From positions 185,907 through 249,906 of the forward strand of contig DJWX01000011.1 of the NCBI GenBank assembly GCA_002448285.1: 64,000 nucleotides of DNA, read 5' to 3'. The DNA comes from Candidatus Ruminimicrobiellum ovillum. Its GTDB lineage: Bacteria; Elusimicrobiota; Endomicrobiia; Endomicrobiales; Endomicrobiaceae. The notes under the pieces are model-generated. The model was not told where the DNA came from and did not search any database. It saw only the letters and a program-made list of their open reading frames with translations. Within the stretch, counting starts at the first letter, position 1. Every line of letters starts with the position of its first letter. The translations under genes and the position numbers were made by a program. This document shows, in pieces, positions 1 through 64,000 of the stretch.

Positions 1-201
1 GACAGGGTGATACAGTTTATACTGATATGAAGAAAAAATGTGTTTTATATTATTGAAAGATAAACTTTTAATATCCTGATTTTCCACAACCATAACGGGA
101 TCGTCAAGATTTATGAAACCCGTTGTAAGTATCGGATAGAAAGACAGCACGACAACATACGATAATAATATTAAAAATAATATTTGATATTTTCTTGTCA
201 T
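1..201 (-). CDS. N-terminal fragment (67 codons, runs off the window) of a membrane protein, possibly a TMTC/PMT-like glycosyltransferase-TPR family protein
   Basis: ATG at 201. Translation is MTRKYQILFLILLSYVVVLSFYPILTTGFINLDDPVMVVENQDIK...YKLYHPV, with a hydrophobic N-terminus and an NLDD...YHP pattern. Not in the ORF track because it is truncated. Confidence 0.3.
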   Translation of the reverse strand, partial: MTRKYQILFLILLSYVVVLSFYPILTTGFINLDDPVMVVENQDIKSLSFNNIKHIFSSYQYKLYHPV

Positions 202-242
202 AGCTTAATATTATATTTTACTACTTTTATGTCTGTTCTTGC

Positions 243-279
243 AAAAAAAAAGACACATTTTATACATATAAAATGTGTC
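243..279 (-). terminator. Rho-independent terminator after lpxI
   Basis: Perfect 11-bp inverted repeat gacacatttta/taaaatgtgtc (252-262 / 269-279), followed on the minus strand by a T9 run (243-251). Confidence 0.7.
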
Positions 280-303
280 AAATTAAAATAGTATAAAAAT
301 AAG

Positions 304-1122
304 CTACATTGCAATAATGGTAACACCTGCTTGTTTTGCTTTTGCCATAACTAAATCTTTATCCAATATTAGAGTAGAATCCGCCTCTATTATCATTGCT
401 CGGATTTTATTGCTTTCCAAAGTATCTACGGTTCTTGTTCCTATTACGGGAACATCAAATCTAAAATCCTGGTTCGGTTTTGCAACTTTTACAACTATTG
501 CGTTTTCTCCGCCCAAAGAATATGCTCTTTTTATGCACTCGTCTGTTCCTTCTATTGACTCTACAGCCAAAACCGATTTATCTTTAACGACTACCGTTTG
601 ACCGATATCAAGTCCGGCAATACTTTTTGCCATTTTAAAGCCAAACTGTGCATCTTTGTCTTCATCGGAATTTAATTTCTTACCGACAATAAGACCTTTC
701 GGCGCAAGTAAATGTTTCAAGTATATGTGTGAGGGCAAAAATTTTATTCCGTCTTTTTCAAATTCTCTGACTACGGCACCTAAAATCGTATCTGTTTTTT
801 TATTCACTAAAGATGTCATTATTTTAAGTGCTCTTAAATCCATTGTGATTGCAGAATAAATTTTTGCATGTTTAACTTGACCTACCATTATGGCAGTATC
901 AATATTTCTGTCTTTAAAAGTATCTATAATTTTTTGAATTTTGCCGACGGACAGCCACACCGTTTCATCACAAAAATTTTCAATGTCTTTATCGGCTTCT
1001 TCTTTTAGTGCAACGGTAACGACTTTGTCGCCCTGTTTTTTTATTTCTTGAGCAACAAGAAAAGGGAACCTTCCGTTACCTGCTATCATTCCTATGGTTT
1101 TCATAACTATTTTGGTCTGCAA
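304..1122 (-). CDS. lpxI: UDP-2,3-diacylglucosamine pyrophosphatase LpxI (DUF1009 family)
   Basis: IGMIAGNGRFPFLVAQE N-terminus. C-terminal DIGQTVVVKD..LAVESIEGTDECIKRA...VVKVAKPNQDFRFDVPVIG matches the LpxI signature. Sits next to lpxA. Confidence 0.75.
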   Translation of the reverse strand: MQTKIVMKTIGMIAGNGRFPFLVAQEIKKQGDKVVTVALKEEADKDIENFCDETVWLSVGKIQKIIDTFKDRNIDTAIMVGQVKHAKIYSAITMDLRALKIMTSLVNKKTDTILGAVVREFEKDGIKFLPSHIYLKHLLAPKGLIVGKKLNSDEDKDAQFGFKMAKSIAGLDIGQTVVVKDKSVLAVESIEGTDECIKRAYSLGGENAIVVKVAKPNQDFRFDVPVIGTRTVDTLESNKIRAMIIEADSTLILDKDLVMAKAKQAGVTIIAM

Positions 1123-1877
1123 ATTCCTCTTTGAGATTTTTTTATGAAAACAATTATATCTTTGACATAAACAGATGAAGATAATTCTTCTTCTATTTTT
1201 GCTACGGCATCATTTAATGTTAAGTGCGAAGCAAACAAAATTTTATAAGCATGTTTTATATTTTCTATCTCGGCAATAGGAACTCTTTTTCTTTTAAGTC
1301 CTACCAAATTCAAACCGAATAAATTCGCTCTGTCACCTTGTGCCTGCATATACGGAATTATATCCATACTTACCATAGAACCGCCGCCGGTAACAACATT
1401 TTTACCGATTTTAACAAACTGATGAACAGCGGTAAGTCCGCCCATAACAACTCCGTCACCGACTTCAACATGACCGGCAATTGCACAACAGTTTGCAATT
1501 ATACAATTATCTCCCAAAATACAATCATGAGCAACATGTGCACATGTCATAATAAGACAATTTTTTCCTACAACGGTTTGACCGCTTGCACTGGTACCTC
1601 TGTTAATTGTCGCAAATTCTCTAACCGTCGTGCCGTCTCCTATTATTGCAATTGTTTTTTCTCCGGCATACTTTAAATCTTGAGGCGGAGCACCTATTGA
1701 TGCATGAGAAAATATTTTACAATTTTGACCTATTCTTGCACATTCTATCGTTGCATGCGCTCCGATAAAGGTTCCATCTCCTATTGTAACATCTTCACCT
1801 ATTACAGCATAAGGTCCGATTTCTACATTTTGTCCGATTACTGCAGATTTATCTATTATTGCCGTACTATGTATCAT
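1107..1877 (-). CDS. lpxA: Acyl-ACP--UDP-N-acetylglucosamine O-acyltransferase
   Basis: MIHSTAIIDKSAVIGQNVEIGPYAVIG hexapeptide repeats, LpxA length, and lipid A gene context. Confidence 0.9.
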   Translation of the reverse strand: MIHSTAIIDKSAVIGQNVEIGPYAVIGEDVTIGDGTFIGAHATIECARIGQNCKIFSHASIGAPPQDLKYAGEKTIAIIGDGTTVREFATINRGTSASGQTVVGKNCLIMTCAHVAHDCILGDNCIIANCCAIAGHVEVGDGVVMGGLTAVHQFVKIGKNVVTGGGSMVSMDIIPYMQAQGDRANLFGLNLVGLKRKRVPIAEIENIKHAYKILFASHLTLNDAVAKIEEELSSSVYVKDIIVFIKKSQRGICRPK

Positions 1878-1878
1878 A

Positions 1879-3228
1879 TTATTTCTCCCTGTCTACTATA
1901 ATAAACATAAATTCGGCTTCTGCCGCCAACTTACCATCAACAAAAGCTTCTCCTCTTACTTTACCTTTTCTTCCGCTGTCTCTTATAACTTCAACCTTTA
2001 ATTCCAACATATCTCCGGGAATAACTGTTTTTCTGAATTTAACTTTATCTATTCCCATAAAATATGCCAAACAATTTCTTAATGCAGGTCTTGATAAAAA
2101 CATAACACAAGATGTCTGTGCCATAGCTTCAACAATCAAAACTCCCGGCATTATAGGCTGTCCCGGAAAATGTCCTTGAAAGAAAGGCTCATTTCCGCTT
2201 ACACATTTATATCCGACAGCTTTTTTATCTCCCGCTCCGATCAATTTAACTCTGTCTATCATAAGAATAGGATATCTGTGAGGAATAATTCTTTGAATTT
2301 CAGCACTGTTAAATACCGTTACTTTTTCATCGGAAACAACTTGTTCTTCTTGTTTTTTTGGAACATCCACTTTTGGTTCTCCTTTATCTATAACAGCTTT
2401 AGAAACAAATTCTTTTATAAAACTTACATTACTTTTATGTCCCGGTTTTTCGGCAACCAATCTTGCTTTTATCGGTTTACCCGCCAAAGAAATATCGCCG
2501 ATTAAGTCCAATATTTTATGTCTTACAAACTCGTTATCAAATCTTAACGGTTCTTTATTATATATACCATTAGGTCCTATAACTATTGCATTATCCAAAC
2601 TTCCGCCTTTTGCAAGACCGTTTGATTGTAATGCTTCAATTTCATAATCAAAACAAAAAGTTCTTGCGGGAGCAATATCGTTAACATAAGATTCCTTTGT
2701 TATTTCAAATTTTGCCTGTTGATGAGATAAAAAAGGATGATCGTATCCTATAGTACAATCTATTTCCAATTTATCACTCGGATAAGCAACGATTTTCGTG
2801 TTCCCGGATGTAAAAGTAACAGGTTCTTTTATTGTATAAAAGTCTTTATCAGCATCTAATTCTTTTATGCCGGACTCAAAAATTTTCTGCGCTATTATTT
2901 TTGCACTGCCGTCCATAATTGGCGGTTCATTATTATTTATCTCTATTATTAAATTATCTATCTCCAATGCAAAACAAGCAGATAATATATGTTCTATCGT
3001 ATGAATTTGAACATCTCCGGATTGAATAGTCGTTCCTCTTATCGCCGCCTCCGCAGATAAACTGTTCCAATCCGCTTTTATGTCGGGCTTGTTAGGTAAA
3101 TCGACTCTAATAAAATGTATGCCCGTATTTTTTTCGGCAGGTTTGAATACCATCTTACTTTTATTACCTGTATGTAAACCTATACCTTCAATACTGAACT
3201 CTTTTTCAATTGTTGTCTGTTTTGCCAT
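1879..3228 (-). CDS. lpxC/fabZ: Bifunctional UDP-3-O-acyl-GlcNAc deacetylase / 3-hydroxyacyl-ACP dehydratase (LpxC-FabZ fusion)
   Basis: The N-terminal ~280 aa are LpxC-like ([24 protein letters not shown]). The C-terminal ~150 aa are FabZ-like ([36 protein letters not shown]). Confidence 0.9.
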
Positions 3229-3230
3229 AA

Positions 3231-4253
3231 TTATTCCTCTATATTTAACTTTTTTATTACTTTCTTAACTTGTGAAAACAACTCCGGTAATTTTTTTATT
3301 AAAACCTGAGATTCCAAATGTTTTCTGTATGGTTGTAACGGATGACCGGAAACAATCTGATTATCTTTTACATTACCGCTTATACCGCTTTTTGCTCCGA
3401 CCATTACATTATTACCTACAGTTATATGACCGACAATTCCCACTTGCCCGCCAAGTGTTACTTTGTTGCCTATTTTTGTCGAACCGGCAATACCTACTTG
3501 AGAAACGATTATAGTACTTTCACCAACCTGAACATTATGTGCTATCATAACCAAATTATCTATTTTTGTGTTATTTCCTATTGATGTTTTCCCTATTGCG
3601 GCTCTATCGATTGTAGTGTTAGCACCTATTTCAACATTATTTCCGATTTCAACATGTCCGATTTGCGGAATTTTTTCCCCTGTTGCGGCAAAGCCAAAAC
3701 CGTCTCCGCCGATAACAACTCCGGGATGAATTATGCAATTATCACCGATTATTGTTCTTTCTCTTATCGTAACATTCGGATAAATCAAACAATTCTTACC
3801 TATAACGACATCGCTTCCTATAAAAGTATTAGCTAATATTTTTGTATTATCTCCTACTATCGTATTATCTTCAATAACAACATTGTGTCCTATTGTAATA
3901 TTTTTACCTAAAATAACCGTTTGTTCTATTGTTGCTTTCGGGCTTACGCCGGGTTTTATTTTATCCAATCTTTGTTTATCTATCAAAACTAACATCTTCG
4001 CAAAAGCAAGTTGCGGATCTTTCACTACTATAAGATTTTTACCCTTATATTCTTCAACGTTTATATCTTCTCCTACGAATATTGCACTGGCCTTTGTATC
4101 TTTTAAATAGTGTGTATATTTTTTGTTTCCTAAAAAAGATATATGCCCTACCATAGCATCTTGAATAGCACCGACACCTACAATGACACAATCTTCCTGC
4201 CCTATAATTTTTCCGTTAACAATACCGGCAATTTCTTTTAAAGTTAATTTCAT
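3231..4253 (-). CDS. lpxD: UDP-3-O-acylglucosamine N-acyltransferase
   Basis: [13 protein letters not shown]-terminus, a long run of left-handed beta-helix hexapeptide repeats, and a C-terminal helical tail. Confidence 0.9.
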
Positions 4254-4267
4254 TTTTACCTCTTATA

Positions 4268-7200
4268 TTAGAAAACATTTCCTATTGTAAAGTAGAATTG
4301 CTGTAAATCCTCGCCTCTCTTATGATTTAATCCGTATCCCCAATCAAGTCTTAACGGGAATACCGGTGTCGCAAATCTTATACCGAAACCGAAACCTGAT
4401 TTCAAATAATAAGAATTTGTTTCATCATTATCTGTTCCGAAGGCAAATTTGATATGATTTATATCCTTCCATGTTCCGCCGATATCATAGAAGAAAGCTC
4501 CTTGTAATATAGTTCTTTTATTTTCTTGAACTATAGGGAATTTATATTCAACATTTGCCACAGCCATTACTTTACCGCCGTTATAAGGTCCGACTTCAGT
4601 TCTGTATTTATAACCTCTTATCGTATCGGCTCCGCCGACATAATATTTTTCATACAAAGGAACATCGGAAGAAGAGCCGTAACTTTCTATCCAACCGGTA
4701 TTAATATTAACCGAAAGCACAAATTTCCAGAATGTAGGGAAGAACCATGTTCCTCTTACCGAATTTCTAACATAATTAACATTTCCGCCCAAAGGTCCTC
4801 CAGCAACACTTATACCATAAGAATATCTTGCACCTTTTGATGCATCATAAATATAATCTCTCGTATCATAAACAATTTGAGCTCTCACACTGGATGTTCT
4901 GTCTTTTGCCAAATCGGGATCATTCATAATTTCTTCTTTAAGTTCATCATCATCTATATCGAAAATTCTTACATGTTCGTAAGTGTAACCGAATAACAAA
5001 GCTATCTTGTCGTCAACTCTCGGACTTATAGAAACGGAACCTCCAAGTCTTCCTTCTCTGTAAGCATCGCTTGTATTATGATAATCTCTCAATCTTTCTA
5101 TGTTATATAAAGACAACCCCAAACTCATGGCTTTTCCCAAAAACCAAGGTTCGGTCCAATCTATTTCGTAATTTTGTCTTCTTGCACCGAATTCCCATAA
5201 CAAATTCAATTTTTGTGCTCTGCCGAATAAATTCATATGTTGCAACTGAATAGAACCGACAAATTTATCAACGGAAGAATAACCCGCACCGGCAGTTATC
5301 ATACCCGGTTTACCTTCCGTTATCGAAAAAGCCAAATTCATAATATCAGGTTGACCGGTAGGAGCAATGTTAGGTTCTGCTCCGTCGATAAAACCTAAAT
5401 TATAAATTTTCTCCATACTTCTTCTTACTTTACCGGAAGAGAAAACATCTCCCGGCATAAGTAAAATTTCTCTTCTTATCGTATTATCTTTCGTATTTGT
5501 TAAGCCATCCACATAAATATCGCCAACATAAACTATATTATTTTCCTGTATATTAAAATCCACATTTACAACATTTTCTATTATTTTTTTTCTTTCAAAC
5601 TTAGCTATTTTATTTTCTATTTTAGTTTTTTTCTTTTGAAGTTTCTTTAATTTTTTATCGGCAAAATCATTCTTACCGGCTTCATTACCGTTTATATCTA
5701 TTACAAGATTATCCTCTATATCAAGATGCTCTCTTTTTTCTTTTATTTGTTCGTTGATTGCATCTAATTGTTCCTGTAACTTTTCCTCTTTTTTATTCTG
5801 CTTTTCCAATTTCTTTTCTTGTTTCTCAAGTTTTTTCTTTTCTTTTGCTATTAACTTTTCTTTTTCTTTTTCGGCTTTTACCAGTTGTTTTTCTAATTTA
5901 ACTTTTTTCTTTTCTAACTTTTTTTCCTGCTTTGCGGTAAGAACAAAATCAGCACCGCTTTCAGCTCTTTGATTAACTTCATCGATATCACTCTGTATCA
6001 ATTGCTCTTTATTTTTTTGTTTCAAAACTTTACTTTCTCTCTTTTCCAATTCTTTATGAGCTTTCAACAATTTCTTTTCCAATTTAGCTTTTTTCTTCTC
6101 TAATTTTTCTCTTTGTTTTGCCGTAAAATCACTATATTCTATATACTCCAAAGATTGATCAATATCGGCTATTTTATCCTTTATATCCTGTTCTTTGCTG
6201 TTTTGATTTAAAACCTCGCTTTCTCTGTTTCTCGTTTTATATTTAGTTCTCTCTAATTTTCTATTTAATTTTTTTAATTTTTTATCAACCGATTTTTGGT
6301 TTATTTTAGTATCCAATTGATAGTCTATACCGTCTATATCTTCCTGTATCAAAACTTCTTTTTCCGTTTTTTTGGAACTAAGTCCTTCCTGCATTAAATT
6401 ATCGTTACTTTTTGAAAAGTCGGGAGCAATGTAAGAGTGCAGATATCCTCTATTGGAATAATCATCGTAAACTTTATTTAATAGCTCTAATATTTTTTCC
6501 TGATTAAATATTTCGTTTTTCTTTATTGTGGAATGTTTAGACAAATCTTTGGAAGATATAACATAGTTACCTTCAAAATCTATATCTCCCATCTTATATC
6601 TTGCACCTTCATTAACTCTTAAAGTAATAAACATTTTCGTTCTTGCATCATCGTATGCTATTTCCGGTTCGTCTATCGAAAAATCCATAAAACCGCGATT
6701 TAAATAAAACTTCTTTATCGATGCCATATCATTTTTTAAAGTTTCTTCTTTAAATACTTTTTTCTTCTTGGTTTTTGCCAACTTCTTAATTTTTTTATTT
6801 TTAAAACTTCTTACACCTTCCACATACAAATCACCTACCAAAACTTTATTATTTTCGGTTATAAGAAAAGTTATTGTCATTGTATTTGTATCTTCGTCGG
6901 TAGTGGGATATACTTCCATTTGACAATCGGCATATCCTTTATCTTTATATAGTGTAAGTATTTTTCTTTTAGACTCTTCCAATTCAACGAAATTATAAAA
7001 ATCTTTTTCTTTTAAAGTAATTTCGCCTTTTAATTTTCCCACGGAAAATTGTTTATTTCCTTTAAAAACGATTTTCTTTATATACGGTTTTTCATCCAAT
7101 TTAAACTTAACTATTTTGTTCTCTTTATCAACGGACAAAGAAGCATCTTCGAAATAGCCCAAGCCTAAAATCGTTCTTAAATCATCCCTTGCGACAGATG

Positions 7201-7372
7201 CCGCATAAACTTTACCTTTTTTCAACTGAATCTCGGAACGAACCGTTTTCGGTTTTACATTTTGCAACCCGTCAAAAACAACATCTTTTATTCTGAAAAT
7301 AGTATCATCATCCGCAAATAAAGCGGGAACACTTATAAAAATGAACAATATTGCAAGAAAAAATTTTTTCAT
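4268..7372 (-). CDS. bamA: Outer membrane protein assembly factor BamA with a large coiled-coil insertion
   Basis: Signal peptide MKKFFLAILFIFISVPALFA, POTRA-like repeats, and a C-terminal Omp85 barrel ending ...LQQFYFTIGNVF. The protein is 1034 aa because of a K/E-rich insert at about aa 321-599. Confidence 0.85.
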   Translation of the reverse strand: MKKFFLAILFIFISVPALFADDDTIFRIKDVVFDGLQNVKPKTVRSEIQLKKGKVYAASVARDDLRTILGLGYFEDASLSVDKENKIVKFKLDEKPYIKKIVFKGNKQFSVGKLKGEITLKEKDFYNFVELEESKRKILTLYKDKGYADCQMEVYPTTDEDTNTMTITFLITENNKVLVGDLYVEGVRSFKNKKIKKLAKTKKKKVFKEETLKNDMASIKKFYLNRGFMDFSIDEPEIAYDDARTKMFITLRVNEGARYKMGDIDFEGNYVISSKDLSKHSTIKKNEIFNQEKILELLNKVYDDYSNRGYLHSYIAPDFSKSNDNLMQEGLSSKKTEKEVLIQEDIDGIDYQLDTKINQKSVDKKLKKLNRKLERTKYKTRNRESEVLNQNSKEQDIKDKIADIDQSLEYIEYSDFTAKQREKLEKKKAKLEKKLLKAHKELEKRESKVLKQKNKEQLIQSDIDEVNQRAESGADFVLTAKQEKKLEKKKVKLEKQLVKAEKEKEKLIAKEKKKLEKQEKKLEKQNKKEEKLQEQLDAINEQIKEKREHLDIEDNLVIDINGNEAGKNDFADKKLKKLQKKKTKIENKIAKFERKKIIENVVNVDFNIQENNIVYVGDIYVDGLTNTKDNTIRREILLMPGDVFSSGKVRRSMEKIYNLGFIDGAEPNIAPTGQPDIMNLAFSITEGKPGMITAGAGYSSVDKFVGSIQLQHMNLFGRAQKLNLLWEFGARRQNYEIDWTEPWFLGKAMSLGLSLYNIERLRDYHNTSDAYREGRLGGSVSISPRVDDKIALLFGYTYEHVRIFDIDDDELKEEIMNDPDLAKDRTSSVRAQIVYDTRDYIYDASKGARYSYGISVAGGPLGGNVNYVRNSVRGTWFFPTFWKFVLSVNINTGWIESYGSSSDVPLYEKYYVGGADTIRGYKYRTEVGPYNGGKVMAVANVEYKFPIVQENKRTILQGAFFYDIGGTWKDINHIKFAFGTDNDETNSYYLKSGFGFGIRFATPVFPLRLDWGYGLNHKRGEDLQQFYFTIGNVF

Positions 7373-7493
7373 AATAATAAACCCTTAAAAAACTAATAAA
7401 TATTCTATTAATTTTATTAAAAAACGACTAAATAATCAACAATTTTCATATTAAATATTAGACAATATATACAAAAAAAAAGTTTCGACAGCA

Positions 7494-7528
7494 AACAAAA
7501 AGGGAGATAGTTGTTTAAACTATCTCCC
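7494..7528 (-). terminator. Rho-independent terminator after rpoD
   Basis: Stem gggagatagtt/aactatctccc (7502-7512 / 7518-7528), followed on the minus strand by TTTTTGTTTG. Confidence 0.7.
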
Positions 7529-7548
7529 AAAATTATGAAATAAACAAA

Positions 7549-9291
7549 TTAACTTAAGTATTCTTTTAACGATTTACACTTGCTGGGATGTCTTAATTTT
7601 CTTATGGCTTTTGCTTCGATTTGTCTTACTCTTTCTCTTGTAACGCCAAACTTTTTACCTACTTCTTCAAGTGTGGAAGGATAACCTATTCCTATACCGT
7701 ATCTTAATCTTATAATTTCGGATTCTCTCGGAGTTAAAGTATTTAACACTTTTTCAAGCTCCAATTGTAATCTGTATTGATAAGTTTTAGTTACGGGATT
7801 CGGACTGTTTTGATCTTCTATAAAATCTTCCAACTTGGAATCTTCTTCCTCTCCTACCGGTGTAGCAAGAGAAACTGGCTCTTGCATCATCTTTAATATT
7901 TTTCTTACTCTGTCGGTAGACATTTTTAAGAATTTACTGTATTCTTCTATTAACGGCTCTCTGCCCTGTTCTTGTTGAAATTTTTTCTTTAATTTCGTTA
8001 ATTTAGAAATCAATTCTTTCATATGAACGGGAATTCTTATAGTTCTTGCCTGATCGGCAATTGCTCTGTTAATAGACTGTCTTATCCACCATGTGGCATA
8101 AGTCGAAAATTTAAATCCTCTTTTCCACTCAAATTTTTCAACAGCCTTTGATAATCCCAAATTCCCTTCTTGTATCAAATCGGACAATTCCAAATTACTT
8201 ATTCCGACATGTTTTTTTGCGATAGAAACAACCAATCTGAAATTAGCTTCTATTAATTTCATTTTATCTCTGTGAATTAACTCTTCCAAATCTCTTATTT
8301 TTCTGTCGGTTTCTATCAACTCTTTAGGAGTTATGGAAATACCTTCCTTAATATGAGTTTGTTTTGAAATTAAATTTTGAATATGTTCAATATTTTCCGC
8401 TATATTGACCGCAACCAACCCGCCGGACATTTTTTTGAAATTCGCAGCTGTTATTTTTCCCGAAACAAATTGTTTGTATAAATTTTGCAATTTAGAAACA
8501 GGCATCTTATATTTTCTTTCTATTCTTTCAAGTTCGGAATTTATTTCATTAAGTTTATTTGCCGTAGTTTTTATTTTATTTATAAGTCTTTTTATTTTAT
8601 CTTGGTTAAGATTTAAACCTACTATCAAGGAAATTATTTCGGCTCTTATTGCTTGCCTTTTAGCATCAAGTTTTGCTTTTTCTTTTTGAGACAAACCTTT
8701 TTGTTTTGCTTTTAAATCAACTTTTGCAATATTTTTTTCGAGTTGACCTATTCTTTGAACGGTCTGTTTAACTTTTATTCTCATATTTCTAAGCTGCGTG
8801 GTTGATTTTCGTCCTCTCGGCATGAGCTCTTTCGGAGTCATTTCTTCTTGTTCTATTAAAGTATCCCAACTTTTTATTTCTTTAATTATTAAAGGTGATT
8901 CCAAAACTATATGTGTAAGTTTTTTTTCGTTTTCTTTTACATTTTTGGCAAGTTCAACTTCAACATTTCTTTCAAGTAAAGGAACTTTTGCCATTTCCGT
9001 AAGATACATTCTTACGGGATTGATTTCTTCATCTTCGTTGCTTTTAACGACAATATCGGCAGTTTCAGGAGCATTTTTTTCTTTTTTCGATGATGTTTTT
9101 GACGAAACGGAAACAGTAGAACTTTTATCTGCTATTTTAATTCCCAATTCCGCAAGCCTTATATAAAAATTATCAAGTTTATCCGCACTTACATCTTTTT
9201 CCGATAATTTTTCATTTATCTGATCATAAGTAAGATATCCCTGTTTTTTACCGATTGATACCAAATCTTTAAACATTTCTTTCTTAGCCAT
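7549..9291 (-). CDS. rpoD: RNA polymerase primary sigma factor (sigma-70)
   Basis: Regions 2-4 are recognisable: [69 protein letters not shown]-like. Confidence 0.95.
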
Positions 9292-11078
9292 TACTTTTTC
9301 CCCGAACCCTTAATTTGAGCTGTTAACCGAAGGTATCTGTTTATTTTATCCTTATCGGATGCAATTTTTCCTTCAGTCATTAACAACACTTCTTTTTCAA
9401 GAATTTTTCTTTCTTTTTCCAGCCTTTCCAATCCTATATCTCTACACAAAATATTAAATATTTCGTATAGTTCTACGGATTTTTCTTCATTACCGTCAAG
9501 GCTGTATCCGTCTTTCAACTGATCGTTTACAATTGCTATATTAGAAAACCACTGTTCTTGTTTTTTATCATTTATTTTAGACAAGATTTGTGCTATTGAA
9601 ATATTTTCGTTTTCTAAGAGCATATTGTATATGGTAACACAATTACCATCTCTAAAAAAATTTTTTTCCAATTTTTTTATATATTGTCTGTTATTAATAT
9701 CCAATAAAAATTTTAATAATTTTTCTTCTAAAGATGTTTTCGATTTATTTTTTGTTTTATCAACAAAATTTTCTTCATTAACACCTGTTTTAAAAACGGT
9801 CTTCCTCTTAAATTCCTGCCAAACAACATCTTCTTCAATATCTAATTTTTGTGCAATAAATTTTATATATTCTCTTTGCACAATTATATTTTTATTTTTG
9901 TCAACAAAATCCAACAACATTGAAACGGCTTTTGCTTTATCTTGCGCTGTTTTTATATTTATTTGCGACAAAATTCTTTCGGTGACAAATTCTATTGCAT
10001 TTTTTGAATTTTTATTTAACAAGTTATAAAAATCGTCCCTGCCGTTTTCCAATAAATATTCATCCGGATCAACTCCCTCCGGTAAACTTGACGTTTTAAC
10101 GGACATATTATTTTCCGCACAAATTTCCAAAGCTCGTTGTGTTGCCGTTCTTCCGGCATCATCCGGATCGAACAACAATGTAACTTCTTCCGCATATCTG
10201 TTTATCAATTTCGCCTGTTGAGACGTAAAAGCAGTTCCCAACGGAGCAACCGCTCCCGATACTCCGTATTGTTGAGAAAGAACAACATCCATATATCCTT
10301 CAACTACAATTATCGACTTGTTTTTTCTTAATTCGGGCAAAGTCTGATAAAGTCCGTACAAATTAGACGACTTTGAATACACAATTGTTTCAGGTGTATT
10401 CAAATATTTTGCTTTGCTGTCTGCCAATGTTCTGCCTCCGAAAGCAACAACCCTGCCTTGTATATCCAATATCGGAAATACAAGCCTTTCGGACATATAT
10501 TCAAAAATACTTCCAAAATCCGTTTTTGTAAAAAGCCCGGCTTTTGAAAGTATGTCATAAGCATAGCCTTTTTTTCGTGCGGATTCAAGTAGTTTTCCTT
10601 TCGGGGCATAACCTATCATAAACTTTTTAATTGTATCGTCGGTCATACCTCTTTGTTTAACGTATTCTCTTGCAAAAGAAGCGGCTTTTGTTTCCAAAAG
10701 GCACCTGTTATAAAATTTTGCCGTCATTTCCAAAAGTTCAAATATCTTTGTTTTTTCCGAAACGGAATACTTTTCATTAAAATTTTCTTTTATGGCTATT
10801 CCGTTTTTTTCGGCAAGTTTTTTTACACTCTCTATCCACGAAATATTTTCAATGAGCATTACAAACTTAAAAACATCGCCGGCCACGCCGCAACCGAAAC
10901 ATCTGAAAATTCCCTTTTCGGGGCTAATGATAAACGAAGGTGTCTTTTCCGTATGGAAAGGACAACAACATTTAAAATTTCTTCCGGCTTTTTTTAAATC
11001 CGGAACATAATCTCCGATTACGGATACAATGTCGGAAGCCGTTCTTATTTGTTCTATTACTTGATCCGGTATAGACAT
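9291..11078 (-). CDS. dnaG: DNA primase
   Basis: Zinc ribbon [28 protein letters not shown] and TOPRIM motif EGYMDV...DPDDAGR. Its stop overlaps the rpoD ATG (TAATG). Confidence 0.95.
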
Positions 11079-12034
11079 TATCTTCTAAATCTTCTAAATC
11101 CTGAACATTCAATAAATTCCAGTTGTCCGTATTTCTTTTCTAACCCATCGAGCATTAAATTTATCCCGAGATTATCCGAAGAAATATGTCCCGCAACAAC
11201 GGCATTTATTTTATATTTTCCCATCTCTTTATAATGTTTCTCGCTAAAATGCATACCTACAATCGTTCCCACACCGGCATTGGCAAGCTTTTCTATCATT
11301 TCTACAGGACCTTCAGTTCCGCCTGTCATATCAACAAAAATTTTACCGCATTTGGAATTTTTACTTCCGCACAATATGGTAGGTCCGTTACCGAATGTTT
11401 TTGCATATTTATATTCGGGTATATCTTTTAAGAAATCCATTATATCTTTTAAATATCGCGGTTTTAATGCATCCAACCTGCTTTGCAAATATTTTACAAC
11501 ATGGTTATCCGCAACAGTATGTGCCGTCATCATGGGAATATTTAAAAGTTTTGCCGCATCATAAACTCTTTGATGATTGCTTCCGGCAACACTTCTTTCC
11601 ACTTCATCCGCTCTTGAGCCTATAAGTTTTTCGGAAACATTTATAGGAACACCCTGGACTTCATTTATTTCCGCCTGCATTCCTATAACCTGATAAAAAG
11701 TCGAAAAAGCTTTTCCTTTCGGATGATGACCTAAAACCACATCTATTTTTTTACCGGAAAGTCTTAATTGGTTTGCAATCAAAAGTTCCGGTGCTTCGAT
11801 ATCTATACCAACCATAACGGTTTTTATATCTTCGTCTCCGGTTCCGAAAATTATTCTTGAATCGGCATAAGGATTTGTTAATAAATCAATATCGAAATCC
11901 TCTTTTGCCTGTTTATCTAATTTATTATATTTTTCGTTTATTTCTTTTAATCTTGTATTAACTTCATCTTTGCCACGAGGGTCATTTTCTATTCCTGCCT
12001 GTACGAAAAAATCGTACATTTGTTTCAATTTCAT
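11078..12034 (-). CDS. NIF3 (YqfO/YbgI) family dinuclear-metal-centre protein
   Basis: GHHP, AHTVADNH and AGHISSDNLG motifs in the spacing typical of NIF3 proteins. Located between rpsU and dnaG. Confidence 0.6.
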   Translation of the reverse strand: MKLKQMYDFFVQAGIENDPRGKDEVNTRLKEINEKYNKLDKQAKEDFDIDLLTNPYADSRIIFGTGDEDIKTVMVGIDIEAPELLIANQLRLSGKKIDVVLGHHPKGKAFSTFYQVIGMQAEINEVQGVPINVSEKLIGSRADEVERSVAGSNHQRVYDAAKLLNIPMMTAHTVADNHVVKYLQSRLDALKPRYLKDIMDFLKDIPEYKYAKTFGNGPTILCGSKNSKCGKIFVDMTGGTEGPVEMIEKLANAGVGTIVGMHFSEKHYKEMGKYKINAVVAGHISSDNLGINLMLDGLEKKYGQLEFIECSGFRRFRR

Positions 12035-12054
12035 ATAAACCTCCCTTTAACAAA

Positions 12055-12105
12055 AATGCAAACAAAGGGGACATTCTCAATACTTCCGAATATCCCCCTT
12101 TGTTT
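12055..12105 (-). terminator. Intercistronic hairpin (possible attenuator/terminator) between rpsU and the NIF3-dnaG-rpoD genes
   Basis: aaacaaagggg (12060-12070) pairs with cccctttgttt (~12095-12105) around a ~24-nt loop. On the minus strand it is followed by GCATTTTTG. Confidence 0.45.
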
Positions 12106-12135
12106 AATAATTTTTCAACAAATTTATCAACTAGA

Positions 12136-12342
12136 TTATCTTGACCAATTGTTGTCTTTCATCATTTTGCGACGAATTTTTCTTTTAGCTTCAGCAAGTT
12201 TTTCTTTTTTTATAACACTAGGAGATTTATAAAATTCCCTCTTTTTAATCTCTTGCATTATTCCGTTTCTTTCGCATTCTCTTTTAAATCTTCTGATAGC
12301 TTCTTCTATTGATTCGCCATCTCTTACCTTAACACTAACCAT
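12136..12342 (-). CDS. rpsU: 30S ribosomal protein S21
   Basis: MVSVKVRDGESIEEAIRRFKRECERNGIMQEIKKREFYKSPS... is a near-consensus S21 sequence. Confidence 0.9.
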   Translation of the reverse strand: MVSVKVRDGESIEEAIRRFKRECERNGIMQEIKKREFYKSPSVIKKEKLAEAKRKIRRKMMKDNNWSR

Positions 12343-12381
12343 TTAAATTTACACCACCTTTTTTTGTGACTTAAATCTATT

Positions 12382-12723
12382 CTAACCCGGAGGCCAACCG
12401 AAAGTTCTGCCACCAAGCAAATGATAATGAATATGAGCAACCGTCTGCCCGCCGTCAACTCCGCAATTATTTACAAGTCTGTATCCGTCATTCAAATTAT
12501 TTTCTTTTGCCAACTTACTTGCAACAAGCTGTATATGTCCTAACAATTCAACATCTTCATTAGAAACATCTTCAAGACTTTTAATATGCTTTTTCGGAAT
12601 AATCAAAATATGCACGGGAGCTTGAGGATTTATATCCCCGAAAGCCAACACTTTATCGTCTTCATAAACTTTGTTAGTAGGTATTTCTCCAGCCACAATT
12701 TTACAAAAAAGACAATCTGCCAT
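12382..12723 (-). CDS. HIT family (HinT-like) nucleotide phosphoramidase
   Basis: MADCLFCKIVAGEIP N-terminus and histidine triad HIHYHLLGG. I moved the start to Met7 of the track ORF (ATG at 12723). Confidence 0.85.
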   Translation of the reverse strand: MADCLFCKIVAGEIPTNKVYEDDKVLAFGDINPQAPVHILIIPKKHIKSLEDVSNEDVELLGHIQLVASKLAKENNLNDGYRLVNNCGVDGGQTVAHIHYHLLGGRTFGWPPG

Positions 12724-12762
12724 AAAAACCCCAAAAAGCATATATTAACAACTAACTGAGTA

Positions 12763-12791
12763 ATTATATATTTTTTTTATTAAAAACTCAA
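12763..12791 (-). promoter_or_regulatory. Candidate sigma-70 promoter for hit-rpsU
   Basis: Minus strand reads TTGAGT-17 nt-TATAAT (-35 at 12786-12791, -10 at 12763-12768), about 40 nt upstream of the hit ATG. Confidence 0.5.
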
Positions 12792-12806
12792 TATTTTTAT
12801 ACATAT

Positions 12807-12840
12807 AAAAAAAAGAAACAATTTATAAAAAATGTTTCTT
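12807..12840 (-). terminator. Terminator after tRNA-Gln
   Basis: Stem aagaaaca/tgtttctt (12813-12820 / 12833-12840), followed on the minus strand by a T8 run. Confidence 0.6.
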
Positions 12841-12856
12841 TTTAATTTATACCAAA

Positions 12857-12927
12857 CTCCGAGACCAGGATTCGAACCTAGACGAAGGGATCCAAATTCC
12901 CTTGTGCTACCATTACACTATCTCGGA
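12857..12927 (-). tRNA. tRNA-Gln (anticodon UUG), CCA not encoded
   Basis: Minus strand reads TCCGAGA-TA-GTGTAATGGTAGCAC-A-AGGGA-ATTTGGA-TCCCT-...-GGTTCGAATCC-...-TCTCGGA-G. The cloverleaf can be drawn by hand and the anticodon loop is A-U-UUG-G-A. Confidence 0.85.
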
Positions 12928-12933
12928 ATTAAA

Positions 12934-13218
12934 TTATATTGTCTGAGTATCGGTTGCCGGTGCTTCAGCTAACTTTTTTTCGTAAGCGTCCAAAACAACT
13001 TTTTCCAATTCACTTCTAAACTCATTTGTTATAGGATGAGCTATATCTTTGAAAGTTCCGTCATTCTTTTTTCTTGAAGGCATACAAACCATCAAACCTT
13101 TCTCACCTTTAACAATTCTTAAATTATGAACAACAAATACACTATCGAATGTAATTGCCGCATAGGCTTTTAATTTTTCTTCTTCTTTTGGGAAAATTCT
13201 AACCTCAGTTATTTTCAT
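12934..13218 (-). CDS. spoVG: Septation/regulatory protein SpoVG
   Basis: MKITEVRIFPKEEEKLKAYAAITFDSVFVVHNLRIVKGEKGLMVCMPSRK is near-consensus SpoVG. Start moved to Met23, with a GGAGGAG RBS upstream. Confidence 0.9.
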   Translation of the reverse strand: MKITEVRIFPKEEEKLKAYAAITFDSVFVVHNLRIVKGEKGLMVCMPSRKKNDGTFKDIAHPITNEFRSELEKVVLDAYEKKLAEAPATDTQTI

Positions 13219-13235
13219 AACTCCTCCGTTCAGCT

Positions 13236-14093
13236 CTATTTGCTGACTTCGAATGAGCTCGCAACCCAAACATTCCAGCCACATTTTTTTAATTCATTTA
13301 AGATAAAATCTAAATTTTCTTTATCATGAACTAAACCAAAAACAGTAGCTCCGGAACCCGACATCAAACTCGCACACCCTAAATCTTCAAGAACTTCCCT
13401 TATTTGTTTTATTTCTTGATACTCTTCAAAGATAAAATCTTCAAACCTATTAAAAAAAAGATCCTTTGCACTTTCAAAATCAAACACACCTTTTTCAAGG
13501 CTTCTGATAATTTTACTAATTTTACGGGGATTTGTCAATGGAAATTTTACTTTGGAATAAGCATGCGGAGTAGATACTCCGAAATTTGGTTTTACCAAAA
13601 CAAAATCCAACGATAATTTTGTGTTTATTTTTTCAACAATATCGCCTATGCCCGAAATTTTTGCCGTTCCGCCCGTCATAAAAAAAGGAACATCTGCACC
13701 CAATTCGGCTCCTGACTGTTCCAAATTTTTTATGTCGTCATTTATGTCCCATATTTTATTTAAAGCAAGAATTGTCGCAGCAGCATCGGAAGAACCTCCG
13801 CCCAAACCGGCACCCATAGGAATATTTTTTGTAAGCTTTATTTTTACACCGCTATTTATGTTATATTTTTCTTTAACTTTTTCGGCGGCTTTATAAACAA
13901 GATTTTTTTTGGTATCAAATAAATCCGCATTATCGCAAACAAGTTCTATTTTGTTATCTTTAATTTTTGTAAACTCTAAAATATCAAACAAAGAAACGGT
14001 ATGCATAACGGATTCTATGTTATGATATCCGTCCGGTCTTTTGTTTATGATTTCCAAATATAAATTAATCTTGGCCGGTGCTTTTACTATCAT
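13236..14093 (-). CDS. ispE: 4-diphosphocytidyl-2-C-methyl-D-erythritol kinase
   Basis: MIVKAPAKINLYLEIINKRPDGYHNIESVM and the GHMP kinase motif PMGAGLGGGSSDAAA. Start moved to Met16. Confidence 0.9.
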   Translation of the reverse strand: MIVKAPAKINLYLEIINKRPDGYHNIESVMHTVSLFDILEFTKIKDNKIELVCDNADLFDTKKNLVYKAAEKVKEKYNINSGVKIKLTKNIPMGAGLGGGSSDAAATILALNKIWDINDDIKNLEQSGAELGADVPFFMTGGTAKISGIGDIVEKINTKLSLDFVLVKPNFGVSTPHAYSKVKFPLTNPRKISKIIRSLEKGVFDFESAKDLFFNRFEDFIFEEYQEIKQIREVLEDLGCASLMSGSGATVFGLVHDKENLDFILNELKKCGWNVWVASSFEVSK

Positions 14094-16251
14094 CGTTTGT
14101 CTGCCCGATAAATTTTTGTAAATCCGGAAGTGATACATTTGACGATTTTGTCAAATCGCATACACACTTAAAACCGTTTTTTTCAGCTATAAAAGTTGCC
14201 TTTGACGGAAATTTTGAAATGTTATTAAAAGTCTTATACGAATTAAATTTCAAGTCAAATGAATTTGTTTTTATAAACTCCTTAAACATTCCGCTAGCGG
14301 AATCTATCTTTATTGTGTATTCGTTATTTTGATAAATAATTTCTTTCCCTTTTTGTTTCATATCCGAAGAGAACAATAAAGTTATAAAATCTTTTGATAA
14401 TATAAGTTTTGCAAAGTCAAACATGGATGTAAAATCTTCGGGAATATTTTCTTCCATTGCTTGCGGATAAAACTCAATATTATCGTTTATATAAACACTT
14501 CCGCCCTGAAAAGATAGTTTCGGAGGAAATTCAAAAAGCATTCCGTATTTTCTTGCAAACAGAACGGACATGTAAGAAGACACTGATACGCCCTTCATTT
14601 TTATGTTAATTTTATAACCGGACTTTAAAGATGCGATTCTGTGAAAATTCAATATTGCTCTTTCGGCAACAACTTTATATTTTTCTTGTTGCAAATCTTT
14701 TTCCTGTGCAAATTTTTTATCCAACAAATTCAATTTTTTCTTTGCGGTTTTGGAACCCAAATCGTAAGCAACGGCATATGCTAACCACGATTGAGATAAT
14801 TTTTTAAGTTCTATACTTATATCCCCCAAATGCTCGTAGATATCTCTATCAAAAACTTTGGGTTGTGTGTTTGCCGCAGCGAAAATATATTTTTCTGCCA
14901 ACTCATAATTTCTTTTTTTGTAATATAACCAACCCAACGAATCCAAGTATGCCGGAACATTCGGTTGCAACTTCACGACTTTTATAAGCATTTGTTCGGC
15001 TTCGTCCAAATGTATCGTCTTTTCCGTATAACTGTAAGCCAAATAATTTAGAGCTTTAACATTATCCGGTTCAACTGCTATTATTTCCTTTAAGAGCTGT
15101 TCTGCTTTATTAAAATTTTTAAGTTTATCGTATGAAAGAGCCAAATAAAATTTAGCTTCGTTAAAATCCGGTTTTAAATATAAAGATTCTTCTAAAACCT
15201 TTTTAGCTTTTTCATATTTTTTTGAATCTATATAATTTAAACCTGCCAAATATAATATTTCGGAATTTAACGGTTCTTTTTCCAATGCATTGTCAAGATA
15301 TTTTTCCGCGGATTTATAATCCTGTTTTAATGCATAATAATAACCTAACCTTGTATAATTTGCCGCCGTAGGTTCCAATTTTACTATATGTTCAAAAACA
15401 TCTATCGCATCATCAATTTTATCTTGTTTTTCATATATCATTCCCAATAAATAATTTAAAATAACATTGTTCGGTGCGGTTTCTTTTGCTTTTAAAACTA
15501 TTTCTTCGGCTTCGTCATATTTTTTTTCTTCGAAATAACATTTGCCGAGATATGTTAATATTGCAACATTTCCCGAAAAAAGTTTTGCATATTCTTTATA
15601 TTCCTGTATTGCAAGTTTATATTCTTTTTTGTTTTCATAAATTCTGGCTCTTGCCAAATAACCTTCCTGTGCTTCGGATTTTATTTCATTAACTTTTTTA
15701 TATGATTGCAGAGCTTCATCGAGCATACCGAGTTTTTCCTGCGTTAAACCCAGTTGAAAATATCCTTCTGCGGATTCAGGTTGTTGTTCCAAAAATTTTG
15801 TCCAATAATCAATTGATTCTTTTAGTTTGTTGTCGGAATAGTAATATGCGGCCAAATATACGGTTGCCATTTCGTTTTCGGGTTCAAGTTCCAAAACTCT
15901 TTCCCAACATTGTTTTGCCGAAAGCATTTCATTTATTGAAAGATAAAAAGAACCTAAAAACATTTGTGTTTTAACATTATCGTTTTCAAGTTCTTGAAGT
16001 TTTTTTGCACTCTCCAATGCTTTTGTAACATCTCCCTGCTGCAAATAAACAAGTGCTAAATCTTTATAAACGGTTGTAGCGTCCGTATCGTAAGATAAAG
16101 TTCTTTCATATTCGGAAACAGCAACATCCGATTTTCCTTTTTTTAATGCAAGTAATCCCTTTATATAGGATTTATATCCGCTGTAACTTGCATAAGAAAA
16201 GCTTTCAAAACAGAATATCAATGCAACCGTTAAACTTAATATTTTTTTCAT
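14065..16251 (-). CDS. Secreted TPR-repeat protein with a ~206-aa non-TPR C-terminal domain (possibly LolB/DUF4292-like)
   Basis: N-terminal signal sequence and at least 10 TPR-like 34-aa repeats (AxxxYxxAL..P patterns). The C-terminal beta-rich domain starts at about aa 523. Confidence 0.6.
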   Translation of the reverse strand: MKKILSLTVALIFCFESFSYASYSGYKSYIKGLLALKKGKSDVAVSEYERTLSYDTDATTVYKDLALVYLQQGDVTKALESAKKLQELENDNVKTQMFLGSFYLSINEMLSAKQCWERVLELEPENEMATVYLAAYYYSDNKLKESIDYWTKFLEQQPESAEGYFQLGLTQEKLGMLDEALQSYKKVNEIKSEAQEGYLARARIYENKKEYKLAIQEYKEYAKLFSGNVAILTYLGKCYFEEKKYDEAEEIVLKAKETAPNNVILNYLLGMIYEKQDKIDDAIDVFEHIVKLEPTAANYTRLGYYYALKQDYKSAEKYLDNALEKEPLNSEILYLAGLNYIDSKKYEKAKKVLEESLYLKPDFNEAKFYLALSYDKLKNFNKAEQLLKEIIAVEPDNVKALNYLAYSYTEKTIHLDEAEQMLIKVVKLQPNVPAYLDSLGWLYYKKRNYELAEKYIFAAANTQPKVFDRDIYEHLGDISIELKKLSQSWLAYAVAYDLGSKTAKKKLNLLDKKFAQEKDLQQEKYKVVAERAILNFHRIASLKSGYKINIKMKGVSVSSYMSVLFARKYGMLFEFPPKLSFQGGSVYINDNIEFYPQAMEENIPEDFTSMFDFAKLILSKDFITLLFSSDMKQKGKEIIYQNNEYTIKIDSASGMFKEFIKTNSFDLKFNSYKTFNNISKFPSKATFIAEKNGFKCVCDLTKSSNVSLPDLQKFIGQTNDDSKSTGQD

Positions 16252-16306
16252 TATTTTCTCTTTATAAGTTTTTAATTATTTTATCATTTTGTACAACAAA
16301 ATACTA

Positions 16307-17437
16307 TTAACTGAAAAACTTTTTAAAGAAACTGTCGTTTTTCTGAACGGCATCTTTCGGAACTTCACCCATGGTTTTTGCAAATTCAAACAATGCTTTT
16401 TTCTGTTCCGAATTTAAACTTTTCGGAACATTTATATTAACTTTAACATATAAATCTCCCCTTATTCCTCTTCTGCCGAGTTTAGGGAAACCTTGATCTC
16501 TAACTCTTAATATCGTTCCGGGTTGTGTTCCCGGGGCAATTTTAACTTTAACTTTTCCGTCTAAGACAGGCACATCATATTCCATTCCCAAAGATGCTTG
16601 TGCGAATGTAAGTCTTATTTCGGTATGTAAATCGTCTCCTTCTCTTACAAAACCGGGCTGTTTTTTCAAATGTATAACAACATACAAATCTCCCGGCTGA
16701 GCACCTTTCGGACCTGCATCTCCCGCGCCGGAAACTCTTAATGTACTGCCGCCGTTAACACCTTGAGGTATTCTTACTTTTATTGTTTTATTTGTTCTTA
16801 TTGTTCCCGTTCCTCTGCAAGTAGGACAAGGATTATCTATAATTTGTCCCTCGCCATGACATTTGGGACATGTTTGAGTGAAAGAGAAAAAGCCTTGACT
16901 AACCCTAACCTGTCCCCTTCCTTTACATTGAGGACATGTTTTCGGAGTTGTTCCCGCTTTTGCTCCTGTTCCTCCGCAAGTTTGACAAGTATCTCTTTTA
17001 GTAACATCCAAAGATACTTCTTTACCTGTCATTGCATCAAGCATAGATATATCCAAATCGTATCTTAAATCTGCACCTTTTCTGTATTGTCTTTGAGCCC
17101 CGCCCGACGATCTTCCCGCTCTGCCGCCGCCGAATATGTCGCCGAATATGTCGCCGAATATGTCGCCCATATCTCCCATATTACCGAAACCGCCCGCACC
17201 GGCTCCGCCCATACCGTTCATACCTTCGTGACCGAATGCATCATATTGCTGTTTCTTTTGCGGATTAGACAAAACGTCGTAAGCTTCATTTATCTCTTTA
17301 AACTTTTCTTCGGCTTCTTTATTTCCCGGGTTTCTGTCGGGATGATATTTTATTGCCAAGTGTCTGTATGCTTTTTTTATTTCGTCGGCCGATGCTCCTT
17401 TTTGAACACCGAGCACTTCATAAAAATCTTTTTTCAT
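16307..17437 (-). CDS. dnaJ: Chaperone DnaJ (Hsp40)
   Basis: J-domain DFYEVLGV...HPDRN, G/F-rich linker, and four CxxCxGxG zinc motifs. Confidence 0.95.
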
Positions 17438-17475
17438 TTTTTCCCTCTTATATTTGAGCGAAGCGACTTCATCTT
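17429..17475 (-). repeat. Direct repeat copy 1 (dnaJ leader and start codon)
   Basis: A 33-nt block (17443-17475) is identical to 18778-18810. The similarity continues through a T-run (T5 vs T3), the ATG and AAAAAA. Confidence 0.9.
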
Positions 17476-17493
17476 AAAATTGCTTCGCAAATT

Positions 17494-18774
17494 TTATTTA
17501 AACTTCTTTGAAGCTATTTTTTTCTCAACTTCACTTAAAGAAAAATTTAACGGTATAACCAACTGACCGTTATAATTATATGCTCCGTATTTGTTTGCAA
17601 CTTTACTTACTATATAATACGGAAATTTTTCGTTTGCCGTATAATATTCTTTTATAAACGTATATTGGTTAGGAACAATTAACGAATTGTTACCGATTTC
17701 CGCAATACCGTAAAAGTTATTTTGTAAAATTTTAAATCTCGGAAAATTTTGACTTATACCGAGTGCATTTTTTTCTATATTATCATATTCGGGAACAACC
17801 GTTTGCTCCAAAACAGGATCAAATACGGAATATTTATTTTGATTTCTTACAATTAATAATAATCTTTTTTCATATCCGTTGTTTGTTATAACATTTCTTA
17901 AAGTTGTTTCTATAGGATAAATACTTTTAACTATAAACCGACCAAACGGATCAAATATTTTATACTCATAAGGATTAAATAATGATCTGCCGTAAAAATA
18001 ATGCTGATTTGCATATTCAATAGTATCTAACTGCGAATACTTAAATACCCTTATATTATTTTGTTCTTCTTCCGATTTGATAAAAAACATATTCCATGTT
18101 TGTGTTCCGTCAAGTTCTGTTTTTCCATAAGCCGTAACAGCTCCAGGAATACGAAATGTTAATTTTTTATCAAATTCTTTATCCAACATAATAAAATTAC
18201 CGTTAGTAATTTTTTCCGTAACGGGTAAATTTATTTGAGGAACAGTTGTCGGATATTTTCCTAAAACAGGTATTTCCGGATGAGTAACCGTAACATTATT
18301 ATTTTCATCCATAGGTTTATGATCTTTCAATTTTGTAGATATTTTGTCATATTGTTTTGTTAAATTATCAATATTTTTAACATAAATTTTAACATTACTT
18401 AATGCTGCTTCTTTTTGTTTTGGTGTATTTGCCTCGTAATATTGGTCTATTCGTTGCTGCAACAACATCCATTGTATACCGATATAACATCCGTCTTTGT
18501 GACTACCGTTCTTATATCCGCATTCAGGACAAGTTGCTAATTTTTTTGGTATTAATTCATTCAACTGAGCATCATAATTGCTAAAATCATAATCATTTGA
18601 TACTGTTTCTTTTCTGTATGAAGGGCACCAAGTTTCATGTCCGTTTTCTTTTTCGCAATATCCGCAAACAGCTTTACTTACCCCAGGAGCACTCCAAGCA
18701 AAAACCATATTTTGAACCGATGTTGCTAAAAACATCATCGTTAACAAAATAATTCCTAATTTTATTTTTTTCAT
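17494..18774 (-). CDS. Secreted WG-repeat protein with two N-terminal CxxC-x8/9-C motifs (function unknown)
   Basis: Signal peptide MKKIKLGIILLTMMFLATSVQNMVFA. Motifs CGYCEKENGHETWC and CPECGYKNGSHKDGC. C-terminal WG/KWG-like repeats (KYGAYNYNGQLVIPLNF, FYGIAEIGNNSLIVPNQY). I placed the start at the second Met (18774), which has a GAGGG RBS. Confidence 0.6.
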   Translation of the reverse strand: MKKIKLGIILLTMMFLATSVQNMVFAWSAPGVSKAVCGYCEKENGHETWCPSYRKETVSNDYDFSNYDAQLNELIPKKLATCPECGYKNGSHKDGCYIGIQWMLLQQRIDQYYEANTPKQKEAALSNVKIYVKNIDNLTKQYDKISTKLKDHKPMDENNNVTVTHPEIPVLGKYPTTVPQINLPVTEKITNGNFIMLDKEFDKKLTFRIPGAVTAYGKTELDGTQTWNMFFIKSEEEQNNIRVFKYSQLDTIEYANQHYFYGRSLFNPYEYKIFDPFGRFIVKSIYPIETTLRNVITNNGYEKRLLLIVRNQNKYSVFDPVLEQTVVPEYDNIEKNALGISQNFPRFKILQNNFYGIAEIGNNSLIVPNQYTFIKEYYTANEKFPYYIVSKVANKYGAYNYNGQLVIPLNFSLSEVEKKIASKKFK

Positions 18775-18810
18775 TTTCCCTCTTATATTTGAGCGAAGCG
18801 ACTTCATCTT
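18765..18810 (-). repeat. Direct repeat copy 2 (leader and start codon of the WG-repeat gene)
   Basis: See copy 1. Together the two copies bracket exactly the 1.3-kb WG-repeat gene. Confidence 0.9.
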
Positions 18811-19017
18811 TTTAATTTTAACTTTGTATTTGCCTCAATCGAGTACCAACCGCTACCGCTTTCTTTTTGTACACTTCATTCGGTAAATACTTCGTTAAAA
18901 TTTAAAATCTAAGAAGTCTTACAAAGCAACAAACAATGTATTTTGCTTCGCAATTTTTCAAATAAAATCATTAAAAAATATCTTTTAATACTCTTTAAAA
19001 ATTTTATCTTTTAACTA

Positions 19018-19046
19018 CGAGATACCGCATCAAGTGCGGTATGACA
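19018..19046. repeat. Hairpin repeat B1 (CGAGAT-stem-TCAAG-stem-GACA)
   Basis: cgag-ataccgca-tcaag-tgcggtat-gaca: an 8-bp stem with the same flanks as B3. Confidence 0.8.
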
Positions 19047-19172
19047 ATATACTTCTTTTTAAACTTGCGAAACTATCAACAGGCTAAAACGACAATTTAT
19101 AATTTACAATGTATAATGTACAATTAACAACAAACACAAATGACTAAACAAATTTTTCTTTTTAAACTCGGA

Positions 19173-19205
19173 AACTACCAACAGGCTTTTTGCCTGTTGA
19201 TAGTT
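19173..19205 (+). terminator. 14-bp stem hairpin (terminator-like on the plus strand)
   Basis: aactaccaacaggc-ttttt-gcctgttgatagtt, followed by ctaattttt. The right arm is the exact reverse complement of 19071-19084. Confidence 0.4.
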
Positions 19206-19218
19206 CTAATTTTTAATA

Positions 19219-19245
19219 GATTCCGTGTCGTAGCACGGAATGACA
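19219..19245. repeat. Hairpin repeat B2
   Basis: g-attccgtg-tcgtag-cacggaat-gaca: an 8-bp stem with compensatory changes relative to B1 and B3. Confidence 0.75.
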
Positions 19246-19249
19246 ACAA

Positions 19250-19278
19250 CGAGATCCCGTATCAAGTACGGGATGACA
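19250..19278. repeat. Hairpin repeat B3
   Basis: cgag-atcccgta-tcaag-tacgggat-gaca: an 8-bp stem with the same loop and flanks as B1 but a different, still complementary, stem sequence. Confidence 0.8.
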
Positions 19279-19320
19279 TCGTCTTTTGAATAACTAAAGA
19301 TTTTGAACTTTAGGCTAGGC

Positions 19321-19365
19321 ACACCGCACCGAAGTTTACATTGAAAAGTAAATGAGGTGCGGTGT
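19321..19365 (-). other. Long GC-rich hairpin 27 nt downstream of the dnaK stop
   Basis: acaccgcacc (19321-19330) pairs with ggtgcggtgt (19356-19365). There is an inner tttac/gtaaa stem. No T-run follows on either strand. Confidence 0.6.
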
Positions 19366-19391
19366 AACGAAGCATAAATTCAAAAGATTAG

Positions 19392-21272
19392 TTATTTTTT
19401 ATCGTCTACAACTTCAGCATCAACTACATTATCGTCATTATTTCCACCGGCATTATTATTTGCCTGTGCTCCTGCATTTGCACCTGCAGCTCCGGCTTGA
19501 GCATTAGCCTGTTGCTGTTGTTGTGCAGCTTTATAAACTTCTTCAGCTAATTTATGTGAAGCATCGGAAAGTTTATCTTTAGCTTCTTTAATCTTTGCTA
19601 TATCGCCGCCTTTAATTGCTTCTTTTGTGTCGTTGATAGCTTGTTCGATTTTCAATCTTTCATCTTGAGAAATTTTGTCACCATGTTCTTTCAAACTCTT
19701 TTCTGTTGCATAAACTAAATTGTCGGCTTCGTTTTTAGCTTCGATTTCTTCTTTTTTCTTTTTATCGTCTGCAGCATATTGCTCTGCTTCTTTAACATAT
19801 TTGTCTATATCTTCTTTCGAAAGTTTTGTTGAAGAAGTAATCTTAATTGACTGCTCTTTACCTGTTCCCAAATCTTTTGCGGATACATGCAAAATACCGC
19901 TTGCATCGATATCGAATGTAACTTCAATTTGAGGAACTCCTCTCGGCGCAGGTGGTATTCCGTCAAGAGTAAATCTTCCCAACGAAACATTATCTTTTGC
20001 CATAGGTCTTTCACCTTGCAAAATGTGTATTTCCACTCCCGGCTGATTATCTTGTGCGGTAGAAAATACTTGAGATTTCTTTACAGGAATTGTTGTATTT
20101 CTATCTATGATAGGAGTTCTGACATTTCCTAAAGTTTCAAGACCTAATGTTAAAGGTGTAACATCAAGTAAAAGAATATCTTTTACATCACCTGTTAAAA
20201 CGGCTGCTTGAACTGCTGCACCGTTTGAAACACATTCCATCGGGTCAATTCCTCTTTCAACAATTTTGCCTACATAGTTTTCAACAAATTTTTGAACTAT
20301 AGGCATTCTTGTAGGACCGCCGACGAGAATAACTTTTGTTAAATCCGCGCTTGTAAGTTTTGCATCGCTTATTGCCTGGTCGATAGATGCTTTACATCTT
20401 TGAACTATAGGATCTACCAAGTTTTCAAGTGTTGCTCTTGTAAGTTTCATTGCCAAATGTTTCGGGCCTGTAGCATCTGCTGTAATAAACGGTAAATTGA
20501 TATCTGTTTCAAGAATGTTGGAAAGCTCGATTTTTGCTTTTTCTGCAGCTTCCTGCAATCTTTGAACAGCCATTTTATCGTTTCTCAAATCTATACCGTT
20601 TTCTTTCTTAAATGTTTCAGCGATGTAATCTATAATTGCTTTATCCATATCGGTTCCGCCGAGTTTTGTATCTCCGGATGTAGACAATACTTCAAATGTT
20701 CCCTCAGAACCCATTTCCATTATTGTACAATCCAAAGTTCCGCCACCGAGATCGAATACCAATATTTTCTGTTCTTTACCTACTTTATCTATACCGTAAG
20801 CAAGAGCTGCTGCCGTAGGTTCGTTAACAAGTCTTACCACTTCCAAACCTGCAATTGCACCTGCATCTTTTGTTGCTTGTCTTTGGTGATCGTTAAAGTA
20901 TGCAGGAACCGTAATAACAGCTTTATCTACAGTTGTTCCCAAATATGCTTCCGCATCTTTTTTAATTTTCTGTAAAATAAAACCTGAAAGTTGTTGAGGA
21001 GTAAATTCTTTACCGTTAATTTTGTATTTGTAGTCTTCTCCCATTCTTCTTTTAAATGCGGAAACTGTTCCTTCAGGATTTGTTACTGCCTGTCTTCTTG
21101 CAGGTTCTCCAACCAACAATTGTCCGTCTTTTGTAAATGCTACATAAGAAGGAAAAGCTTTTCCTCCCAAAGTTGTTCCTTCCGCTGAAGGGATAAGTGT
21201 TACTTTACCGCCTTCCATAACTGCCGCTGCCGAGTTCGATGTACCCAAATCAATTCCAATAATCTTAGACAT
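19392..21272 (-). CDS. dnaK: Chaperone DnaK (Hsp70)
   Basis: [30 protein letters not shown], and a C-terminal Q/A/N-rich tail. Confidence 0.97.
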
Positions 21273-21305
21273 TTTCTTGTCCTCCTAATTTATATTTTTT
21301 ACTTT

Positions 21306-21959
21306 TTATTTTTCTTCGGAAATTTCTTCTTCTGTTACTTTTTCTTCTTCTTTCTTCTTTGCCACTTTTACCCTTGCAGGTCTCATAAGTTTCCCGTTTA
21401 GTTTATATCCGTTTTGATAAACCGCAAGTACTGTTCCTTCTTCCGCTTCATCCGTTTCAACCTGATCCAACGCTTCGCATACATTGTGGTCGAACGGTTT
21501 ATTCAAACATTCTATTTTTTCTACACCTTCTTCCTTCAACATTTTGCTGAATTCGTTGTATATCATTTCAAGACCGACTTTAATACTTTTTAAATCTTGC
21601 CCTGCTCTGACACTTATCATTGCCTGTTCGAAAACATCGTATATACTTATATTTCTTTCCAATATTTTTGCTTTACCGAAATTTATATATTCACCTTTTT
21701 CTTTTTCCGTTCTGTTTCTTAATGTTTGATATTCGGCAACACTTCTTAAATATTCCGCTTTATATTCATCTGCCTGTTTTTGTTTTTCTTCCAAAGACTG
21801 TTTCAAAATATCAAGTTCCGATAATTTTACTTCTCTTGCTATATCTTCAACTTTTTCAGCTACTTTTTCTTCGGCTTTTTCGATTTTTTCTTCTGCAATC
21901 TTTTCTGCTTTCGCTTCTATTTTTTGTTCTTCTTTTTCTTTATTCTTCATCTTGCTCAT
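21306..21959 (-). CDS. grpE: Nucleotide exchange factor GrpE
   Basis: K/E-rich N-terminus, a YLRSVAEYQTLRNRTEKEK helix, and a C-terminal beta domain ...GYKLNGKLMRPARVKV. Confidence 0.9.
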   Translation of the reverse strand: MSKMKNKEKEEQKIEAKAEKIAEEKIEKAEEKVAEKVEDIAREVKLSELDILKQSLEEKQKQADEYKAEYLRSVAEYQTLRNRTEKEKGEYINFGKAKILERNISIYDVFEQAMISVRAGQDLKSIKVGLEMIYNEFSKMLKEEGVEKIECLNKPFDHNVCEALDQVETDEAEEGTVLAVYQNGYKLNGKLMRPARVKVAKKKEEEKVTEEEISEEK

Positions 21960-22992
21960 CTCCCATTTTTAATAAGAATCCGTTAACTATATTTGAAACA
22001 GAATTTACCAAAGCCATCATTTTATCGTAATCCATTCTTTTAGGACCTATTATTCCCAATACTCCGACTATTTTATCGCCATACGAATAAGAAGTCTTTA
22101 CTACACTTAAATTCTTCAATTCACTTAAATCCTGTCCGCCTATTTTTACATTTACGGTTGCTTCATCCAAATCTTTACCTATTATTTCTATAAGTCTGTC
22201 TTTATCTTCGTTCAGTTTCATTAAACTTTTTGCAGATTCGAAATCCGTAAAATCCGGAACAGACAAAACATTTGATGTTCCGTCGACATAAATATCTTCC
22301 TGAATACTATCTATAACGCTGCATATTTGTTCTGCAAGTTGTAACATATCGTTTTGTTTATCTTGATACTTCTCTACTTCAACAATTAATCTTTTTGATG
22401 CTTCTTCTATGGTTAAACCTCTTAACTTATTATTTAAGAATTTTTTCAATTCGTATAATTCTTCGCTGTCAACACTTAAATTTATCATTTTATGTTTAAC
22501 AATACCCGTTTTAGTTAAAAGTATAACCATAACCTGACTTTTTGAAACTTGCATCAATTCTATGTTTCTTATCTCGTTAACTTTTGTTTTCGGAGCTGTA
22601 ATAAATCCCGTATAATTAGAAAGTCCGGACAATATTTTAGATGTTTGAGATAAAAGACTTTCTATTTCTTTTGTCTTTTTTTCGTATTCCTGTTTAATTC
22701 TTTCTTCTTCTTCAACCGCCAATCTTTGTAATTCAACCAACGAATTAACATAAGCTTTATAACCTGCATCCGTAGGTATTCTGCCGGCAGATGTATGTGG
22801 ATGAGTTAAATATCCGTCCTTTTCAAGTTCTGCCATCAAATTTCTTAATGTAGCAGGTGACAAATTAAATTTATATTTTTGTTCCAAAACACTTGAACCG
22901 ACAGGCTTCCCTGTTTTTATATACTCGTGAATAACGGCATATAAAACTCTGGCTTTTCTTTCCTGTAAAATACTTTCAGATATTTGTCTCAT
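21940..22992 (-). CDS. hrcA: Heat-inducible transcription repressor HrcA
   Basis: N-terminal winged helix: ERKARVLYAVIHEYIKTGKPVGSSVL...SPATLRNLMAELEKDGYLTHPHTSAGRIPT. A CIRCE operator lies upstream. Confidence 0.92.
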   Translation of the reverse strand: MRQISESILQERKARVLYAVIHEYIKTGKPVGSSVLEQKYKFNLSPATLRNLMAELEKDGYLTHPHTSAGRIPTDAGYKAYVNSLVELQRLAVEEEERIKQEYEKKTKEIESLLSQTSKILSGLSNYTGFITAPKTKVNEIRNIELMQVSKSQVMVILLTKTGIVKHKMINLSVDSEELYELKKFLNNKLRGLTIEEASKRLIVEVEKYQDKQNDMLQLAEQICSVIDSIQEDIYVDGTSNVLSVPDFTDFESAKSLMKLNEDKDRLIEIIGKDLDEATVNVKIGGQDLSELKNLSVVKTSYSYGDKIVGVLGIIGPKRMDYDKMMALVNSVSNIVNGFLLKMGDEQDEE

Positions 22993-23002
22993 ACAAACCT
23001 CT

Positions 23003-23023
23003 AAAAATTACTTCGTAATTTTT
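23003..23023 (-). other. Perfect 9-bp AT-rich hairpin with a GAA triloop, abutting the hrcA Shine-Dalgarno sequence
   Basis: Plus strand aaaaattac-ttc-gtaattttt. On the mRNA strand the 3' arm is followed immediately by AGAGGTTTGTATG. Confidence 0.6.
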
Positions 23024-23068
23024 GAAGATTGGAGAATTTGAGATTTGGAAGATTGGAAATTTAAATGT

Positions 23069-23089
23069 AAAATTTGCTTCGCAAATTTT
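23069..23089 (-). other. Perfect 9-bp AT-rich hairpin with a GAA triloop in the hrcA leader
   Basis: Plus strand aaaatttgc-ttc-gcaaatttt. Confidence 0.6.
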
Positions 23090-23154
23090 GTTATTGGTTA
23101 TTCTTCCTCTTTTCCTCTAATCTTCTATTTTTCTAATTTAGCACTCTAACATTA

Positions 23155-23181
23155 TTAGCACTTAAATCTTACAAGTGCTAA
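23155..23181 (-). promoter_or_regulatory. CIRCE operator (HrcA binding site)
   Basis: TTAGCACTT-N9-AAGTGCTAA, compared with the consensus TTAGCACTC-N9-GAGTGCTAA. An extra consensus half-site TTAGCACTC lies at 23138-23146. Confidence 0.9.
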
Positions 23182-23209
23182 TTATAACACAGTGTTTAAA
23201 AATTGTCAA
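23181..23209 (-). promoter_or_regulatory. Consensus sigma-70 promoter of the hrcA-grpE-dnaK operon
   Basis: Minus strand reads TTGACA-17 nt-TATAAT (-35 at 23204-23209, -10 at 23181-23186). The -10 overlaps CIRCE by 1 nt. Confidence 0.8.
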
Positions 23210-23242
23210 GTTTTTATTTTTTATCGACGAGAAGAACAAAAC

Positions 23243-23283
23243 AAAAAAAATCTGCATCGGTCAAATATAATAACCGGTGCAGA
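23243..23283 (-). terminator. Rho-independent terminator ending the pilus operon
   Basis: tctgcaccgg / ccgatgcaga stem with 1 mismatch, followed on the minus strand by a T8 run. Confidence 0.65.
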
Positions 23284-23337
23284 TAATATAGCTAAGTTAT
23301 GAAAAAGATATTAATAATCAGTTCAAATATTAAACAA

Positions 23338-24114
23338 TTACAATATTTCCATATTAATTTGATCTAACAAAACTCTGATTCTTATATCGTTAGGCTGCAA
23401 ACTATATGCCAATTCAGCCAAATTTCTCGCTTCTCCCAATTTTGTTGCCTTAAAACATTTTACGGCATCATCATAAAACTTTTTAACTCTTTTGCTTGTT
23501 GTTTCCTGTAAAACATAACATCTGTTTAATCCTACATAATCGACAAATTTAGGATATTTTTGATATAGTTTATATATATAATCCGATGATTTTTTAAACT
23601 TTTCTTTAACAAAGAAATCAAGAGAATCTATAAAAAGATTTTTGTCTCCGGTATCTTCTATAGCATACAAAACCAACTCTTTTTCATTTTCCAATCTTGT
23701 TTTAAATGCTTCTATCGGTTCATTCGGTGAAAGATCTTGTATTCTTTTTATAAATAAAAAACCTTCATAACAATTTCCTTCTTTAACAGCTCTTCTAAGT
23801 TCTATCACCAAATCATTAACCAAAGTTTTTTTATAGTAAGATTCTTTTTCTTTTAATAACAAAATTTTATTTCTCATTTCGTTAGCTTTTTCGTTGTCAA
23901 TAGAAACCTCAAAAATTTTATTAAGATATTTCTCGGCTCCGTCAAAATCACCTTCGCAATAACAATTTTTGGCTCTTTGTAATTCTTTATAATAGGCATT
24001 CTTTTCTATTTTTCTATTCTCATTACTGTTTGAAGTATTTCTTGTTATTGCAGTACACAAAGACGACAAAAAGACAATTAAAGAAAAACTGATTAATAAT
24101 TTTTTCATTATCAT
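23338..24114 (-). CDS. Secreted helical-repeat (TPR-like) protein, last gene of the pilus operon
   Basis: Signal sequence MIMKKLLISFSLIVFLSSLCTA. TPR-like helices at both ends (AEKYLNKIFEVSIDNEKA, ARNLAELAYSLQPNDIRI). No motif that diagnoses a family. Confidence 0.4.
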   Translation of the reverse strand: MIMKKLLISFSLIVFLSSLCTAITRNTSNSNENRKIEKNAYYKELQRAKNCYCEGDFDGAEKYLNKIFEVSIDNEKANEMRNKILLLKEKESYYKKTLVNDLVIELRRAVKEGNCYEGFLFIKRIQDLSPNEPIEAFKTRLENEKELVLYAIEDTGDKNLFIDSLDFFVKEKFKKSSDYIYKLYQKYPKFVDYVGLNRCYVLQETTSKRVKKFYDDAVKCFKATKLGEARNLAELAYSLQPNDIRIRVLLDQINMEIL

Positions 24115-24115
24115 T

Positions 24116-25030
24116 TTATGATCCCCAATAAAAATTTTTAACTGCTAATATAAATTTTTTTACTTTTTTACCGAAACTTACTTTTGTCTCTTCACTAACC
24201 AACATATCCGGATTAGGTGTAGTTATTATAGAAACATGTTCATCTCCGGAAGATGCGGTATATGTTATTCCCTGTTTAGATTGCAAATCAACTAATTTTT
24301 TCCTGCTGGAAACAGCAGTTTCTTTATCTTGTATCATCGTAGAAATTGTTTTAATTAAGTTCGGTATATTCAAAGGTTTTGTCATATAATCGTAAGCACC
24401 CATTTTAAGAGACTCAACGGCAATTTCTACCGAACTATGTGCCGTAACAACCAAAGGCATAAGTTCCGGAATGGATATTTTTAATTTTTTTATTAAATTA
24501 AGACCGTCGGTATCAGGTAATCTGTAATCAACTATCGCAATATCGAACATAGAAATACGAACAAGATTTTCGGCTTCAAAACCGTTTTCAACAGCTTCGA
24601 CAACAATAGATTCGGTTTCCAATGCAGCTCTCAAAGAAGTTCTTTCTGCCTCATTATCCTCAATAATCAACACTTTATGAACATGAGGACCATCATCTAA
24701 TCCTTGTTGGTCTTTGTTTTCTTCTTGTTCACTGTTTTTCTCATCAGCCTGTTTATTAACTACATTTGCAAAAACATTTGCAATAGAACTTTTACCCGAA
24801 CCTGCAGTTTCATTCTCTTGTGTGCCGTTATTACTTATATCGGTATCGGCACTTTCACTACCGGCATTATTATCACCTGCATTAACGGCATTATTTCCAT
24901 TGTCCGAACCCGAAGAAACCGGATTTTCGGAAACATCCGTACTTGTACCGAAATTCGGTTCGGAAGCAGAAACATTTGAATTATTGTTATCTATATTATT
25001 ATCGTCCATATTTAAATTTTCATTTTCCAT
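24116..25030 (-). CDS. Single-domain response regulator with an N/D/S-rich, predicted-disordered N-terminal extension
   Basis: Receiver residues are present: IIEDN, IAIVDYRLPDTDG (phospho-Asp), VVTAH, MTKP. The first ~115 aa are low complexity. Confidence 0.8.
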   Translation of the reverse strand: MENENLNMDDNNIDNNNSNVSASEPNFGTSTDVSENPVSSGSDNGNNAVNAGDNNAGSESADTDISNNGTQENETAGSGKSSIANVFANVVNKQADEKNSEQEENKDQQGLDDGPHVHKVLIIEDNEAERTSLRAALETESIVVEAVENGFEAENLVRISMFDIAIVDYRLPDTDGLNLIKKLKISIPELMPLVVTAHSSVEIAVESLKMGAYDYMTKPLNIPNLIKTISTMIQDKETAVSSRKKLVDLQSKQGITYTASSGDEHVSIITTPNPDMLVSEETKVSFGKKVKKFILAVKNFYWGS

Positions 25031-25054
25031 AGTTTTTATAATCCTTGATAAATA

Positions 25055-26335
25055 TTAGTTAACAATTTTTGCCGTTATGAATATAGTAAGTTCATATCTC
25101 GATTTGTTTTTCGTTTCACTCTTAAATAAGTATCCCAATATAGGAATATCACCCAATAACGGAACTTTGTTTACTGTCGTATCTTCCGTTTCTCTTATTA
25201 AACCGCCTATAGCCGCAGTTTCTCCGCTTCTTAACATTAAAGTAGTTGTTGATTTACTTGTATTAATAACAGGTGTATTTTCTTCTCCGATTGTTTCACC
25301 TGTTCTATAACTTTGTTCCGGAGATATCGATAATACTATCGAACCGTCTCTGTTTATTTGAGGTTTTACTTTTAATTTTATACCGGCTTCTTTAAATGCC
25401 ATTGTTCCCGTTGTATTTCCTTCGGTAGAAGTTGTTTTACTTTCCAAATAAGGAATTTCTTCAACAATATCTATCGATGCTTCCTGATTGTTCAAAACAA
25501 GAAGTTTAGGATTCGATAATACTTTAGCATCTTTATCTTCAACACCGGCTTCAAATGTTCCGTTTATACTCCAATCATCACCTTCAAGAATAGAAACTCC
25601 TACTCTTGCAAAAGATTTTGTTAAACCTAATCCCATAACCGAACCTATAGGAGTATCATAAACAAAATTTTTGTTGTTCATTTTTGAAGGATCAACGGTA
25701 GGATTAAGTAATCCGTCTCTATAAGTTTCGTTCCATCTTGTTCCTATTGCCGTTCCGTGAGACAAGTTAATATCTACGATTTTAGCTTCAAGTAAAACCT
25801 GTTGTGTAGGAACATCCAAAGATCTTATAAGACCTTCCATTTTATCTATACTATCGGCCAAATCCGTAATAATTAAAGAGTTTGTTCTTGTATCGGAAAC
25901 GATTTTACCGCCTTTTGATAATCTTGTTGACAAAATTTTCTCTAAATCGGAAGCCTTTGCATAGTTACAAAAAATAACTCTGGAAACCGTAATGTGGCTT
26001 CCGTCCGCTTTACTCTTAATAACATATATGTTTGCATCACCCTGTTTAACATAATACAAATCATAAGTATCAAGCAAAGCATTAAGAGCTTCTTCCGCAG
26101 TAACATCCTGCAAAGATAACATTATCTTCTTTTGATATAAATCCGTGGAAGAAATCAACTTCATACCTGTCTTCATACTTAAAACGTTTAAAACAGTGTA
26201 TAGTGAAGTTCCTTGAAAATCGATAGAAATTAAGTTTGTGGAATGTAAACCTCCGCCACTCTCTTTTTCCGGCGCAGAATAAGAAGTAGTAAATAGTAAA
26301 GAAACAGCTAATACCGTCAACAAAAGTTTTTTCAT
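25055..26335 (-). CDS. Secretin (PilQ/GspD family, short form)
   Basis: Signal peptide, N0/N1-like domains, and the secretin C-domain motif VPLLGDIPILGYLFKSETKNKSRYELTIFITAKIV. Confidence 0.9.
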   Translation of the reverse strand: MKKLLLTVLAVSLLFTTSYSAPEKESGGGLHSTNLISIDFQGTSLYTVLNVLSMKTGMKLISSTDLYQKKIMLSLQDVTAEEALNALLDTYDLYYVKQGDANIYVIKSKADGSHITVSRVIFCNYAKASDLEKILSTRLSKGGKIVSDTRTNSLIITDLADSIDKMEGLIRSLDVPTQQVLLEAKIVDINLSHGTAIGTRWNETYRDGLLNPTVDPSKMNNKNFVYDTPIGSVMGLGLTKSFARVGVSILEGDDWSINGTFEAGVEDKDAKVLSNPKLLVLNNQEASIDIVEEIPYLESKTTSTEGNTTGTMAFKEAGIKLKVKPQINRDGSIVLSISPEQSYRTGETIGEENTPVINTSKSTTTLMLRSGETAAIGGLIRETEDTTVNKVPLLGDIPILGYLFKSETKNKSRYELTIFITAKIVN

Positions 26336-26349
26336 TTTCTCTCCTTTTT

Positions 26350-27261
26350 TTAATTCTCCATTTTTATTGTAAATACTGAACCATACTTACTGACTTTTAT
26401 GTTGTTTCCGTTAATTTGCGTTATTTTAAACCCATTATAAACGTCTCCAACATAATAAAATTTACCGCCTATTATAGCCATAGGATGTTGCTTTTCATAC
26501 ATTATACCGTCTATAACTATATTAGGTTTTTCAACTTTTACAGCACCTCCGCCACCGCTTTTAACCGTTTTCTCAGGAACATAAAAATAAAAAGGTGTCT
26601 TTGGAATCGGTTCGAAATCTCTCCATGTTTGAATATAACCAACATCTTTTGCTTTTTCTATTTTATCGGATATTTCTTTAAAATACCCGGCTTTACGAAT
26701 ATCATCTTCTATAAAATCAATCGTATTTCTTCCGCTGAAACAATCGTTTACTTCCGAAGAAAAAAGAATAGGAACGGTTTTTATCTCCACATTTCCTTTG
26801 TAATCCATAACAAGAGACAAAACTTTAGAATACCTTTCCAATTCAAATAAAAATTTACAAATTTGTTTGTATGTCGCTTTTATCTTTAGAGTTATTTCTA
26901 TACTGTTATCTTTTTTTTCTTGAACTATGGAATCATCTTTTCCCATATGAATATCGGTTTCTTTTAACAACTCCAAAATTCTCACTTTATATGCATTTAT
27001 ATTTTGTTCGTTCGAATAAAAAGTGTCTTTATAAATAGAAAAGACTTCCGCTAAAGATTCATCCAACTCATCCATCTTTGTTTGTATGCTGTTAAAATCA
27101 TCCAACTGTGAATTTATATTTGAAAATCTTTCGTATACACTTTTTCTTTCTTTAAATTCTTTATCATAGCTGCCGTAAATATAGTTGTATACCAAGTATG
27201 CTATAAACAAAGAAAACATCAAATTCAATATAAAAATTAAAACTCTTTTACTTTGATTCAT
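26350..27261 (-). CDS. PilO-like protein fused to a PilP/GspC-HR-like C-terminal beta domain
   Basis: One N-terminal TM helix, a coiled coil, a PilO-like core (ITLKIKATYKQICKFLFELERYSKVLSL), and a C-terminal segment IVIDGIMYEKQHPMAIIGGKFYYVGDVYNGFKITQINGNNIKV. Confidence 0.5.
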   Translation of the reverse strand: MNQSKRVLIFILNLMFSLFIAYLVYNYIYGSYDKEFKERKSVYERFSNINSQLDDFNSIQTKMDELDESLAEVFSIYKDTFYSNEQNINAYKVRILELLKETDIHMGKDDSIVQEKKDNSIEITLKIKATYKQICKFLFELERYSKVLSLVMDYKGNVEIKTVPILFSSEVNDCFSGRNTIDFIEDDIRKAGYFKEISDKIEKAKDVGYIQTWRDFEPIPKTPFYFYVPEKTVKSGGGGAVKVEKPNIVIDGIMYEKQHPMAIIGGKFYYVGDVYNGFKITQINGNNIKVSKYGSVFTIKMEN

Positions 27262-27279
27262 AAATTATATCCCCAATAC

Positions 27280-27858
27280 TTAATTTGCTTTTTTTAACCC
27301 TATCTTCAATTTTAGAGCATTAACTTCTCTTTTATAAATATTCTGTTTTTCCATGGTTTCTATTACCATATCATTTTTAATACACTCGCTTTTCTCAAAA
27401 GCAGAATTTAAAATTGGAGCATAATCATAGAAACTGGTTAATTTTTTTACTTTTTCTTTGCTTATAAACCAATCTGAAGTTGCGGCTTCTCCCGCCATAG
27501 AAAGATTTATAATAGAATCTCCCTCGGGCAGGAATGTTCCGAAATCCTTTAAAATAGAGCCGTAATTCGTGCTTCCTTTTATTTGTTCTTTTACAGCCAA
27601 TATTTTATAGTAATAAGTTTCCCACTCTTTTTCTATTTCTATAATACTGTTCTGTGTTCTTTTTTGTTCGATTTTATTCTTTGTATCAATTATTTTTTTG
27701 TTGTAATTTACGGTTTCGAAATGTCTAAAAACCGTAAATAAAAATATCAATATTATTCCTATGTGAACAAAGAAATTTAAAAGTTTTAAAAATCTTACAA
27801 GAGTACTTCCGTATTTTTCTTTTGTAATAACACCTTCTATATAATTAAAGCTATACAT
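27280..27858 (-). CDS. PilN-like bitopic inner-membrane pilus alignment protein
   Basis: Short cytoplasmic N-terminus, a single TM (FFVHIGIILIFLFTVF), a periplasmic coiled coil, and a position between pilM and the pilO-like gene. Confidence 0.5.
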   Translation of the reverse strand: MYSFNYIEGVITKEKYGSTLVRFLKLLNFFVHIGIILIFLFTVFRHFETVNYNKKIIDTKNKIEQKRTQNSIIEIEKEWETYYYKILAVKEQIKGSTNYGSILKDFGTFLPEGDSIINLSMAGEAATSDWFISKEKVKKLTSFYDYAPILNSAFEKSECIKNDMVIETMEKQNIYKREVNALKLKIGLKKAN

Positions 27859-28873
27859 TTGCTTTTTTCTCCTTTTCGAGTGCCAAACCTAAAGCAACAG
27901 GCAAATAAAAACCTTGCGGTTTATTTACATATCCCACAAACTTGTTATTATCCAACGGATTCCATTTTTCGGTAGGAATACCTAAAGTATCCTGAATAAA
28001 ATTATCTATTCCTTCCGTCATAGCTCCTCCGCCGGTAAGCACTATTCTGTCAACGGAAACTATAAATTGTCTTGTTATACAATGTTCTATAGTTCTAAAC
28101 AAAGTTTCTATTAAAGTTGCAACATCTTTTTTCAAAATATTTTTCATGTTAAAATTTATTGTTTGTCTTAAATCTTCTCTTCTCTTTAACTCTTCGGATA
28201 ATTTTTCGGGAATCGAATAAAAGTTTGAAATATCTCTCGTTATATCTTGACCTCCGAAATCTATATCTTTAATAAAAACCAACTCTTTACCGTTCATTGC
28301 AATAACATTTGAAACATTGTAACCGATGTTTATTAAAATAATATTTTCGGAATTCTTATAGTTCGGCCCGAACTCAACAAAAGCATTTGCTAAAGCAAAA
28401 TCTTCCAAAGTAACACTTGAAACGGAAAGTGTATCAATTGTATTTATAAAAGAAAACTTTGCATTAACTTTTTCCATAGGAGCTGCGGAAAAAATAATGC
28501 TGTATTCTTTGTCGGAATTATTTTTTATAACAGAAAAAGAAGAATAAGTTTTACCTAAATCTTCGGAAATTGTGTTAACAACCTCGTTATTAACCTGATC
28601 TTTCAGGTTAATCAACTTATTTCTTTTTAACACAAAATCTCTATTAATTATATCTTTACCGCCAACAGCCAAACATACGGTATCTTCCAAGCAACCTAAT
28701 TTTTTCAAAACGGATGTCAATTTTTCCGTCTTTTCCGTTCCGGAATAGTTTGAAATATCCACTACAGCCGAAACTATCGAATATTCTTTCTTTTTCTTTT
28801 CAGTATTCGTAATTTTACAGATCTTTACAAACTTGCTGCCCAAATCAATGCCTATCAAGATTGTTTCCTCCAA
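27851..28873 (-). CDS. pilM: PilM (actin-like ATPase-fold pilus assembly protein)
   Basis: IGIDLGSKFVKI, NIGYNVSNVI, and IVLTGGGAMTEGIDNFIQDTLGIP motifs. Confidence 0.8.
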   Translation of the reverse strand: MEETILIGIDLGSKFVKICKITNTEKKKKEYSIVSAVVDISNYSGTEKTEKLTSVLKKLGCLEDTVCLAVGGKDIINRDFVLKRNKLINLKDQVNNEVVNTISEDLGKTYSSFSVIKNNSDKEYSIIFSAAPMEKVNAKFSFINTIDTLSVSSVTLEDFALANAFVEFGPNYKNSENIILINIGYNVSNVIAMNGKELVFIKDIDFGGQDITRDISNFYSIPEKLSEELKRREDLRQTINFNMKNILKKDVATLIETLFRTIEHCITRQFIVSVDRIVLTGGGAMTEGIDNFIQDTLGIPTEKWNPLDNNKFVGYVNKPQGFYLPVALGLALEKEKKANV

Positions 28874-29547
28874 CCTAACATTCTTATATCATTTCTAAGT
28901 CTTGTATTACCACCTGCAGTTGGGGCATCCTTAAATTGTGTTGTTTCAAAATAATATATCACTGTTGACTCTATTCTACTTCCGTTTGCAACACTAACAT
29001 CCGCCCAAGCAGTACCAACAATTTTATATGTTTGTCGAGGATTGGTTTCCGTTGGATTATAAGTATGAGCAATAATACCATTTTCAGTTGAAGGAGGAGG
29101 ATTCAAAAATTCACAATAAACTGAAGCATGTATATGCGGATACATACTACTATCAATAACTTCGGGAACTCCACCACCATAAGCAATTGAAAAAAGAGAA
29201 CCATCATTAAAAAGAGACCATTGCCCACCAACAGTATTGGCCACCGCAGAAAACAAATATCCCTGTCCTCTAAATGGTAAAACACCTAAATCACCGAAAT
29301 TACCATCTGGATCATGAGCTGTTTCCGGAAACTGTGCCATATTTCTCTCCACAACAAAATCAATATAACCTCTTGCTCTTTCTACTATTGCCTCTGCAGC
29401 ATAATCCACTCTTATTTTCGTCTGATCATATGTATCCATAACACCTTGAGAAGAAACCATTTGCAAGGTTATATAGCCTATGATGGTCAATATCATCATA
29501 GACACAATTGTTATTAAAAGAATAGCTCCTTTATTATTTTTTATCAT
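28855..29547 (-). CDS. PilX-N / GspK-like pseudopilin (no Glu5)
   Basis: MIKNNKG-AILLITIVSMMILTIIGYITLQ hydrophobic N-terminus without the FTLxE signature, as seen in PilX_N/GspK proteins. Confidence 0.5.
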   Translation of the reverse strand: MIKNNKGAILLITIVSMMILTIIGYITLQMVSSQGVMDTYDQTKIRVDYAAEAIVERARGYIDFVVERNMAQFPETAHDPDGNFGDLGVLPFRGQGYLFSAVANTVGGQWSLFNDGSLFSIAYGGGVPEVIDSSMYPHIHASVYCEFLNPPPSTENGIIAHTYNPTETNPRQTYKIVGTAWADVSVANGSRIESTVIYYFETTQFKDAPTAGGNTRLRNDIRMLGWRKQS

Positions 29548-30182
29548 AATTCAACAGGACTCCCATTTTTTAAAATAATTCCATCCTGATTCCTCATCGT
29601 AAAACAAAAAGTTCTGTTTTGTCTTTTTGTAACACCGGGAACAACAGAATCTTCATAAACAATTCCTATCATTATATTTCCTAAATGATTACCTGCCCCC
29701 ATTTTATTCGGTCTATAAAAAAAAGCTCTCACATTATTCAGCACTAATATATCCGGTGATGATGATTCTGAAGTCCCCTCAGGCACACTTCTTAGATGCA
29801 ACTCTCTAGGAGCAAACATATTACTATTTCCGATATTAGAAGGATACGCATCAAAATGAGAACCATATTGTTCTATAAACTTGGCATCAGACGCAGGGCT
29901 AAAAGTATAAGTATCGATAACCTGTCTATTAAGATGTGTATCGTATCTTTCACATGTAATTTTGCCCTCTTCTATATTAATTCTATTTGATTCCGTTATA
30001 GATTTTTTTAATATCTCTTCAAAAAATTGTACATTGTTAAAATTTTTAGCCGTCTTACTTGTTTTAGAAAACATCTTATATGCGGATATTGTCATTGTAT
30101 ACGAAAAAAAGATAACAATAGCCGATAACAAAATAGCTACCATCATTTCAACTAAAGTAAAACCTTTTTTTATAAAAAACAT
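29544..30182 (-). CDS. Minor (pseudo)pilin with a prepilin-type N-terminal methylation motif
   Basis: MFFIKKG|FTLVEMMVAILLSAIVIFF. Confidence 0.75.
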   Translation of the reverse strand: MFFIKKGFTLVEMMVAILLSAIVIFFSYTMTISAYKMFSKTSKTAKNFNNVQFFEEILKKSITESNRINIEEGKITCERYDTHLNRQVIDTYTFSPASDAKFIEQYGSHFDAYPSNIGNSNMFAPRELHLRSVPEGTSESSSPDILVLNNVRAFFYRPNKMGAGNHLGNIMIGIVYEDSVVPGVTKRQNRTFCFTMRNQDGIILKNGSPVEL

Positions 30183-30195
30183 TAAAAAACCTCGC

Positions 30196-30705
30196 TTATT
30201 CCCATCTCTGAGAAATATACGTTACCAAAATTATTCTGTTTTTCTCAGCTAGCAATGCATTTGGAAAAGATGTTTCTCCATTATTCCACGGCCACGATGC
30301 TTCACATACAATTTGAGTACCCACATGATGTGTGATACCATCGGATGTTGTTCTATTATCCGGATGCACATGACAAGTATAATGAACTTTACAATCATCC
30401 CTAAGTATTTTATCAACTTTAAAATCATAAGTTGTTCGATCGGTAGTTCCTTGATTGATTGTAGATTTTGCAGTAGGATAAAAATTATTATCCTCTACCG
30501 TAGGATAATCACCGCCACCCTTAACCATTTCCATTTTTCTTACCAAATCGTGTAAAACGAAACTATAATCTTTGCTATCTTGTGCATGTTTATATGCAGA
30601 AGAAAAAAAAGATAAGCCATACACACTCACAATACCGATAATTATAACCGCTACCAAAACTTCTACTATGGTTGTTCCTTTTTGTTTTTTTAAATTAGAC
30701 ACCAT
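30196..30705 (-). CDS. Minor (pseudo)pilin with a prepilin-type N-terminal motif, Cys/His-rich globular domain
   Basis: MVSNLKKQKG|TTIVEVLVAVIIIGIV. Start moved to Met15, which has a GAGGA RBS 7 nt upstream. Confidence 0.7.
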   Translation of the reverse strand: MVSNLKKQKGTTIVEVLVAVIIIGIVSVYGLSFFSSAYKHAQDSKDYSFVLHDLVRKMEMVKGGGDYPTVEDNNFYPTAKSTINQGTTDRTTYDFKVDKILRDDCKVHYTCHVHPDNRTTSDGITHHVGTQIVCEASWPWNNGETSFPNALLAEKNRIILVTYISQRWE

Positions 30706-30715
30706 ATTTAATTCC

Positions 30716-31153
30716 TCAACCCAAATTTTCTTCATACACAATATCATCGGAACTTAATTTATAAGTGCCGACAATAGTAACCCCTCTTAAATCAACATCT
30801 CCATCCACAGGATAAACCGTTACAACAACGCCCTCTCTATTTGTTGCTCCGGACGAATTTTTGATCCTAGCTATATTAAATCTCTTAAAGTACTTATTTT
30901 GTCTGGCATCAATTTTTAATTCTTGAGAAAACTCAAGTTTTTTACCGGAAGCAGTTATAAAAAAGTCTGAATTTTGAACTCTATAAATTTTTTCCTGTGC
31001 AACTATTTTATCAATTAAAGCTCTTCCCTCATTAGCCATTGCTACTTTCATATGTCCCTTACCTGTAAAAAACCATGCGGAAGCCAAAATACCAATGATA
31101 ACCACAACAATCATAACTTCAATAAAAGTAAAACCTTTTACATTCGATTTCAT
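30716..31153 (-). CDS. Major pilin / GspG-like pseudopilin (no cysteines)
   Basis: MKSNVKG|FTFIEVMIVVVIIGILASA. It is the first pilin gene after the platform gene. The start could instead be at 31177. Confidence 0.75.
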   Translation of the reverse strand: MKSNVKGFTFIEVMIVVVIIGILASAWFFTGKGHMKVAMANEGRALIDKIVAQEKIYRVQNSDFFITASGKKLEFSQELKIDARQNKYFKRFNIARIKNSSGATNREGVVVTVYPVDGDVDLRGVTIVGTYKLSSDDIVYEENLG

Positions 31154-31169
31154 AAAATTTTTACCCTTT

Positions 31170-32411
31170 TTAAACATTTTGGTTTACCATAGCATTTGCC
31201 ATATTAAATATAGGTAAATACAATGCTATAACACATATACCCACCATAAAACCCAAACCAACAATCAATACAGGTTCTATAATGGCACTTATACTTGCAA
31301 CAGCAGCATCAACTTCATCTTGGTAGTAATCCGTAATCTTCAAAAACATTTCTTCCATTTGACCGGTTTTTTCACCTACGGCAGTCATTCTAACGACCAT
31401 TTTAGGAAACAAAATATGCTTATCCATTTCAGCCGAGAAGAAATTTCCGCCGACTATTGCGGTTCTTATATCTTCCAATATAGACCTTAAGTATGTATTA
31501 TTTACCGTATTTGCCGCAATTTGTATTGAAGAAACAATATCGACACCGCTCTTTATAAGCGTAGACAAAGTTTGAAAGAAATTCGCAAAAACCATTTTTG
31601 TATATATCGGAGAAAATTTTGGAATTTTGAAAAACAATTTATGCCACTGTTTCAATCCTTCCGGATTTTTAGTCCATATTCTAAATGCTATATAAGCCAA
31701 TACGCCGAGTGCCACAATGTATAAAATTCTATCCACCACGAAATGACTTACATCAATAACAACTTGAGTTGCCCAAGGCAATTCCGCTCCAAAAGAAGCA
31801 AACATTTCTTCGAATTTCGGTATTAAAACAAAAACTATACCGCAAAAAACTATAAGGAAAAAGCTGCCTACAAACATAGGATACGATGCGGCAGATTTAA
31901 TTTTTCTTCTTAATTTAACTGAATTTTCAATATGTGTAGCCAAATCGGATAAAACTTTAGCCAATTTACCTGATTTTTCACCTACGGCAACCATTGAAAC
32001 GAAAGTGTTATCGAATATTTTAGGATATTTTGCAAGAGCATCAGAGAAATTGCTTCCGCCTCTTACATCTTCGGATATTTTTAATAAAACGCTGCTGAAA
32101 TATGCGTTTTGAACCATAACGGCAACATCGGACACGGCTTCCAACACATTAACACCGGCATTAACCAATGTAGACAACTGTCTGGCAACAACCGCCAATT
32201 CCGACAAAGAAACTTTTGTACTTGAGGTACTCTTTTTTAACTTTGCATCCAAGTCTGCAAGGAAACCGCCGAAAGCACTTTGCGACAAAGATATTTGAGA
32301 AAAGCCTTTCATTCTCAACTCGGAAAGAGCCGCATTTTCCGAGGATGCGACAACGGACCCCGAAACTTTTAACCCCAAAGAATTATTAGCTTTATATTTA
32401 AATTTAGGCAT
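31170..32411 (-). CDS. pilC: PilC/GspF platform protein
   Basis: Two T2SSF repeats (...VAVGEKSGKLAKVLSDLA... and ...TAVGEKTGQMEEMFLKI...) and three TM segments. Confidence 0.9.
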   Translation of the reverse strand: MPKFKYKANNSLGLKVSGSVVASSENAALSELRMKGFSQISLSQSAFGGFLADLDAKLKKSTSSTKVSLSELAVVARQLSTLVNAGVNVLEAVSDVAVMVQNAYFSSVLLKISEDVRGGSNFSDALAKYPKIFDNTFVSMVAVGEKSGKLAKVLSDLATHIENSVKLRRKIKSAASYPMFVGSFFLIVFCGIVFVLIPKFEEMFASFGAELPWATQVVIDVSHFVVDRILYIVALGVLAYIAFRIWTKNPEGLKQWHKLFFKIPKFSPIYTKMVFANFFQTLSTLIKSGVDIVSSIQIAANTVNNTYLRSILEDIRTAIVGGNFFSAEMDKHILFPKMVVRMTAVGEKTGQMEEMFLKITDYYQDEVDAAVASISAIIEPVLIVGLGFMVGICVIALYLPIFNMANAMVNQNV

Positions 32412-32430
32412 TTACAAAACACCTCACAAA

Positions 32431-34116
32431 TTATTTTTCTGCCATACTCACATTAAATACTTCTTCTACCGTTGTTCTTCCTTCCAATAATTTAGCAATA
32501 GCGGCTTTTCTTAAAGAAATAATTCCCTGCTTTGCAGCTAAATCTCTTAATTCAACATCGGTAGCACCTCTGGCAATAGCATCTTTCAAATCTTTTGTAA
32601 TTCTTAACATTTCAAATATTGCCGTTCTTCCTTTGTAACCGGTATTGTCACAGAACTTACAACCTTGTCCTTCATAAACTTTACAAGACTTATCAAGTTC
32701 CAACTTTTGATATATCTCATCCGGAAGAGTTACCTCTTTTTTACAATTAGGGCAAATTGTTCTAACCAATCTTTGCGCTATAATCAAATTCAAAGCATCC
32801 GCCATCAGGTAAGATTCAACACCCATAAAAGCCATTCTCGAAATTGTACTTACCGTATCGTTGGTATGCAAAGTTGAAAATACAAGATGTCCCGTCAATG
32901 CGGCCTGAATTGCTATTTGTGCCGTTTCGGTATCTCTGATTTCTCCTACGAGTATAACATCAGGGTCTTGTCTCATAAAGGTTCTTAAAATTCTTGCAAA
33001 GTCCAAACCTATATCCGCTCTGACATGGCACTGATTAATTCCCTTCAACTCATATTCCACAGGATCTTCCGCAGTCATAATGTTAATATCTGCCGTATTT
33101 ATATGCCCTAAAGCGGAATAAAGAGTTGTAGTTTTACCGCTTGATGTAGGACCGGTAACAAGTATCATTCCGTATGGAGCCGTGATTGCTTCTTTAAAGA
33201 ACGCTAATTCCTGAGGGCTAAACCCTACTCTTTCTATGTCCAAACCAAACACGTTTTTAGCAAGGACTCTCAGTACTATCTTTTCACCCCATATAGTCGG
33301 TATTATCGAGACTCTTATATCTATCTTCTGATCTGAAATTTTTATTCTGCATTTACCGTCTTGCGGCAATCTTCTTTCGGCTATATCGAGATCCGACATA
33401 ATTTTTATTCTGGAAACAATAGCCGGATAATATTTTTTAGAAGGAGCAGGCATCTGTTGCAAGATACCGTCTATTCTCATTCTCAAATAAATTTCTTTTT
33501 CGAACGGTTCCAAATGAATATCACTGGCTTTCTTGGTTATCGCATCAAAGAAAATCGAATTCACATACTTAATAACCGGAGCCGAATCCGACTCTTCAAT
33601 ATCATCGGTTAATTCTTCTTCCTCTTCAGCCTCTTGTATTTCATTTTCGCCGATTTCTTTACTTAAAGAACTTCTTACATAAAATCTTTCTATGAAAGAT
33701 AAAATATCTTTTTCGGATGCCAAGATTACCGAAAGTTTCTTATTGGTAATTCTTGCAAGCTCATCCTTATAAACAACATTCGCGGGATCAGCCATCGCAA
33801 CTACAAGCATATCTCCGTTAAGTTCCAAAGGAACAGCACAATATTTTCTTGCTATTTTTTCTTGAATTAAATCAAGAACTCTTTGTTCTACATCAACTTC
33901 CGACAACTCGCGATATTCAACACCTAAGGCTACCGCCAAACATTCCAATAATTGCGGTTCGGAAATATATTGTTTTTCTAAAAGAATACTTCCGATTTTC
34001 TTCTTTTTTTCTAAGGACTCTTTCAAACACTCCGACAACTGCTCTTTTGTGACATACTGCTTACTTAAAAGGACTTCTCCAAGATACTTTTTTCGTAAAA
34101 CTTCTAATACCATCAA
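32431..34116 (-). CDS. pilB: PilB/GspE assembly ATPase
   Basis: Walker A GPTSSGKTT, Asp/His boxes, and a tetracysteine motif CPNCKKE...CKFCDNTGYKGR. The N-terminus is a T2SSE_N/MshEN-like domain. Confidence 0.92.
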   Translation of the reverse strand: MMVLEVLRKKYLGEVLLSKQYVTKEQLSECLKESLEKKKKIGSILLEKQYISEPQLLECLAVALGVEYRELSEVDVEQRVLDLIQEKIARKYCAVPLELNGDMLVVAMADPANVVYKDELARITNKKLSVILASEKDILSFIERFYVRSSLSKEIGENEIQEAEEEEELTDDIEESDSAPVIKYVNSIFFDAITKKASDIHLEPFEKEIYLRMRIDGILQQMPAPSKKYYPAIVSRIKIMSDLDIAERRLPQDGKCRIKISDQKIDIRVSIIPTIWGEKIVLRVLAKNVFGLDIERVGFSPQELAFFKEAITAPYGMILVTGPTSSGKTTTLYSALGHINTADINIMTAEDPVEYELKGINQCHVRADIGLDFARILRTFMRQDPDVILVGEIRDTETAQIAIQAALTGHLVFSTLHTNDTVSTISRMAFMGVESYLMADALNLIIAQRLVRTICPNCKKEVTLPDEIYQKLELDKSCKVYEGQGCKFCDNTGYKGRTAIFEMLRITKDLKDAIARGATDVELRDLAAKQGIISLRKAAIAKLLEGRTTVEEVFNVSMAEK

Positions 34117-34175
34117 AAACTCCTTTTATATACACATATGAAAAGTTGATTTTCACAACTTTTTCACACTTTAAA

Positions 34176-34204
34176 ATTATAGAAGAATATATCAATTTTG
34201 TCAA
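34176..34204 (-). promoter_or_regulatory. Consensus sigma-70 promoter of the pilB operon
   Basis: Minus strand reads TTGACA-17 nt-TATAAT (-35 at 34199-34204, -10 at 34176-34181). A 9-bp leader hairpin gaaaagttg/caacttttc follows. Confidence 0.75.
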
Positions 34205-34226
34205 TGATTTTCATTCAAATAACAAC

Positions 34227-35411
34227 TTAATCCCTAAAAAACAAATCTCTTGTATAAACTTTATTTTTTACATCTTCAAGCTCACTATTGTAACGATTTG
34301 CTATTATAACATCGGAAACTTGTTTAAATGTATTTATATTCTTAACAACTACCGAATTTAAAAATATCTTTTCCCTGATTGTAGGTTCATATACCACAAT
34401 ATCAATGTTTTTTGCTTTTAATCTTTTGATTATACCCTGAATCGAACTTTGTCTGAAATTATCGGAACCTGTTTTCATGGTTAAGCGATAAATCCCGACG
34501 GTTTTTGGCTTTTTAGAAGCAATCTGTTCGGCAATGAAATCTTTCCTTGTCTTATTGGAATCTACTATAGCGGAAATTATATTTTGCGGAACATTTTTGT
34601 AATTTGCAAGCAATTGTTTTGTATCTTTCGGTAAACAGTATCCGCCATATCCAAACGACGGATTATTGTAGTGGCTGCCTATCCTCGGATCTAAACATAT
34701 ACCGTCAATAATGGCTTTTGAATTAAGACCTTTAAGTTCGGCATAAGTATCAAGTTCATTAAAGAAACTTACTCTTAACGCCAAATACGTATTGGCAAAC
34801 AACTTCACGGATTCAGCCTCCGTAGCAGACATAAATTGTACATTGATATTTTCTTTAATTGCCGCCTGTTTTAATAAATTTACGAACTGTTCCGCTTTAC
34901 TTAGAATATTTTTGTTATTTAAATCGGTTCCTATCACTATACGGCTCGGATACAAATTATCGTAAAGAGCTTTACCCTCTCTTAAAAATTCGGGACTGAA
35001 CAAAATATTATCGGTAGCAAAATTTTCTTTTGCTTTTTGTGTAAAACCTATAGGTATTGTGGATTTTATAACTATAACGGCATTCGGATTAATGTCCGTT
35101 ACTTGCTTTATTACTTTTTCTACCGACGATGTATCAAAAAAGTTTTTTTTCTCATCATAATTTGTTGGCGTGGCAACAACGACAAAATCGGCATTTTTAT
35201 ATGCTGTTCGAGCATCGGTAGTTGCAACTAAATTTAACTCTTTGTTTGTCAAAAAATCTTCTATTTCTTTATCTTTAATGGGAGATTTTTTATTATTTAT
35301 ATCGTTTACTCTTTCATCAAGAATATCAACAGCAATAACTTCGTTTTTTTGAGCCAACAATACAGCAAGCGATAAACCCACATATCCTATTCCGGCAACA
35401 GTAATTTTCAT
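34227..35411 (-). CDS. ugd: UDP-glucose 6-dehydrogenase
   Basis: [14 protein letters not shown] Rossmann N-terminus and catalytic [10 protein letters not shown]. Start moved to Met5, with a GGAG RBS. Confidence 0.9.
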
Positions 35412-35442
35412 TGATTTCTCCAAAATGTGTATAATTGGCGAT

Positions 35443-35471
35443 ATTATACATTAAATTTACCGATATAACAA
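35443..35471 (-). promoter_or_regulatory. Candidate promoter for ugd
   Basis: Minus strand reads TTGTTA-17 nt-TATAAT. Confidence 0.4.
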
Positions 35472-35496
35472 GAATACAAGCAGTAAGAAATATCAA

Positions 35497-36378
35497 TTAA
35501 AATAATGAGCCTGATTTAAAAAAAGATATAACAAACGGAGCAAAAAGAAGAATGAATATTGTGGGCAATATTAAAATTGTCATAGGTAACAACATTTTTA
35601 CCGGAGCTTCATGTGCTTTTTTTTCGGCTATTGCGACATTGTCATCGGACACTTGCCGAGCTATTTTATTCAAGCTGTCGGTAAGACCTGTTCCGGTATC
35701 CAAAGACATTGTTATCGCTTTTACAAAAGTATCTATTTGAACAATATTATATTTTTCAGACAACTCTTTAAAAGCCTGTTTTGTGTCTATTCCCAAAGAC
35801 ATTTTTTTAATAATATCTTTTAACTCGTTTATAAAATGTCCTTCCAAAATCGTTACTATTTTATTGATTGCTCCGTTAAAATCTATTCCGGAATAAACCA
35901 TTATTGCCAATAAATTTGAAACATCCGGTATTTGTTTCACTATTTCATTAATTTTTTTATTATACTGTTCATATATCTTCAGATACGGCAATATCAAGAA
36001 CAATAATCCGAAACATATCATAAATAACATATCGAAGCCGAAAACTATCACCGATATAAAACAACCTGCCAGCATTGATATAAGTTGTATAAAAACAAAA
36101 TTGTATGAATTTATTTTCATATCATTAAAATCAAACACTTTTAACATACTGTCAAGTTTCGCAATATAGTCGACAAACAGTTTTATTTTAATGAGTTTTA
36201 ATATCGGCTGCAACATGTTTGACATTTTCAAAATATATATTAAAAAAATATTTTTATTATCCGCACTTCCATAAAAATTTTGTTTTGCATAAAAACCCGA
36301 TACAAACATACTTATTGCAAAATAAAGAATATAAAACAAACCAGTCAAAGTAATAAATGTTAATATTAAATACATCAT
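35497..36378 (-). CDS. tadC: TadC-like platform protein (T2SSF family)
   Basis: T2SSF domain with TM helices at both ends. Start moved to Met21, which forms an ATGA overlap with the tadB stop. Confidence 0.7.
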   Translation of the reverse strand: MMYLILTFITLTGLFYILYFAISMFVSGFYAKQNFYGSADNKNIFLIYILKMSNMLQPILKLIKIKLFVDYIAKLDSMLKVFDFNDMKINSYNFVFIQLISMLAGCFISVIVFGFDMLFMICFGLLFLILPYLKIYEQYNKKINEIVKQIPDVSNLLAIMVYSGIDFNGAINKIVTILEGHFINELKDIIKKMSLGIDTKQAFKELSEKYNIVQIDTFVKAITMSLDTGTGLTDSLNKIARQVSDDNVAIAEKKAHEAPVKMLLPMTILILPTIFILLFAPFVISFFKSGSLF

Positions 36379-37175
36379 AATTTTATGTCCGCAATTTTTT
36401 TCATCATAAAAGAACCGGATAAAATCATAATAACACAAACAAGCAATATGATATTACCTAAAACGGAAGAGAACAAGATCGATACCATTTCCGGTTCGAT
36501 AAAATAAATTATAAAAATTATAAAAAACGGAATCGTGCTTATAACCATTCCTGAAAAACGCACCTGAGAAGTAAGAACATCAACTTTGTTCGCTAAATAA
36601 AGTTTTTTAGAAACGGATTGTTCTATTTTTGAAAGTATATCGGAAATTTTTATACCGGTAGAATGAGATATCTTTAAAGAATCCATAAAAAATTTATATT
36701 GTTCATTTTGAATTTTATCCGTAGAATCTTTTAAAGCTTTATCCAAACCGATACCTAACTCGACTTTCTTCAATATTTCTTTAAATTCCGATGATAACGG
36801 ATCTTTTATTTGGCAAGAAACAGATTCTATTGCTTGAATTATATTCTCTCCGGACGAAACCGAATTTCTAAATAGTCTTATTGTTTCCAATATCTGTTTA
36901 TCTATTTCCTTTTTATATTTTTGTTTTTTATTTTCGGTAAAAAGCCAAAAACAATAAACTCCCGCAACGGTTATTATTATTGCATATATTACATTAAGCA
37001 AAACAGATATCAAAACAAAACAAATAATAAGCAACAAAATTCTTTTTTTGCTTTGTTTTTTGTTCTTATTTTTTACAAGTGCAGTGTCTTTTGATTTTAA
37101 CGATAAAGCTGAATAAAAAACCAATAAACAAAAAGATATTAAAAAAAGTAATAGATATACAATGTTTAAACTCAT
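36375..37175 (-). CDS. tadB: TadB-like platform protein (T2SSF family)
   Basis: N-terminal TMs, a T2SSF core (...GENIIQAIESV...LGIGLDKAL...), and C-terminal TMs. Confidence 0.7.
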   Translation of the reverse strand: MSLNIVYLLLFLISFCLLVFYSALSLKSKDTALVKNKNKKQSKKRILLLIICFVLISVLLNVIYAIIITVAGVYCFWLFTENKKQKYKKEIDKQILETIRLFRNSVSSGENIIQAIESVSCQIKDPLSSEFKEILKKVELGIGLDKALKDSTDKIQNEQYKFFMDSLKISHSTGIKISDILSKIEQSVSKKLYLANKVDVLTSQVRFSGMVISTIPFFIIFIIYFIEPEMVSILFSSVLGNIILLVCVIMILSGSFMMKKIADIKL

Positions 37176-39064
37176 AAGTGTTTTATGAAAATATTTTTAT
37201 GATTATCATAGGTAAAAACCGGAACCAATTTATATTCGCCGTTTTCCGTTTTTTCCAACAAGGAAATTTCAGATATTTTTCTTGAACCGTCAGGATATCT
37301 TTTTATTTGAACAATAATATCCAATGCCGACACTATCATGGAAATTATAGATTTTTCCGGTAAGTCAAAACCCGCCATTAAAGACATAACAACAAGTCTG
37401 GATATCGCATCCGAACAAGAATTGGAATGAACAGTTGTCATTGAACCGCTGTGACCGGTATTCATCGCCTGTAACATATCCAATGTTTCGGCAGCTCTAC
37501 ACTCACCGACAATAATTCTGTCCGGCCTCATTCTTAAAGAATTTATAACAAGTTGTCTTATCGTTATTTCCGATGTTCCCTCTAAAGATTTCGGCCTTGA
37601 CTCAAGTCTTACAACATGTTCCTGCTGCAATTGAAGTTCGGCGGAATCTTCAATTGTTATTATTCGTTCTTTTGAATCTATAAAAGAAGACAATATATTC
37701 AATAAGGTGGTTTTACCGGAACCTGTTCCGCCCGAGATTAAAATGTTTTTTTTATCATTAACGGCAGTTTTTAAAAAATTCAACATTTCTTCGTTTAACG
37801 AGCCGAAACTTATAAGTTCTTGTCCCGATAATTTATGCTTTGAAAATTTTCTTATTGTTAATACCGGCCCATATAAAGATATCGGGGATATAACAACATT
37901 TACTCTCGAACCGTCTTTGAGTCTTGCATCGACTATCGGAGAAGATTCATCAACATGTCTGCCGATCGGCGCAACAATTCTGCTGATAACATTTTTTAGT
38001 TTTTCAACATTCTCAAATTTAATATTCGTTTTTTCTATCTTACCTTTTTTTTCAACATATATATTATCACAACCGTTTACCATTATTTCGGTAATATTTT
38101 CATCCGCCAACAAATCTTCCAAAATTCCGAATCCCGCTATATCATTAATCAATTCTTTTATAATTTTTTCTTCGGTTTCATTATTAAGTTTTATTCCGTA
38201 TTTCAAAACAAGTTCTCTAACATTTACCATGATTATGTTCGATAAAACTTTTTTATCGCTTTCATCAGAATAATCTTTCATTTTTTCAATTAAATCTTTA
38301 TGTAGTTTTTCTCTTAAAAGATTATATTTATTCGAACCTGCGGCTATATCAATTATATTATTACCTTCGGTGGTGCATTGTGATATTTTCCCCATAATTT
38401 TCTTTATGCCGTCAACGAAAGCATTTTTTCCGTCATTAAACATAAAGTTTTTATCGATAACTTCTTTTTCCGTATCGGAATCAAAGTTAATAAATATTGA
38501 GTTTTGTGGAATAAAATTTTCTTCTTTTTCATCAATATTAAAATCAATATCGGTTTTTAATATTACCGGGAAAACGTTTATATCTTTGATTTTATTTATA
38601 ACTATATCGGAATATATTTTTTGGTAATTTGACAGAGAAACAGGCTCTTTTTCAAGCAAACATAAAACAATATCACTCAAAGATAAGAAATCATGAAAAC
38701 CTTCGCTGTTATCATAAACAACAAAAATATTATCATATATTTTCGATAAAGATTTTATTATAAAGTCCAAATTACCGTTGAGTAATGTTGTTATATTTTT
38801 CACACAAACAATATCGTTATTCGTATCGAAATATGATTTTAACATAGACACATTAAGATTCAAAGCAACATTCAATATATCATCCAAAAATTTTATATTT
38901 TTTTTACCGTAATAAGCCCAAATTATGTTGCTGTGTCGTCTTACATCAACAACAATATTTTTTTTATTATCGTAAGTATTTACGGCAGACAGTCCTCTTG
39001 CCAAAGAAGTTGCATAAACGGACTTGTTTGTTTGTAGAATGGATATTATTTTTGATTTATTCAT
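37172..39064 (-). CDS. cpaF: CpaF/TadA secretion ATPase with a ~235-aa N-terminal degenerate ParA/TadZ-like domain
   Basis: Core motifs ITEIMVNG, SGGTGSGKTTLLN (Walker A), IITIEDSAEL, PDRIIVGECR. The N-terminal extension is discussed in the findings. Confidence 0.88.
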   Translation of the reverse strand: MNKSKIISILQTNKSVYATSLARGLSAVNTYDNKKNIVVDVRRHSNIIWAYYGKKNIKFLDDILNVALNLNVSMLKSYFDTNNDIVCVKNITTLLNGNLDFIIKSLSKIYDNIFVVYDNSEGFHDFLSLSDIVLCLLEKEPVSLSNYQKIYSDIVINKIKDINVFPVILKTDIDFNIDEKEENFIPQNSIFINFDSDTEKEVIDKNFMFNDGKNAFVDGIKKIMGKISQCTTEGNNIIDIAAGSNKYNLLREKLHKDLIEKMKDYSDESDKKVLSNIIMVNVRELVLKYGIKLNNETEEKIIKELINDIAGFGILEDLLADENITEIMVNGCDNIYVEKKGKIEKTNIKFENVEKLKNVISRIVAPIGRHVDESSPIVDARLKDGSRVNVVISPISLYGPVLTIRKFSKHKLSGQELISFGSLNEEMLNFLKTAVNDKKNILISGGTGSGKTTLLNILSSFIDSKERIITIEDSAELQLQQEHVVRLESRPKSLEGTSEITIRQLVINSLRMRPDRIIVGECRAAETLDMLQAMNTGHSGSMTTVHSNSCSDAISRLVVMSLMAGFDLPEKSIISMIVSALDIIVQIKRYPDGSRKISEISLLEKTENGEYKLVPVFTYDNHKNIFIKHL

Positions 39065-39897
39065 TATTTTTGAGAATATTTATTTATTATTTCGTTTAAC
39101 TCTTTTTGTCTTTTTTGCATTTCGGTATTCTGCTGTCTTACGGATTGTATTTTTATATTTGCCGTGGCATTCTCACAAATATCATTTATCTTAACTGTTT
39201 TATTTTGTTGAATTTTATCGTCGGAAGAAGCTCTTAAAACAACTTTCAATATTCCTTTTTCCTGTGCCAAAACTATTTTTTGTGCTTCTTCCATAGAAAC
39301 AGCCATCGTTACCGGAATATTTACGGAAACGGTTACTTCTTCCGCAGATTTTTTTGCAGAACCTATAATATCGTTACCGACTGCCAACACCAAAAGATTT
39401 TGAGCAACCACACACGCGGCTTCTTCAAGTCTTTGATTTTTATTTTCATATTCTATAATCGATATTAAATCAACTTTACTTCCGGAAGTAATTATTCCGT
39501 TTATTTCCTGATTATTAAAAAGTATCGTTATTGCTTTTTTGTTATCGGGTATGGTGTTTGCCAAGCCGAATCCCGATATTAACGACGATATTTTAGATGA
39601 TGTTATTTGTTCCCCTTCTTCAAAAGGAACTATGGATATATATGCAGGTTTTCCGTCAACATAAAATTCTTTTATTTCCGATATATATTTAGGTTGAACA
39701 TATTGTTTGGGAACAATCTTTTCCTTTATCATCGAATCCGTTATAATTTGTCCCTGTTCTATTCTTTGATTGGCAACAACAACTTTAATTTCTTCGGACA
39801 TACTTTTGTTTTGCTGTCCCGTGTCGTACAAGTATAAAGTTGCAAACAATGCCGAAAACAGTGCCAATACGGCTATAAGTATAACATTTCTTTTCAT
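39064..39897 (-). CDS. cpaB: CpaB/RcpC Flp pilus assembly protein
   Basis: N-terminal TM, an SAF-like domain (VVVANQRIEQGQIITDSMI), and a beta-clip C-domain. Confidence 0.8.
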   Translation of the reverse strand: MKRNVILIAVLALFSALFATLYLYDTGQQNKSMSEEIKVVVANQRIEQGQIITDSMIKEKIVPKQYVQPKYISEIKEFYVDGKPAYISIVPFEEGEQITSSKISSLISGFGLANTIPDNKKAITILFNNQEINGIITSGSKVDLISIIEYENKNQRLEEAACVVAQNLLVLAVGNDIIGSAKKSAEEVTVSVNIPVTMAVSMEEAQKIVLAQEKGILKVVLRASSDDKIQQNKTVKINDICENATANIKIQSVRQQNTEMQKRQKELNEIINKYSQK

Positions 39898-39899
39898 AT

Positions 39900-40061
39900 T
39901 TATTTTACATTAGCTTCGGTAGATATTTTCTGTGTTGAATCTTGAAACATACTGTTTACTTTACCGCCGAACATTTTTACACCTGCAATTACAACAATAA
40001 CAACCAAAACGATTATGAGAATATATTCCACCATTCCTTGTCCTTTGTTATTTCTTAACAT
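39900..40061 (-). CDS. flp: Flp-family pilin (53 aa, absent from the ORF track)
   Basis: My manual translation is MLRNNKGQG|MVEYILIIVLVVIVVIAGVKMFGGKVNSMFQDSTQKISTEANVK. It carries the Flp G/xxxxEY motif and has a GGGGGAAAATATG RBS. Confidence 0.85.
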   Translation of the reverse strand: MLRNNKGQGMVEYILIIVLVVIVVIAGVKMFGGKVNSMFQDSTQKISTEANVK

Positions 40062-40078
40062 ATTTTCCCCCGTGAAAA

Positions 40079-40582
40079 TTATTTTCTTTTATGTATTTTA
40101 TTTTTACAACCGCTGCCCGCAAGAACAGACAGTTTTGTTTTTATAATAAATTCATCCATACCTGCAATATTCATTATTTTGGGCAAATTATAAGAATAAG
40201 ATATTGATACGGTTGATAACTCGTTTGACGGAACAAACAGACCTTGAACAATGTTCGAAATATTCGATAAATCCGTTATATTGTTGTAATCGATAGCATT
40301 ATAATTTTTAATATCTACGGTTATATCTTTTATTTTATCCGTATCCAACCTTCTGCCTTCTATCATTTTGTTGGTCAAATAGTTTTTAATATCTTTTTTT
40401 ATATCTTCACCGGACAAAGTCGTATTTGCTATCATATCCGTTCCGTATCTTGTTGCGGAAACGAGTTGTTGCCATGTTAAAAGAACTCTCGCAAACCAAA
40501 CAACAGAAAATATCAAGACTATTATTACAGGAAAAATAAAAACAGCCTCTGTAAATGCCTGCCCTTTTTTGTTTTTAAGCAT
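40079..40582 (-). CDS. tadE: TadE-like pseudopilin
   Basis: MLKNKKGQAFTEAVFIFPVIIVLIFSVVW is a TadE N-terminal motif. Confidence 0.75.
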   Translation of the reverse strand: MLKNKKGQAFTEAVFIFPVIIVLIFSVVWFARVLLTWQQLVSATRYGTDMIANTTLSGEDIKKDIKNYLTNKMIEGRRLDTDKIKDITVDIKNYNAIDYNNITDLSNISNIVQGLFVPSNELSTVSISYSYNLPKIMNIAGMDEFIIKTKLSVLAGSGCKNKIHKRK

Positions 40583-40585
40583 AAA

Positions 40586-41863
40586 TTATTTTTTAGGTTT
40601 TATAATATCAAAACCGGTATACTTTCTTAAAACTTCGGGAATTATGACCGAACCGTCTTCTTGTTGATAGTTTTCCAAAATTGTTGCAAAAGTTCTGCCG
40701 ACCGCAACTCCCGAACCGTTTAATGTATGAACAAATTCTCTCTTTTTTGTTGCAGTATTTTTATATTTGCAATTCATTCTTCTTGCCTGAAAATCTTTAA
40801 AATTAGAGCAGGAAGAGATTTCTCTGTACATACCTTCACCGCTCATCCAAGCTTCCAAATCATAAGTTTTTGTTGAGCTGAAACCTATATCTCCGCTGCA
40901 CAAAGCCATTACTCTATACGGAATACCCAACAACTGCAAAACTTTTTCGGCATCGTTAGTCAAAAGCTCCAACTCTTTTGCGGAATCTTCAGGTTTAACA
41001 AATTTTACCAATTCCACCTTATTGAATTGATGATTTCTTATTAAACCTTTTGTATCTTTACCATACGAACCGGCTTCTCTTCTAAAACATGCGGAATAAG
41101 AAGCATATTTTACAGGAAGTTGCTTTTCATCCAAAACTTCATCTCTGTGTAAATTTGTAACGGAAACTTCCGCGGTAGGTATCAAATATAATTCATCGTC
41201 AGGACATCTGAACAAATCTTCTTCAAATTTCGGCAACTGTCCAGTTCCTCTCATTGAAGCTCTGTTTACCAAATAGGGAGTCATAATTTCCTGATAACCG
41301 TTTTGTTTGTGAGTATCAAGAAAAAAACTGATAATTGCTCTTTCCAAAGCACATCCTTCATTTTTCAACAACGAAAATCTCGAACCTGAAATTTTTGAAG
41401 CTCTTTCAAAGTCCAATATTCCGAGTTTTTCACCTATTTCCCAATGATGTTTCGGCTTAAAAGAAAACTTCGGAGGTTCCCCTACCACTCTTACGACAAC
41501 ATTATCTTTATCACTCTTTCCGACAGGAGTAGTTTCATCGGGAATATTCGGAATTCTCATTAAAAAATCTTCTATTTGATTTTCTATATTAAGTAAAAAT
41601 TTTTCTTTTTCTTGTATTCTTGCTCTTAATTGTTCCAACTCTTCCAACAATTCTTTTTCGGGTTCTTTTCCTTCTCTTTTTAACTTTCCCACCGTTTCGG
41701 AATCGGTATTTCTTTTTAATCTGAACTGTTCTATCTCCGTAATTATAGATCTTCTCGTATTATCCCAATCCATCAGTTGATCTAAATTGATATCCTGATT
41801 TCTTTTTTTTAATCCTTCTTTTACAACATCAATGTTTTCTCTGAATAGTTTAATATCTAACAT
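40586..41863 (-). CDS. serS: Seryl-tRNA synthetase
   Basis: [13 protein letters not shown]-terminal coiled coil and class II motifs (FRREAGS..., GSGVAVGRT). Start moved to Met36, because the upstream part of the track ORF overlaps tRNA-Glu. Confidence 0.93.
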
Positions 41864-41886
41864 TTTTTCCTCTGTAAAAATTAAAC

Positions 41887-41960
41887 CGCTGCCAACGAGA
41901 TTCGAACTCGTGATCCCCGCCTTGAGAGGGCGATGTCCTAAACCGCTAGACGATGGCAGC
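41887..41960 (-). tRNA. tRNA-Glu (anticodon CUC), CCA not encoded
   Basis: Minus strand reads GCTGCCA-TC-GTCTAGCGGTTTAGGAC-A-TCGCC-CTCTCAA-GGCGG-...-GGTTCGAATCTCGT-TGGCAGC-G. The anticodon loop is C-U-CUC-A-A. Confidence 0.8.
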
Positions 41961-42029
41961 AGTTCCATTAAGTATACTTTATAATACCTGTCGGTTATTA
42001 TACAAAAAAGTTAATTAAAAATCTATGAA

Positions 42030-43565
42030 TTATTGCTTAGACAAATATTTAAAAAATATTTTTTCTTCCGGAAATTCCGCAACAAAATTTCCGCTTCTTA
42101 TGTTTCCGTACGAATCATAACTTATAATATTTTCCAAACTTTTCAACTGATCCGCACTTTCAAATACGGTTTTGTTTTCGGAAACGATTATAAATCCTCT
42201 TGAAAATTCAAATATCGGTGTCACACTGCCTAAAACCAAGCATAAACATAAAAACAAATATCTTATCTTATATTTTTTGAAGTTATACGTTCTAAACAAA
42301 AATCTCATAACGAACAACGATAATATCACAAACATCGGAATCGGTGTCCTCATACAAAAATCAACTTTTTTACCGGACATCAATATGGGACACAATAACA
42401 AAAAAATAAAAACGACATAATACATAATTGTTCCTTTATATTGTTTATACATCGGTAAAAGATAAACCATTGCTTCCAATAATATAAAATATATAAACAT
42501 ACATACTATCATCCAAAAAGCCCAAGGTGTATGATGATGTCCCAAACCTCCGGAAATCGTTGCCTTTGCGGTAAGATTGGAAATAAAATATAAAAATATT
42601 ATCGGTGTTATAAATATTACAGCTACTGTATTTTGAACGGAAAAAGTTCTTTTTAAATAATTTAAAATTTTATTTTTTCTGTATTCCGTAAACAAATTTT
42701 TTATAAAGTATGATATCAATAATACGGAAAGACCGATAAACGGTAACGGAGCACAAAAAAAACATAACAAAGCGAGTATTCCGTAATTTTCGATATTTTT
42801 TCTATTATTATAAAACATTAGTGTTATAAGCCAAGCAGGTATCCCCTGGTTAAAAACCCAAAACAGAACCGTGGTATTTGAACTATATTGTCCTATATAA
42901 GACCACCATTCCAAATGTAAATCCTTAAAAGAAAAAGAAGTATCATAAAATACGGGTGTTAATACCCCAACTATATCCATTCCCGAAAAAAGAATAAATA
43001 TAAATATTCCAAGGAAAACTTTACTGTATTTTTTTGTTTTTAAAGCAAACAATATATTAACAAAAATTAAAAAAAGTCCTATTGTACCGTAGATAAACAA
43101 TAATTCGTTTCCTATAAAAAAAGATAAGTATTTGGAAAGAGGTTGAAAGAAAGATATTATTTTTATTATAAGTGCCGCCGGTAACCAAAAACCTATATAA
43201 TAAACAAGTGCAACATTGATATTGTTGTAATAGACCGGCCAATTATGATTTATTAAATCTCTGAAAATTGCATTTCTCCAATGATGATCGTTACTTTGAT
43301 ACCAAAATCCGCCTATTCCCGAAAAATAGCACCACAGTAAAGCCGTTACGAGTACAATTATAAATACTTTTTTATTGTTTAATAAATTTTTACAATTAAA
43401 CTCTTTATTTTTAAAATATCCGCAATACAAGGCATATATAAACAAAACAAATGCCACTGTCGCGATATAAGGTTTTAACCAAGTAGCCAAAAATATCAAT
43501 AAAGGTAAAGAAACATAAATTATGCTTAATTGATTTAAAGTTTGTAAGTTTATTTTCAAATTCAT
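42030..43565 (-). CDS. Polytopic membrane protein (12 or more TM segments), possibly a GT-C/GtrC-type glycosyltransferase or polymerase
   Basis: Very hydrophobic, aromatic-rich sequence with no soluble domain. It is transcribed divergently from a GtrB/ArnC-like gene. Confidence 0.35.
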   Translation of the reverse strand: MNLKINLQTLNQLSIIYVSLPLLIFLATWLKPYIATVAFVLFIYALYCGYFKNKEFNCKNLLNNKKVFIIVLVTALLWCYFSGIGGFWYQSNDHHWRNAIFRDLINHNWPVYYNNINVALVYYIGFWLPAALIIKIISFFQPLSKYLSFFIGNELLFIYGTIGLFLIFVNILFALKTKKYSKVFLGIFIFILFSGMDIVGVLTPVFYDTSFSFKDLHLEWWSYIGQYSSNTTVLFWVFNQGIPAWLITLMFYNNRKNIENYGILALLCFFCAPLPFIGLSVLLISYFIKNLFTEYRKNKILNYLKRTFSVQNTVAVIFITPIIFLYFISNLTAKATISGGLGHHHTPWAFWMIVCMFIYFILLEAMVYLLPMYKQYKGTIMYYVVFIFLLLCPILMSGKKVDFCMRTPIPMFVILSLFVMRFLFRTYNFKKYKIRYLFLCLCLVLGSVTPIFEFSRGFIIVSENKTVFESADQLKSLENIISYDSYGNIRSGNFVAEFPEEKIFFKYLSKQ

Positions 43566-43647
43566 TTTAATTTTTCATCTGTCAGAGATATTATCTTAAT
43601 TTTCGTTGATTATACCATTTTAAAACATAATATAAAACATAAAAAAG

Positions 43648-43676
43648 TTGAAGTCGTAAGATTTTAATGATAAAAT
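43648..43676 (+). promoter_or_regulatory. Candidate promoter for the plus-strand glycosyltransferase pair
   Basis: TTGAAG-17 nt-TAAAAT, followed by a GGAGAAAATAATG RBS and start. Confidence 0.45.
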
Positions 43677-43704
43677 ATCAAAAGTATTCTTTGCGGAGAA
43701 AATA

Positions 43705-44646
43705 ATGAAAAAATTAATATCCGTAGTTTCAAGTGCCTTCAATGAACAAGACAATATTGAAGAGCTCTGTAACCAAATAAAACAAGCATGCGAAACTCTT
43801 AAAGACAATTATGATTACGAACAAATCATACTCGATAACGGCTCAACAGATAATACCGTTAATAAACTAAGAGAACTTGCGGCAAAAGATAAACATATAA
43901 AAGTTATAATAAACACAAGAAATTTCGGTCATATTCGTTCACCATACTACGGTATGTTGCAATCACACGGAGATATTGTTATATCTATAGCATCCGATTT
44001 ACAGGAACCTCCGTCAATGATAATTGATTTTATAAAAAAATGGGAACAAGGTTACAAAGTGGTTTTAGGACAAAAATCCGCAAGCAAAGAAAATAAAATA
44101 ATGTATGTAATAAGAACATGGTATTACAAATTATTAAATTTGTTCAACGATTCAGGCACAAAACTATTGGAACATTGCACGGGTTTCGGGTTATACGATA
44201 AAGAAGTTATCAATAAATTAAAATCCTTAAATGAACCTTATCCTTATCTCAGAGGACTTGTTTGCGAATTGGGATATGAATTAGTATGTATTCAGTTCTG
44301 TCAAAATAAAAGAGAAAAAGGAAAAACAAAAAACACTTTCTATACACTTTATGATATGGCAATGTTGGCGTTTACCAATTATTCGAAAGTTCCGTTAAGG
44401 ATAGCTACAATGTGCGGTTTTCTATTATCGATTTTAAGCTTTTGTTTAGCGATATTTTATTTAATTTTTAAATTATTGTTTTGGTATCATTTGCCAGCAG
44501 GTATAGCACCTATTCTAATATCCGTATTTTTCTTCTTTTCCGTTCAATTGTTCTTTATAGGTATTTTAGGAGAATATCTGCATGCAATACTCACTCAAAT
44601 ACAAAACAGACCTCTCGTTATTGAAAAGGAAAGAATAAATTTTTAA
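43705..44646 (+). CDS. Polyprenyl-phosphate glycosyltransferase (GT2, GtrB/ArnC/DPM1-like)
   Basis: ISVVSSAFNEQDNI...LDNGSTDNT...ASDLQEPP catalytic domain plus two C-terminal TM helices. Confidence 0.8.
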   Translation: MKKLISVVSSAFNEQDNIEELCNQIKQACETLKDNYDYEQIILDNGSTDNTVNKLRELAAKDKHIKVIINTRNFGHIRSPYYGMLQSHGDIVISIASDLQEPPSMIIDFIKKWEQGYKVVLGQKSASKENKIMYVIRTWYYKLLNLFNDSGTKLLEHCTGFGLYDKEVINKLKSLNEPYPYLRGLVCELGYELVCIQFCQNKREKGKTKNTFYTLYDMAMLAFTNYSKVPLRIATMCGFLLSILSFCLAIFYLIFKLLFWYHLPAGIAPILISVFFFFSVQLFFIGILGEYLHAILTQIQNRPLVIEKERINF

Positions 44647-44658
44647 GAGAAATTTCAT

Positions 44659-45654
44659 ATGGCTCAAGTATCAATAATCATTCCGGTATATAATGTAGAA
44701 AAATATCTTAGACAATGTCTTGATAGTGTAATTAATCAAACATTTAAAGATATCGAAATAATACTGGTTAACGATTGTTCTCCGGACAATTCTTTGCAGA
44801 TTATTAAAGAATATCAACAAAGAGATTCCAGAATTATTTTATTAAATATGCCTGCAAATCAAGGAATAAGCAAAGCGAGAAACGAAGGAATGAGAATAGC
44901 AACAGGCAAGTATATTGTTTTTGCGGATTCCGACGATTGGGTAAGAGATGACTATATAGAAGTTTTATTTAACGGCATAGAAAAAAACGACTGTGATGTT
45001 TTTGCCGAAGGTTTTGTATCATATCATAATAAAACTTCAAAATATATTCCTCAAAGATATTCTTTCCTTACAACAAAATGTAAAAACAATAAAGCTTTAA
45101 TTCTTTTTCCAAGCATAAATTGCGGACCTTGGAGTAAAATATACAAAAAAGACTTCCTGACAAAAAACAACTTATTTTTTACTTTAAAAAGTTGTGAGGA
45201 TTGTTTATTTTTTTATAAGCTCATGCTTTTAAATCCTAAAATAATATTCAATGAAGAACCTATATATTTTTACAGAATCGGAAGAGATGAATCTTTAACG
45301 GCTTCTTTATATTTCAGGACTTATTACATAATTAAGTTGATAAAAGAAATTTATAAAACTTTAATAGAAAAAAATATTTATGAAGAATATTGTACGGTAT
45401 TTCTAATATATGCTTTTACATATGTTGCTTACTGCTTAACATTCAGTTCTTTACCGATGAAAAAGATGTCATATGCATTATTTTCCGTAAAAAAATTTTT
45501 ATTTTCAAAAAAGAATCACAATGTTAACATATTAAATAAATTCATAATATTAATTTTCAAATTTTTCTTAAATCATCCTCGGTTATATAAGGCAACCGCA
45601 TTTGTTTTAAAAGCAATCCGAAGATTTTTTGCAAAACTTTTGTATTCTTTTTAA
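44659..45654 (+). CDS. Family 2 glycosyltransferase
   Basis: VSIIIPVYNVEKYLRQCLDSVINQTFKDIEIILVNDCSPDNS...FADSDDW. Confidence 0.85.
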   Translation: MAQVSIIIPVYNVEKYLRQCLDSVINQTFKDIEIILVNDCSPDNSLQIIKEYQQRDSRIILLNMPANQGISKARNEGMRIATGKYIVFADSDDWVRDDYIEVLFNGIEKNDCDVFAEGFVSYHNKTSKYIPQRYSFLTTKCKNNKALILFPSINCGPWSKIYKKDFLTKNNLFFTLKSCEDCLFFYKLMLLNPKIIFNEEPIYFYRIGRDESLTASLYFRTYYIIKLIKEIYKTLIEKNIYEEYCTVFLIYAFTYVAYCLTFSSLPMKKMSYALFSVKKFLFSKKNHNVNILNKFIILIFKFFLNHPRLYKATAFVLKAIRRFFAKLLYSF

Positions 45655-45657
45655 ATT

Positions 45658-46374
45658 TTATCCTATAATTTTATTCTTTATTTTCGCTATTTTTTTCGTA
45701 ATCTTTTTTCCGAACACTTTTAATAAAAAGTTTTGTATTCTTACCTTAGGCGTATTCCAAGAACCGTAACAATGATGTATAGAATATGTATTTTCGGTTA
45801 TTTTTGTTTTTTGTGTTCTAAAACTCTTGGCATAAAAATATTCCGAAGGAAAAATTGATAATTCGTTTATTTGTTGAAAAGAATTATTGTTAATAAATCC
45901 ATACTTATTACAAAATTTTTGAAACCTGACATTAACAATAGTAATATCTTTTTTACCGTCTTGTTTTATAAAGTGTATGTTATTGTAAGAAGATAAAAAT
46001 TCTTTAAATATTTCCGTATTTTTTTTACATCCCAAAATACCGAAACCTATATCTTGTTCCGTCGCAAACCCGCAAAAAGCTTCATAATGTAAAAAAGAAT
46101 CTATAGGTTTTAGTATTTCATGATCTATATCCATATAGATTCCGCCGTACTCTATTAAAGCATATAATCTGGCAACATCGGACACAAAAGCATACTCTTT
46201 TGCTTTGTGAGCTTCTTTTGTATAATTACAACAATTAATATCAAAGTTGTTTTCGTTCCATTCTGTTATTTCGTAGTCGGGACAATACTTTTTCCAACTT
46301 GCAATACATTTTTTTGCAATATTCGGTAACGGTTTTTTGCCAAACCAACAATAATGAATTTTTTTAGGTATCAT
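45658..46374 (-). CDS. GT32-like glycosyltransferase (Gly_transf_sug/DXD)
   Basis: MIPKKIHYCWFGKKPLP N-terminus and GGIYMDIDHE (DxD). Confidence 0.75.
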   Translation of the reverse strand: MIPKKIHYCWFGKKPLPNIAKKCIASWKKYCPDYEITEWNENNFDINCCNYTKEAHKAKEYAFVSDVARLYALIEYGGIYMDIDHEILKPIDSFLHYEAFCGFATEQDIGFGILGCKKNTEIFKEFLSSYNNIHFIKQDGKKDITIVNVRFQKFCNKYGFINNNSFQQINELSIFPSEYFYAKSFRTQKTKITENTYSIHHCYGSWNTPKVRIQNFLLKVFGKKITKKIAKIKNKIIG

Positions 46375-46439
46375 ATTAATATTCCGTTTCTCGGAAGGAA
46401 AGAAATCTTTTTTTGTATTTTTGTCGTTTTATAACAAAA

Positions 46440-48194
46440 TCATTTAACCTTAACTATTGTTCCTTTATCTATTTTATAAATTTCATCACATTTTTCTATG
46501 GTTGTAAGTCTATGTGCTATTACCAACATAGTAATTTTTCCGTACAGATGCTCTATAGCCTGCATAACGGCTTTTTCCGTATCGTTATCCAAAGCGGAAG
46601 TAGCTTCGTCTAAAACCAAAAGTTCCGGTTTTTTATATAAAGCTCTTGCTATACCTATTCTTTGTCTTTGTCCGCCGGACAACCTTATACCTCTTTCTCC
46701 CACCACAGTATCAAGGCCTTTAGGTAAAGAATCTATAAAATCTCTTAATTGTGCTTGTTCTATAACCGTATTTAATTGCTCTTCATTGACATTTTCATCG
46801 TCATAAAACAATATATTGTTTTTTATTGTATCATCCGTAAGATATATAAATTGCGGCACATACCCTATCTTAGAAAACCAACTTTTTTTATTTCTATGAA
46901 TGTTTTTATTATCTATCAGTATAGAACCTTCGGTAGGTTCCAACAAACCTAAAATAACATCCACGATTGTTGTTTTACCTGCTCCCGTAGGACCTTCAAA
47001 ACCGATAGATTTACCTTTTTTTATAACGAAAGAAATATCTTTAAAAATATATTTTTCCGTATTCGGATATTTATAAGAAATACCGTTAATATAAATATCT
47101 TTTTCCATGTTTAAATCTTTATTTTCATCTTCTTTCAAATATCCCGTAACTCTTGTATTCTTCAAATCTCTATAAACTACATTTATTGACGGCATAAAAT
47201 ACATTATGGCATTCAATGCAACTTGCATTCTGTTCATTGAAGGCATCAACCTGAATGCTGCCATAGCAAAAACCGCCATTTGAATTATTATCGTCGAAGC
47301 GTCAATTCCTCCGTATAACAAATATATTATAACCGAAAGAATTACGGAAACAACAAAAGATTCTATCAATAATCTTGGAAATTGTTCCAAAAAACGATAA
47401 TGTTTTTGTGCGGAACAATACTTTATTGAACTATCATAATATTTATCTACAAAAAATTGTTCTTTTTGCAAAATTTTTATATCTTTAATTGCACCCAAAG
47501 ATTGTTGTATCCATTTTATCATTCCGCCATGATATTTCTGATTGTTTTTGGCAAAAACTTTTAATCTCGGTTTTAAAACAACAAATATACAGAAAAACAG
47601 AAAGACAAATAAAATAACCAAAACTATCGTAACAATTTTATTAATATAGAAAAGAAAACTTGTAACCAACAACAAAACAATAAATTCCGACAATAAAAAG
47701 AATACATTTGCCAAAAAATCCGAACAACGGGTCGTATCGTTTGTAACAATTCTGACCATCTCGGAAGTATTTATATTTAAATGATAAGAATAAGGCTGAT
47801 TTATATAAAATTTTATCAATTGTAAAGAAATATCTTTTTGGGCATTGTATAGTATTTTGTATTGAAAATAATAGACAATCAACATATATAAATTTTTTAA
47901 TATATATACCAAAATTAAAACAAATGCCAAAAAAATTAAAAAATTTGTAGTGTCGCTTATATGAAACAAATTGTAAACAAAAGATAAATATTTATTTGTG
48001 ACTATTATTTCGGGATTAATAACAACATTTATAAACGGTAAAATTAAAGATATTCCTATAAGTTCTAAAAATCCGGAAATAACTATCAAAACAAATAAAA
48101 AAGCAAAATTTATCTGCTGTTTCTTATTATAAATTGTTTTTAATTTTATCAGTATTTCTTTTATTTCTTTCATAACACCTTTATTTTCTGCCAC
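46440..48194 (-). CDS. ABC exporter, fused permease-ATPase (MsbA-like)
   Basis: Six N-terminal TM segments, Walker A GPTGAGKTT, signature LSGGQRQRIGIARAL, and Walker B LLVLDEATSALD. Confidence 0.88.
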   Translation of the reverse strand: MAENKGVMKEIKEILIKLKTIYNKKQQINFAFLFVLIVISGFLELIGISLILPFINVVINPEIIVTNKYLSFVYNLFHISDTTNFLIFLAFVLILVYILKNLYMLIVYYFQYKILYNAQKDISLQLIKFYINQPYSYHLNINTSEMVRIVTNDTTRCSDFLANVFFLLSEFIVLLLVTSFLFYINKIVTIVLVILFVFLFFCIFVVLKPRLKVFAKNNQKYHGGMIKWIQQSLGAIKDIKILQKEQFFVDKYYDSSIKYCSAQKHYRFLEQFPRLLIESFVVSVILSVIIYLLYGGIDASTIIIQMAVFAMAAFRLMPSMNRMQVALNAIMYFMPSINVVYRDLKNTRVTGYLKEDENKDLNMEKDIYINGISYKYPNTEKYIFKDISFVIKKGKSIGFEGPTGAGKTTIVDVILGLLEPTEGSILIDNKNIHRNKKSWFSKIGYVPQFIYLTDDTIKNNILFYDDENVNEEQLNTVIEQAQLRDFIDSLPKGLDTVVGERGIRLSGGQRQRIGIARALYKKPELLVLDEATSALDNDTEKAVMQAIEHLYGKITMLVIAHRLTTIEKCDEIYKIDKGTIVKVK

Positions 48195-48756
48195 GTTTTT
48201 TTAAGGGAATCCAATAATACAATCCCGACATTGAATTTTTTGGAACAAAATTTCCATCGTCGTCTAAAGACAAATTTATTTTATCTGCCGGCAGGAAATT
48301 TATAATTTCTTGATTATATTGTTTAGGTAATTCTATACTTCGCGATAATTCACAATTTTCATCAATTGCTTCCGCAGCTAACAGTTTTTGAACAAAGTTC
48401 CTTGCCTGTTCTAAAGCATCCGCTGAAATTGCAGATACTATTTGAATACCGTATTCGCCAAAAAGTTCTTTATTTTTATTATATTCTTCCTCTAAAACAT
48501 TTCCTATAGTCAAAATATACGGGCTTACGGCTATCCATTTTTCGGGAGCTTGAAACTCAACGGGAAAAATCATTGCCTCTTTTGAAAAAGTATCATAAAC
48601 TACTGCCGGTTTTATGACTTTTTCACAAACAAAACAAGACTTTTGAACAGCTTCTTCAACTTCTATCGGCAAATCTTCCGTATTAAGAAGTTTTCTTATA
48701 ATTCTTGATATTTCCCTTGTTCGTATACTGATTTTAAAATTCTTTATCTTTCTCAT
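48181..48756 (-). CDS. Hypothetical protein, weakly resembling the MetH activation-domain (PF02965-like) family
   Basis: No strong motif. The patterns VIKPAVVYDTF...ILTIGNVLEE...VPKNSMSGLYYW resemble that family. The gene overlaps the ABC gene start by 14 nt. Confidence 0.3.
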   Translation of the reverse strand: MRKIKNFKISIRTREISRIIRKLLNTEDLPIEVEEAVQKSCFVCEKVIKPAVVYDTFSKEAMIFPVEFQAPEKWIAVSPYILTIGNVLEEEYNKNKELFGEYGIQIVSAISADALEQARNFVQKLLAAEAIDENCELSRSIELPKQYNQEIINFLPADKINLSLDDDGNFVPKNSMSGLYYWIPLKKRGRK

Positions 48757-48874
48757 GATGAAAAACCTTATTATAATTCCATAAAAATTTTAGCTGAGAA
48801 ATTTTCGGTATTATATTGAATATTTTTAACCTAAAACCCCTCAGCTAATATTATTTTAAACTATACATCAAAAC

Positions 48875-49792
48875 TTATTTCTTCCCCATATTCTTTTTAA
48901 ATCTGTCTCTCTTTCTTTTTTCCCATTCATAAGTTAAAGGACCGCATACAAACACACTGGAGAAAAATCCTATTATGTTTCCTATAAATAATGCTAAACC
49001 GAAATCACTTATAACTTCTCCGCCCATAAACAATATAATTATGGATACAAATGCAACAGTTAACGATGTAATAACACTTCTGCCTAAAACACCGTTGATA
49101 CTTATATTTATTGTTGTTGCAAAAGTTTCTTTTGCTATGAGTCTTAAATTTTCTCTGATTCTGTCAAACACAACGATTGTATTGTTTATAGAGTAACCGA
49201 CGATAGTCAAAAGTGCGGCAACTAATGTTAAATCTATTTGTTTATCCATAGCTACCATTAAACCGAATGTGATAAATGTATCGTGAATCAAAGCAAGAAC
49301 TCCGACAACCCCCCACAATGCGGATTTAAATCTGAAAGCAACATAAACGATAATACCTATAAATACAAAGCTGAAAGCGTACATTGCCTGTTTTGTTAAA
49401 TGTTTACCTACAGCCGGGCCTACATATTCAACTCTGTCTGTTGTTATTTGAGAATCCGAATATTTGGATTGCAATACGGATAATATGTTTTTTGCCATTT
49501 CATCTTGAGATTGATTTGTTTTTTTAACCCTTATTATTACTCCGTTTTTACCTGTTGATTGCAACTCAAAGTTTAACCCTTCCTGTGAAGCCAAACCTTG
49601 TCTTATAACATCCATTTGAATTTCTTTATCAAATGAAAATTGCATCAAAATACCGCCACTGAAATCTATACCATAGTTAGGTCCTTTAATTGCTACGGCA
49701 CAAATACCAACAAGTATTAATATTATCGATATCGTAAATGCTACATATCTTTTACCTATAAAATCTATCTTAGGTGTCTTAAAAAATTGCAC
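48875..49792 (-). CDS. secF: Protein translocase subunit SecF
   Basis: GIDFSGG, YSINNTIVVFDRIREN, and six TM segments. Confidence 0.92.
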   Translation of the reverse strand: MQFFKTPKIDFIGKRYVAFTISIILILVGICAVAIKGPNYGIDFSGGILMQFSFDKEIQMDVIRQGLASQEGLNFELQSTGKNGVIIRVKKTNQSQDEMAKNILSVLQSKYSDSQITTDRVEYVGPAVGKHLTKQAMYAFSFVFIGIIVYVAFRFKSALWGVVGVLALIHDTFITFGLMVAMDKQIDLTLVAALLTIVGYSINNTIVVFDRIRENLRLIAKETFATTINISINGVLGRSVITSLTVAFVSIIILFMGGEVISDFGLALFIGNIIGFFSSVFVCGPLTYEWEKRKRDRFKKNMGKK

Positions 49793-49808
49793 GGTATGCC
49801 TCCAATTA

Positions 49809-51233
49809 TTATAATTTTATTTTATTTATAAAACTTTCTTTAAACAAGAAATCATATATCAATTTTGTAACAACAATAGCCGTAAACATACTGATGCACA
49901 AACCTATCGTTAATGTAACGGCAAAACCTTTTATAGGTCCCGTTCCGAATTGGAACAAGAATACTGCAGCTATTAATGTAGTTACGTTTGAATCGAATAT
50001 CGTAACAAAAGCTTTATCGTATCCGGCATCAACCGCAACTCGTGCCGTTTTACCGATATTCAACTCTTCTCTTATTCTTTCCAATATAAGAACATTAGCA
50101 TCAACCGCCATAGCAAGTGTCAAAGCAATACCTGCAATACCCGGCAATGTTAATGTGAATTGGAAATAAGACATTATTCCCATAAGAATAAAGAAATTTA
50201 ATAATAAAGCTATATCTGCAATTAAGCCTGAAAAACCGTAATATATAAGCATAAATAAAAGAACAATTCCAACACCAATCAAAGCAGATGAAAAACCTTT
50301 CTTAATAGAATCATCTCCAAGGCTTGGCCCAACAGTTCTTTCTTCTATTATTTTAACGGGAGCAGGTAAAGCACCGGCTCTTAAAACGGTAGCCAATAAT
50401 TTTGCATCATCGGCATTGAAGTTTCCTTCAATTATAGCTCTTCCGTCCGGAATTCTTGACCTTATAACAGGAGCGGACTGAACTATACCGTCAAGCACGA
50501 TAGCTAAATTTCTGTCTATATTTGCACCGGTAACATCTGCAAATATTTTTCCGCCGTCTTTGTTAAACTCTAATGATACGTGAGGATAACCGAATCCGCC
50601 CGTAGCAAGTTCAACTTTTGCATTAACCAAATATGCACCGGTAAGAGATGCTTCTTTCAATAAATACACTCTGCTGTCTTCTTTGCTGTCTGCAATGAAG
50701 TATCCTTCCGGAATTAAAGCTTTTATTTCTTCATCGTTTAAAGCTTCTTCAGCTTTAGACAAATCTTTTTCTCTCATTTTATCTTGAATTTTATTTAATG
50801 CATCGTTATCGGTACTAACCAAACAAAATTCCAACAATGCCGTTTTACCGATAAGTTCTTTTGCTCTTGCCGGATCTTTTATACCCGGAAGCTGAACTAC
50901 TATCCATCTGTCACCTTGTTTTGCAATTAAAGGTTCCGCAACACCGAACTGGTCTATTCTGTTTCTTATAACTTCCACTGCTCTGTCAACCGCATCTTTT
51001 ACACTGACCGTTTCATCCAACTTAGAAGCATCCACTTCCAATAAAAGATGTGTACCGCCTCTCAAATCAAGACCTAAATTTAATGTCTTGCCGATAATAG
51101 GATCTTTTGATTTTTCTGCTTGTGCTTTTTCATCGTCACTCATTCTGTACCATTCAAAGGTAGGAAATAAAAAATACCCTGAAAGAATGATTAACAACGC
51201 TGTAACTACTGTTCTGAAACCAAGTTTGTTCAT
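49809..51233 (-). CDS. secD: Protein translocase subunit SecD
   Basis: LGLDLRGGTHLLLEVD, GPSLG, AVDANVLILERIREE. Confidence 0.92.
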   Translation of the reverse strand: MNKLGFRTVVTALLIILSGYFLFPTFEWYRMSDDEKAQAEKSKDPIIGKTLNLGLDLRGGTHLLLEVDASKLDETVSVKDAVDRAVEVIRNRIDQFGVAEPLIAKQGDRWIVVQLPGIKDPARAKELIGKTALLEFCLVSTDNDALNKIQDKMREKDLSKAEEALNDEEIKALIPEGYFIADSKEDSRVYLLKEASLTGAYLVNAKVELATGGFGYPHVSLEFNKDGGKIFADVTGANIDRNLAIVLDGIVQSAPVIRSRIPDGRAIIEGNFNADDAKLLATVLRAGALPAPVKIIEERTVGPSLGDDSIKKGFSSALIGVGIVLLFMLIYYGFSGLIADIALLLNFFILMGIMSYFQFTLTLPGIAGIALTLAMAVDANVLILERIREELNIGKTARVAVDAGYDKAFVTIFDSNVTTLIAAVFLFQFGTGPIKGFAVTLTIGLCISMFTAIVVTKLIYDFLFKESFINKIKL

Positions 51234-51919
51234 TAAAGTAATTTCCTCTCATTTATTATTAATTCAAACTTACAATCCAAAAATTTTGCAGCTCTTCTAC
51301 ACATATCCATTCTGGACATAAATATTTCAAAGTACTCAATAACCTGAGCAACTTTTGTATCTATATTCAAATTTAAAGATATTATTTTTTTTTCTTTATT
51401 TACTTTTAAAAAAGATCTGTCAACGGCAAAATTTACTCTGTCGTGTATATCAGCCGCAATAATATTTTTGTTTCTTACTCTTGTTTTGTGAACATCCGAT
51501 TTATCCGCAATTATAAGTGCCGCCGCTACCGGATTTACGGGATCTCCGATTTCTTCTTCATGATTCCCGACAGCCGAAACTATCAAAGAAACTTCATCCG
51601 GAGTACATCCCATTTGTTTTAATATATGCATTGCCATTAATGCGGCAGACTGACCATGATCTTGTCTGTTAATAACATTACCTATATCATGAACATATCC
51701 TGCAATTGCGGCAAGTTCCTGTAATCTTTTCGGATAATCCAACGACGCCAAAATACTTTCCGCAACCGAAGATACCAAACTTACATGCCTGTAACCATGC
51801 TCGGTATAGCCAATTGCTCCCAAATAATCATTTGCTGCTTGAATAAAACTGTTTACGGTTTCATTAGCCTTAACATCTTCAAGCATTACATTTGAAAATT
51901 TAAGTTCTGTCGTATTCAT
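51233..51919 (-). CDS. HD-domain metal-dependent phosphohydrolase (paralog A)
   Basis: H...HDIGN...H...D pattern (GYRHVS, AGYVHDIGN, GNHEEE, IADKSD). Alignable along its full length with the 53468-54142 product. Confidence 0.7.
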   Translation of the reverse strand: MNTTELKFSNVMLEDVKANETVNSFIQAANDYLGAIGYTEHGYRHVSLVSSVAESILASLDYPKRLQELAAIAGYVHDIGNVINRQDHGQSAALMAMHILKQMGCTPDEVSLIVSAVGNHEEEIGDPVNPVAAALIIADKSDVHKTRVRNKNIIAADIHDRVNFAVDRSFLKVNKEKKIISLNLNIDTKVAQVIEYFEIFMSRMDMCRRAAKFLDCKFELIINERKLL

Positions 51920-52306
51920 TTACTTTTTAACAACTTCCGGTGTAACCGGTTTATTATTATCTAAAACACTTACTATTGCAGATTTAGCAATTTTTACTCT
52001 AACGCCATGAGAAATTTCAGCTTCAACATCTTGTTCTTTTACAGCAATAACTCTTGCATATATTCCGCCGGAAGTAAGTATTGTATCGTCTTTTTTTATT
52101 GCATTTATTTGTCTTTCAAGTTCTTTTCTTTGTTTTTGTTGAGGTCTTATTAAAAACAAATAGAAAAAAACAAAAATTATTAATAACGGCATCAAACCGC
52201 CGAAAGCACCGCCGGGTGTTGCCGCAGGTGCCGCTGCCGCACCATCAGCATAAATATTTTGAGATAAAAATAAAACAGATAACAACAAAAATTTAATTTT
52301 TGACAT
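51920..52306 (-). CDS. yajC: Preprotein translocase subunit YajC
   Basis: LIIFVFFYLFLIRPQQKQRKE...GGIYARVIAV core with a signal-like N-terminal extension. Confidence 0.85.
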   Translation of the reverse strand: MSKIKFLLLSVLFLSQNIYADGAAAAPAATPGGAFGGLMPLLIIFVFFYLFLIRPQQKQRKELERQINAIKKDDTILTSGGIYARVIAVKEQDVEAEISHGVRVKIAKSAIVSVLDNNKPVTPEVVKK

Positions 52307-52325
52307 CTTAATATACTCCGTATTT

Positions 52326-54142
<1,817 letters not shown>

Positions 54143-54160
54143 TTTTATATTATAGCAAAT

Positions 54161-55180
54161 TTATTTTGCATAAATAACAGTATCCGTAAAACCTAAAGTA
54201 TAATTAGCAAAATAAAATTTATACCCTAAATTTAATTCATTTAAAAATTTCGGTATTTCGTAATAATCTTCGTATTTATGGTATGCCGCTATTGCAAGTT
54301 TCGGTTTATACTTTTTTAATGTATTTACCGCACCTTGCAAGGCTTTCAGTTCACAACCTTCTATATCCATTTTAATAAAATCTGTTTTTTCTATCTTTTT
54401 ACCTTCAACAAAATCATCAATACATATTGTTTTATATTGTTGCAAATTATTTTTGTTTTCCGTTAATGTTGTAATATCGGCACAAGCATGATTTAAATAT
54501 AAAATTTTGTTTGATTTGTTATATACAGGTTGTTCGGTTAAAATAATGTTGTCGGCAAGTTTTTTATTATGAGAAAAATTTTCTTTAAGTATATTCAAAT
54601 TATCATCAAAAAATTCAAATGTAAAAATTTTCCCCTCATTACCGGCAATCGACGAAAATATTAATGAAGTATCCCCCCAACAAGCGCCGGCATCTATAAC
54701 AAAATCTCCATTTTCAACTTTACAATCTTTATAAGAATATTGTTTATGGATTATAAGTTTATCGAGCAAAGCTCTTGCCCCGTAAACTTTTATATCGTAT
54801 CCGAGTTTTGACAAATTATAAAATTTTAATTTTCTTGTAACGGATTGTAATTGTCTGATAGAATTATCTGCCAATAAACTATCAAAAATATCTCGTGAAT
54901 GAATATATTTTTCTTTTTCTTGTTCGGTTACATATACGGGTCCCAAAAGTTTTGAAACTATCATCTTTAAGTATAATTGTTTTTCTGTTTCATCTTCCAA
55001 CAAGTTATAAAAATATTCCAAACTGTTGTAATTATTTTTGAACCACCCGTAATAATCTATACATTTTTCTTTTACAAATTCGTCGGTTATTTTCTTTTGA
55101 AAATTTTGTATATCTTCAAAAGAAAAAACTTGTTGTTTGTTTAGTTCAATAAAAAGTTTATCGGCAAAATTTTTATTCAT
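54161..55180 (-). CDS. FkbM-family SAM-dependent methyltransferase
   Basis: VIDAGACWGDTSLIF...DFIKMDIEGCELKALQGA. Confidence 0.8.
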   Translation of the reverse strand: MNKNFADKLFIELNKQQVFSFEDIQNFQKKITDEFVKEKCIDYYGWFKNNYNSLEYFYNLLEDETEKQLYLKMIVSKLLGPVYVTEQEKEKYIHSRDIFDSLLADNSIRQLQSVTRKLKFYNLSKLGYDIKVYGARALLDKLIIHKQYSYKDCKVENGDFVIDAGACWGDTSLIFSSIAGNEGKIFTFEFFDDNLNILKENFSHNKKLADNIILTEQPVYNKSNKILYLNHACADITTLTENKNNLQQYKTICIDDFVEGKKIEKTDFIKMDIEGCELKALQGAVNTLKKYKPKLAIAAYHKYEDYYEIPKFLNELNLGYKFYFANYTLGFTDTVIYAK

Positions 55181-55182
55181 TG

Positions 55183-56970
55183 TTATATTTTATGATTTAT
55201 AATATTTTCTTCAAATTCTTTTCTGTCCAAGAAAGGAAACATATCTTCAAGTGTGGGTGATACCATTGTTCCGTCGGGAAGTTTTTTTGATGAAAGTTTC
55301 GGTAAGAAAGAATACTCTTTTTCTACCATAACCTCACATAAAACAGGACCATTAAATTTTAAAACTTCTTTTATTTCTTTTTCCATTGTTTTGGGATTTT
55401 TTATTCTTTTTGTTTTTAGTCCGAAGGCTTTCCCTATTTTTGTAAAATCGGGAACACTTACTCCGCTATCTGTACCGGAACCTGTCATTTTACCGTTAAA
55501 AAAGTTTCTCTGAGTTTGTCTTATTGAAGAATATCCGCTGTTATTTATAACAAATATTTTTATCGGTAACTTATTATATTTTATGGTTTCAAGTTCCTGT
55601 ATATTCATCATTATCGAACCGTCACCTTCCAAACAAATAACATTTCGTCCTTTTGAAGATAAACTTGCGCCTATACTTGCAGGTAATGCATAACCCATGG
55701 ATGCATTTCCTCCATTCAAGATAAATCTCTGATTTTTTTTAATTACTGCCGTTTGAAAACCGCATACGCAAGCAGAACCGTTTGCCATAACAAAAATATC
55801 TCTTTCTTTTAAACATTTTGTTAATGTATAAACAAAACGGTAAGGTTCTATTATATTCGGTTTTTGCTTCTGTTCTTTATAATTTTCAAAGCAATATTTG
55901 TTTTTTAAGTTTTTGCAAAAACTTAACCACTTCAAATACTTTGAAGAATTAATATTTTTTGTTTTTGCCAAAAGCTGCGGCATAAAAAATTTTAAGTCGG
56001 TATTTATTGCTAAATTCGGTTTTACAAAAGGCTTTCTTAATTCGTCTTTATCAATATCAACAACTATTTTAAAAGCATTTTTAGCAAAATTTTCCCAATT
56101 GTAACTTACTTGTCTGATATTATTTCTTGTCCCTAAAAATAAAATCGTATCGGCATTTTGTAATGCAAAATTTCCGGCTCTTTGCCCCACAGTACCTATT
56201 CTCCCGATATAATATTTATTTTTTGTTTCCAACAAATCAAAGCCGTTAAATGTTGTAACAACGGGAATTTTTAATTTTTCAATTAACTTATAAAATTCTT
56301 TTTGTGTATCCGACAATCTTATACCGTGACCTGCGACAATAAGAGGTCTTTCGGATTTTTTTATTTTTTCAATTATTTTATCTATATTTATTTTTTCGTT
56401 TTTTATTTTAGGTTCTTTAAATTCTTTTAAAATTTTTTCATCTATCATAGCAGATTGGACATTCATAGGGATATCAAGCCACACAGGTCCGAATCTTCCG
56501 TGAGTCGCTTCGTAAATTGCTTTATCCAAATGGTATTTTATTTCGTCGGGATTGGTAACCATAACGGCATATTTTGTTAACGGTTTAACAACACTTATAA
56601 TATCAACTTCCTGGTCGCCGAGCTGTCTTAATTTTATATTAGGGCAACTTGCCGTCGTTGTTGAATATTTAACTTGCCCGGAAACATATAAAACGGGAAC
56701 AGAGTCTGTCCATTGTCCGAATACTCCGTTCAAACAATTAAGTCCCCCAGGACCTGTTGTAACATTTACAACCGCAAGTTCTCTGTTTACTCTTGCATAC
56801 CCTTCCGCAGAAATCGCACATGCCTGTTCGTGGTGATTACAAACATAATGAATATATTTACCGAAACTGTTATTTAAGTGCATGGCACCGCCGCCGGAAA
56901 CCATAAAAACAGTTTTTACTTTATAAACTTCTTTTAATCGTTTAGCTACATAATCGGACAATTTAATCAT
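55183..56970 (-). CDS. Thiamine-diphosphate enzyme of the acetolactate synthase family (YerE-like candidate)
   Basis: It has the three-domain ALS architecture. The C-terminal ThDP motif is LEGDGSIMMNIQELETI...VINNSGY. Confidence 0.8.
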   Translation of the reverse strand: MIKLSDYVAKRLKEVYKVKTVFMVSGGGAMHLNNSFGKYIHYVCNHHEQACAISAEGYARVNRELAVVNVTTGPGGLNCLNGVFGQWTDSVPVLYVSGQVKYSTTTASCPNIKLRQLGDQEVDIISVVKPLTKYAVMVTNPDEIKYHLDKAIYEATHGRFGPVWLDIPMNVQSAMIDEKILKEFKEPKIKNEKINIDKIIEKIKKSERPLIVAGHGIRLSDTQKEFYKLIEKLKIPVVTTFNGFDLLETKNKYYIGRIGTVGQRAGNFALQNADTILFLGTRNNIRQVSYNWENFAKNAFKIVVDIDKDELRKPFVKPNLAINTDLKFFMPQLLAKTKNINSSKYLKWLSFCKNLKNKYCFENYKEQKQKPNIIEPYRFVYTLTKCLKERDIFVMANGSACVCGFQTAVIKKNQRFILNGGNASMGYALPASIGASLSSKGRNVICLEGDGSIMMNIQELETIKYNKLPIKIFVINNSGYSSIRQTQRNFFNGKMTGSGTDSGVSVPDFTKIGKAFGLKTKRIKNPKTMEKEIKEVLKFNGPVLCEVMVEKEYSFLPKLSSKKLPDGTMVSPTLEDMFPFLDRKEFEENIINHKI

Positions 56971-57613
56971 TTGTTATCTTCTCTAAACAAAAATCAGCTT
57001 TATCTTTCAATGCTTTTTTATCTGCTCCGTATCCCCACAAAGCAACAAGCGATAAAACTCCTGCTTTCTTTGCAGCCTCAATATCGCTTAAACAATCGCC
57101 AACCATTATAGTTTTTTCTTTTGGCAGATTATATTTTGAAACTATCTCTTCTATCATTTGTTGCTTTGTCAATTTTTTATCGTCGTATTTATCTACCATA
57201 TAAACATCGTCGAAAAAATCTATATTTAAACTTTTTACTAATCGCAATGTAGGAATCTTCGGTTTGTTTGTGGCAATAAATATTTTTTTGTTATTTTGTT
57301 TCAAATATAACAGACAATCCCTAATACCGTCATATAATTTCGTTATATCTTTTTCATCATAATCATAAATTTTTCTGTATTCCGAAACTATGTTGTTTAC
57401 AATATTTTCATCCGTTAAATCGGGCTTTACTATTTTTGCTATTTCCGCTAAAGACGGTCCCATAACGGACGGATTTAATCTCTCTTTATCAAAAGAAACA
57501 TTGCATTTGTTAAAAGCTTTTTCTATACAAGATAAAACTTCATCTGCGGTATCTGCCAAAGTTCCGTCAAAATCGAAAATAAAATTGTCGTACTCATTAA
57601 ATCGCTTCAACAT
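56963..57613 (-). CDS. HAD-superfamily hydrolase (phosphoglycolate phosphatase-like)
   Basis: FIFDFDGTLADT (motif I), IATNK (motif II), and MVGDCLSDIEAAKKAG (motifs III/IV). Confidence 0.8.
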   Translation of the reverse strand: MLKRFNEYDNFIFDFDGTLADTADEVLSCIEKAFNKCNVSFDKERLNPSVMGPSLAEIAKIVKPDLTDENIVNNIVSEYRKIYDYDEKDITKLYDGIRDCLLYLKQNNKKIFIATNKPKIPTLRLVKSLNIDFFDDVYMVDKYDDKKLTKQQMIEEIVSKYNLPKEKTIMVGDCLSDIEAAKKAGVLSLVALWGYGADKKALKDKADFCLEKITND

Positions 57614-58421
57614 TTACTCCGGTTTCTTCTATCAACTTTTTATATCTGTCTTCAAGCATAACAATTCTCTTTTCATCTTCTTTATATATCATTTCGTAGA
57701 ATTTTCTTTTATTCTTAAGCCACATCAACTCAAAACCTACAGCTTTTAAAATTCCTTTATCTATGTTTTTATCTTCAAATGCTTTCTGTGCATCGAAAAC
57801 TATTTTTCTTGTTTCAAATTTATATAAAGAATTTTTAGGTAATCTTTTGAAAAACGGCATTGAATGGAAAGACACCCCGCCGCCGATAATAAACTTTTTA
57901 TTATATTTTTGGCACAATGCAGCCATCTTGTTTGCAATTTCAAATATTTCTTCACAATTGATATCTTCTCTGGTTAATCCCATGGAACCGGTCATATCTA
58001 CTCTACCCAAAACTATACCGCTTATATCACCGGAATTTTTCGATTTTAATATATCTTCCAAATTATTAAAACCGGTTATTGTTTCTATGTTCATATAGAA
58101 AGATATGTCTTGCCTTTCTTCTTCCGGAAAAACAAATTTTGTTGCTTGAACATATTTTTTTGCAGCATAAGCGGTTTCTATCATCGGAGCAACTATCGTG
58201 TTCACACCTATAGTTCTTGCATCATACATATCTTTTATAGCTTCACATCCGCCTGTTTTTATTGTTAATTCAAGGCCCGCTTTTGTTACAACTTCTTTTA
58301 ACCTTAAAGCTTCTTCCATTCTTGTGCCTTCAGCCTCAAATTCCGCTTTAACACCGATAACATTGTGTTCTTGCCTTAAATTTTCTAACGTGTGAACCAT
58401 TCTCTTTTCTAAATTATTCAT
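57597..58421 (-). CDS. HpcH/HpaI aldolase / citrate-lyase-beta-like TIM-barrel protein
   Basis: EFEAEG...VAPMIETAYAAKK...NIETITG...VLGRVDM pattern. The family assignment is tentative. Confidence 0.45.
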   Translation of the reverse strand: MNNLEKRMVHTLENLRQEHNVIGVKAEFEAEGTRMEEALRLKEVVTKAGLELTIKTGGCEAIKDMYDARTIGVNTIVAPMIETAYAAKKYVQATKFVFPEEERQDISFYMNIETITGFNNLEDILKSKNSGDISGIVLGRVDMTGSMGLTREDINCEEIFEIANKMAALCQKYNKKFIIGGGVSFHSMPFFKRLPKNSLYKFETRKIVFDAQKAFEDKNIDKGILKAVGFELMWLKNKRKFYEMIYKEDEKRIVMLEDRYKKLIEETGVNVEAI

Positions 58422-58435
58422 TTTTATATCCTATT

Positions 58436-59278
58436 CTATTTTATTTGTTTATAATAATTATATAATTTTTTTAAACCTTGTTTAATGTCGGTAAATTTTA
58501 AATTTTGTATTTCCGATAATAAAACAGAATTATCACCGGTATATTCATTATTCATAATTTTGTTTTTTATAGTTATATTTACTTTATTATTTTCAAAAGC
58601 ATTAACTATTTCGGCTATTTCCAAAAGACTTATACTTTGCGATGGTGTTATGTTTATTATATTGTTTTTAGCATCGTTTTCTATAAAGTAATAAACAATT
58701 TTTTCCATATCTTCAACCCAAAGATAATCGAAAACAACATTTTGATTTATTTCTATATTTTTACCGTCAATAACACTTTTAATTGCATAGGTAGGAAATC
58801 TGGTTTCTTTTTCTCCGTATCCGTAACAAGCGAAAATGTTTAACATTAAAAAATCTCTTCTTTCCTTAATTTTTTCAGCAATCAACATTTTCGATCTACC
58901 ATACAAATCTTCAGGTATAACTTTACCTATTTCTTCTTCTTTAACTTTGTGTAAATTTCTTGATTTATCGTACATTGCACCGGAACCGAACAAAATAACT
59001 CGAGTATCATCGGATTTATATTTTAAAATGTTATCAATCATTGCAAGATTATCTTCAATGGTTGTATTTTTATCTTGAACATCTCTTACACCGCCGACCG
59101 ATGCACAATGAATTATAAAATCGATTTTATTTTCTTCAAAATATTTTTTAACTTCGTTCGAATTTGTTAAATTAAGTTCAAAGCTGCGAGGAGTTAAAAG
59201 ATTATATTTATATTTTAAATATTCTTTTAAATTCTTGCCTATGAATCCGCCTGAACCGGTTAATAATATTGTTTTCAT
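58436..59278 (-). CDS. NAD(P)-dependent sugar epimerase/reductase (extended SDR, about the length of RfbS/YerF)
   Basis: ILLTGSGGFIGKNL Rossmann motif and catalytic YGRSK. Confidence 0.75.
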   Translation of the reverse strand: MKTILLTGSGGFIGKNLKEYLKYKYNLLTPRSFELNLTNSNEVKKYFEENKIDFIIHCASVGGVRDVQDKNTTIEDNLAMIDNILKYKSDDTRVILFGSGAMYDKSRNLHKVKEEEIGKVIPEDLYGRSKMLIAEKIKERRDFLMLNIFACYGYGEKETRFPTYAIKSVIDGKNIEINQNVVFDYLWVEDMEKIVYYFIENDAKNNIINITPSQSISLLEIAEIVNAFENNKVNITIKNKIMNNEYTGDNSVLLSEIQNLKFTDIKQGLKKLYNYYKQIK

Positions 59279-60255
59279 TTTTTCCTTTTAATTTTAAAAA
59301 ATAAAATTTTAACTTTCCTATAATCATTTTCATATTTTATTGTTCTTATATCTAAAATAAATCTAATAAAATTTTTTAAATAATAGAAACAACAACACAC
59401 AGTGCTTATAAAATAATCATTAATAAATTTTAAACTCCAAACCTTATCAATTCTTAAATAGTCAAAATAAAGCCAATCTTTGGTTCGTGGCATCGACATA
59501 GTATTCCATGGCTTTTTCTTATAAGTATAATGGATAATAGCCGGAAATTTAGCTGCTTGAATAATTTTTTTACGATTAGGATTATATCTTCTTTCGGGAG
59601 TTGAGCGATAAAAACTATCTTGGACATTCCATTTATAATCAAGTTCTTTTATTTTCCCACTACAAACAGCATTTATCACATCCTGATCACCGATTTTAAT
59701 TTTATCTCCATCTTTAATTGTAAATTCCATCAGTTTGTTATATAGTTTATCTTGTCTCCAGCGTTTAAGATTTATTAAAAGAACTCCGGCATTAATATAA
59801 AAACTACTCTTATATATAAATTCGGGATTATATTGTCTTAAATAATAATATCCTATATCTTCTACCCCGGCTAAATAATAATCTTTTATATCTGTTTCAA
59901 AAAGTTCTGCAAGAGATTGTTTTATGATAACGTCACAGTCAAGATATATTATTTTTGAAATATCACGGCATAACTCAGATATTTTATAACGAAAATATGT
60001 TGTATTTGAAATATGTTTTCCACCAGCAGGAAAAGAAATAAAATCTTTTATATCAACATCTAAAAATTCAACTCCAAAGTCTTTGAATTTTTTTAATGAA
60101 TTAATATATTGTTTTGAATTATTAGAAACTTTATCACATAGAATATAAAAATGTAATTCATCATCTTTATTTGCTGTTTGTAATATGGAAACCATTGCTG
60201 TCGCCATATATTTCAAATAATTTTCATCGGTAGCAAAACAAATATTTATTTGCAT
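59275..60255 (-). CDS. Family 8 glycosyltransferase (LPS alpha-1,3-Gal/Glc transferase-like)
   Basis: INICFATDENYLKYMATAMVSIL, YLDCDVII (DxD), NAGVLLINLKRWR, DQDVINAV. Confidence 0.8.
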   Translation of the reverse strand: MQINICFATDENYLKYMATAMVSILQTANKDDELHFYILCDKVSNNSKQYINSLKKFKDFGVEFLDVDIKDFISFPAGGKHISNTTYFRYKISELCRDISKIIYLDCDVIIKQSLAELFETDIKDYYLAGVEDIGYYYLRQYNPEFIYKSSFYINAGVLLINLKRWRQDKLYNKLMEFTIKDGDKIKIGDQDVINAVCSGKIKELDYKWNVQDSFYRSTPERRYNPNRKKIIQAAKFPAIIHYTYKKKPWNTMSMPRTKDWLYFDYLRIDKVWSLKFINDYFISTVCCCFYYLKNFIRFILDIRTIKYENDYRKVKILFFKIKRKK

Positions 60256-60317
60256 AAGTATATCCTAAATTTTTCTGCTTACATACAAGACTATGCATAT
60301 ATAATAAATACATTTAC

Positions 60318-61325
60318 TTACTTTATTCTCCAAAAATTATATTTTTTCTTACCATTGAACATACTTATTATCTTAAGAGGCAAATATAGAAAAATAAAAC
60401 TTACTAAAACAAACAGAATAATTTCAAGTCTCATTATAAAACTTGAACAAAAGCAAAAATAACTCATAATATTCTGTAATAAAAAGCCATTCTCCTTTAT
60501 AATTCCACGTGCAATTTCACGAAAAACAACGTTTACTATAGGATCGGTATGTTTATGTTTTACACCCTGAGATTTATCTGAATCTTCTGTCAACCAACTC
60601 TTAACAATATTAAGTCTCAATTTATCATCTTTAATTAATAACATACAATTAAAAATCGCAGCAAAAAAGGATTTTACAGGGTATAATTCGCTTGGAATAT
60701 TTCCTCTTGTATAAGAGGAATCAACTCCAGCATCCCAACCTCCATAAATTGCAACAGGATTTCCTTTTAGATAATAGAACGATTTATTTTTATCATTTAT
60801 TACCTTGCAAAAAAGTGGTGCATGCGGGCAATAACTACTTATTGAATCATATACATTTCTCATAACTTCACTATTTATAATTGATGTTTTATAAATACAA
60901 CCAGATAAGAAAACGCATTGTTTTATTCTATCTTCGAATGTTGGATTGACAAATATTTGAGCAATGACTATACAATCATGATCTTCAATCATGGCATCTT
61001 CAACTTCTTTCCAATTTTGCCAATCATAGTAATCATCATCACCTAATATCCAAAAATATTTTTTATTTGCAAATTCAATGGCTTTGGCAATATTAGCATT
61101 TCCACCCACATTATATTTATTTTTAATAACTGAAACATTTTTGTATCTACTACTAAATTCATTACAAATATCTTGTGTGCTATCCGTAGAGTTGTTATTT
61201 AATATTGTTATTTTACAATCTTTTACAGGACAACTATTAGATAAAATTTCCTTAAGTGTTTTTTTTAAACTTTCAGCCCTATTATATGTAATAATTATCA
61301 ACTCTAAATCATCTTTTATACTCAT
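60318..61325 (-). CDS. Family 2 glycosyltransferase with a C-terminal membrane anchor
   Basis: LELIIITYNRAESLKKTL...ILNNNSTDST...LGDDDY. The C-terminal segment is hydrophobic. Confidence 0.7.
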   Translation of the reverse strand: MSIKDDLELIIITYNRAESLKKTLKEILSNSCPVKDCKITILNNNSTDSTQDICNEFSSRYKNVSVIKNKYNVGGNANIAKAIEFANKKYFWILGDDDYYDWQNWKEVEDAMIEDHDCIVIAQIFVNPTFEDRIKQCVFLSGCIYKTSIINSEVMRNVYDSISSYCPHAPLFCKVINDKNKSFYYLKGNPVAIYGGWDAGVDSSYTRGNIPSELYPVKSFFAAIFNCMLLIKDDKLRLNIVKSWLTEDSDKSQGVKHKHTDPIVNVVFREIARGIIKENGFLLQNIMSYFCFCSSFIMRLEIILFVLVSFIFLYLPLKIISMFNGKKKYNFWRIK

Positions 61326-61373
61326 TTTAACTCTCTAAAAACACTTTTTTTATATACTTTTAAATATTTTTTA

Positions 61374-62744
61374 TTAATTTCCTTCTCTTACAAACTTGTG
61401 TATCAATTCCGAAATTTTATCCATTTCTTTTTTACCGAGTTCGGGAAATACACCTACCCAAAAAGTGTTGTTCATTATGTATTCCGTATTGGGTAACTTT
61501 TTGTATTCTTTTTCTGTTAATTTGTTTGACATCAACAAAGGAGATTTGCCTATCTTTAAAGGAACATTATTTTCCGTCATCATCGGTTGTCTCAAAATAT
61601 TCCCTGCAAAAAGATGCCTTGTTCCTACTCCGTTTTGTTCCAAATATTCAACAAGTTGTTGTTTCGTAAATTTATTATTTTGTTTTACGGTTAGCAAAAG
61701 CCCAAACCAAGACGGTTCTGTTCCTTTTTCAATTTTCGGAAATATAAAATAATTTTTCAAATCTTTTAATTTTTGCATTAAATATTTTGCATTTTGTGTT
61801 CTTTTCTGTAAGAATTTAGGAAATTTTTTTAATTGACTTAAACCTACCGCTGCCTGAAAATCCGTTATTTTTAAGTTGTAACCTATATGAGAATATGTAT
61901 ATTTATGGTCGTACCCGAAAGGAAGTTTCCCGCATTGCATAGAAAATCTTTTTCCGCAACTGTTATCTTTCCCAGGTTTACACCAACAATCTCTTCCCCA
62001 ATCTCTGAAAGACATTATTATTCTATACAACAGAGAATCGTTAGTTACAACAGCTCCGCCTTCACCCATAGTTATATGATGTGCAGGATAAAAGCTGAAA
62101 GTTCCTATATGACCTACAGTCCCGACTTTTTGTTTTTTATACAATGCTCCCAAAGCATCGCAACTGTCCTCTATAAGCCACAAATTATATTTTTTACATA
62201 ATTTTAAAATTTTATCTAAATTAAAAGGATTACCCAACGTGTGAGCAACAAATATTGCTTTTGTTTTTTTTGTTATTGCTTCTTCGATTTTATTTTCATC
62301 AATATTACAAGTTTCCAATTTGCAATCTACAAACACAGGAACAAGTCCCAACTGAATTATCGGATTTATTGTAGTAGGAAAACCGGAAGCGACTGTTATA
62401 ACTTCATCCCCTTTTTTTATTTGTTTTTTCCCAAGTTTATAAGATGTTAATGCCGATAGTGCCAAAAGATTTGCACTTGAACCGGAATTTGTTGTAAGTG
62501 CATACTTTACACCTAAAAACTTTGCAAAACTTTTTTCGAATTCATCGTTAAATCTGCCGGTGGTAAGCCACATATCGAGAGAAGCATCTATTAAATTGCA
62601 TAAGTCTTTCTCATCCAAAACTTTACCGGAAACGGGAATATATTTTTTCAAATCTCTTTTTGGTTTATTAAATTTAAAATAACAACCTGCTGCTTTTTTT
62701 ACCGAATTTCTTAATGTATCGTTTTTATTCATATTTTTTTCCAA
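61374..62744 (-). CDS. rfbH: CDP-6-deoxy-L-threo-D-glycero-4-hexulose-3-dehydrase (E1, RfbH/DdhC)
   Basis: MWLTTGRFNDEFEKSFAKFLGV, TTNSGSSANLLALSALTS, FYPAHHITMGEGG, and the Fe-S motif DWGRDCWCKPGKDNSCGKRF. These match Salmonella RfbH closely, as I recall its sequence. Confidence 0.88.
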   Translation of the reverse strand: MEKNMNKNDTLRNSVKKAAGCYFKFNKPKRDLKKYIPVSGKVLDEKDLCNLIDASLDMWLTTGRFNDEFEKSFAKFLGVKYALTTNSGSSANLLALSALTSYKLGKKQIKKGDEVITVASGFPTTINPIIQLGLVPVFVDCKLETCNIDENKIEEAITKKTKAIFVAHTLGNPFNLDKILKLCKKYNLWLIEDSCDALGALYKKQKVGTVGHIGTFSFYPAHHITMGEGGAVVTNDSLLYRIIMSFRDWGRDCWCKPGKDNSCGKRFSMQCGKLPFGYDHKYTYSHIGYNLKITDFQAAVGLSQLKKFPKFLQKRTQNAKYLMQKLKDLKNYFIFPKIEKGTEPSWFGLLLTVKQNNKFTKQQLVEYLEQNGVGTRHLFAGNILRQPMMTENNVPLKIGKSPLLMSNKLTEKEYKKLPNTEYIMNNTFWVGVFPELGKKEMDKISELIHKFVREGN

Positions 62745-62750
62745 AAATTT

Positions 62751-63827
62751 TCAACATTTTTTTGTTTTGCAAAATTCTTTTATTTGTTCAACACAAACTT
62801 TTTTCATGTCTTTTTTTTGTTGATATGATTTTGTCCAATCTACAATTTTGTTTAGAGTAGTATTTATGTTCCATCTCGGAACCCATTTCAACTCTTTTTT
62901 TGCTTTTGATATATCCAATTTTAAATAATGTGCTTCGTGAGGTTGTTTGGTTTTGGTTACAGTATATTTAGCACCGGGAAAAATTTTGCATAAAATTCTA
63001 ACTATCTGTTCCACGTTTTTTGTATCTTTCTTTTCGGGTCCGAAATTCCAAGCGGTTGCAAACTGTTTTTTACCATTTAATAAATTCGCCCCTAACATCA
63101 AATAACCGCTAATAGGCTCTAAAACATGCTGCCATGGTCTTATTGCCTGCGGACTTCTTATTTCCAGTTTTTTAGCGAAAAGCACGGCTTTAATAAAGTC
63201 AGGTATTAATCTGTCTTTTGCAAAATCTCCGCCACCGATAACATTTCCTGCTCTTGCCGAAGCTATTAGTGTTTTATGTGTTTTGCCGTAATCTTTTATA
63301 TTGAAAAAAGAATCTCTGTAGGAAGAAATTATTATTTCACAAGCTGCTTTCGATGCACTGTAAGGATCGTAACCGCCTAAAGAATCTGTTTCTTTAAATG
63401 CTTTTCCTGTTTCGTTGTTAAGATATACTTTATCGGTTGTAATCGCAACTACGGCTTTAATGAATTTATTTTCTTTTACTGCTTCTAAAACATTTGCTGT
63501 TCCTATGACATTTGTGTTAAAAGTATTTAGAGTTTCTTCGTAAGATAATCTTACCAACGGTTGTGCTGCCAAATGAAATATTATTTCCGGTTTATATTTT
63601 TTTATTACGGATTTTAATTTTTTAAAATCATTTATGTCTGCTCTGATATCAACACATTTCGGTTTTGTTAATTCAAATAATGAAGGTTTGGTAGGAATAT
63701 CAATTGAATAACCTATGACTTTTGCACCTAACATTTCCAACCACAAACAAAGCCAAGTGCCTTTAAAACCGGTATGACCTGTAACTAAAACTTTTTTATT
63801 TTTATATATATTATTAAACATCGTCAT
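62751..63827 (-). CDS. rfbG: CDP-glucose 4,6-dehydratase
   Basis: KKVLVTGHTGFKGTWLCLWLEMLGAKVIGYS and YSASKAACE (YxxxK). Confidence 0.88.
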   Translation of the reverse strand: MTMFNNIYKNKKVLVTGHTGFKGTWLCLWLEMLGAKVIGYSIDIPTKPSLFELTKPKCVDIRADINDFKKLKSVIKKYKPEIIFHLAAQPLVRLSYEETLNTFNTNVIGTANVLEAVKENKFIKAVVAITTDKVYLNNETGKAFKETDSLGGYDPYSASKAACEIIISSYRDSFFNIKDYGKTHKTLIASARAGNVIGGGDFAKDRLIPDFIKAVLFAKKLEIRSPQAIRPWQHVLEPISGYLMLGANLLNGKKQFATAWNFGPEKKDTKNVEQIVRILCKIFPGAKYTVTKTKQPHEAHYLKLDISKAKKELKWVPRWNINTTLNKIVDWTKSYQQKKDMKKVCVEQIKEFCKTKKC

Positions 63828-64000
63828 TTTTTGTTAAGCCAAACCGACCAAGGAGCTTTTCCTTTTTGCCACATATCGGTTAATTCTTCTTTTTCTCTTA
63901 ACGTATCCATAGGTTTCCAAAAACCAAAATGCTTAAAAGCATTTAATTGATTATCTTTTGCTAAATTTTCAAGAGGAGCTCTTTCAAAAATTATATTATC
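63824..64000 (-). CDS. rfbF: Glucose-1-phosphate cytidylyltransferase, C-terminal 58 codons (runs off the window)
   Basis: My manual translation is ...PLENLAKDNQLNAFKHFGFWKPMDTLREKEELTDMWQKGKAPWSVWLNKK*. The stop forms an ATGA overlap with rfbG. Confidence 0.8.
   Translation of the reverse strand, partial: DNIIFERAPLENLAKDNQLNAFKHFGFWKPMDTLREKEELTDMWQKGKAPWSVWLNKK

Follow-up and report, generated by a model that had tools for sequence, protein, structure and literature searches.

A lineage-specific, predicted coiled-coil arm in POTRA4 of BamA from Candidatus Ruminimicrobiellum ovillum

BamA of Candidatus Ruminimicrobiellum ovillum carries a lineage-specific, K/E-rich insert of 278 aa inside its fourth POTRA domain. 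We favor the reading, at a probability of roughly 0.7, that the POTRA4 hairpin was extended by tandem duplication into a basic, antiparallel coiled-coil arm, which is evolutionarily labile, accessory in function and not derived from Skp. BamA is essential, highly conserved and a target for antibiotics and vaccines, and as a rule has compact POTRA domains. The locus was analyzed within a 64-kb stretch of DNA (hereafter the window) and against related genomes.

The BamA protein, its insert and the predicted fold

The 1034-aa protein was confirmed as a genuine BamA. Its coding sequence (1034 aa plus stop, nt 4268-7372 of the window, on the minus strand, as are all features located below) was taken from the ORF list and begins with a signal peptide. 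It scores 489.7 bits against the TIGR03303 equivalog, above the curated cutoff of 297.15, contains five POTRA stretches (PF07244) and a C-terminal Omp85 domain according to Pfam, and is 100% identical to the NCBI entry "BamA [Candidatus Ruminimicrobiellum ovillum]" (P0001). The full-length AF2 model (pLDDT 83) has five β-α-α-β-β units, with POTRA4 split between β2 and β3. From these elements and the Pfam stretches, POTRA1-3 were placed at aa 25-255 (nt 6608-7300). The N-terminal part of POTRA4 (β1-α1-α2-β2) occupies aa 256-322 (nt 6407-6607) and its β3 aa 601-612 (nt 5537-5572), the modelled elements being β1 259-268, α1 274-278, α2 291-307, β2 314-322 and β3 600-609. POTRA5 follows at aa 613-689 (nt 5306-5536; strands 615-622, 662-671 and 677-686, helices 629-633 and 646-657). 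The Omp85 β-barrel then covers aa 690-1034 (nt 4271-5305), with a PF01103 match at aa 714-1034 (E = 6.5e-62) and an AF2 strand array at aa 690-1030. A first-pass annotation of this DNA, made from the letters alone, had remarked on the unusual length of the protein, and the comparison bears this out, as the other Elusimicrobia BamAs surveyed are about 745-880 aa long.

The signal peptide, five POTRA domains, 16-stranded Omp85 barrel and synteny with lipid A genes are shared with canonical BamA (E. coli, N. gonorrhoeae; TIGR03303), and solved BamA structures align end to end on both sides of the insert, that of N. gonorrhoeae up to residue 323 and again from 337. The difference lies in the POTRA4 β2-β3 turn, which is roughly 10 residues long in canonical BamA (~324-336 in N. 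gonorrhoeae), whereas here a predicted coiled coil of 278 aa occupies this position. In the full-text literature searched we found no comparable coiled-coil or lineage-specific POTRA insert.

Alignment with 21 relatives places the insert at aa 323-600 (nt 5573-6406), flanked by ...YIAPDFSKS and VVNVDFNIQENN, which slightly shifts the limits first given (nt 5576-6412, or aa 321-599). Both the alignment and AF2 locate it at the tip of the POTRA4 β2-β3 hairpin; its assignment to the gap between the last two strands of the domain therefore stands, as does the claim that it is in frame without stops, the reading frame being continuous across the ORF. It consists of 24.5% K, 14.4% E and 10.4% L, is devoid of P, W and C, has a net charge of +17, and when searched alone has no Pfam domain. 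The AF2 model of the insert is all-helical, with long helices rather than disordered low complexity, at aa 337-355, 359-411, 418-472, 480-553 and 569-595. The four main helices (53, 55, 74 and 27 residues) are predicted to be antiparallel, and a rise of 0.15 nm per residue would make the longest of them ~8-11 nm. Confidence is high in the hairpin 359-412/418-472 (pLDDT 88-97) and falls below 50 at aa 325-333 and 551-570. The acidic/aromatic patches YSDF, ADFVL and KNDF, which had been singled out earlier, are present and form the turns between predicted helices. The heptad-like character described at the same time also withstood a statistical check, for the period-3.5 power of the hydrophobic positions is significant in all four helices (fractions of shuffles reaching the observed value 0.037, 0.000, 0.003 and 0.013). 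The pLDDT of the first hairpin and the antiparallel coiled coils among the structural neighbors suggest that the helices pack; the hydrophobic seam is sparse, however, and the insert may in part behave as a single α-helix of the ER/K type. We infer the geometry of the bundle from the model.

A Foldseek search of the insert against the PDB gave no match at E ≤ 1e-3. The best, non-significant neighbors were p85 iSH2, IpaB 74-242, EnvC, msmeg_4306 and SMC arms, with target-normalised TM-scores of 0.34-0.66 over 150-178 aligned columns for p85 iSH2, IpaB and msmeg_4306, and of 0.18-0.42 for the EnvC and SMC-arm matches. Heptad-patterned amphipathic helices are common to all of them, but these generic antiparallel coiled coils have no sequence relationship to the BamA insert, which is much richer in K/E, has the sparser seam and is embedded in a β-hairpin loop.

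One explanation of such dimensions would be an envelope ruler or tether, in which the arm reaches the peptidoglycan or the inner membrane and so positions BAM or sets the periplasmic spacing. The helix lengths (53-75 residues, about 8-11 nm) would suit this, Foldseek ranks the EnvC periplasmic coiled coil first, although without significance, and a strongly basic surface could, judging from its charge, bind anionic envelope polymers. Periplasmic rods on an outer-membrane component are also known from the coiled-coil spacers or tethers Lpp and OmpM, the latter of diderm Firmicutes (PMC13018214). However, Lpp and OmpM form parallel trimeric coiled coils with a peptidoglycan link or an SLH domain at the end, whereas the BamA arm would be an intramolecular antiparallel hairpin array. 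Lpp, OmpA-like and OmpM-SLH tethers have a wall-binding domain or a C-terminal Lys linkage, and neither is present in the insert, in which Pfam recognizes no domain for binding peptidoglycan or anchoring in a membrane. At either end the insert runs back into POTRA4, which leaves no free terminal domain, and close relatives live without the long arm. We consider a ruler or tether highly improbable.

Tandem repeats, variation among relatives and selective constraint

The first-pass annotation counted three to four internal repeats; we find a 62-codon unit repeated in tandem about four times, always in frame. The copies are preceded by a lead-in at aa 323-348 (nt 6329-6406), modelled by AF2 as a low-confidence short helix and the start of the first long helix, which by alignment is also present in a relative with a 137-aa insert (P0026). 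Unit 1 (aa 349-411, nt 6140-6328; repeat family D2) forms the outward helix, and unit 2 (aa 412-474, nt 5951-6139), which opens with the turn EYSDF and the conserved motif KLEKKKAKLEKKLLK, the return helix. Unit 3 (aa 475-556, nt 5705-5950) is a longer helix with an internal local duplication, detected by TRF as a 74-nt period at nt 5777-5915. Unit 4 (aa 557-600, nt 5573-5704) is truncated; in it a low-confidence linker leads into the last helix. Family D1 has its reference copy in unit 3 (nt 5855-5945) and further copies in unit 2 (nt 6041-6131) and unit 4 (nt 5579-5669). At the protein level the repeats exceed composition-preserving shuffles (z = 7.5 for units 1 and 2, 11.6 for units 2 and 3, 6.0 for units 2 and 4, and a further value of 4.0; 0 of 300 shuffles reached the score), and at the DNA level the spacings of 186 and 276 nt are both in frame. 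A unit of ~62 codons, comprising one helix and a turn, was duplicated in tandem and in frame at an insertion-tolerant POTRA4 loop; in E. coli, 5-aa linker insertions in POTRA4 are not severe (PMC3871556). An origin of the unit from BamA's own K-rich POTRA3 α1 segment was considered and was not significant (z ≤ 2.4).

Our survey covered 79 Elusimicrobia genomes. Within the clade whose BamA cores are at least 70% identical to the query, the insert measures 0, 17-45, 137 or 250-280 aa. It probably originated within the ruminant clade of Endomicrobiaceae, and may have grown stepwise from 0 through about 17 and about 137 to 250-280 aa. This order of events carries a character conflict, as the loop of loci L004 and L016 is Praeruminimicrobium-like, yet the distance-based 4-gene tree nests these loci among long forms. 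The two loops themselves (GIKVELPKDDGIVD in L004/L016, GIEVELPKDDGIVD in Praeruminimicrobium) are much alike. Mosaic or recombinant short-loop alleles were also considered, but by segment-wise identities L004, L017 and L055 are closest to the query group nearly everywhere, with no clear mosaic.

Artefact or foreign DNA might also explain an insert of this kind, whether as a chimera of the assembly, a pseudogene with a frameshift, or a mobile element or intein that stays in frame, and its GC content is indeed below that of the rest of bamA. The low GC is accounted for by AAA/GAA codons, however, and the architecture recurs across many independent rumen assemblies and several species, with synonymous divergence between them: the identical protein occurs on 17 contigs from several sources, there are 21 other long-form clusters, and long-form BamA is present in independent MAGs from sheep, yak and cattle. 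The unbroken reading frame further speaks against a pseudogene. No target-site, terminal, direct or inverted repeats flank the insert, no opposite-strand ORF of at least 80 aa lies within it, and a mobile element or intein was ruled out by the absence of both flanking repeats and domains. We give this explanation no weight.

A different objection is that the insert is tolerated junk, a low-complexity K/E expansion that slippage or recombination produced in a permissive loop, the genome being AT-rich and reduced, without function and merely in frame and harmless. The tandem in-frame construction, the range of lengths among close relatives with short forms in nested lineages, the AAA/GAA-rich coding strand (GC 27-29%) and the tolerance of E. 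coli POTRA4 to linker insertions would all agree with this, as would a similar K/E-rich extension on GrpE in the window and the evolution of the insert at 3-10 times the rate of other BamA parts. An essential downstream barrel would in any case keep the insert in frame. Nevertheless, dN/dS in the insert is 0.07-0.17, far below 1, compared with 0.02-0.07 in the POTRA domains and 0.006-0.05 in the barrel (dS about 0.6-1.7, close to saturation in most of the pairs used); alignment of such low-complexity repeats is uncertain, but misalignment would raise dN, not lower it. Specific K, E and L positions, forming the motif KKLEKKKxKLEKKLxK, do not vary between species, even where the inserts as a whole share only about 40% identity, the heptad phase is conserved, and all long-form species keep a length of 250-280 aa. 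Segments of this type occur in only two proteins in ~19,700 aa of window ORFs, so they are not a genome-wide habit. Recurrence in many assemblies, taken together with the dN/dS values, argues that the insert is neither artefact nor neutral junk, and the latter we judge unlikely. The substitution pattern shows purifying selection on the insert in Ruminimicrobiellum; since the insert is nonetheless absent or reduced in nested relatives, we regard the arm as accessory rather than essential.

The bamA-lpxD junction and the question of Skp

The lipid A genes run in the order bamA, lpxD (nt 3231-4253), lpxC-fabZ fusion (nt 1879-3228), lpxA (nt 1107-1877) and lpxI (nt 304-1122), as given by the ORF list and, for lpxI, also by Pfam; relatives share both the order and the Pfam families. 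By ORF coordinates only 14 nt (nt 4254-4267) separate bamA from lpxD, and skp is missing from this junction, as had been noticed at first sight. Across all frames of the 64-kb window, Skp profiles gave no match at E ≤ 10. In most outgroups skp directly follows bamA (Endomicrobium proavitum and 48 other surveyed loci). All members of Proruminimicrobium, Praeruminimicrobium and Ruminimicrobiellum lack it at the junction, whichever of the insert lengths they have, and some termite Endomicrobium lineages have neither insert nor junction skp. The short-insert lineages that the 4-gene tree nests among long-insert ones have not regained it. Because the loss is clade-wide and includes species with 0-45-aa loops as well as the nested short forms, it predates the long insert and is uncoupled from it; on this distribution, junction skp was already lost in the ancestor of the whole ruminant clade.

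Beyond the window, Skp was sought in a protein library without genome labels. A search with a single Endomicrobium Skp sequence returned 13 proteins and a profile search 46, none of them from the contigs of R. ovillum (1,110,486 bp), P0030 (748,728 bp) or P0026 (1,059,878 bp), and two profile searches yielded no Endomicrobium-type Skp attributable to any of these three. An exhaustive representative Skp search gave 686 matches, and all with E ≤ 1e-30 lay at Endomicrobium-type loci. One weak match, P0151, comes from an unrelated Elusimicrobia lineage with bamA-skp-lpxD. Entries for skp, ompH or surA are likewise missing from the supplementary material of the Endomicrobia genomics paper. As far as these searches reach, the lineage is apparently without Skp.

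The first-pass annotation had joined the two observations and proposed a built-in Skp-like helical arm, that is, a holdase replacing the lost skp and holding unfolded outer-membrane proteins beside BAM. Part of this proposal survives: a basic, in-frame arm of helical-hairpin type in POTRA4 is supported by AF2 and the heptads, and Skp/OmpH (PF03938) likewise is periplasmic and basic with long α-helical hairpins, the Skp tentacles. The missing junction gene, the unsuccessful profile searches and the purifying selection would also suit a substitute. All surveyed long-insert genomes are without junction skp, so a late compensatory role is possible.

The Skp-like part of the proposal found no such backing. 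With hmmsearch the insert had no match at E ≤ 10 to two Elusimicrobia Skp HMMs, with hhalign its probabilities against Skp/OmpH profiles were 0.2% and 3.6%, and Pfam OmpH was found neither in whole BamA at E ≤ 1 nor in the insert alone at E ≤ 0.01. Foldseek returned generic coiled coils, Skp not being among the 50 matches listed. The Skp fold combines a small β-barrel body with a helical hairpin, which a helix-only model does not reproduce: Skp is a free trimer with a cavity and a β-sheet trimerisation body, whereas the BamA arm is a single tethered copy and its model has no such β-barrel core. The hydrophobic residues of the insert follow a heptad seam suited to intramolecular packing, so an exposed hydrophobic cavity is not evident. 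By these sequence and model comparisons, the insert is unrelated to Skp by homology.

The causal link to skp loss is likewise unsupported, as the junction gene is missing whatever the insert length; the long arm did not appear when skp left. Close relatives vary in the insert or lack it altogether (0 to 280 aa), one of the two outcomes that the annotation itself had named jointly as refuting the proposal, and the association of insert and skp loss is confined to one clade and so counts as roughly a single evolutionary event. Neither distribution nor homology tests therefore support a fused Skp substitute, and we think it improbable.

A possible role in a BamA-only machine

We return to the preferred reading, an accessory arm built by tandem duplication. 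Because the tip of the hairpin sits at that end of POTRA4 which is next to POTRA3, we expect the arm to leave the POTRA3/4 joint and extend into the periplasm. There it would extend the substrate-receiving POTRA arm by a rigid segment of positive charge, which could serve as a docking surface, a holding surface or a spacer towards the cell wall. BamB, BamC and BamD are reported missing from all Endomicrobiaceae, which would leave a BAM machine of BamA only (PMC11257099). It is tempting to see the arm as a new accessory module of this machine, with a partial role in substrate capture, holding or positioning and as an analogue, not a homologue, of Skp or BamB; we offer this tentatively and consider it doubtful.

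The R. ovillum protein is a natural BamA with a predicted arm of ~8-11 nm off the POTRA4 hairpin, under purifying selection yet missing in sister lineages. The alleles with 0, 17, 137 and 280 residues make up a comparative system for what the periplasmic face of BAM tolerates or exploits where the accessory lipoproteins, and perhaps Skp too, are missing. More generally, the locus illustrates how a new structural module can arise by tandem duplication within an essential protein.

An arm of repeats in POTRA4 of BamA

The product of the bamA ORF (4268-7372, minus strand), 1034 aa including a signal peptide, is a true BamA. Pfam finds five POTRA stretches and an Omp85 barrel, TIGR03303 (the BamA equivalog) scores 489.7 bits against a cutoff of 297, and 3' of the gene a 14-nt gap is followed by lpxD, an lpxC-fabZ fusion (1879-3228, minus strand, a single 449-aa ORF), lpxA and lpxI. 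NCBI's "BamA [Candidatus Ruminimicrobiellum ovillum]" is 100% identical to the ORF product and lies on 17 contigs, one of them 1.11 Mb long; long forms of 1009-1038 aa make up 22 protein clusters from independent sources and occur also in rumen MAGs from sheep, yak and cattle. Neither target-site or terminal repeats flanking the insert nor an ORF of at least 80 aa on the opposite strand was found, and an artefact or mobile element is effectively excluded. The lpxC-fabZ fusion, whose products in relatives carry LpxC and FabA-like Pfam families, was seen in every Endomicrobiaceae locus examined, lpxC and fabZ being separate in the more distant Elusimicrobia locus L006.

Alignment with relatives bounds the insert at aa 323-600 (278 aa; nt 5573-6406, minus strand), between YIAPDFSKS and VVNVDFNIQENN. 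Its composition (K 24.5%, E 14.4%, L 10.4%, no Pro, Trp or Cys, net charge +17) agrees, as do its bounds, with the first-pass annotation. K+E of at least 40% over 60 residues recurs in the window only at the N-terminus of GrpE, so such segments are rare among the proteins encoded there; GrpE (21306-21959, minus strand) has a K/E-rich N-terminal extension of ~80 aa (MSKMKNKEKEEQKIEAKAEKIAEEKIEKAEEKVAEK...).

A full-length AlphaFold2 model (101-sequence alignment, mean pLDDT 83) places POTRA4 beta1 at 259-268, alpha1 at 274-278, alpha2 at 291-307, beta2 at 314-322 and beta3 at 600-609, the stretch from beta2 to beta3 being all helical (337-355, 359-411, 418-472, 480-553 and 569-595). Using phmmer against PDB sequences, the flanks match N. 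gonorrhoeae BamA up to residue 323 and from 337, so the insert stands in for the beta2-beta3 turn, lying between two POTRA4 strands as had been proposed. Modelled alone, aa 318-606 gave identical helices rather than disorder, with pLDDT of 88-97 in the first hairpin and lower confidence in the last third. The 3.5-residue periodicity of hydrophobic columns is significant in all four long helices, the YSDF, ADFVL and KNDF patches are the turns between helices, and no Pfam domain was found in the insert. As beta3 leads from the hairpin tip to the POTRA5 linker, placing the tip at the POTRA3-proximal end, the arm should, by this modelled topology, project from the POTRA3/4 joint. That it serves as an envelope ruler or tether seems to us highly improbable.

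The helices are repeats homologous to one another (z of 7.5, 11.6, 6.0 and 4.0 for local alignments against composition-preserving shuffles), and the DNA carries 91-nt and 40-nt repeat families spaced 186 or 276 nt apart, all in frame, with a further 74-nt local duplication inside the third unit. The internal repeats noticed earlier are thus borne out in protein and DNA, and the insert is a repeat-born arm at the POTRA4 hairpin, predicted to form an antiparallel coiled coil.

Tolerated junk expansion is an unlikely account of it. Small insertions are tolerated by E. coli POTRA4 (PMC3871556), and the insert's rate of evolution is several times that of the remaining BamA sequence; despite this it is clearly under purifying selection. 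Between pairs of long-form species within the query group (Nei-Gojobori, dS about 0.6-1.7), dN/dS is 0.07-0.17 in the insert, 0.02-0.07 in the POTRA domains and 0.006-0.05 in the barrel; helices 2-4 each begin with KKLEKKKxKLEKKLxK, in which the K, E and L positions are invariant. Two more distant Elusimicrobia BamAs, P0069 (820 aa) and P0070 (874 aa), have another add-on, P/A/Q-rich, low-complexity and about 50-100 aa long, between signal peptide and POTRA1.

Relation of the arm to Skp

The first-pass annotation proposed that the insert is a built-in Skp-like arm, skp being missing from its usual site at the bamA-lpxD junction. The gene is indeed missing there, in the query and throughout the ruminant clade (Proruminimicrobium, Praeruminimicrobium, Ruminimicrobiellum and allies, with BamA cores at least 70% identical to the query), where lpxD follows bamA after 5-141 nt at every locus. 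The arm itself has no homology to Skp. Two Skp HMMs gave no match to the insert at E<=10, hhalign probabilities were 0.2% and 3.6%, Pfam searches of BamA and insert returned no OmpH, and Foldseek against PDB gave nothing at E<=1e-3, with Skp absent among the 50 matches listed; the neighbours listed were generic antiparallel coiled coils (EnvC, p85 iSH2, msmeg_4306, IpaB, Lsp1/Pil1, SMC arms). A fused or degenerate skp is therefore rejected, and the likeness goes no further than "basic helical hairpin".

Profile searches of 5.8 billion clusters and 1.84 billion representatives recovered many Skp, none attributable to contigs of R. ovillum, P0026 (the 137-aa-insert form) or P0030, and all strong matches among the 1.84 billion traced to Endomicrobium-type loci. 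This suggests that an Endomicrobium-type ortholog is gone from these three, a divergent OmpH elsewhere being possible. Skp of non-Endomicrobium Elusimicrobia (P0157-P0297, and loci such as L045, L037 and L046) are 230-360 aa long. Their match to the 197-aa Endomicrobium profile falls into two stretches with a gap between them, and their middle (tentacle) region appears to be much longer.

Distribution among relatives

Scanning GTDB species genomes yielded 79 Elusimicrobia bamA loci, scored for junction skp with an HMM from 13 Endomicrobium Skp proteins. The gene lies directly 3' of bamA in 49 (Endomicrobium, Endomicrobiellum and more distant Elusimicrobia, including three loci of P0151, a weak match), all with a normal POTRA4 hairpin stretch of 8-13 residues by the count used. 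Within the ruminant clade the insert varies or is absent among close relatives: six species have 0 aa, eight have 17-45 aa, the P0026 lineage has 137 aa, and the query and L013/L014 groups have 250-280 aa. Several termite Endomicrobium lineages have neither junction skp nor insert; L054, L056, L059, L083 and L061 (termite Endomicrobium, Parendomicrobium and Endomicrobiellum MAGs) lack junction skp and keep a normal hairpin, so skp was lost or relocated more than once in Endomicrobiaceae.

In a bootstrapped NJ tree (BamA minus insert, LpxD, LpxC-FabZ and LpxA; 1654 columns), the 17-aa forms L004/L016 are sister to the query group (100%), followed outward by L017/L055 (19-45 aa, 69%), the long forms L013/L014 (82%), the 137-aa form (100%), Praeruminimicrobium (17 aa) and lineages with 0-29 aa. 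Given skp absence across the clade, its loss from the junction is older than the long insert. Short alleles were kept or re-emerged among long ones, and skp is not back at the junction; the arm is constrained yet labile, and phylogenetically uncoupled from skp loss. With the homology also lacking, a holdase substituting for Skp, as first proposed, is unsupported and appears quite improbable.

This tree sets long-insert lineages between L004/L016 and L018/L019, although the 17-aa loop extensions of both pairs read GI[KE]VELPKD[DE]GIVD and the L004/L016 loop (GIKVELPKDDGIVD) almost equals that of Praeruminimicrobium (GIEVELPKDDGIVD). Beta3 is VDxxY in every short and insert-less form of the clade. 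The long and 137-aa forms nearly all read V[ND]V[DS]F there (IVDISF in L014/P0022), and all of them share the Phe and a C-terminal junction differing from short loops. Taken as sequence characters, loop and beta3 are at odds with the tree's grouping of L004/L016, which may reflect secondary deletion, allele exchange or parallel growth; segment-wise identities of the short-loop alleles gave no obvious mosaic.

The surrounding window and a probable accessory role

The window also holds two pilus/secretion clusters on the minus strand, one (25055-34116) with a secretin (PF00263) and upstream pilin-like, PilM-like and ATPase-like ORFs, the other (37172-40582) of Flp/Tad type with RcpC/CpaB (PF16976), consistent with pilins as the sole appendages reported for Endomicrobiaceae. 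tRNA-Gln(TTG) lies at 12856-12928, and tRNA-Glu(CTC) (41886-41961, minus strand) falls within the mechanically called 5' end of a 460-aa ORF (40586-41968, minus strand), serS by appearance; its actual start codon is probably further downstream, at MLDIKLF... A secreted 728-aa protein (14065-16251, minus strand) with many TPR repeats and one weak TPR_Slam family match, 7 kb from bamA, might be a candidate BAM accessory, BamD being reported absent in Endomicrobiaceae.

An accessory coiled-coil arm is our favored explanation, with a probability of roughly 0.7. BamBCD are reportedly absent from Endomicrobiaceae (PMC11257099), and the insert would most likely extend the substrate-receiving periplasmic arm of a BamA-only machine as a non-essential accessory. 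No published description of such an insert was found, and it represents a real, unusual and new structural variant of BamA.

Follow-up and report, generated by a model that had tools for sequence, protein, structure and literature searches.

In the uncultured rumen bacterium Candidatus Ruminimicrobiellum ovillum (Elusimicrobiota), an accessory gene that lies between dnaK and dnaJ is preceded by a copy of the leader of dnaJ itself. This arrangement probably arose by homology-facilitated illegitimate recombination (HFIR), or a similar illegitimate join, which would have placed the gene behind the dnaJ leader within a recombination hotspot, and which would have been followed by loss of the body of a palindromic element from the downstream leader copy. 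The plasticity seen here is of an ordinary kind; what is unusual is its place.

A duplicated leader within the heat-shock operon

The analysed stretch of DNA, hereafter the window, comprises 64,000 nucleotides of assembly GCA_002448285.1 (contig DJWX01000011.1, positions 185,907 to 249,906; genome G000). We write A-X-B for a leader module composed of an A hairpin, an X palindrome and a B leader bearing the Shine-Dalgarno (SD) sequence, and ^ for a join. The locus contains the following features:

16307..17437, minus strand: dnaJ, 376 aa (Pfam DnaJ, DnaJ_CXXCXGXG, DnaJ_C)
17430..17475, minus strand: repeat copy B2, the dnaJ-proximal leader (sequence and repeat search)
17476..17493, minus strand: A' hairpin, AAAATTTGCGAAGCAATTTT, GAA triloop, directly past the stop codon of the accessory ORF
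17494..18774, minus strand: accessory ORF, 426 aa from its MKK start (ORF list)
18765..18810, minus strand: repeat copy B1, present leader of the ORF (repeat search)
18786..18936, minus strand: X, one copy of a ~150-nt imperfect-palindrome family (BLAST and covariance model)
18939..18957, minus strand: A hairpin, AAAAATTGCGAAGCAAAA, the upstream partner of A'
18811..19391, no strand: dnaK-to-leader spacer, free of ORFs and dense in dispersed small repeats
19392..21272, minus strand: dnaK, 626 aa (Pfam HSP70, 4e-225)
23155..23209, minus strand: operon promoter and CIRCE operator, upstream of hrcA-grpE-dnaK

A first-pass annotation of the same DNA had described direct repeats of about 46 bp around a 1.3-kb unit between dnaK and dnaJ, and this description is borne out: the two copies (17430-17475 and 18765-18810; family D2 in a repeat search of the window) are 46 nt long, align without gaps at 91% identity and bound a unit of 1335 bp. 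Equally accurate was its report of a 33-nt identical block at 17443-17475 and 18778-18810; this core (CCCTCTTATATTTGAGCGAAGCGACTTCATCTT) is exact, and has just these two sites in the whole 1.83-Mb genome with up to three mismatches allowed. On the gene (minus) strand, the dnaJ copy reads AAGATGAAGTCGCTTCGCTCAAATATAAGAGGG, A5 and ATGAAAAAA, and the ORF copy AAGATGAAGTCGCTTCGCTCAAATATAAGAGGG, A3 and ATGAAAAAA, which is the T5 versus T3 difference noted earlier; the A-run before the ATG is thus 2 nt shorter in B1, the native spacing of the ORF, and the copies are otherwise the same. The pair encloses a single gene, the 426-aa ORF, as had been stated.

B2 is made up of a 20-25-nt remnant of the 3' arm of X (AAGATGAAGTCGCTTCGCT), followed by CAAATATAAGAGGGAAAAA and then ATGAAAAA, and its GCTTCGC is predicted to pair with GCGAAGC of A' in a 13-bp hairpin (fold of 17420-17500: -15.1 kcal/mol, z -2.4). 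The first ~25 nt of B1 are likewise the 3' arm of X. The core of the A hairpin, TTGCGAAGCAA, occurs 15 times in the genome, three of them in the dnaK-dnaJ locus, and a further hairpin just past dnaK (19301-19385) shows compensatory changes in the related genome G001. Upstream of the operon lies a promoter, TTGACA-17-TATAAT at 23181-23209, that agrees with the consensus at 12/12 positions and is abutted by a CIRCE element (TTAGCACTTAAATCTTACAAGTGCTAA, 23155-23181) with 2 mismatches to TTAGCACTC-N9-GAGTGCTAA, where 0.02 chance matches are expected; by these signals, the locus is predicted to be a CIRCE/HrcA-controlled heat-shock operon.

Half of the repeat belongs to a structured repeat family

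The proposal that the repeat duplicates the dnaJ leader holds for its last ~20 nt (SD, ATG and Lys codons), which alone are dnaJ-specific, and fails for its first ~20-25 nt, which are the 3' arm of the multi-copy element X. BLAST located 36 loci of X in G000, 36/36 of them intergenic, and a covariance model gave 58 matches, with 37-55 such matches in most genomes of the genus; X was found in one family of rumen Elusimicrobia only. The 36 loci are spread over about 20 contigs and, with respect to the genes on either side, are oriented same/same in 11 cases, opposite/opposite in 14 and mixed in 10. RNAalifold folds the family into a single long consensus hairpin of 31 pairs, in which 94.8% of cells are paired (32-42% with the partner slid) and 13 pairs carry compensatory changes; none of 500 shuffles reached the observed value. 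The copy in the window folds at -34.2 kcal/mol (z -3.8). Short, non-coding, multi-copy, intergenic and an imperfect palindrome, X is a MITE/ERIC-like element.

ERIC, Correia (NEMIS), RUP and REPIN-type repeats are likewise small, non-coding and intergenic, and occur in dozens of copies in either orientation. Like X, whose stem is maintained by compensatory changes, they are imperfect palindromes, and X, as with these families, can supply part of the leaders of neighbouring genes. X differs from all of them in lacking any sequence relation. A search of 16000-23500 against Rfam at E ≤ 1 returned nothing in the locus, X and leader included. X also differs in that no partner transposase was identified; no Y1/RAYT transposase was found in the genome. 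Among the BLAST matches of X, there was no longer element bearing X ends.

Empty sites and native leaders in related genomes

Relatives had been suggested as the place to look for a cassette-free site with a single repeat copy, and such sites exist: the closest species, G002 (DnaJ 98.7% identical) and G012 (98.1%), have a single leader copy directly before dnaJ, without the ORF there. Removing the 1335-bp unit from G000 in silico recreates the G002/G012 layout, with about 97% identity from the A hairpin onwards; one A-X-B stands directly before dnaJ in G002, G012 and G001, and the shortened G000 matches these at 205-214 of 230 positions. Across the same genus, dnaJ orthologues are 96-99% identical, and the dnaJ leaders of sister species differ widely. 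Leaders homologous to B precede dnaJ in ORF-free genomes (e.g. G009, AAGTTGCTTAGCTTAATATAAAGAGG) and, as far as homology tells, B is natively a dnaJ leader.

The ORF has its own leader, unlike that of dnaJ, in G017 (...TATAATGTGTCAATGTTATAAGTTTTTTAAGAGGGAAAATGAAAAAAATAAAA), in L052/L053 (the G017 module plus a hairpin and a pair of TATAAT boxes), in G001 (TTTTTTAGAGGTAAAATG) and in L054/L055, and native leaders with their own promoter are present in both allele types of the ORF, type I and type II. Since the ORF has different leaders elsewhere, the dnaJ-type leader before the ORF of G000 is a recruited copy. In G001, the ORF lies upstream of a single A-X-B. A third arrangement is seen in L049/L050, namely A-X-B^ORF-A-(X fragment)-A-X'-B'-dnaJ, in which whole leader modules of ~190 nt lie on either side of the ORF and the B^ORF junction is identical to that of G000. 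The ORF of L049 (a type II allele) has 47% amino-acid identity to that of G000 (type I). The leader before dnaJ in G002, G012 and G001 shares its B type with the pre-ORF leader of L049, whose own dnaJ has a diverged B'. No type I allele with a full A-X-B on both sides, which would be the direct precursor, was recovered, the one candidate being a contig of GCA_016648615.1, and a search along dnaJ for mosaic identity marking a crossover point gave no clear breakpoint.

At least five other lineages also have homologues of the ORF in the dnaK-dnaJ interval, in most cases upstream of that module, and the family is located at this locus, with distant members in unrelated single-copy contexts. An A hairpin stands directly 3' of the ORF in every lineage, usually with the palindromic X next; on a contig of GCA_016648615.1, a 96%-identical ORF is separated from dnaJ by a 183-bp gap. 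The accessory gene is not new to the locus, and what is specific to G000 is the side of the leader module that it occupies. The idea of an insertion of the gene, as first put forward, is largely supported by the single-copy relatives, with the correction that homologues of the gene occupy the locus in these other lineages.

Proposed origin of the duplication

The join in G000 lies within a 12-nt identity of the two ribosome-binding sites, TAAGAGGGAAAA, which is followed by ATGAAAAAA in both and extends to 20/22 nt with an indel. To the left of TAAGAGGGAAAA the sequence is dnaJ-type (CAAATA), and to the right are the ORF-type A-run and the coding sequence. A join within this short identity points to illegitimate recombination, and not to a self-mobile cassette.

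We propose that the ORF, which normally has a promoter and leader of its own and stands upstream of the dnaJ leader module (A, X, B), acquired a dnaJ leader copy in the lineage of the window through an illegitimate join inside TAAGAGGGAAAA. The likeliest route would be HFIR, in which homology at one end of the DNA taken up provides the anchor while the other end is joined illegitimately: a donor leader-ORF-A-X-B-dnaJ, anchored in dnaJ, would have entered an 'empty' recipient, A-X-B-dnaJ. Unequal sister-chromatid exchange could yield the same product. The first product would have been A-X-B^ORF-A-X-B-dnaJ, a form still present in L049/L050, and the downstream copy would then have lost its palindromic X body to give A'-B2, shrinking the flanking repeat to 46 nt. 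Considering that L049/L050 have full modules on both sides, the 46-nt repeat is probably what remained once the palindrome body had gone from the downstream copy; a single deletion converts the L049-type boundary, GCAATTTT/ACATTG...AAAATTAAA/AAGATG, into the observed GCAATTTTAAGATG. The duplication would have allowed the ORF to stand directly before dnaJ while dnaJ retained a complete SD leader; the ORF would have lost its own promoter and used the dnaJ-type SD instead, and is presumably transcribed with, or like, dnaJ.

The first-pass annotation had seen here an insertion or duplication event that recruited the dnaJ signals. The recruitment finds support in the empty sites and in the native ORF leaders elsewhere; the mobile cassette does not, with neither a recombinase nor a transposase in it or nearby.

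HFIR and other microhomology-mediated insertions are a mechanism known from natural transformation in Acinetobacter and Streptococcus. G000 shares with HFIR, a term used in PMC6382021 and PMC8116780, one junction in a short identity with ordinary homology (A-X-B-dnaJ) on the other side, and relocated or foreign DNA flanked by a duplicated resident stretch without a recombinase. It differs in that its pathway is read from sequence alone, and in that the microhomology is the ribosome-binding site itself, so that the translation signals were swapped too. Leaders without X, in which just a 3' remnant of the element remains, are found in G009, G010 and G013 as well; the X body would then have been lost more than once, or else A'-B2 would stem from an X-less strain.

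Could the polarity be the reverse, with the gene flanked by two modules as the ancestral state and the empty sites of G002/G012 as deletions by homologous recombination between direct repeats? The repeat would then be the sign of a deletion-prone state in G000 and not of a recent insertion. Repeats of 46-190 nt in direct orientation are classic deletion substrates, and the pre-dnaJ leaders of G002, G012 and G001 resemble the pre-ORF B of L049 and not its B'. The B^ORF junction, moreover, is common to G000 and L049/L050; as it is shared by such different alleles, the fusion may be old, with G002/G012 as losers. We nonetheless consider this polarity unlikely. B is homologous to the dnaJ leaders of ORF-free species, and the ORF fusion must therefore be derived at some point; both allele types are known with native, promoter-bearing leaders; and the ORF of G001, upstream of a single A-X-B, cannot come from deletion between flanking repeats. 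Reverse polarity would in any case alter the timing of events, and not the nature of the repeat.

It is very doubtful that the repeat is a selected cis-regulatory leader RNA, such as an SD-masking thermometer or a regulator site, held identical by selection or gene conversion, with the secreted protein co-regulated with DnaJ. The setting, a heat-shock operon with CIRCE, would suit this idea, as would the 13-bp hairpin of A' and B2 at the dnaJ-proximal copy and a weak hairpin that can pair CUUCGCUC with the SD GAGGGAA. However, the SD-masking fold reaches just -6.5 kcal/mol (z -1.0), 38/200 shuffles being equally good, half of the 'leader' comes from the tail of a repeat with 58 copies, no Rfam match falls in the region, and sister species have very different dnaJ leaders. 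In a check for a ROSE/fourU-like RNA thermometer, these leaders were too unlike for covariation. Identity following a recent duplication requires no selection.

A site-specific mobile cassette, integron-like or MITE-mediated, is highly implausible. Here the ORF together with A (or with A and X as attC) would have been moved in trans by some recombinase or transposase, and the 46-nt repeat would be a duplicated attachment site. The A hairpin right behind the ORF in every lineage, usually followed by the structured and multi-copy X, does superficially resemble an ORF with attC, and integron gene cassettes are alike in combining a promoterless ORF with an imperfect palindrome downstream of a resident promoter. 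Yet the genome contains two tyrosine recombinases (PF00589), both on contig C26, PF00589 has no match in the window, nor near the locus on contig C2, and neither the ORFs of the window nor a genome profile search revealed recombinase or transposase genes in or near the 1.3-kb unit. There is no integron integrase and no array: the copies of X are dispersed in mixed orientations, and do not form a co-oriented set with one attC per cassette. The 33-nt core has no further copy in the genome, the ORF family occurs at this locus or, for distant members, to unrelated single-copy contexts, and the left junction lies in the SD/ATG microhomology, and not at a hairpin or core site. Insertion of an IS or transposon was also rejected: the unit encodes one secreted protein without a Pfam, NCBIfam or PADLOC match, its flanks of 46 nt compare with target duplications of 2-14 bp, and there are no inverted repeats at its ends.

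Finally, a chimeric join of strain variants, conceivable for a strain-variable, repeat-rich locus in what is probably a metagenome-assembled genome of 27 contigs, is effectively refuted by three independent assemblies from different projects and assemblers (JGI 3300002641, ENA ERZ1756109 and ENA ERZ28612950, found via an exact-protein look-up), in which both junctions and the 56-nt gap between ORF and dnaJ are letter-identical, and by the 12 nt common to the leader types at the junction, too short for a k-mer graph mis-join. Neither the A'-B2 nor the B^ORF junction was matched when JGI metagenome contigs were scanned for the exact patterns.

The upstream ORF and the accessory protein

The 12-codon upstream ORF (uORF) of the dnaJ copy, the TGA of which overlaps the dnaJ ATG (ATGA), was literally correctly read in the first-pass annotation, as was the in-frame upstream ATG of the other copy, which yields a 437-aa ORF (17494-18807). 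The doubt expressed there about the uORF was also well placed. No SD precedes its ATG, which is a copy-specific variant of the X 3' arm, where most copies of X have GATAAA, and the uORF is absent from the dnaJ leaders of G009, G006 and G008 and from the downstream leader of L049; judged by these leaders, it is not conserved, and we do not take it to be functional. Nor is the upstream ATG accepted as the start of the accessory ORF, the homologues of which all begin MKK or MNK.

Pfam lends no support to the earlier label of a WG-repeat gene, as the ORF has no match to WG_beta_rep (PF14903) even at E ≤ 10; a paralogue on contig C21 of G000, with the N-terminal module in common, scores 19.8 bits against a PF14903 gathering cut-off of 25.6. 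Searches of Pfam (E ≤ 10), NCBIfam and PADLOC found nothing for the 426-aa protein, which would represent an orphan family and is predicted to be secreted. Its predicted parts are a signal peptide, two C-x2-C-x5/6-H-x3-C motifs, a helical stalk, a disordered linker and an all-beta C-terminal domain. With an AlphaFold2 model (pLDDT 70.7), the sole fold matches in Foldseek were weak beta-propellers (E 1e-4, TM about 0.2), too weak to name a function.

A hypervariable spacer between dnaK and dnaJ

In this genus of rumen Elusimicrobia, the interval separating the two conserved chaperone genes is a hotspot of recombination, at which different accessory genes are exchanged. Across the genus it ranges from 283 bp to 5.1 kb, and its cargo in relatives consists mostly of phage-defence genes (Abi, restriction-modification, HEPN/MNT), including putAbiC, AbiJ, FRG, an N6_N4 methylase with RAMA, and NTase_sub_bind with MNT in sister species. 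Variable hotspots flanked by core genes, and defence islands, have been described in E. coli, Pseudomonas and Vibrio pangenomes. There too, two conserved genes surround content that varies between close relatives, genes of Abi, restriction-modification and toxin-antitoxin type are enriched, and exchange is possible by flanking homology, without need of an integrase. The present spacer differs in that it lies within the hrcA-grpE-dnaK-dnaJ heat-shock operon, where it separates two partners of a single chaperone machine, and, unlike in defence islands, its occupant in the window is a secreted orphan protein and not a recognisable defence gene.

Perhaps, though the odds seem long, the spacer acts as a 'plug-in' site in the CIRCE/HrcA operon, where a portable A-X-B lets accessory genes enter and leave without silencing dnaJ, and where the cargo is stress-controlled. 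If so, proteotoxic stress would govern this cargo (Abi, restriction-modification, HEPN/MNT and the secreted protein), the chaperones would be induced along with phage defence or surface remodelling, and the duplicated leader would be a frozen snapshot of that mechanism.

Implications

Regardless of how the spacer is used, a hotspot for accessory and defence genes inside the otherwise highly conserved hrcA-grpE-dnaK-dnaJ operon is unusual, and X adds an undescribed structured repeat family of ~150 nt in uncultured rumen Elusimicrobia. For annotators, the locus carries a warning: the upstream ATG is not the start of the gene, and half of the 'leader' is a repeat element. Read as an illegitimate join, the duplication offers a natural example of a gene gaining the ribosome-binding leader of another through recombination in SD/start-codon microhomology, with donor-type, recipient-type and intermediate arrangements all still extant in related genomes. 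No paradigm is changed by this; it defines a locus at which gene flux may be studied in an uncultured lineage.

Two copies of a leader between dnaK and dnaJ

A repeat search of the window returned the direct repeat flanking the 426-aa secreted-protein gene (the ORF) as 17430-17475 versus 18765-18810, in keeping with the first-pass annotation: the 33-nt core is exact, and it occurs at these two sites only in the 1.83-Mb genome (G000), even with up to 3 mismatches allowed. Read on the gene strand, both copies run AAGATGAAGTCGCTTCGCTCAAATATAAGAGGG, then A5 (dnaJ) or A3 (ORF), then ATGAAAAAA. The exact ORF protein is encoded on five public metagenome contigs, and in all three whose DNA was examined (JGI 3300002641, ENA ERZ1756109 and ENA ERZ28612950) the two junctions and the 56 nt between ORF and dnaJ are letter-identical, which rules out an assembly artefact.

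Features of the locus
23181-23209, perfect sigma-70 promoter (TTGACA-17-TATAAT) upstream of hrcA
23155-23181, CIRCE operator adjoining this promoter, upstream of hrcA
21940-22992, minus strand, hrcA
21306-21959, minus strand, grpE
19392-21272, minus strand, dnaK
18811-19391, 581-bp spacer without ORFs
18786-18936, minus strand, copy of X, a ~150-nt imperfect-palindrome repeat family
17494-18774, minus strand, the ORF (426 aa)
16307-17437, minus strand, dnaJ

The minus strand of the dnaK-ORF spacer showed no sigma-70-like site. Directly past the dnaK stop codon lies a hairpin (ACACCGCACC...GGTGCGGTGT, 19301-19385, minus strand), which the related genome G001 retains with two compensatory substitutions (ACACCGTGCC...GGCACGGTGT). 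No T-run comes after this hairpin, whose role may lie in processing, stability or attenuation between dnaK and the genes downstream.

The leader is a composite of structured elements

On the gene strand, the ORF is preceded by A (a GAA-triloop hairpin, AAATTGCGAAGCAA), X (~150 nt) and B (the 46-nt repeat, with its Shine-Dalgarno sequence), and the stretch from the ORF stop codon to dnaJ holds a second hairpin, A', and then B, without X. X is a new structured repeat family, with no match in Rfam. BLAST finds it at 36 loci in G000, all intergenic and in both orientations (for example C18:54930-55080, C9:596-746 and C2:12855-13005), and a covariance model gives 58 hits there, 37-55 in most genomes of the genus, 34 in one other genus of the family and none in any genome outside the family. 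Twenty aligned copies form one long imperfect hairpin, with 94.8% of cells paired versus 32-42% with slid partners, and compensatory changes in 13 of 31 pairs, a value reached by none of 500 shuffles. Most often, the 3' end of X is no more than ~20 nt from the start or stop of a gene, and no Y1 transposase is present in G000.

The outermost X helix reaches into the repeat: GACTTC in the 5' arm pairs with GAAGTC in B, and other copies have GGATTT/AAATCC there, so that the first ~20-25 nt of what had been taken for a purely dnaJ-derived leader (AAGATGAAGTCGCTTCGCT) are instead the 3' arm of X. Only CAAATATAAGAGGGAAAA and the start codon region are specific to this locus, and the genome contains just two copies of TAAGAGGGAAAA. 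The upstream ATG that the first-pass annotation had flagged, with doubt, as opening a short ORF falls within this 3' arm. That doubt was warranted: no Shine-Dalgarno sequence precedes the ATG, most X copies have GATAAA at the site, other dnaJ leaders lack an upstream ATG, and all ORF homologues start MKK or MNK, and the short ORF is most likely fortuitous.

Other small hairpins accompany these modules. The A core, (A)AAATTTGCGAAGCAAATTT(T), has 15 copies in G000 versus ~0.6 expected by chance; copies are intergenic, and three lie in this locus (17480-17490, 18943-18953 and, in the hrcA leader, 23074-23084). The copies in the hrcA leader and ahead of a leuD-like gene (C5:96029) both have a similar TTTTACATTT...TTCCAATCTTC tract after them. 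REP-like hairpins (GTCATNCCG...CTTGA...CGGNATCTCG) at 19018-19046 and 19219-19278 have dozens of near-identical copies genome-wide, several directly upstream of X copies.

A variable interval in related genomes

The relatives carry names of uncultured Elusimicrobia from the rumen, RUG240 and RGIG6590 (sheep rumen). Across the genus, dnaK and dnaJ are spaced very differently: 283 bp (G009), 1.5 kb (G010), 2.0 kb (G000), 2.1 kb (G002), 2.3 kb (G001), 2.5 kb (G012), 4.0 kb (G013), 4.3 kb (G008) and 5.1 kb (G006). In the sister-species spacers compared (G002, G006, G008, G010, G012 and G013; loci L033-L041), the cargo consists mostly of phage-defence-like genes: putAbiC in G012, AbiJ with DUF7014 and an FRG-domain protein in G008, FRG, DUF2971 and an N6_N4 methylase with a RAMA domain in G006, and NTase_sub_bind (HEPN-like) with an MNT nucleotidyltransferase in G013. 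An AAA_14/DUF4143 ATPase lies upstream of dnaJ in G003. The spacer amounts to a defence/accessory-gene hotspot inside the heat-shock operon.

Arrangements between dnaK and dnaJ (^, join without intervening sequence)
(a) G002, G012: other cargo - A - X - B - dnaJ, the single B identical to the window's
(b) G001: 136-aa ORF, ORF homologue with own leader, A - X - B - dnaJ
(c) G017, L052/L053: hairpin, two TATAAT boxes, ...TTTTTTA(A)GAG..AAAATG, ORF; independent promoter and leader
(d) L054/L055: ORF 214 nt past dnaK; third leader type
(e) L049/L050: cargo - A - X - B^ORF - A - (X fragment) - A - X' - B' - dnaJ
(f) G000 and three metagenome contigs: A - X - B^ORF - A' - B - dnaJ

G002 and G012 thus supply the site without the insert, with a single B before dnaJ. 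Minus a 1335-bp unit, G000 is colinear with both and with the dnaJ side of G001, matching at 205-214 of 230 positions, with the differences nearly all upstream of A. The contig of homologue P0001 (ORF 96% identical, then a 183-bp gap to dnaJ) fits the G001 layout, and L049/L050 share the window's B^ORF junction, with full-length diverged modules flanking the ORF on both sides. The 4-kb G017 contig (C128, ONEP01000068.1), binned in a different genus, has dnaK 96% and the ORF 95% identical to the window's, and probably belongs, mis-binned, to a species in the same genus as the window. In G007 (L019), dnaJ does not adjoin dnaK; a CIRCE-like inverted repeat of its own (TTAGCACTTAAACATAATAAGTGCTAA) stands ~75 nt ahead of the start codon, with an A-like hairpin after the repeat. 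From this arrangement, dnaJ in the window's genus can be an independent HrcA-controlled unit.

Junctions

The native ORF leader (G017) reads TTTTTTAAGAGGGAAAATGAAAAAAATAAAA, the dnaJ leader AAATATAAGAGGGAAAAAATGAAAAAAGAT and the window's ORF leader AAATATAAGAGGGAAAATGAAAAAAATAAAA. Left of TAAGAGGGAAAA this last follows the dnaJ type, and right of it the ORF type, including the shorter A-run, which places the crossover within a 12-nt identity that the two ribosome-binding sites share. B is natively a dnaJ leader, as species without the ORF have sequences homologous to it in front of dnaJ (in G009, AAGTTGCTTAGCTTAATATAAAGAGGAAGATATG).

On the dnaJ side, modules of the L049 type read GCAATTTT|ACATTG...(X)...AAAATTAAA|AAGATGAAG, and the window's A'-B junction GCAATTTTAAGATGAAG is exactly what remains when one deletion removes the X body of such a full module. 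The resulting leader has a predicted compact 13-bp hairpin (GCGAAGC with GCUUCGC, -15.1 kcal/mol, z -2.4) ~20 nt before the Shine-Dalgarno sequence. As G009, G010 and G013 also have X-less dnaJ leaders keeping only a short X 3' remnant, loss of the palindrome body seems to be recurrent; alternatively, A'-B could have been imported from an X-less strain.

The passenger protein

The ORF family is tiny, with only ten homologues among 5.8 billion proteins, none named or with a Pfam domain, and occurs in only 2 of 40 related genomes. Its protein opens with a signal peptide and carries two invariant C-x2-C-x5/6-H-x3-C motifs, followed by long helices (97-149), a disordered linker and, at the C-terminus, an all-beta domain, for which the fold search on the protein returned beta-propeller matches only, all weak. 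A G000 paralogue of at least 564 aa (C21:61726-63417, L007) has the signal peptide and the first CxxC...H...C motif (VCGYCERASGHETWCPSYR) in common with the ORF protein, and then continues with a Ser-rich linker and a C-terminal region unlike the ORF's; the N-terminal module is thus common to secreted proteins of this organism. Since Pfam WG_beta_rep does not match the ORF protein and matches the paralogue below threshold, the earlier "WG-repeat" label describes a plausible resemblance, with membership not demonstrated.

Type I alleles of the ORF (G000, G017, P0001) and type II alleles (G001, L049, P0002-P0004) are >90% identical in nucleotide sequence over the first ~170 nt and last ~130 nt and only 40-60% identical in the middle, and each type is found with both leader types. 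The locus has therefore been recombined repeatedly via its conserved ends and modules; no clear breakpoint was seen in dnaJ itself.

A proposed recombination history

In the best-supported account, the spacer is a homology-flanked hotspot and the ORF a recurrent passenger that normally brings a promoter of its own. Illegitimate recombination at the Shine-Dalgarno/ATG microhomology would have joined the ORF to a copy of the dnaJ leader in the lineage of G000 and in L049, leaving leader-module copies on both flanks, and the downstream module of G000 would later have lost X. The original proposal of a duplicated and recruited dnaJ leader was therefore largely right, and that of a discrete mobile cassette was not, as no mobility gene is involved; the only two tyrosine recombinases of G000 both lie on contig C26. 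As a functional consequence, we infer that the ORF no longer has a promoter of its own and relies on a dnaJ-type Shine-Dalgarno sequence, and that dnaJ retains an intact leader.

The phenomenon itself is ordinary recombination-driven plasticity, of moderate interest for where it happened and for the intermediate forms that have been preserved. Arguably, its by-products are more interesting than the repeat: a defence/accessory-gene hotspot within a heat-shock operon, and a new family of structured repeats.

Follow-up and report, generated by a model that had tools for sequence, protein, structure and literature searches.

The sequence analysed here, referred to below as the window, is a 64-kb stretch of DNA from Candidatus Ruminimicrobiellum ovillum, a rumen member of the Elusimicrobiota (Endomicrobiaceae). 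It contains, all on the minus strand, the heat shock genes hrcA (21940-22992), grpE (21306-21959), dnaK (19392-21272) and dnaJ (16307-17437), with a gene of unknown function, gene X (17494-18774), between the last two. The start of gene X, downstream of dnaK, is most likely at 18774 and not at 18807, so that the spacer between dnaK and gene X comprises positions 18775-19391. A first-pass annotation, made from the sequence alone, had called this island the largest ORF-free stretch of the window; if ORFs of at least 120 aa are counted, positions 12035-13235 form a longer gap, which contains a tRNA and ORFs of 116-119 aa. For the DnaK of the window, the identity is approximately 100% with a protein named Candidatus Ruminimicrobiellum ovillum, and it amounts to 83-99% with proteins labelled Elusimicrobia or Endomicrobiaceae. 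Among the other products encoded in the window are BamA, a PilQ-type secretin and type IV pilus ATPases.

Gene X is part of a strain-variable cassette (17429-18810, minus strand) that consists of the gene and two flanking direct repeats of the dnaJ ribosome-binding region, which are 45-47 bp long (18766-18810 and 17429-17475) and 95.7% identical. The gene encodes a secreted protein of 426 aa for which no matching Pfam family was found. The protein is only 44-48% identical between strains with DnaK proteins that are 96-99% identical, and other strains have at the cassette site either no cassette or AbiC-like, FRG, TIR or HinfI-type genes.

Three hairpins within the spacer are the main subject of this study: B1 (19018-19046), B2 (19216-19245) and B3 (19250-19278). 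Read on the dnaK-sense (minus) strand, they share the general form tGTC-AT.CCG..-loop-..CGG.AT-C. B1 reads TGTC-ATACCGCA-CTTGA-TGCGGTAT-CTCG with the tail CTCG(TAGTT), B3 reads TGTC-ATCCCGTA-CTTGA-TACGGGAT-CTCG with the tail CTCG(TTGTT), and B2 reads TGTC-ATTCCGTG-CTACGA-CACGGAAT-CTAT. The first-pass annotation had reported three hairpins with different yet complementary 8-bp stems, and they are indeed present at these places: the stems are unlike at three positions, and all are perfectly complementary. As single-stranded DNA the three sequences fold as predicted, with energies of -7.1 to -7.9 kcal/mol and z values of -2.9 to -4.4. The units have a polarity because the tag is not palindromic; B3 and B2 are joined head-to-tail as a dimer, and B1 points the same way.

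Within the window, the hairpins are unique to this spacer. Exact matches to CGGNATGACA in the 64 kb are confined to the B1-B3 sites. A covariance model, R1, was built from 130 training sequences, mainly 127 copies from other genomes, and the window was scanned with filters off. B1-B3 were the sole finds, the next best match having an E-value of 0.18, and the scores of B3 (43.9 bits, E 1.4e-11), B1 (43.7 bits, E 1.6e-11) and B2 (27.5 bits, E 2.3e-6) are not independent evidence, because all three are among the training sequences of the model. Related units were found in other contigs and loci, which are denoted here by L numbers: a 35-nt unit identical to B1 is present in the metagenome contig L238, and a head-to-tail dimer resembling B3-B2 recurs in L204, L246 and L154. 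Related contigs come from metagenome samples of the same kinds.

The hairpins are embedded in several other elements, all of which are given here on the minus strand. H1, a three-tier hairpin of about 94 nt (19295-19388), starts 4 nt after the dnaK stop codon and consists of an outer arm TCTTTTGAATTTA, a 10-bp inner stem and a conserved apical TTTAC..GTAAA; a 10-bp stem hairpin without a T-run had already been noticed at this place, and its presence was confirmed (arms 19321-19330 and 19356-19365). The single-stranded DNA fold of H1 has an energy of -18.5 kcal/mol (z -5.95). The element occurs in all strains, with a compensatory change from CA/TG to TG/CA in the inner stem within the species, and covariation is also seen in L001 and in L205; in L205 the preceding gene is not dnaK but an unannotated one of 1102 aa. 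The idea that H1 might be a B hairpin with an expanded loop was rejected, in that H1 is a separate three-tier element kept after dnaK in relatives and after the gene in L205.

A second element, A, is a 14-bp hairpin (19173-19205; AACTATCAACAGGC-AAAAA-GCCTGTTGGTAGTT) with a fold of -12.9 kcal/mol (z -7.5), which is kept with compensatory changes in L001, L005 and L279. Its BLAST matches are confined to orthologous loci; A is thus native to the locus and not dispersed. It may serve as a terminator or attenuator of dnaK, although a clear U-run is missing. A duplication of about 102 bp (19052-19186) comprises two 33-nt direct repeats (19157-19186 and 19052-19084), which correspond to the 3' arm of A and its tail, around an AT-rich dispersed repeat (19086-19148; ttaattgtacattatacattgtaaat...) that is also found in L188, L223 and L230. 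The repeat pair, too, had been described before and was verified, with an identity of 91% in a comparison over 33 nt and of 79% when ungapped. L001, L005 and L279 lack the duplication.

At the gene X end of the spacer lies L (18784-18958), a long palindromic element with 26-nt inverted arms that is both the native dnaJ leader and a dispersed repeat. In cassette-free strains it is directly upstream of dnaJ; gene X is inserted between L and dnaJ. Further copies of L were found in L001 (two), L003, L184 and L163, the last one being split by a nested insertion. The L segment (180 nt) is 95% identical in L001, whereas gene X is only 47% identical. That L might be a riboswitch-like leader for gene X was considered and rejected, since the element is the native dnaJ leader and in L163 lies, split by the insertion, between convergent genes.

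In cassette-free strains, H1, A, the duplication, B1 and L are all part of a dnaK-dnaJ spacer of 567 bp. Three of the elements (H1, L and the AT-rich unit) recur at unrelated loci in low-GC contigs, which makes the island a mosaic of small repetitive units. It consists of the native dnaK-dnaJ spacer (H1, A and L) together with other small dispersed repeats, and it is similar to the intergenic mosaic elements of Neisseria, which are composed of dRS3 and RS repeats, and to the BIMEs of E. coli. The likeness lies in a long intergenic region that is made up of several small dispersed repeats, including CGTC-type hairpins, and that is situated beside genes differing between strains. The differences are that the RS units of Neisseria have no sequence relationship with H1, L or the AT-rich unit, and that the island is partly the native spacer.

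The copies of the B hairpins differ between strains. In the set of contigs L279-L293, the DnaK proteins of which are identical or near-identical, the B3/B2 site contains no hairpin in L287 and L288, one hairpin with another stem top (TCCGGA-CTTGA-TCCGGA) in L279, L280 and L282, and both B3 and B2 in L281, as in the window; in L284, R1 matches are found at the corresponding offsets. B3 itself is absent from L279, L280, L282 and L287. One strain with an identical DnaK lacks B1, and at the orthologous site B1 is missing from L001, L005 and L279. The more distant L001 and L005 (DnaK 96-99% identical) contain none of B1-B3. The presence of zero, one or two hairpins at one site among strains with identical or near-identical DnaK proteins thus indicates that the copies turn over quickly. 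Several assemblies break within the island, as expected for repeats.

These observations bear on two functions that had been considered for the island at the RNA level. Stabilization of the dnaK mRNA by 3' structures, one of these proposals, fits H1 and A better than B1-B3. These two native hairpins are kept in relatives with compensatory changes, and a role at the 3' end of the dnaK mRNA is more readily attributed to them. The other proposal, that the island encodes one or more new ncRNAs, was not borne out. At gathering thresholds, Rfam recognized two tRNAs only in the window, and a permissive search of positions 18600-19600 yielded a best E-value of 0.64, far below threshold. In addition, the copies come and go among strains with identical or near-identical DnaK, and the stems covary as those of a family of DNA repeats that is dispersed across many phyla.

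The extent of this family became apparent when a motif with free variable stem positions was searched for in one genome per species and in a metagenome collection. At least 120 genome loci in many phyla and at least 120 metagenome loci were found, and the phyla among the genome loci listed include Proteobacteria, Ignavibacteria, Patescibacteria, Chloroflexi, Bacteroidota, Melainabacteria, Spirochaetia, Nitrospirota and others. The three free stem pairs are Watson-Crick pairs in 125, 126 and 122 of 131 copies, compared with 43, 81 and 60 in shuffles. In the family alignment 99% of the cells are paired, with 157 double changes, which was reached by none of 500 shuffles, and no slid register comes close to this pairing. 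The consensus of the 127 copies from other genomes is CGTCATnCCGGACTTGATCCGGnATCCA, with C or T preceding GTC. The window contributes three copies, all in one spacer, while the subfamily with the extended tail is dispersed in low-GC contigs of the rumen type.

The distribution also bears on the possibility that the palindromes are operators of a dimeric transcription factor for the downstream gene, or that they belong to one or several new structured ncRNAs. Their location upstream of gene X and the compensatory stem changes would be in line with such a function; complementary changes in both half-sites, however, are not expected for protein operators, and the unit is polar owing to its non-palindromic tag. 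Moreover, copies lie beside unrelated genes in unrelated phyla, they are present or absent within the species, and an Rfam search at E 10 remained without a match, so that operators or ncRNAs appear extremely improbable as an explanation.

The features of the hairpins agree to a large extent with those of the CGTC-tagged REP superfamily (Di Nocera, De Gregorio and Rocco 2013, BMC Genomics 14:522). Members of this superfamily carry at one end an unpaired CGTC tag, with TGTC or CCTC also accepted, and have an 8-9-bp stem that begins with an A-T and a T-A pair, a loop of 4-5 nt and an unpaired tail, mostly CCA; the dRS3 repeat of Neisseria is family CGTC-1 (Di Nocera 2013). B1-B3, which are nearest to CGTC-2, all have a TGTC tag, 8-bp stems that open with AT and are variable but complementary, and an unpaired tail, and the repeats are mostly intergenic, downstream of genes. 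The loops of B1 and B3 have 5 nt (CTTGA), that of B2 has 6 nt (CTACGA). There are three further differences. The tail of B1-B3 is CTC or CTA (extended CTCG-NN-GTT) instead of the usual CCA, although in other genomes roughly one copy in five has a C-T-N tail as well. B3 and B2 are arranged head-to-tail, whereas head-to-head dimers are the rule for CGTC repeats and head-to-tail dimers are negligible (Di Nocera 2013); this is an organizational tendency and not a defining feature. Lastly, the host belongs to the Elusimicrobiota, which are not among the five phyla listed for CGTC repeats (Di Nocera 2013).

A second line of comparison leads to the targets of the Ssn family (cd10448), site-specific endonucleases of about 95-100 aa with a GIY-YIG domain that act on single-stranded DNA (Chenal et al. 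2025, Nat Commun 16:2388). Ssn binds a hairpin in single-stranded DNA and cuts a few bases 5' of the tag, being inactive on double-stranded DNA and on RNA; its target is the NTS motif CGTCATTCCCGCGMAVGCGGGAATCYRG, the degenerate form of which is the SRM, and in Neisseria the Ssn-NTS pair modulates natural transformation (Chenal 2025). The likeness of B1-B3 to NTS/SRM consists in the (C/T)GTCAT head that is followed by the palindrome and then by C, and in the proximity of the repeats to a strain-variable gene, as is the case for NTS in Neisseria. The loop CTTGA and the stem, on the other hand, are unlike those of the Neisseria NTS, and the variable gene is bordered by the repeats on one side only. 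The SRM pattern HGTCWYN(0-2)YYVSBRHN(0-5)WNVSBRGN(0-2)RNCYNB has a single match in the window, B3, compared with 0.04 expected; B1 and B2 fail the pattern, at one position each as judged by a hand check. The C directly after the palindrome is key for Ssn binding, and conserved bases just upstream of the palindrome are key for cleavage (Chenal 2025); in each of B1-B3, GTC precedes the palindrome and C follows it.

The hairpins of other genomes point to the same enzyme. Unsupervised clustering of the ORFs of 240 hairpin-bearing loci yielded one family of small proteins that lies within 50 nt of hairpins in every locus, namely GIY-YIG proteins (Pfam PF01541) of 96-123 aa. In L183, L136 and L172 two inverted hairpins bracket the GIY-YIG gene, with the tags pointing outward. 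Among the clusters examined, the other families recurrently found near hairpins are of the housekeeping type by inspection, and no other candidate enzyme was encountered. The association of GIY-YIG genes with hairpins was not retained as a new result, having already been published for Ssn, 42% of the homologs of which are flanked by the motif on both sides (Chenal 2025).

No ssn gene is present in the 64-kb window. A 101-aa Ssn-like homolog, P0007, with GIY-YIG as its only Pfam domain, is encoded in the metagenome-assembled genome (MAG) GCA_016648615.1, which also has an ortholog of gene X with 96% identity and is therefore a close relative (Candidatus Ruminimicrobiellum, Endomicrobiaceae). 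The link between the source genome and ssn is thus a presumptive one, drawn through a closely related MAG. In contigs encoding a protein identical to P0007, the gene lies between genes for riboflavin synthesis and is bracketed by inverted hairpins of the B subfamily, which share the CTCG-NN-GTT tail with the hairpins of the window; a 6.3-kb locus around the P0007 gene (L247) contains nine R1 matches. The genes of three further homologs, which come from other phyla (Berkelbacteria, Gallionella and a third lineage), likewise lie between inverted hairpins with a GTCAT tag, the sequences of which are different. A sequence comparison of P0007 with solved structures yielded no match.

The identity of the bracketed gene also argues against classical REP/REPIN sequences, or IS200/IS605-type MITEs, moved by a RAYT or TnpA (HUH Y1) transposase. 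The general architecture would be the same, in that a short GC-rich hairpin is preceded on its 5' side by a conserved tetranucleotide that stays unpaired, and in that inverted copies surround a single-copy gene. However, the tag is (C/T)GTC (TGTC in the window) and not GTAG, no tyrosine transposase is associated with CGTC repeats (Di Nocera 2013), and the bracketed gene encodes a GIY-YIG protein (PF01541) and not a Y1 transposase. Movement by such a transposase is thus very unlikely, and the RAYT/IS200 transposase that had been suggested as the enzyme to look for is replaced by a small GIY-YIG Ssn nuclease. The broader suggestion that the hairpins are REP- or MITE-like extragenic palindromes was correct and can be made more precise: B1-B3 are probably copies of the CGTC-tagged palindromic repeats, which equal the NTS/SRM motifs and encompass the Neisseria dRS3, and the cognate nuclease is likely to belong to the Ssn GIY-YIG family. 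B1 and B2 can accordingly be designated CGTC-type REP/SRM-like hairpins, and B3 a CGTC-type REP/SRM hairpin.

If B1-B3 belong to this repeat family, the unit would be a DNA element that is read on one strand: the (C/T)GTC tag is unpaired, the 8-bp stem opens with an A-T and a T-A pair, the loop is short, and a C follows the palindrome directly. The Ssn homolog would be predicted to recognize B1-B3, and the complementarity of the stems may be kept because the hairpin in single-stranded DNA is the form that is recognized or propagated. By analogy to Neisseria, the B1-B3 sites might affect the recombination of incoming single-stranded DNA at the adjoining cassette. A more far-reaching proposal places a recombination hotspot between dnaK and dnaJ, with the hairpins at one of its borders. 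At this hotspot, strains of Ruminimicrobiellum would swap cassettes (none, a hypervariable secreted protein, or genes with AbiC-like, TIR, FRG or HinfI-type domains), and the cleavage of incoming or replicating single-stranded DNA by Ssn would help to set the place of exchange; this is speculative, and we regard it as improbable.

An aspect that would not be predicted by the single-stranded DNA nuclease model alone is the orientation of the repeats. In low-GC contigs with co-directional neighbours, the tagged strand is the sense strand in 24 versus 3 copies (15 versus 3 loci), which could reflect a role at the RNA level or a bias between the replication strands. The orientations of transcription and replication are inseparable here, because 53 of the 55 main ORFs of the window lie on one strand, which is the strand with G over C.

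At the RNA level, the B hairpins might protect the 3' UTR of dnaK against 3' exonucleases, or act as partial terminators that uncouple the downstream genes, and both functions would be compatible with an action at the DNA level. All of B1-B3 are in sense orientation on the dnaK strand, as are eight of the nine R1 matches in L247, in line with the 24 to 3 bias; as RNA, the 617-nt dnaK-X spacer has a far stronger fold than shuffles (z -7.7), and CGTC repeats favour sites downstream of genes (Di Nocera 2013). In a scan for intrinsic terminators B3 alone passed, with the tail CTCGTTGTTG; B1 and B2, like H1 and A, have no T-run, and thus a T-rich tail is restricted to one of the three hairpins. Furthermore, the occurrence of zero, one or two copies in strains with identical or near-identical DnaK proteins shows that the copies are dispensable for dnaK, and the motif is found in many phyla, in every context and in both orientations, while the near-uniform gene orientation in the window deprives the sense bias of a clear assignment to transcription. 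Taken together, a function of the B hairpins in RNA is conceivable but rather doubtful, and CGTC-tagged repeats with an Ssn-type nuclease remain the preferred reading.

B1-B3 are not a new RNA, and the general biology, a hairpin repeat together with a GIY-YIG nuclease for single-stranded DNA, has already been published. For annotation, the hairpins should be labelled CGTC-REP or SRM repeats. The family is now documented in the Elusimicrobiota (Endomicrobiaceae), where it forms a subfamily of its own with a CTCG-NN-GTT tail and head-to-tail dimers. The within-species series of zero, one and two copies at one site will be useful for studying how copies arise. Should the proposal of a border for cassette swaps turn out to be true, the pair of repeat and nuclease would be a device for cassette exchange or for defence islands, and not only a brake on transformation. 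The sense-strand bias and the neighbouring variable cassette offer two testable leads on the role of the Ssn-repeat pair outside Neisseria.

The B-type hairpin, which typically carries a CTTGA loop and is represented by B1-B3 in the spacer between dnaK and gene X, recurs in essentially the same form across a very broad set of phyla (comparison loci L007-L126), and also in one metagenome-assembled genome labelled Methanosarcinales (L117). The host range found here goes far past the five phyla given for CGTC repeats in 2013. In one group of metagenome contigs with 36-38% GC, the hairpin is enclosed in a much longer conserved repeat unit that reads ...cccc.t.taTGTCATTCCGGACTTGATCCGGAATCTCGttttt.cgttgtgcc...accagcgtggg... 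(contig series Ga0172382 and LSQX01; loci L129, L130, L175, L179-L182, L185, L196, L211, L216 and L244). In low-GC contigs, another type of GTCAT-tagged hairpin, GTCATTGCGAG...GGCAATCC, is often located directly upstream of the B-type hairpin (positions 7000-7050 of L205; upstream hairpin flanks in L154, L199, L204, L212 and L241), and the two types form mixed head-to-tail arrays. The hairpin model also gave a weak match (E 0.18) within a TPR-protein gene of the window (14287-14310, + strand; CATTCCGC..GCGGAATCTATCTT), which could have arisen by chance or represent an intragenic copy that has decayed.

Two other structured elements of the spacer also recur elsewhere. H1 is a three-tier hairpin of about 94 nt found directly after stop codons (window 19295-19388; L205 7159-7263; L001 670-760); the preceding gene is dnaK in the window and a different, unannotated gene of 1102 aa in L205. 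Its inner stem is wholly different between copies with complementarity kept, and within the species a CA/TG to TG/CA swap is found in this stem. The palindromic element L (about 130-175 nt, with 26-nt arms) forms the dnaJ leader at 18784-18958, yet it is also carried by unrelated loci, namely L184 (2024-2151) and L163 (838-916 and 1082-1123), where an insertion of about 165 nt interrupts the apex. No Rfam match was found for L.

It should be added that 53 of the 55 main ORFs of the window (1-64000) lie on the - strand, and that the GC skew of the + strand is negative throughout the profiled stretch of 17-21.5 kb, which together indicate that genes are strongly co-oriented with replication.

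Between dnaK and dnaJ lies a cassette site whose content varies from strain to strain (window 17429-18810; loci L279, L280, L281, L286, L287 and L288). Strains with identical or near-identical DnaK have four alternative contents at this site: no cassette, which leaves a spacer of 567 bp; gene X; putAbiC and FRG together with a gene of 191 aa; or TIR (CAP12-PCTIR), FRG and HinfI-type genes. The latter two look like anti-phage defence cargo. Gene X (17494-18774, - strand) encodes a protein of 426 aa with a Cys-rich start and a signal-peptide-like N-terminus. The protein belongs to no Pfam family, and just six homologs of it were found among 5.8 billion proteins. Between strains that share 84-99% identity in DnaK and DnaJ, its own identity is 44-48%. 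The gene is flanked by a 45-47-bp direct repeat of the dnaJ ribosome-binding region (18766-18810 and 17429-17475; 95.7% identical), suggesting a mechanism for insertion or exchange of the cassette.

Follow-up and report, generated by a model that had tools for sequence, protein, structure and literature searches.

Adjoining Tad/Flp and type IVa-like pilus loci in a rumen Endomicrobiaceae bacterium: probably two independent machines with a PilD-type peptidase in common

The host of the locus described here is a rumen Elusimicrobiota bacterium of the family Endomicrobiaceae, and its genus comprises Ca. Ruminimicrobiellum and relatives. In the window, by which we mean the whole stretch of 64,000 nucleotides that was analysed, genes of two type IV filament systems follow each other in the order serS, tadE-flp-cpaB-tadA-tadB-tadC, ugd, pilB-pilC, three prepilin genes, a pilX-like gene, pilM, pilN, a pilO/P-like gene, the gene of a PilQ-like secretin, and genes for a response regulator and a TPR protein (Table 1). 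Gene identities were assigned by Pfam and NCBIfam profile matches, and the gene positions and common strand given in a preliminary description of this DNA were confirmed, all genes lying on the minus strand. Purifying selection acts on both systems, with dN/dS of 0-0.16 in the Tad genes and of 0.015-0.12 in the T4P core, and the comparison of Flp with that of the relative G009 gave dN = 0 at dS = 0.55.

Table 1. Genes and promoter-like sites of the locus, listed in the direction of the minus strand.
Feature	Position	Strand	Basis
serS, seryl-tRNA synthetase	40586..41863	-	Pfam tRNA-synt_2b + Seryl_tRNA_N
TadE-like pseudopilin TadE1, leader KG|QAFTE	40079..40582	-	PF07811 TadE, 35.8 bits (cut-off 22.9)
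Flp prepilin, 53 aa, NNKG|QGMVEYILI	39900..40061	-	PF04964 Flp_Fap
CpaB/RcpC	39064..39897	-	TIGR03177, 116 bits (cut-off 71); PF16976
TadA/CpaF ATPase, 630 aa	37172..39064	-	PF00437, 210 bits, residues 311-586
TadB platform protein	36375..37175	-	PF00482 T2SSF, single copy
TadC platform protein	35497..36438	-	PF00482 T2SSF, single copy
Promoter-like site before ugd	35443..35471	-	10/12 sigma-70 consensus matches
ugd, UDP-glucose 6-dehydrogenase	34227..35423	-	NF011631, 591 bits; TIGR03026, 330 bits, over cut-off
Sigma-70 consensus promoter TTGACA-17-TATAAT, ugd-pilB spacer	34176..34204	-	12/12 matches
PilB-type extension ATPase, MshEN / c-di-GMP-binding N-terminal domain	32431..34116	-	PF00437, 453 bits; PF05157
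PilC/GspF platform protein	31170..32411	-	PF00482, two copies, 192 bits
Prepilin-type protein 1, VKG|FTFIE, GspG/PilA-like	30716..31177	-	PF07963, TIGR02532
Prepilin-type protein 2, QKG|TTIVE, minor pilin	30196..30747	-	PF07963
Prepilin-type protein 3, KKG|FTLVE, minor pilin	29544..30182	-	PF07963
PilX/GspK-like, hydrophobic N-terminus	28855..29547	-	Position and N-terminus; same position in relatives
PilM	27851..28873	-	PF11104, 112 bits; TIGR01175, 100 bits
PilN-like bitopic protein	27280..27858	-	Position only; syntenic in all relatives
PilO/PilP-like protein	26350..27261	-	Position only; syntenic in relatives
PilQ-like secretin, 426 aa, STN-like + Secretin_N + Secretin	25055..26335	-	PF00263, 175 bits; PF03958
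Response regulator, receiver domain	24116..25030	-	PF00072
TPR protein with signal peptide, candidate PilF/PilW-like pilotin	23338..24114	-	Weak TPR matches

The Tad genes of the window include the hallmarks of a Tad/Flp system, namely an Flp prepilin with a G/XXXXEY motif, a TadA/CpaF ATPase with a TadB/TadC pair, and CpaB/RcpC with TadE-type pseudopilins. Flp matches PF04964 with 31.4 bits (E 1.6e-7), marginally below the 32.2-bit cut-off, and its cleavage motif, given previously as G|MVEY, actually reads G|QGMVEY with Glu at +5 and Tyr at +6; the motif is kept throughout the order in the relatives' sequences compared. TadA, whose homologs carry the name CpaF in source annotations, reaches 310 bits with TIGR03819, under the equivalog cut-off of 373, and for its N-terminal extension of ~300 residues neither Pfam nor PDB gave a match, the AF2 model being of low confidence (pLDDT 54). 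Neither at this locus nor at the second tad locus on contig C10 described below was a separate gene for a TadZ/CpaE ParA-like ATPase found, and no TadD pilotin or RcpB was seen adjoining either half. The serS product shares 98% identity with the 425-aa SerS of G009; the serS stop lies 3 bp from tadE1, and a longer ORF to 41968 extends into upstream sequence.

In the second group of genes, PilB scores 636 bits with TIGR02538 (cut-off 676) and 48.8 bits, over the cut-off, with NF053729, while the PilX/GspK-like, PilN-like and PilO/PilP-like proteins gave no Pfam or NCBIfam match. The top NCBIfam match of the secretin is TIGR02515 (PilQ) with 254 bits, under the 284 cut-off, and its top PDB matches are PilQ chains, that of V. 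cholerae (6w6m) being aligned over residues 34-425. The response regulator gene comes next after the secretin gene in G009, G011, G020, G022, G024, G028, G031, G035 and G038, and thus travels with the T4P operon. The TPR gene in turn comes next after the response regulator gene in G011, G020, G022 and G024, and was lost together with the secretin gene in the close relative G008; a role of its product as a PilF/PilW-like pilotin is conceivable. With a promoter of their own, the genes from pilB to the secretin would encode a type IVa-like machine for a retractile pilus, complete with a dedicated PilQ-like secretin.

As had been described, neither locus encodes a prepilin peptidase, and the sole A24 match in the window is a 15-bit antisense hit. 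The complete genome (G000, completeness 100%) contains one A24 match above the cut-off, a PilD-lineage protein with PF06750 (A24_N_bact) and PF01478, the GxGD motif and two CxxC motifs, and a TadV-clade HMM run with --max on the same genome found this PilD ORF and no TadV. Exactly one A24 gene, again of the PilD lineage, is present in 24 of the 25 genomes of the family, and the 25th (84% complete) has none. Genomes of other families have two A24 genes, the short one adjoining the tad secretin gene in G028, G036 and G038, and TadV-type enzymes are confined to these families. In the peptidase tree, the TadV clade (100/99) is apart from the PilD clade that holds all sequences of the family; the G026 peptidase sits on a long branch, which makes its position uncertain. 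The idea that one peptidase encoded elsewhere serves both prepilin classes thus gained support, and it can be extended, as the enzyme persists even in the absence of any type IVa prepilin. Genomes that have the PilB operon contain 8-15 N_methyl prepilins (the N-terminal motif has 14 matches in G000), versus 0-2 in genomes that have Tad and a short second secretin only (G014, G016, G018, G019, G023 and G026), and the PilD-lineage enzymes of such Tad-only genomes lack both CxxC motifs. G016 keeps the enzyme with neither an N_methyl prepilin nor a T4aP machine. In G019 and G023, a pilin gene is retained beside the trimmed PilD, and this adjacent gene could alone explain why PilD was kept there.

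We therefore lean, by a modest degree, towards a scenario in which the Endomicrobiaceae lost TadV, which other families of the order keep beside the tad secretin, and in which PilD took over the maturation of Flp, TadE and TadG, with lineages that later gave up the T4aP machine and almost all type IVa prepilins keeping PilD with a trimmed CxxC loop. The single PilD-lineage A24 enzyme would then be the only component common to both machines, cleaving G|FTxxE prepilins as well as G|xxxxE(Y) prepilins of the Flp/TadE type, and the trimmed form, devoid of the Zn-binding/methyltransferase CxxC loop, would converge on the TadV architecture. It could be argued that an unrelated protease matures the Flp/TadE prepilins, or that these are used uncleaved, as Flp processing in P. 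aeruginosa is attributed to a dedicated enzyme, FppA (as cited in PMC12075869). This is unlikely in view of the single A24 gene and the strictly conserved G(-1), E(+5) and Y(+6) of the Flp leader KGQGMVEY in the TadV-less family, and the retention of the enzyme in G016 as well as the promiscuity of prepilin peptidases on record (PMC6668835, PMC12075869) also speak against it.

PilT is encoded at C21:132634-133701, and pilT and pilD together form a third locus (G000:C21:132634-134999) that is probably what is left of a second, canonical T4aP locus otherwise lost by the family. In the family of the window, PilT is present in every genome having PilB; PilB, PilT and the PilQ-like secretin are jointly absent from the identical seven genomes, and in other families the same operon has its own pilT between pilB and pilC. 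This strict co-occurrence bears on the question of whether the operon encodes a type II secretion system and not a pilus. GspF and GspE models score almost equal to the PilC and PilB models, prepilin 1 has GspG/GspH-like matches, and the secretin is short, but PilM is found in place of GspL, the operon proteins have no GspC, GspL or GspM matches, and the secretin is closest to PilQ, reaching 238 bits with the GspD equivalog model at a cut-off of 351. A secretion system is thus quite improbable.

The order Tad-ugd-T4P is present in G000, G006, G009 and G012, with a remnant in G008. It is absent from three members of the genus (G005, G011, G013) and from G020 and G022, and in G024, which belongs to another genus, the order differs and the Tad and T4P loci are 7.6 kb apart; in none of these six genomes does ugd occupy the position between tad and pilB. 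The adjacency is therefore limited to a subclade of the genus, and the conservation across relatives that the preliminary description had proposed to check is largely lacking. A rearrangement within this one subclade would have made the two loci neighbours, and some selection for proximity may have acted, the loci being within 8 kb of each other also in G024. The term 15.5-kb supercluster is correct as to physical contiguity, but the two promoter-like sites divide the region, and the loci would be separate transcription units; sites with 12/12 matches occurred twice in the 19.5 kb scanned, before pilB and before hrcA. The suggestion that ugd points to pilin glycosylation is unsupported, given its subclade-specific position and own promoter-like site, and ugd is an unrelated, lineage-specific neighbour that is part of neither machine. 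One may still envisage a selected arrangement, with read-through from serS/tad to ugd/pilB, or with the response regulator co-regulating two adhesins, and with the Ugd-derived sugar used for pilin or surface glycosylation. Same-strand orientation with gaps of only 73 and 110 bp, no convincing terminator between the units, an order shared by at least four species, the proximity in G024 and the retention of ugd in G008 would fit. Against this stand the perfect promoter before pilB, the relatives without the arrangement, the lack of ugd at this position outside the subclade, and a response regulator that in other families accompanies only the T4P operon, so that we regard selection for a functional cluster as distinctly unlikely.

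The two loci had been described as having a single secretin between them, which is true within the window, but the genome-wide inventory gave two matches. The second secretin (G000:C10:16219-16950) has 243 aa and a Secretin domain only, and downstream of it follow a second Flp gene, flp2 (C10:16043-16222, Flp-like motif SG|QAAVEY), a TadE-like and a TadG-like gene, of which the latter two (TadE2 and TadG) were identified by N-terminal motif and synteny only. The short secretin is found in 41 of 41 relatives, and in seven of them (G019, G026, G027, G030, G033, G036 and G040) its gene precedes that of TadA by 0-9 kb on the same strand, the order being secretin-TadE2-TadG-TadE1-Flp-CpaB-TadA-TadB-TadC. 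An ancestral single operon probably comprised the short secretin gene, flp2, tadE2, tadG, tadE1, flp, cpaB, tadA, tadB and tadC; the Tad genes of the window would represent its 3' half, with the 5' half in this lineage positioned behind gcvT on the other contig (G000:C10:14448-16950). Since seven relatives have the genes of the C10 block as the 5' half of a single tad operon, the Tad system appears to have its own pore. JGI annotates homologs of the short secretin as CpaC, and RcpA (8odn) scores 90.5 bits among its PDB matches, level with the top matches at 91.3, whereas the window secretin scores 62.6 bits with RcpA and 153 with PilQ. Sequence and fold searches did not resolve the short secretin to RcpA/CpaC over PilQ/GspD, and phyletic patterns are unable to separate it from Tad because both co-occur in every genome; it is synteny that argues for a dedicated CpaC/RcpA-like Tad pore. 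The Flp fibre would leave via this minimal secretin, with CpaB presumably spanning the periplasm. The preliminary description had named a dedicated RcpA-type secretin and a TadV encoded elsewhere as findings that would refute its reading; a dedicated secretin was found, which by this test refutes the exit of Flp through the PilQ-like pore, and TadV was not. Because the dedicated secretin was found, there is no need to assume a periplasmic or non-extruding Tad system. That Tad has no secretin and Flp is extruded through the neighbouring PilQ-like pore, as one secretin in a window of two adjoining same-strand loci had suggested, is hardly credible, considering the second secretin beside Flp2, TadE2 and TadG, its place in the tad operon of seven relatives, the seven relatives (G008 and the six Tad-only genomes named above) in which Tad and the short secretin persist without a PilQ-like secretin, and the absence of the adjacency from most of the family.

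In conclusion, our data make it highly probable that the region encodes two independent type IV filament machines with their own secretins and only PilD in common, placed next to each other by a subclade-specific rearrangement. The Tad/Flp locus and the type IVa-like operon are probably two ordinary systems that became neighbours recently. One observation counts against this and is unexplained: G008, which has lost pilB-pilX, the PilQ-like secretin, the TPR gene and pilT, and which has kept serS-Tad-ugd and the short secretin, still has intact pilM, pilN and pilO/P-like genes beside Tad.

We know of no direct demonstration that a PilD-type enzyme cleaves an Flp-type prepilin, and the takeover by PilD, if true, would be a natural demonstration that such an enzyme can serve a Tad pilus. 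In the Myxococcus Kil study, this was not testable, as pilD is essential there (PMC12075869). It would go along with an unusually small, N-domain-free Tad secretin and with a T4aP made from the leftovers of two ancestral loci, and we see the proposed takeover by PilD, the division of the tad operon and the very small secretin as points of modest interest.

Compared with the known Tad/Flp (type IVc) systems, that is Aggregatibacter tad, Caulobacter cpa and P. aeruginosa RcpA-TadD (8odn), the present system has in common the Flp G/XXXXEY motif, TadE-type pseudopilins, CpaB/RcpC, TadA/CpaF, the TadB/TadC pair and a dedicated secretin. It differs in that its operon is divided between two loci, multi-locus Tad systems being "very rare" (Denise et al., 2019, PMC6668835), in that neither N0-N3 nor BON-like periplasmic domains could be recognised in the secretin of only 243 aa, in the lack of TadV and of separate TadZ or TadD genes at the loci, and in the N-terminal extension of TadA. 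With the type IVa pili of P. aeruginosa and Myxococcus, the second machine shares PilB, PilC, PilM with N/O-like proteins, a PilQ-like secretin, G|FTxxE prepilins, PilT and a bifunctional-type PilD with A24_N_bact. Unlike these, its parts appear to come from two ancestral loci, the operon having lost its own pilT and PilT and PilD being leftovers of a canonical T4aP locus that has decayed; in addition, the secretin of this machine is short, and PilB has an MshE-type c-di-GMP domain. As to the sharing of a peptidase, PilD/XcpA serves T4aP and T2SS, MSH loci occur without a peptidase (PMC6668835), and processing by PilD has been proposed for the major pilin of the Myxococcus Kil (Tad) system (PMC12075869), and here, too, one A24 enzyme encoded apart from the machines would serve several prepilin classes. 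What sets the present case apart is that the enzyme would be shared with a Tad system that lost its own TadV throughout the family, and that the PilD-lineage enzyme of its Tad-only descendants is TadV-like in lacking the CxxC loop.

The preliminary description had proposed that both filaments share one secretin, and inside the window there is indeed only the PilQ-like one, but a search of the whole genome (G000; 1.83 Mb, 27 contigs, 100% complete, ~32% GC) with the secretin model finds two genes. The second, on contig C10, encodes a short protein composed of a signal peptide, ~65 residues and the secretin domain, in which N0-N3 or BON-like domains were not recognisable. This short secretin may be among the smallest secretins and perhaps contacts the inner-membrane complex via CpaB. 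It was found in 41 of 41 related genomes searched, and its length is kept at 240-270 aa throughout the Endomicrobiales. Seven relatives, namely G019 of the same family, G026, G027, G030, G033 and G036 of other families of the order, and G040 of the same class, have it as the first gene of a single operon (short secretin-TadE2-TadG-TadE1-Flp-CpaB-TadA-TadB-TadC). G020, G022, G023, G024 and the window's genus have this operon split, and the Tad genes of the window represent its 3' half. The 5' half lies behind gcvT; G023, which belongs to the same family and is complete at 1.59 Mb, has the same gcvT junction as G000. A Flp2 gene also follows the short secretin in G033, G040 and G023. At both tad halves a housekeeping gene abuts with a gap of 0-3 bp, and G026 has serS within its unsplit tad operon, which suggests that the halves are expressed by read-through from the housekeeping genes.

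Sequence and fold do not type the short secretin. With NCBIfam, only GspD/PilQ matches were obtained, all below cut-off; in the PDB sequence search, PilQ, an Acidithiobacillus secretin and RcpA (8odn) tie at ~90 bits, and in the AF2 model (pLDDT 67) every secretin matches equally by Foldseek (TM about 0.4). The secretin of the window, in the same type of search, matches PilQ chains with 153 bits versus 63 for RcpA. The Tad assignment of the short secretin, whose homologs are named CpaC in the JGI annotation, is therefore based on synteny, and the conserved gene order is strong evidence that it belongs to the Tad system.

The shared pore also fails in genomes that have no T4P machine. G008, a 97%-complete genome of the window's genus, has the order serS-Tad-ugd directly followed by pilM, pilN, a pilO/P-like gene, a response regulator gene and hrcA, and its locus has lost the stretch from pilB to pilX as well as the TPR gene and the PilQ-like secretin. 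PilB, PilT and the PilQ-like secretin are all absent from the whole G008 genome, and the short secretin is retained with 94% identity. The same three components are jointly absent from G014, G016, G018, G019, G023 and G026, which all have Tad and the short secretin. As Tad is thus kept without the PilQ-like pore in seven relatives, and as a second secretin with Tad context exists, an exit of Flp through the PilQ-like pore is refuted. The T4P genes left beside Tad in G008 are intact, with pairwise dN/dS of 0.16-0.45 when the response regulator is included, and may reflect either a recent deletion or a retained function; for pilM, pilN and the pilO/P-like gene, the values (0.16-0.22) are not clearly unlike those of Tad genes and so give no clear sign of relaxed selection.

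Features of the loci. Positions without prefix refer to the window, C contigs to G000, and L numbers to individual loci.
Feature	Position	Strand	Basis or remark
serS	first in order, before TadE-like gene	minus	profile search
serS/tadE1 junction	40582-40586		
TadE-like pseudopilin (TadE1)	40079-40582	minus	profile search
Flp prepilin, 53 aa	39900-40061	minus	profile search
CpaB/RcpC	39064-39897	minus	TIGR03177, 116 bits, above cut-off
TadA/CpaF, 630 aa	37172-39064	minus	profile search
TadB	36375-37175	minus	profile search
TadC	35497-36438	minus	profile search
ugd, UDP-glucose 6-dehydrogenase	34227-35423	minus	profile search
PilB-type ATPase, MshEN domain and c-di-GMP-binding motif	32431-34116	minus	profile search
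PilC/GspF	31170-32411	minus	profile search
Three prepilin-type proteins	29544-31177	minus	profile search
PilX-like protein	between prepilins and PilM	minus	
PilM	27851-28873	minus	profile search
Two proteins at PilN and PilO/P positions	between PilM and secretin	minus	position
Secretin, 426 aa	25055-26335	minus	profile search
Response regulator, then TPR protein	after 426-aa secretin	minus	
Short secretin, 243 aa	C10:16219-16950		
gcvT/secretin junction	C10:16950-16951		
Flp-like protein (Flp2), 59 aa	C10:16043-16222, directly after short secretin		NNKSG/QAAVEY
TadE-like protein (TadE2)	C10, after Flp2		NNKG/QSFLE
TadG-like protein	C10, after TadE2		NRKG/QVLPY
Second short TadA-like ATPase	L027 4518-5567, L028 14096-15193, L031 6505-7563, L135 29-1075		
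Pilin between pilT and pilD	C21:133719-134156		
PilD-type peptidase, 277 aa	C21:134166-134999		
Wzy_C-TPR membrane protein, 530 aa	C21:135013-136605		
Prepilin multigene family	C5:99960-103495 (six tandem copies), C11:257193-257711, C15:53576-54163, C21:77004-77456		
pilM, pilN, pilO/P-like gene and response regulator beside Tad	G008:C83, L020 10210-13345		

The gene anatomy of both loci, assigned from profile searches, agrees with the preliminary description, and all genes from 23.3 to 42 kb lie on the minus strand; NCBIfam gave no match for TadB, TadC, TadE2, TadG or PilD. The Flp cleavage motif had been read as G/MVEY and needs correction, as the leader is NNKG/QGMVEY, a classical G/XXXXEY site with Glu at +5. 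Decay of the Tad locus into a relic can be ruled out by its intact reading frames, by dN/dS values of 0-0.16 against G009 of the same genus, and by the unchanged Flp, which has no amino-acid change at a dS of 0.55. The T4P core shows values of 0.015-0.12 and the pilins 0.18-0.51 in the same comparison, and both machines are under purifying selection.

TadA carries an N-terminal extension of ~300 aa (residues 1-300), with homologs detectable within the genus only, no PDB sequence match at E <= 10 and no Pfam match; its AF2 model (pLDDT 54) is confident only at a three-helix bundle (residues 245-309). These comparisons gave no confirmation of the TadZ-like nature suggested for the extension. Several further families within the order have second TadA-like ATPases of about 350 aa, which lack this extension; in G027, G030, G031 and G038 such a gene directly follows the short secretin, so that these tad operons encode two ATPases.

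The suggestion that one peptidase serves both prepilin classes was supported. The Peptidase_A24 model finds a single gene above cut-off in the genome. This gene, preceded by pilT and a pilin-like gene, encodes a PilD-type enzyme that has GxGD, two CxxC motifs and an A24_N_bact domain. A TadV HMM built from the TadV-like enzymes of relatives, run with filters off against every open frame of G000, detected nothing beyond this PilD-type frame. Exactly one A24 gene is present in 24 of 25 family genomes, and none in the 25th, which is only 84% complete. Other families often have two, a long one within the T4aP locus and a short one of 170-216 aa, which adjoins the tad secretin in G028, G036 and G038. 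In a maximum-likelihood tree, the short TadV-like clade (100/99 support) is apart from the PilD clade, which takes in every family sequence, shortened enzymes included; the G026 peptidase was left out as evidence because its long branch makes the placement unreliable. In the Tad-only genomes G014, G016, G018, G019 and G023, the PilD-clade enzymes are shortened to 166-240 aa, with GxGD kept and both CxxC motifs gone. The CxxC motifs of PilD bind zinc. Its methyltransferase activity is linked to zinc (PMC3584216). N_methyl prepilin genes number 8-15 in PilB-operon genomes versus 0-2 in Tad-only genomes (14 in G000, including the tandem six on C5, and none in G016), and the Flp leader KGQGMVEY is conserved across the TadV-less family. 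Sharing and promiscuity of prepilin peptidases are known (PMC6668835), and for the Myxococcus Kil major pilin, PilD has been proposed, not tested, as processing enzyme (PMC12075869). The most economical reading, for which we infer the cleavage, is that the PilD lineage matures the Flp-type prepilins here; on this reading, a PilD-lineage enzyme took over Tad prepilin processing and the CxxC loop was lost later.

With respect to the pilB-to-secretin operon, a T2SS could be rejected, as PilM is found instead of GspL, GspC/GspM matches are lacking, and the best secretin match is PilQ. In the window's family, every PilB-bearing genome has PilT. The orthologous operon of other families of the order (pilB-pilT-pilC-pilins-pilM-N-O/P-secretin-response regulator) includes its own pilT, and the same families have a separate canonical T4aP locus with pilB, pilT, pilC, pilA, pilD and pilM onward, on a contig that also holds a secretin frame of 640-720 aa. 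The window's family has lost the operon's own pilT, and its canonical T4aP locus is reduced to pilT, pilin and pilD. From the co-occurrence with PilT and the comparison of the two loci, it follows that the T4P operon encodes a type IVa-like pilus that is retractile and appears to have been put together from what is left of two ancestral loci. Other families have a highly conserved major pilin (KSKG/FTLIELMIVVAIIG...), to which the pilin encoded between pilT and pilD is orthologous. Gly at -1 is lost in the window's genus (LLKV-NIIEV), with W in G017 and S in G020, and judged from this site PilD can probably no longer cleave the pilin, though its gene is kept. Type IVa prepilins also form a multigene family, whose members share near-identical N-termini (KGFTLVELVIVIVIVGILSVISVPIYRGYVEKAK), vary in their C-terminal parts and likely serve the T4aP machine interchangeably as major pilins or adhesins.

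The adjacency of the two machines is conserved in only some relatives. Close relatives of TadA are from the rumen MAGs Endomicrobiaceae bacterium ruminal_MAG_447, Candidatus Ruminimicrobiellum bubulum RGIG9669 and Elusimicrobia bacterium RGIG6610, and the order membrane protein-serS-Tad-ugd-T4P was found in G000, G009 (ruminal_MAG_447), G006 (Ca. R. bubulum) and G012 (RGIG6610), with a remnant in G008. In five genomes, three of them from the same genus (G005, G011, G013) and the others being G020 and G022, other genes follow Tad and the T4P operon is elsewhere; G024 has the T4P operon 7.6 kb upstream of Tad, and hrcA follows Tad. The arrangement therefore arose inside a subclade of the genus. 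Operon structure was predicted from consensus scans: the 110-bp ugd-pilB spacer contains a perfect predicted promoter (TTGACA-17-TATAAT), one of two 12/12 consensus sites in 19.5 kb, the other preceding hrcA, and a 10/12 promoter-like site lies ahead of ugd.

In conclusion, the back-to-back machines are real; both are ordinary and of known kinds, and they became neighbours recently. The attractive idea of one outer-membrane pore for two filament classes is wrong and thereby removed, and the case illustrates that an inventory confined to a window can mislead. Of modest, specialist interest are the Tad system that, throughout a family, naturally runs on what is probably a PilD-lineage peptidase, the stepwise loss of the peptidase's CxxC loop after T4aP loss, the split tad operon with a secretin cut to its core, and the T4aP with its composite origin. 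The rumen genus was described by Mies et al. (2024; PMC11257099), and pilins are the only appendages encoded in Endomicrobiaceae according to that study. As the genus may associate with ciliates, knowledge of which adhesin machines are complete aids the interpretation of its lifestyle.

The position of ugd had been taken to raise the possibility of pilin glycosylation, for which it gives no support, as ugd is not at the Tad junction outside the subclade (G005, G011, G013, G020, G022). Directly after pilin-pilD on C21, in a position conserved throughout the family, lies the gene of an O-antigen-ligase-like (Wzy_C) membrane protein with C-terminal TPRs. This protein resembles the TfpO/PglL pilin O-oligosaccharyltransferases, although a PglL-specific domain was not found in it. 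Its gene is a better candidate than ugd as a lead to pilin glycosylation.
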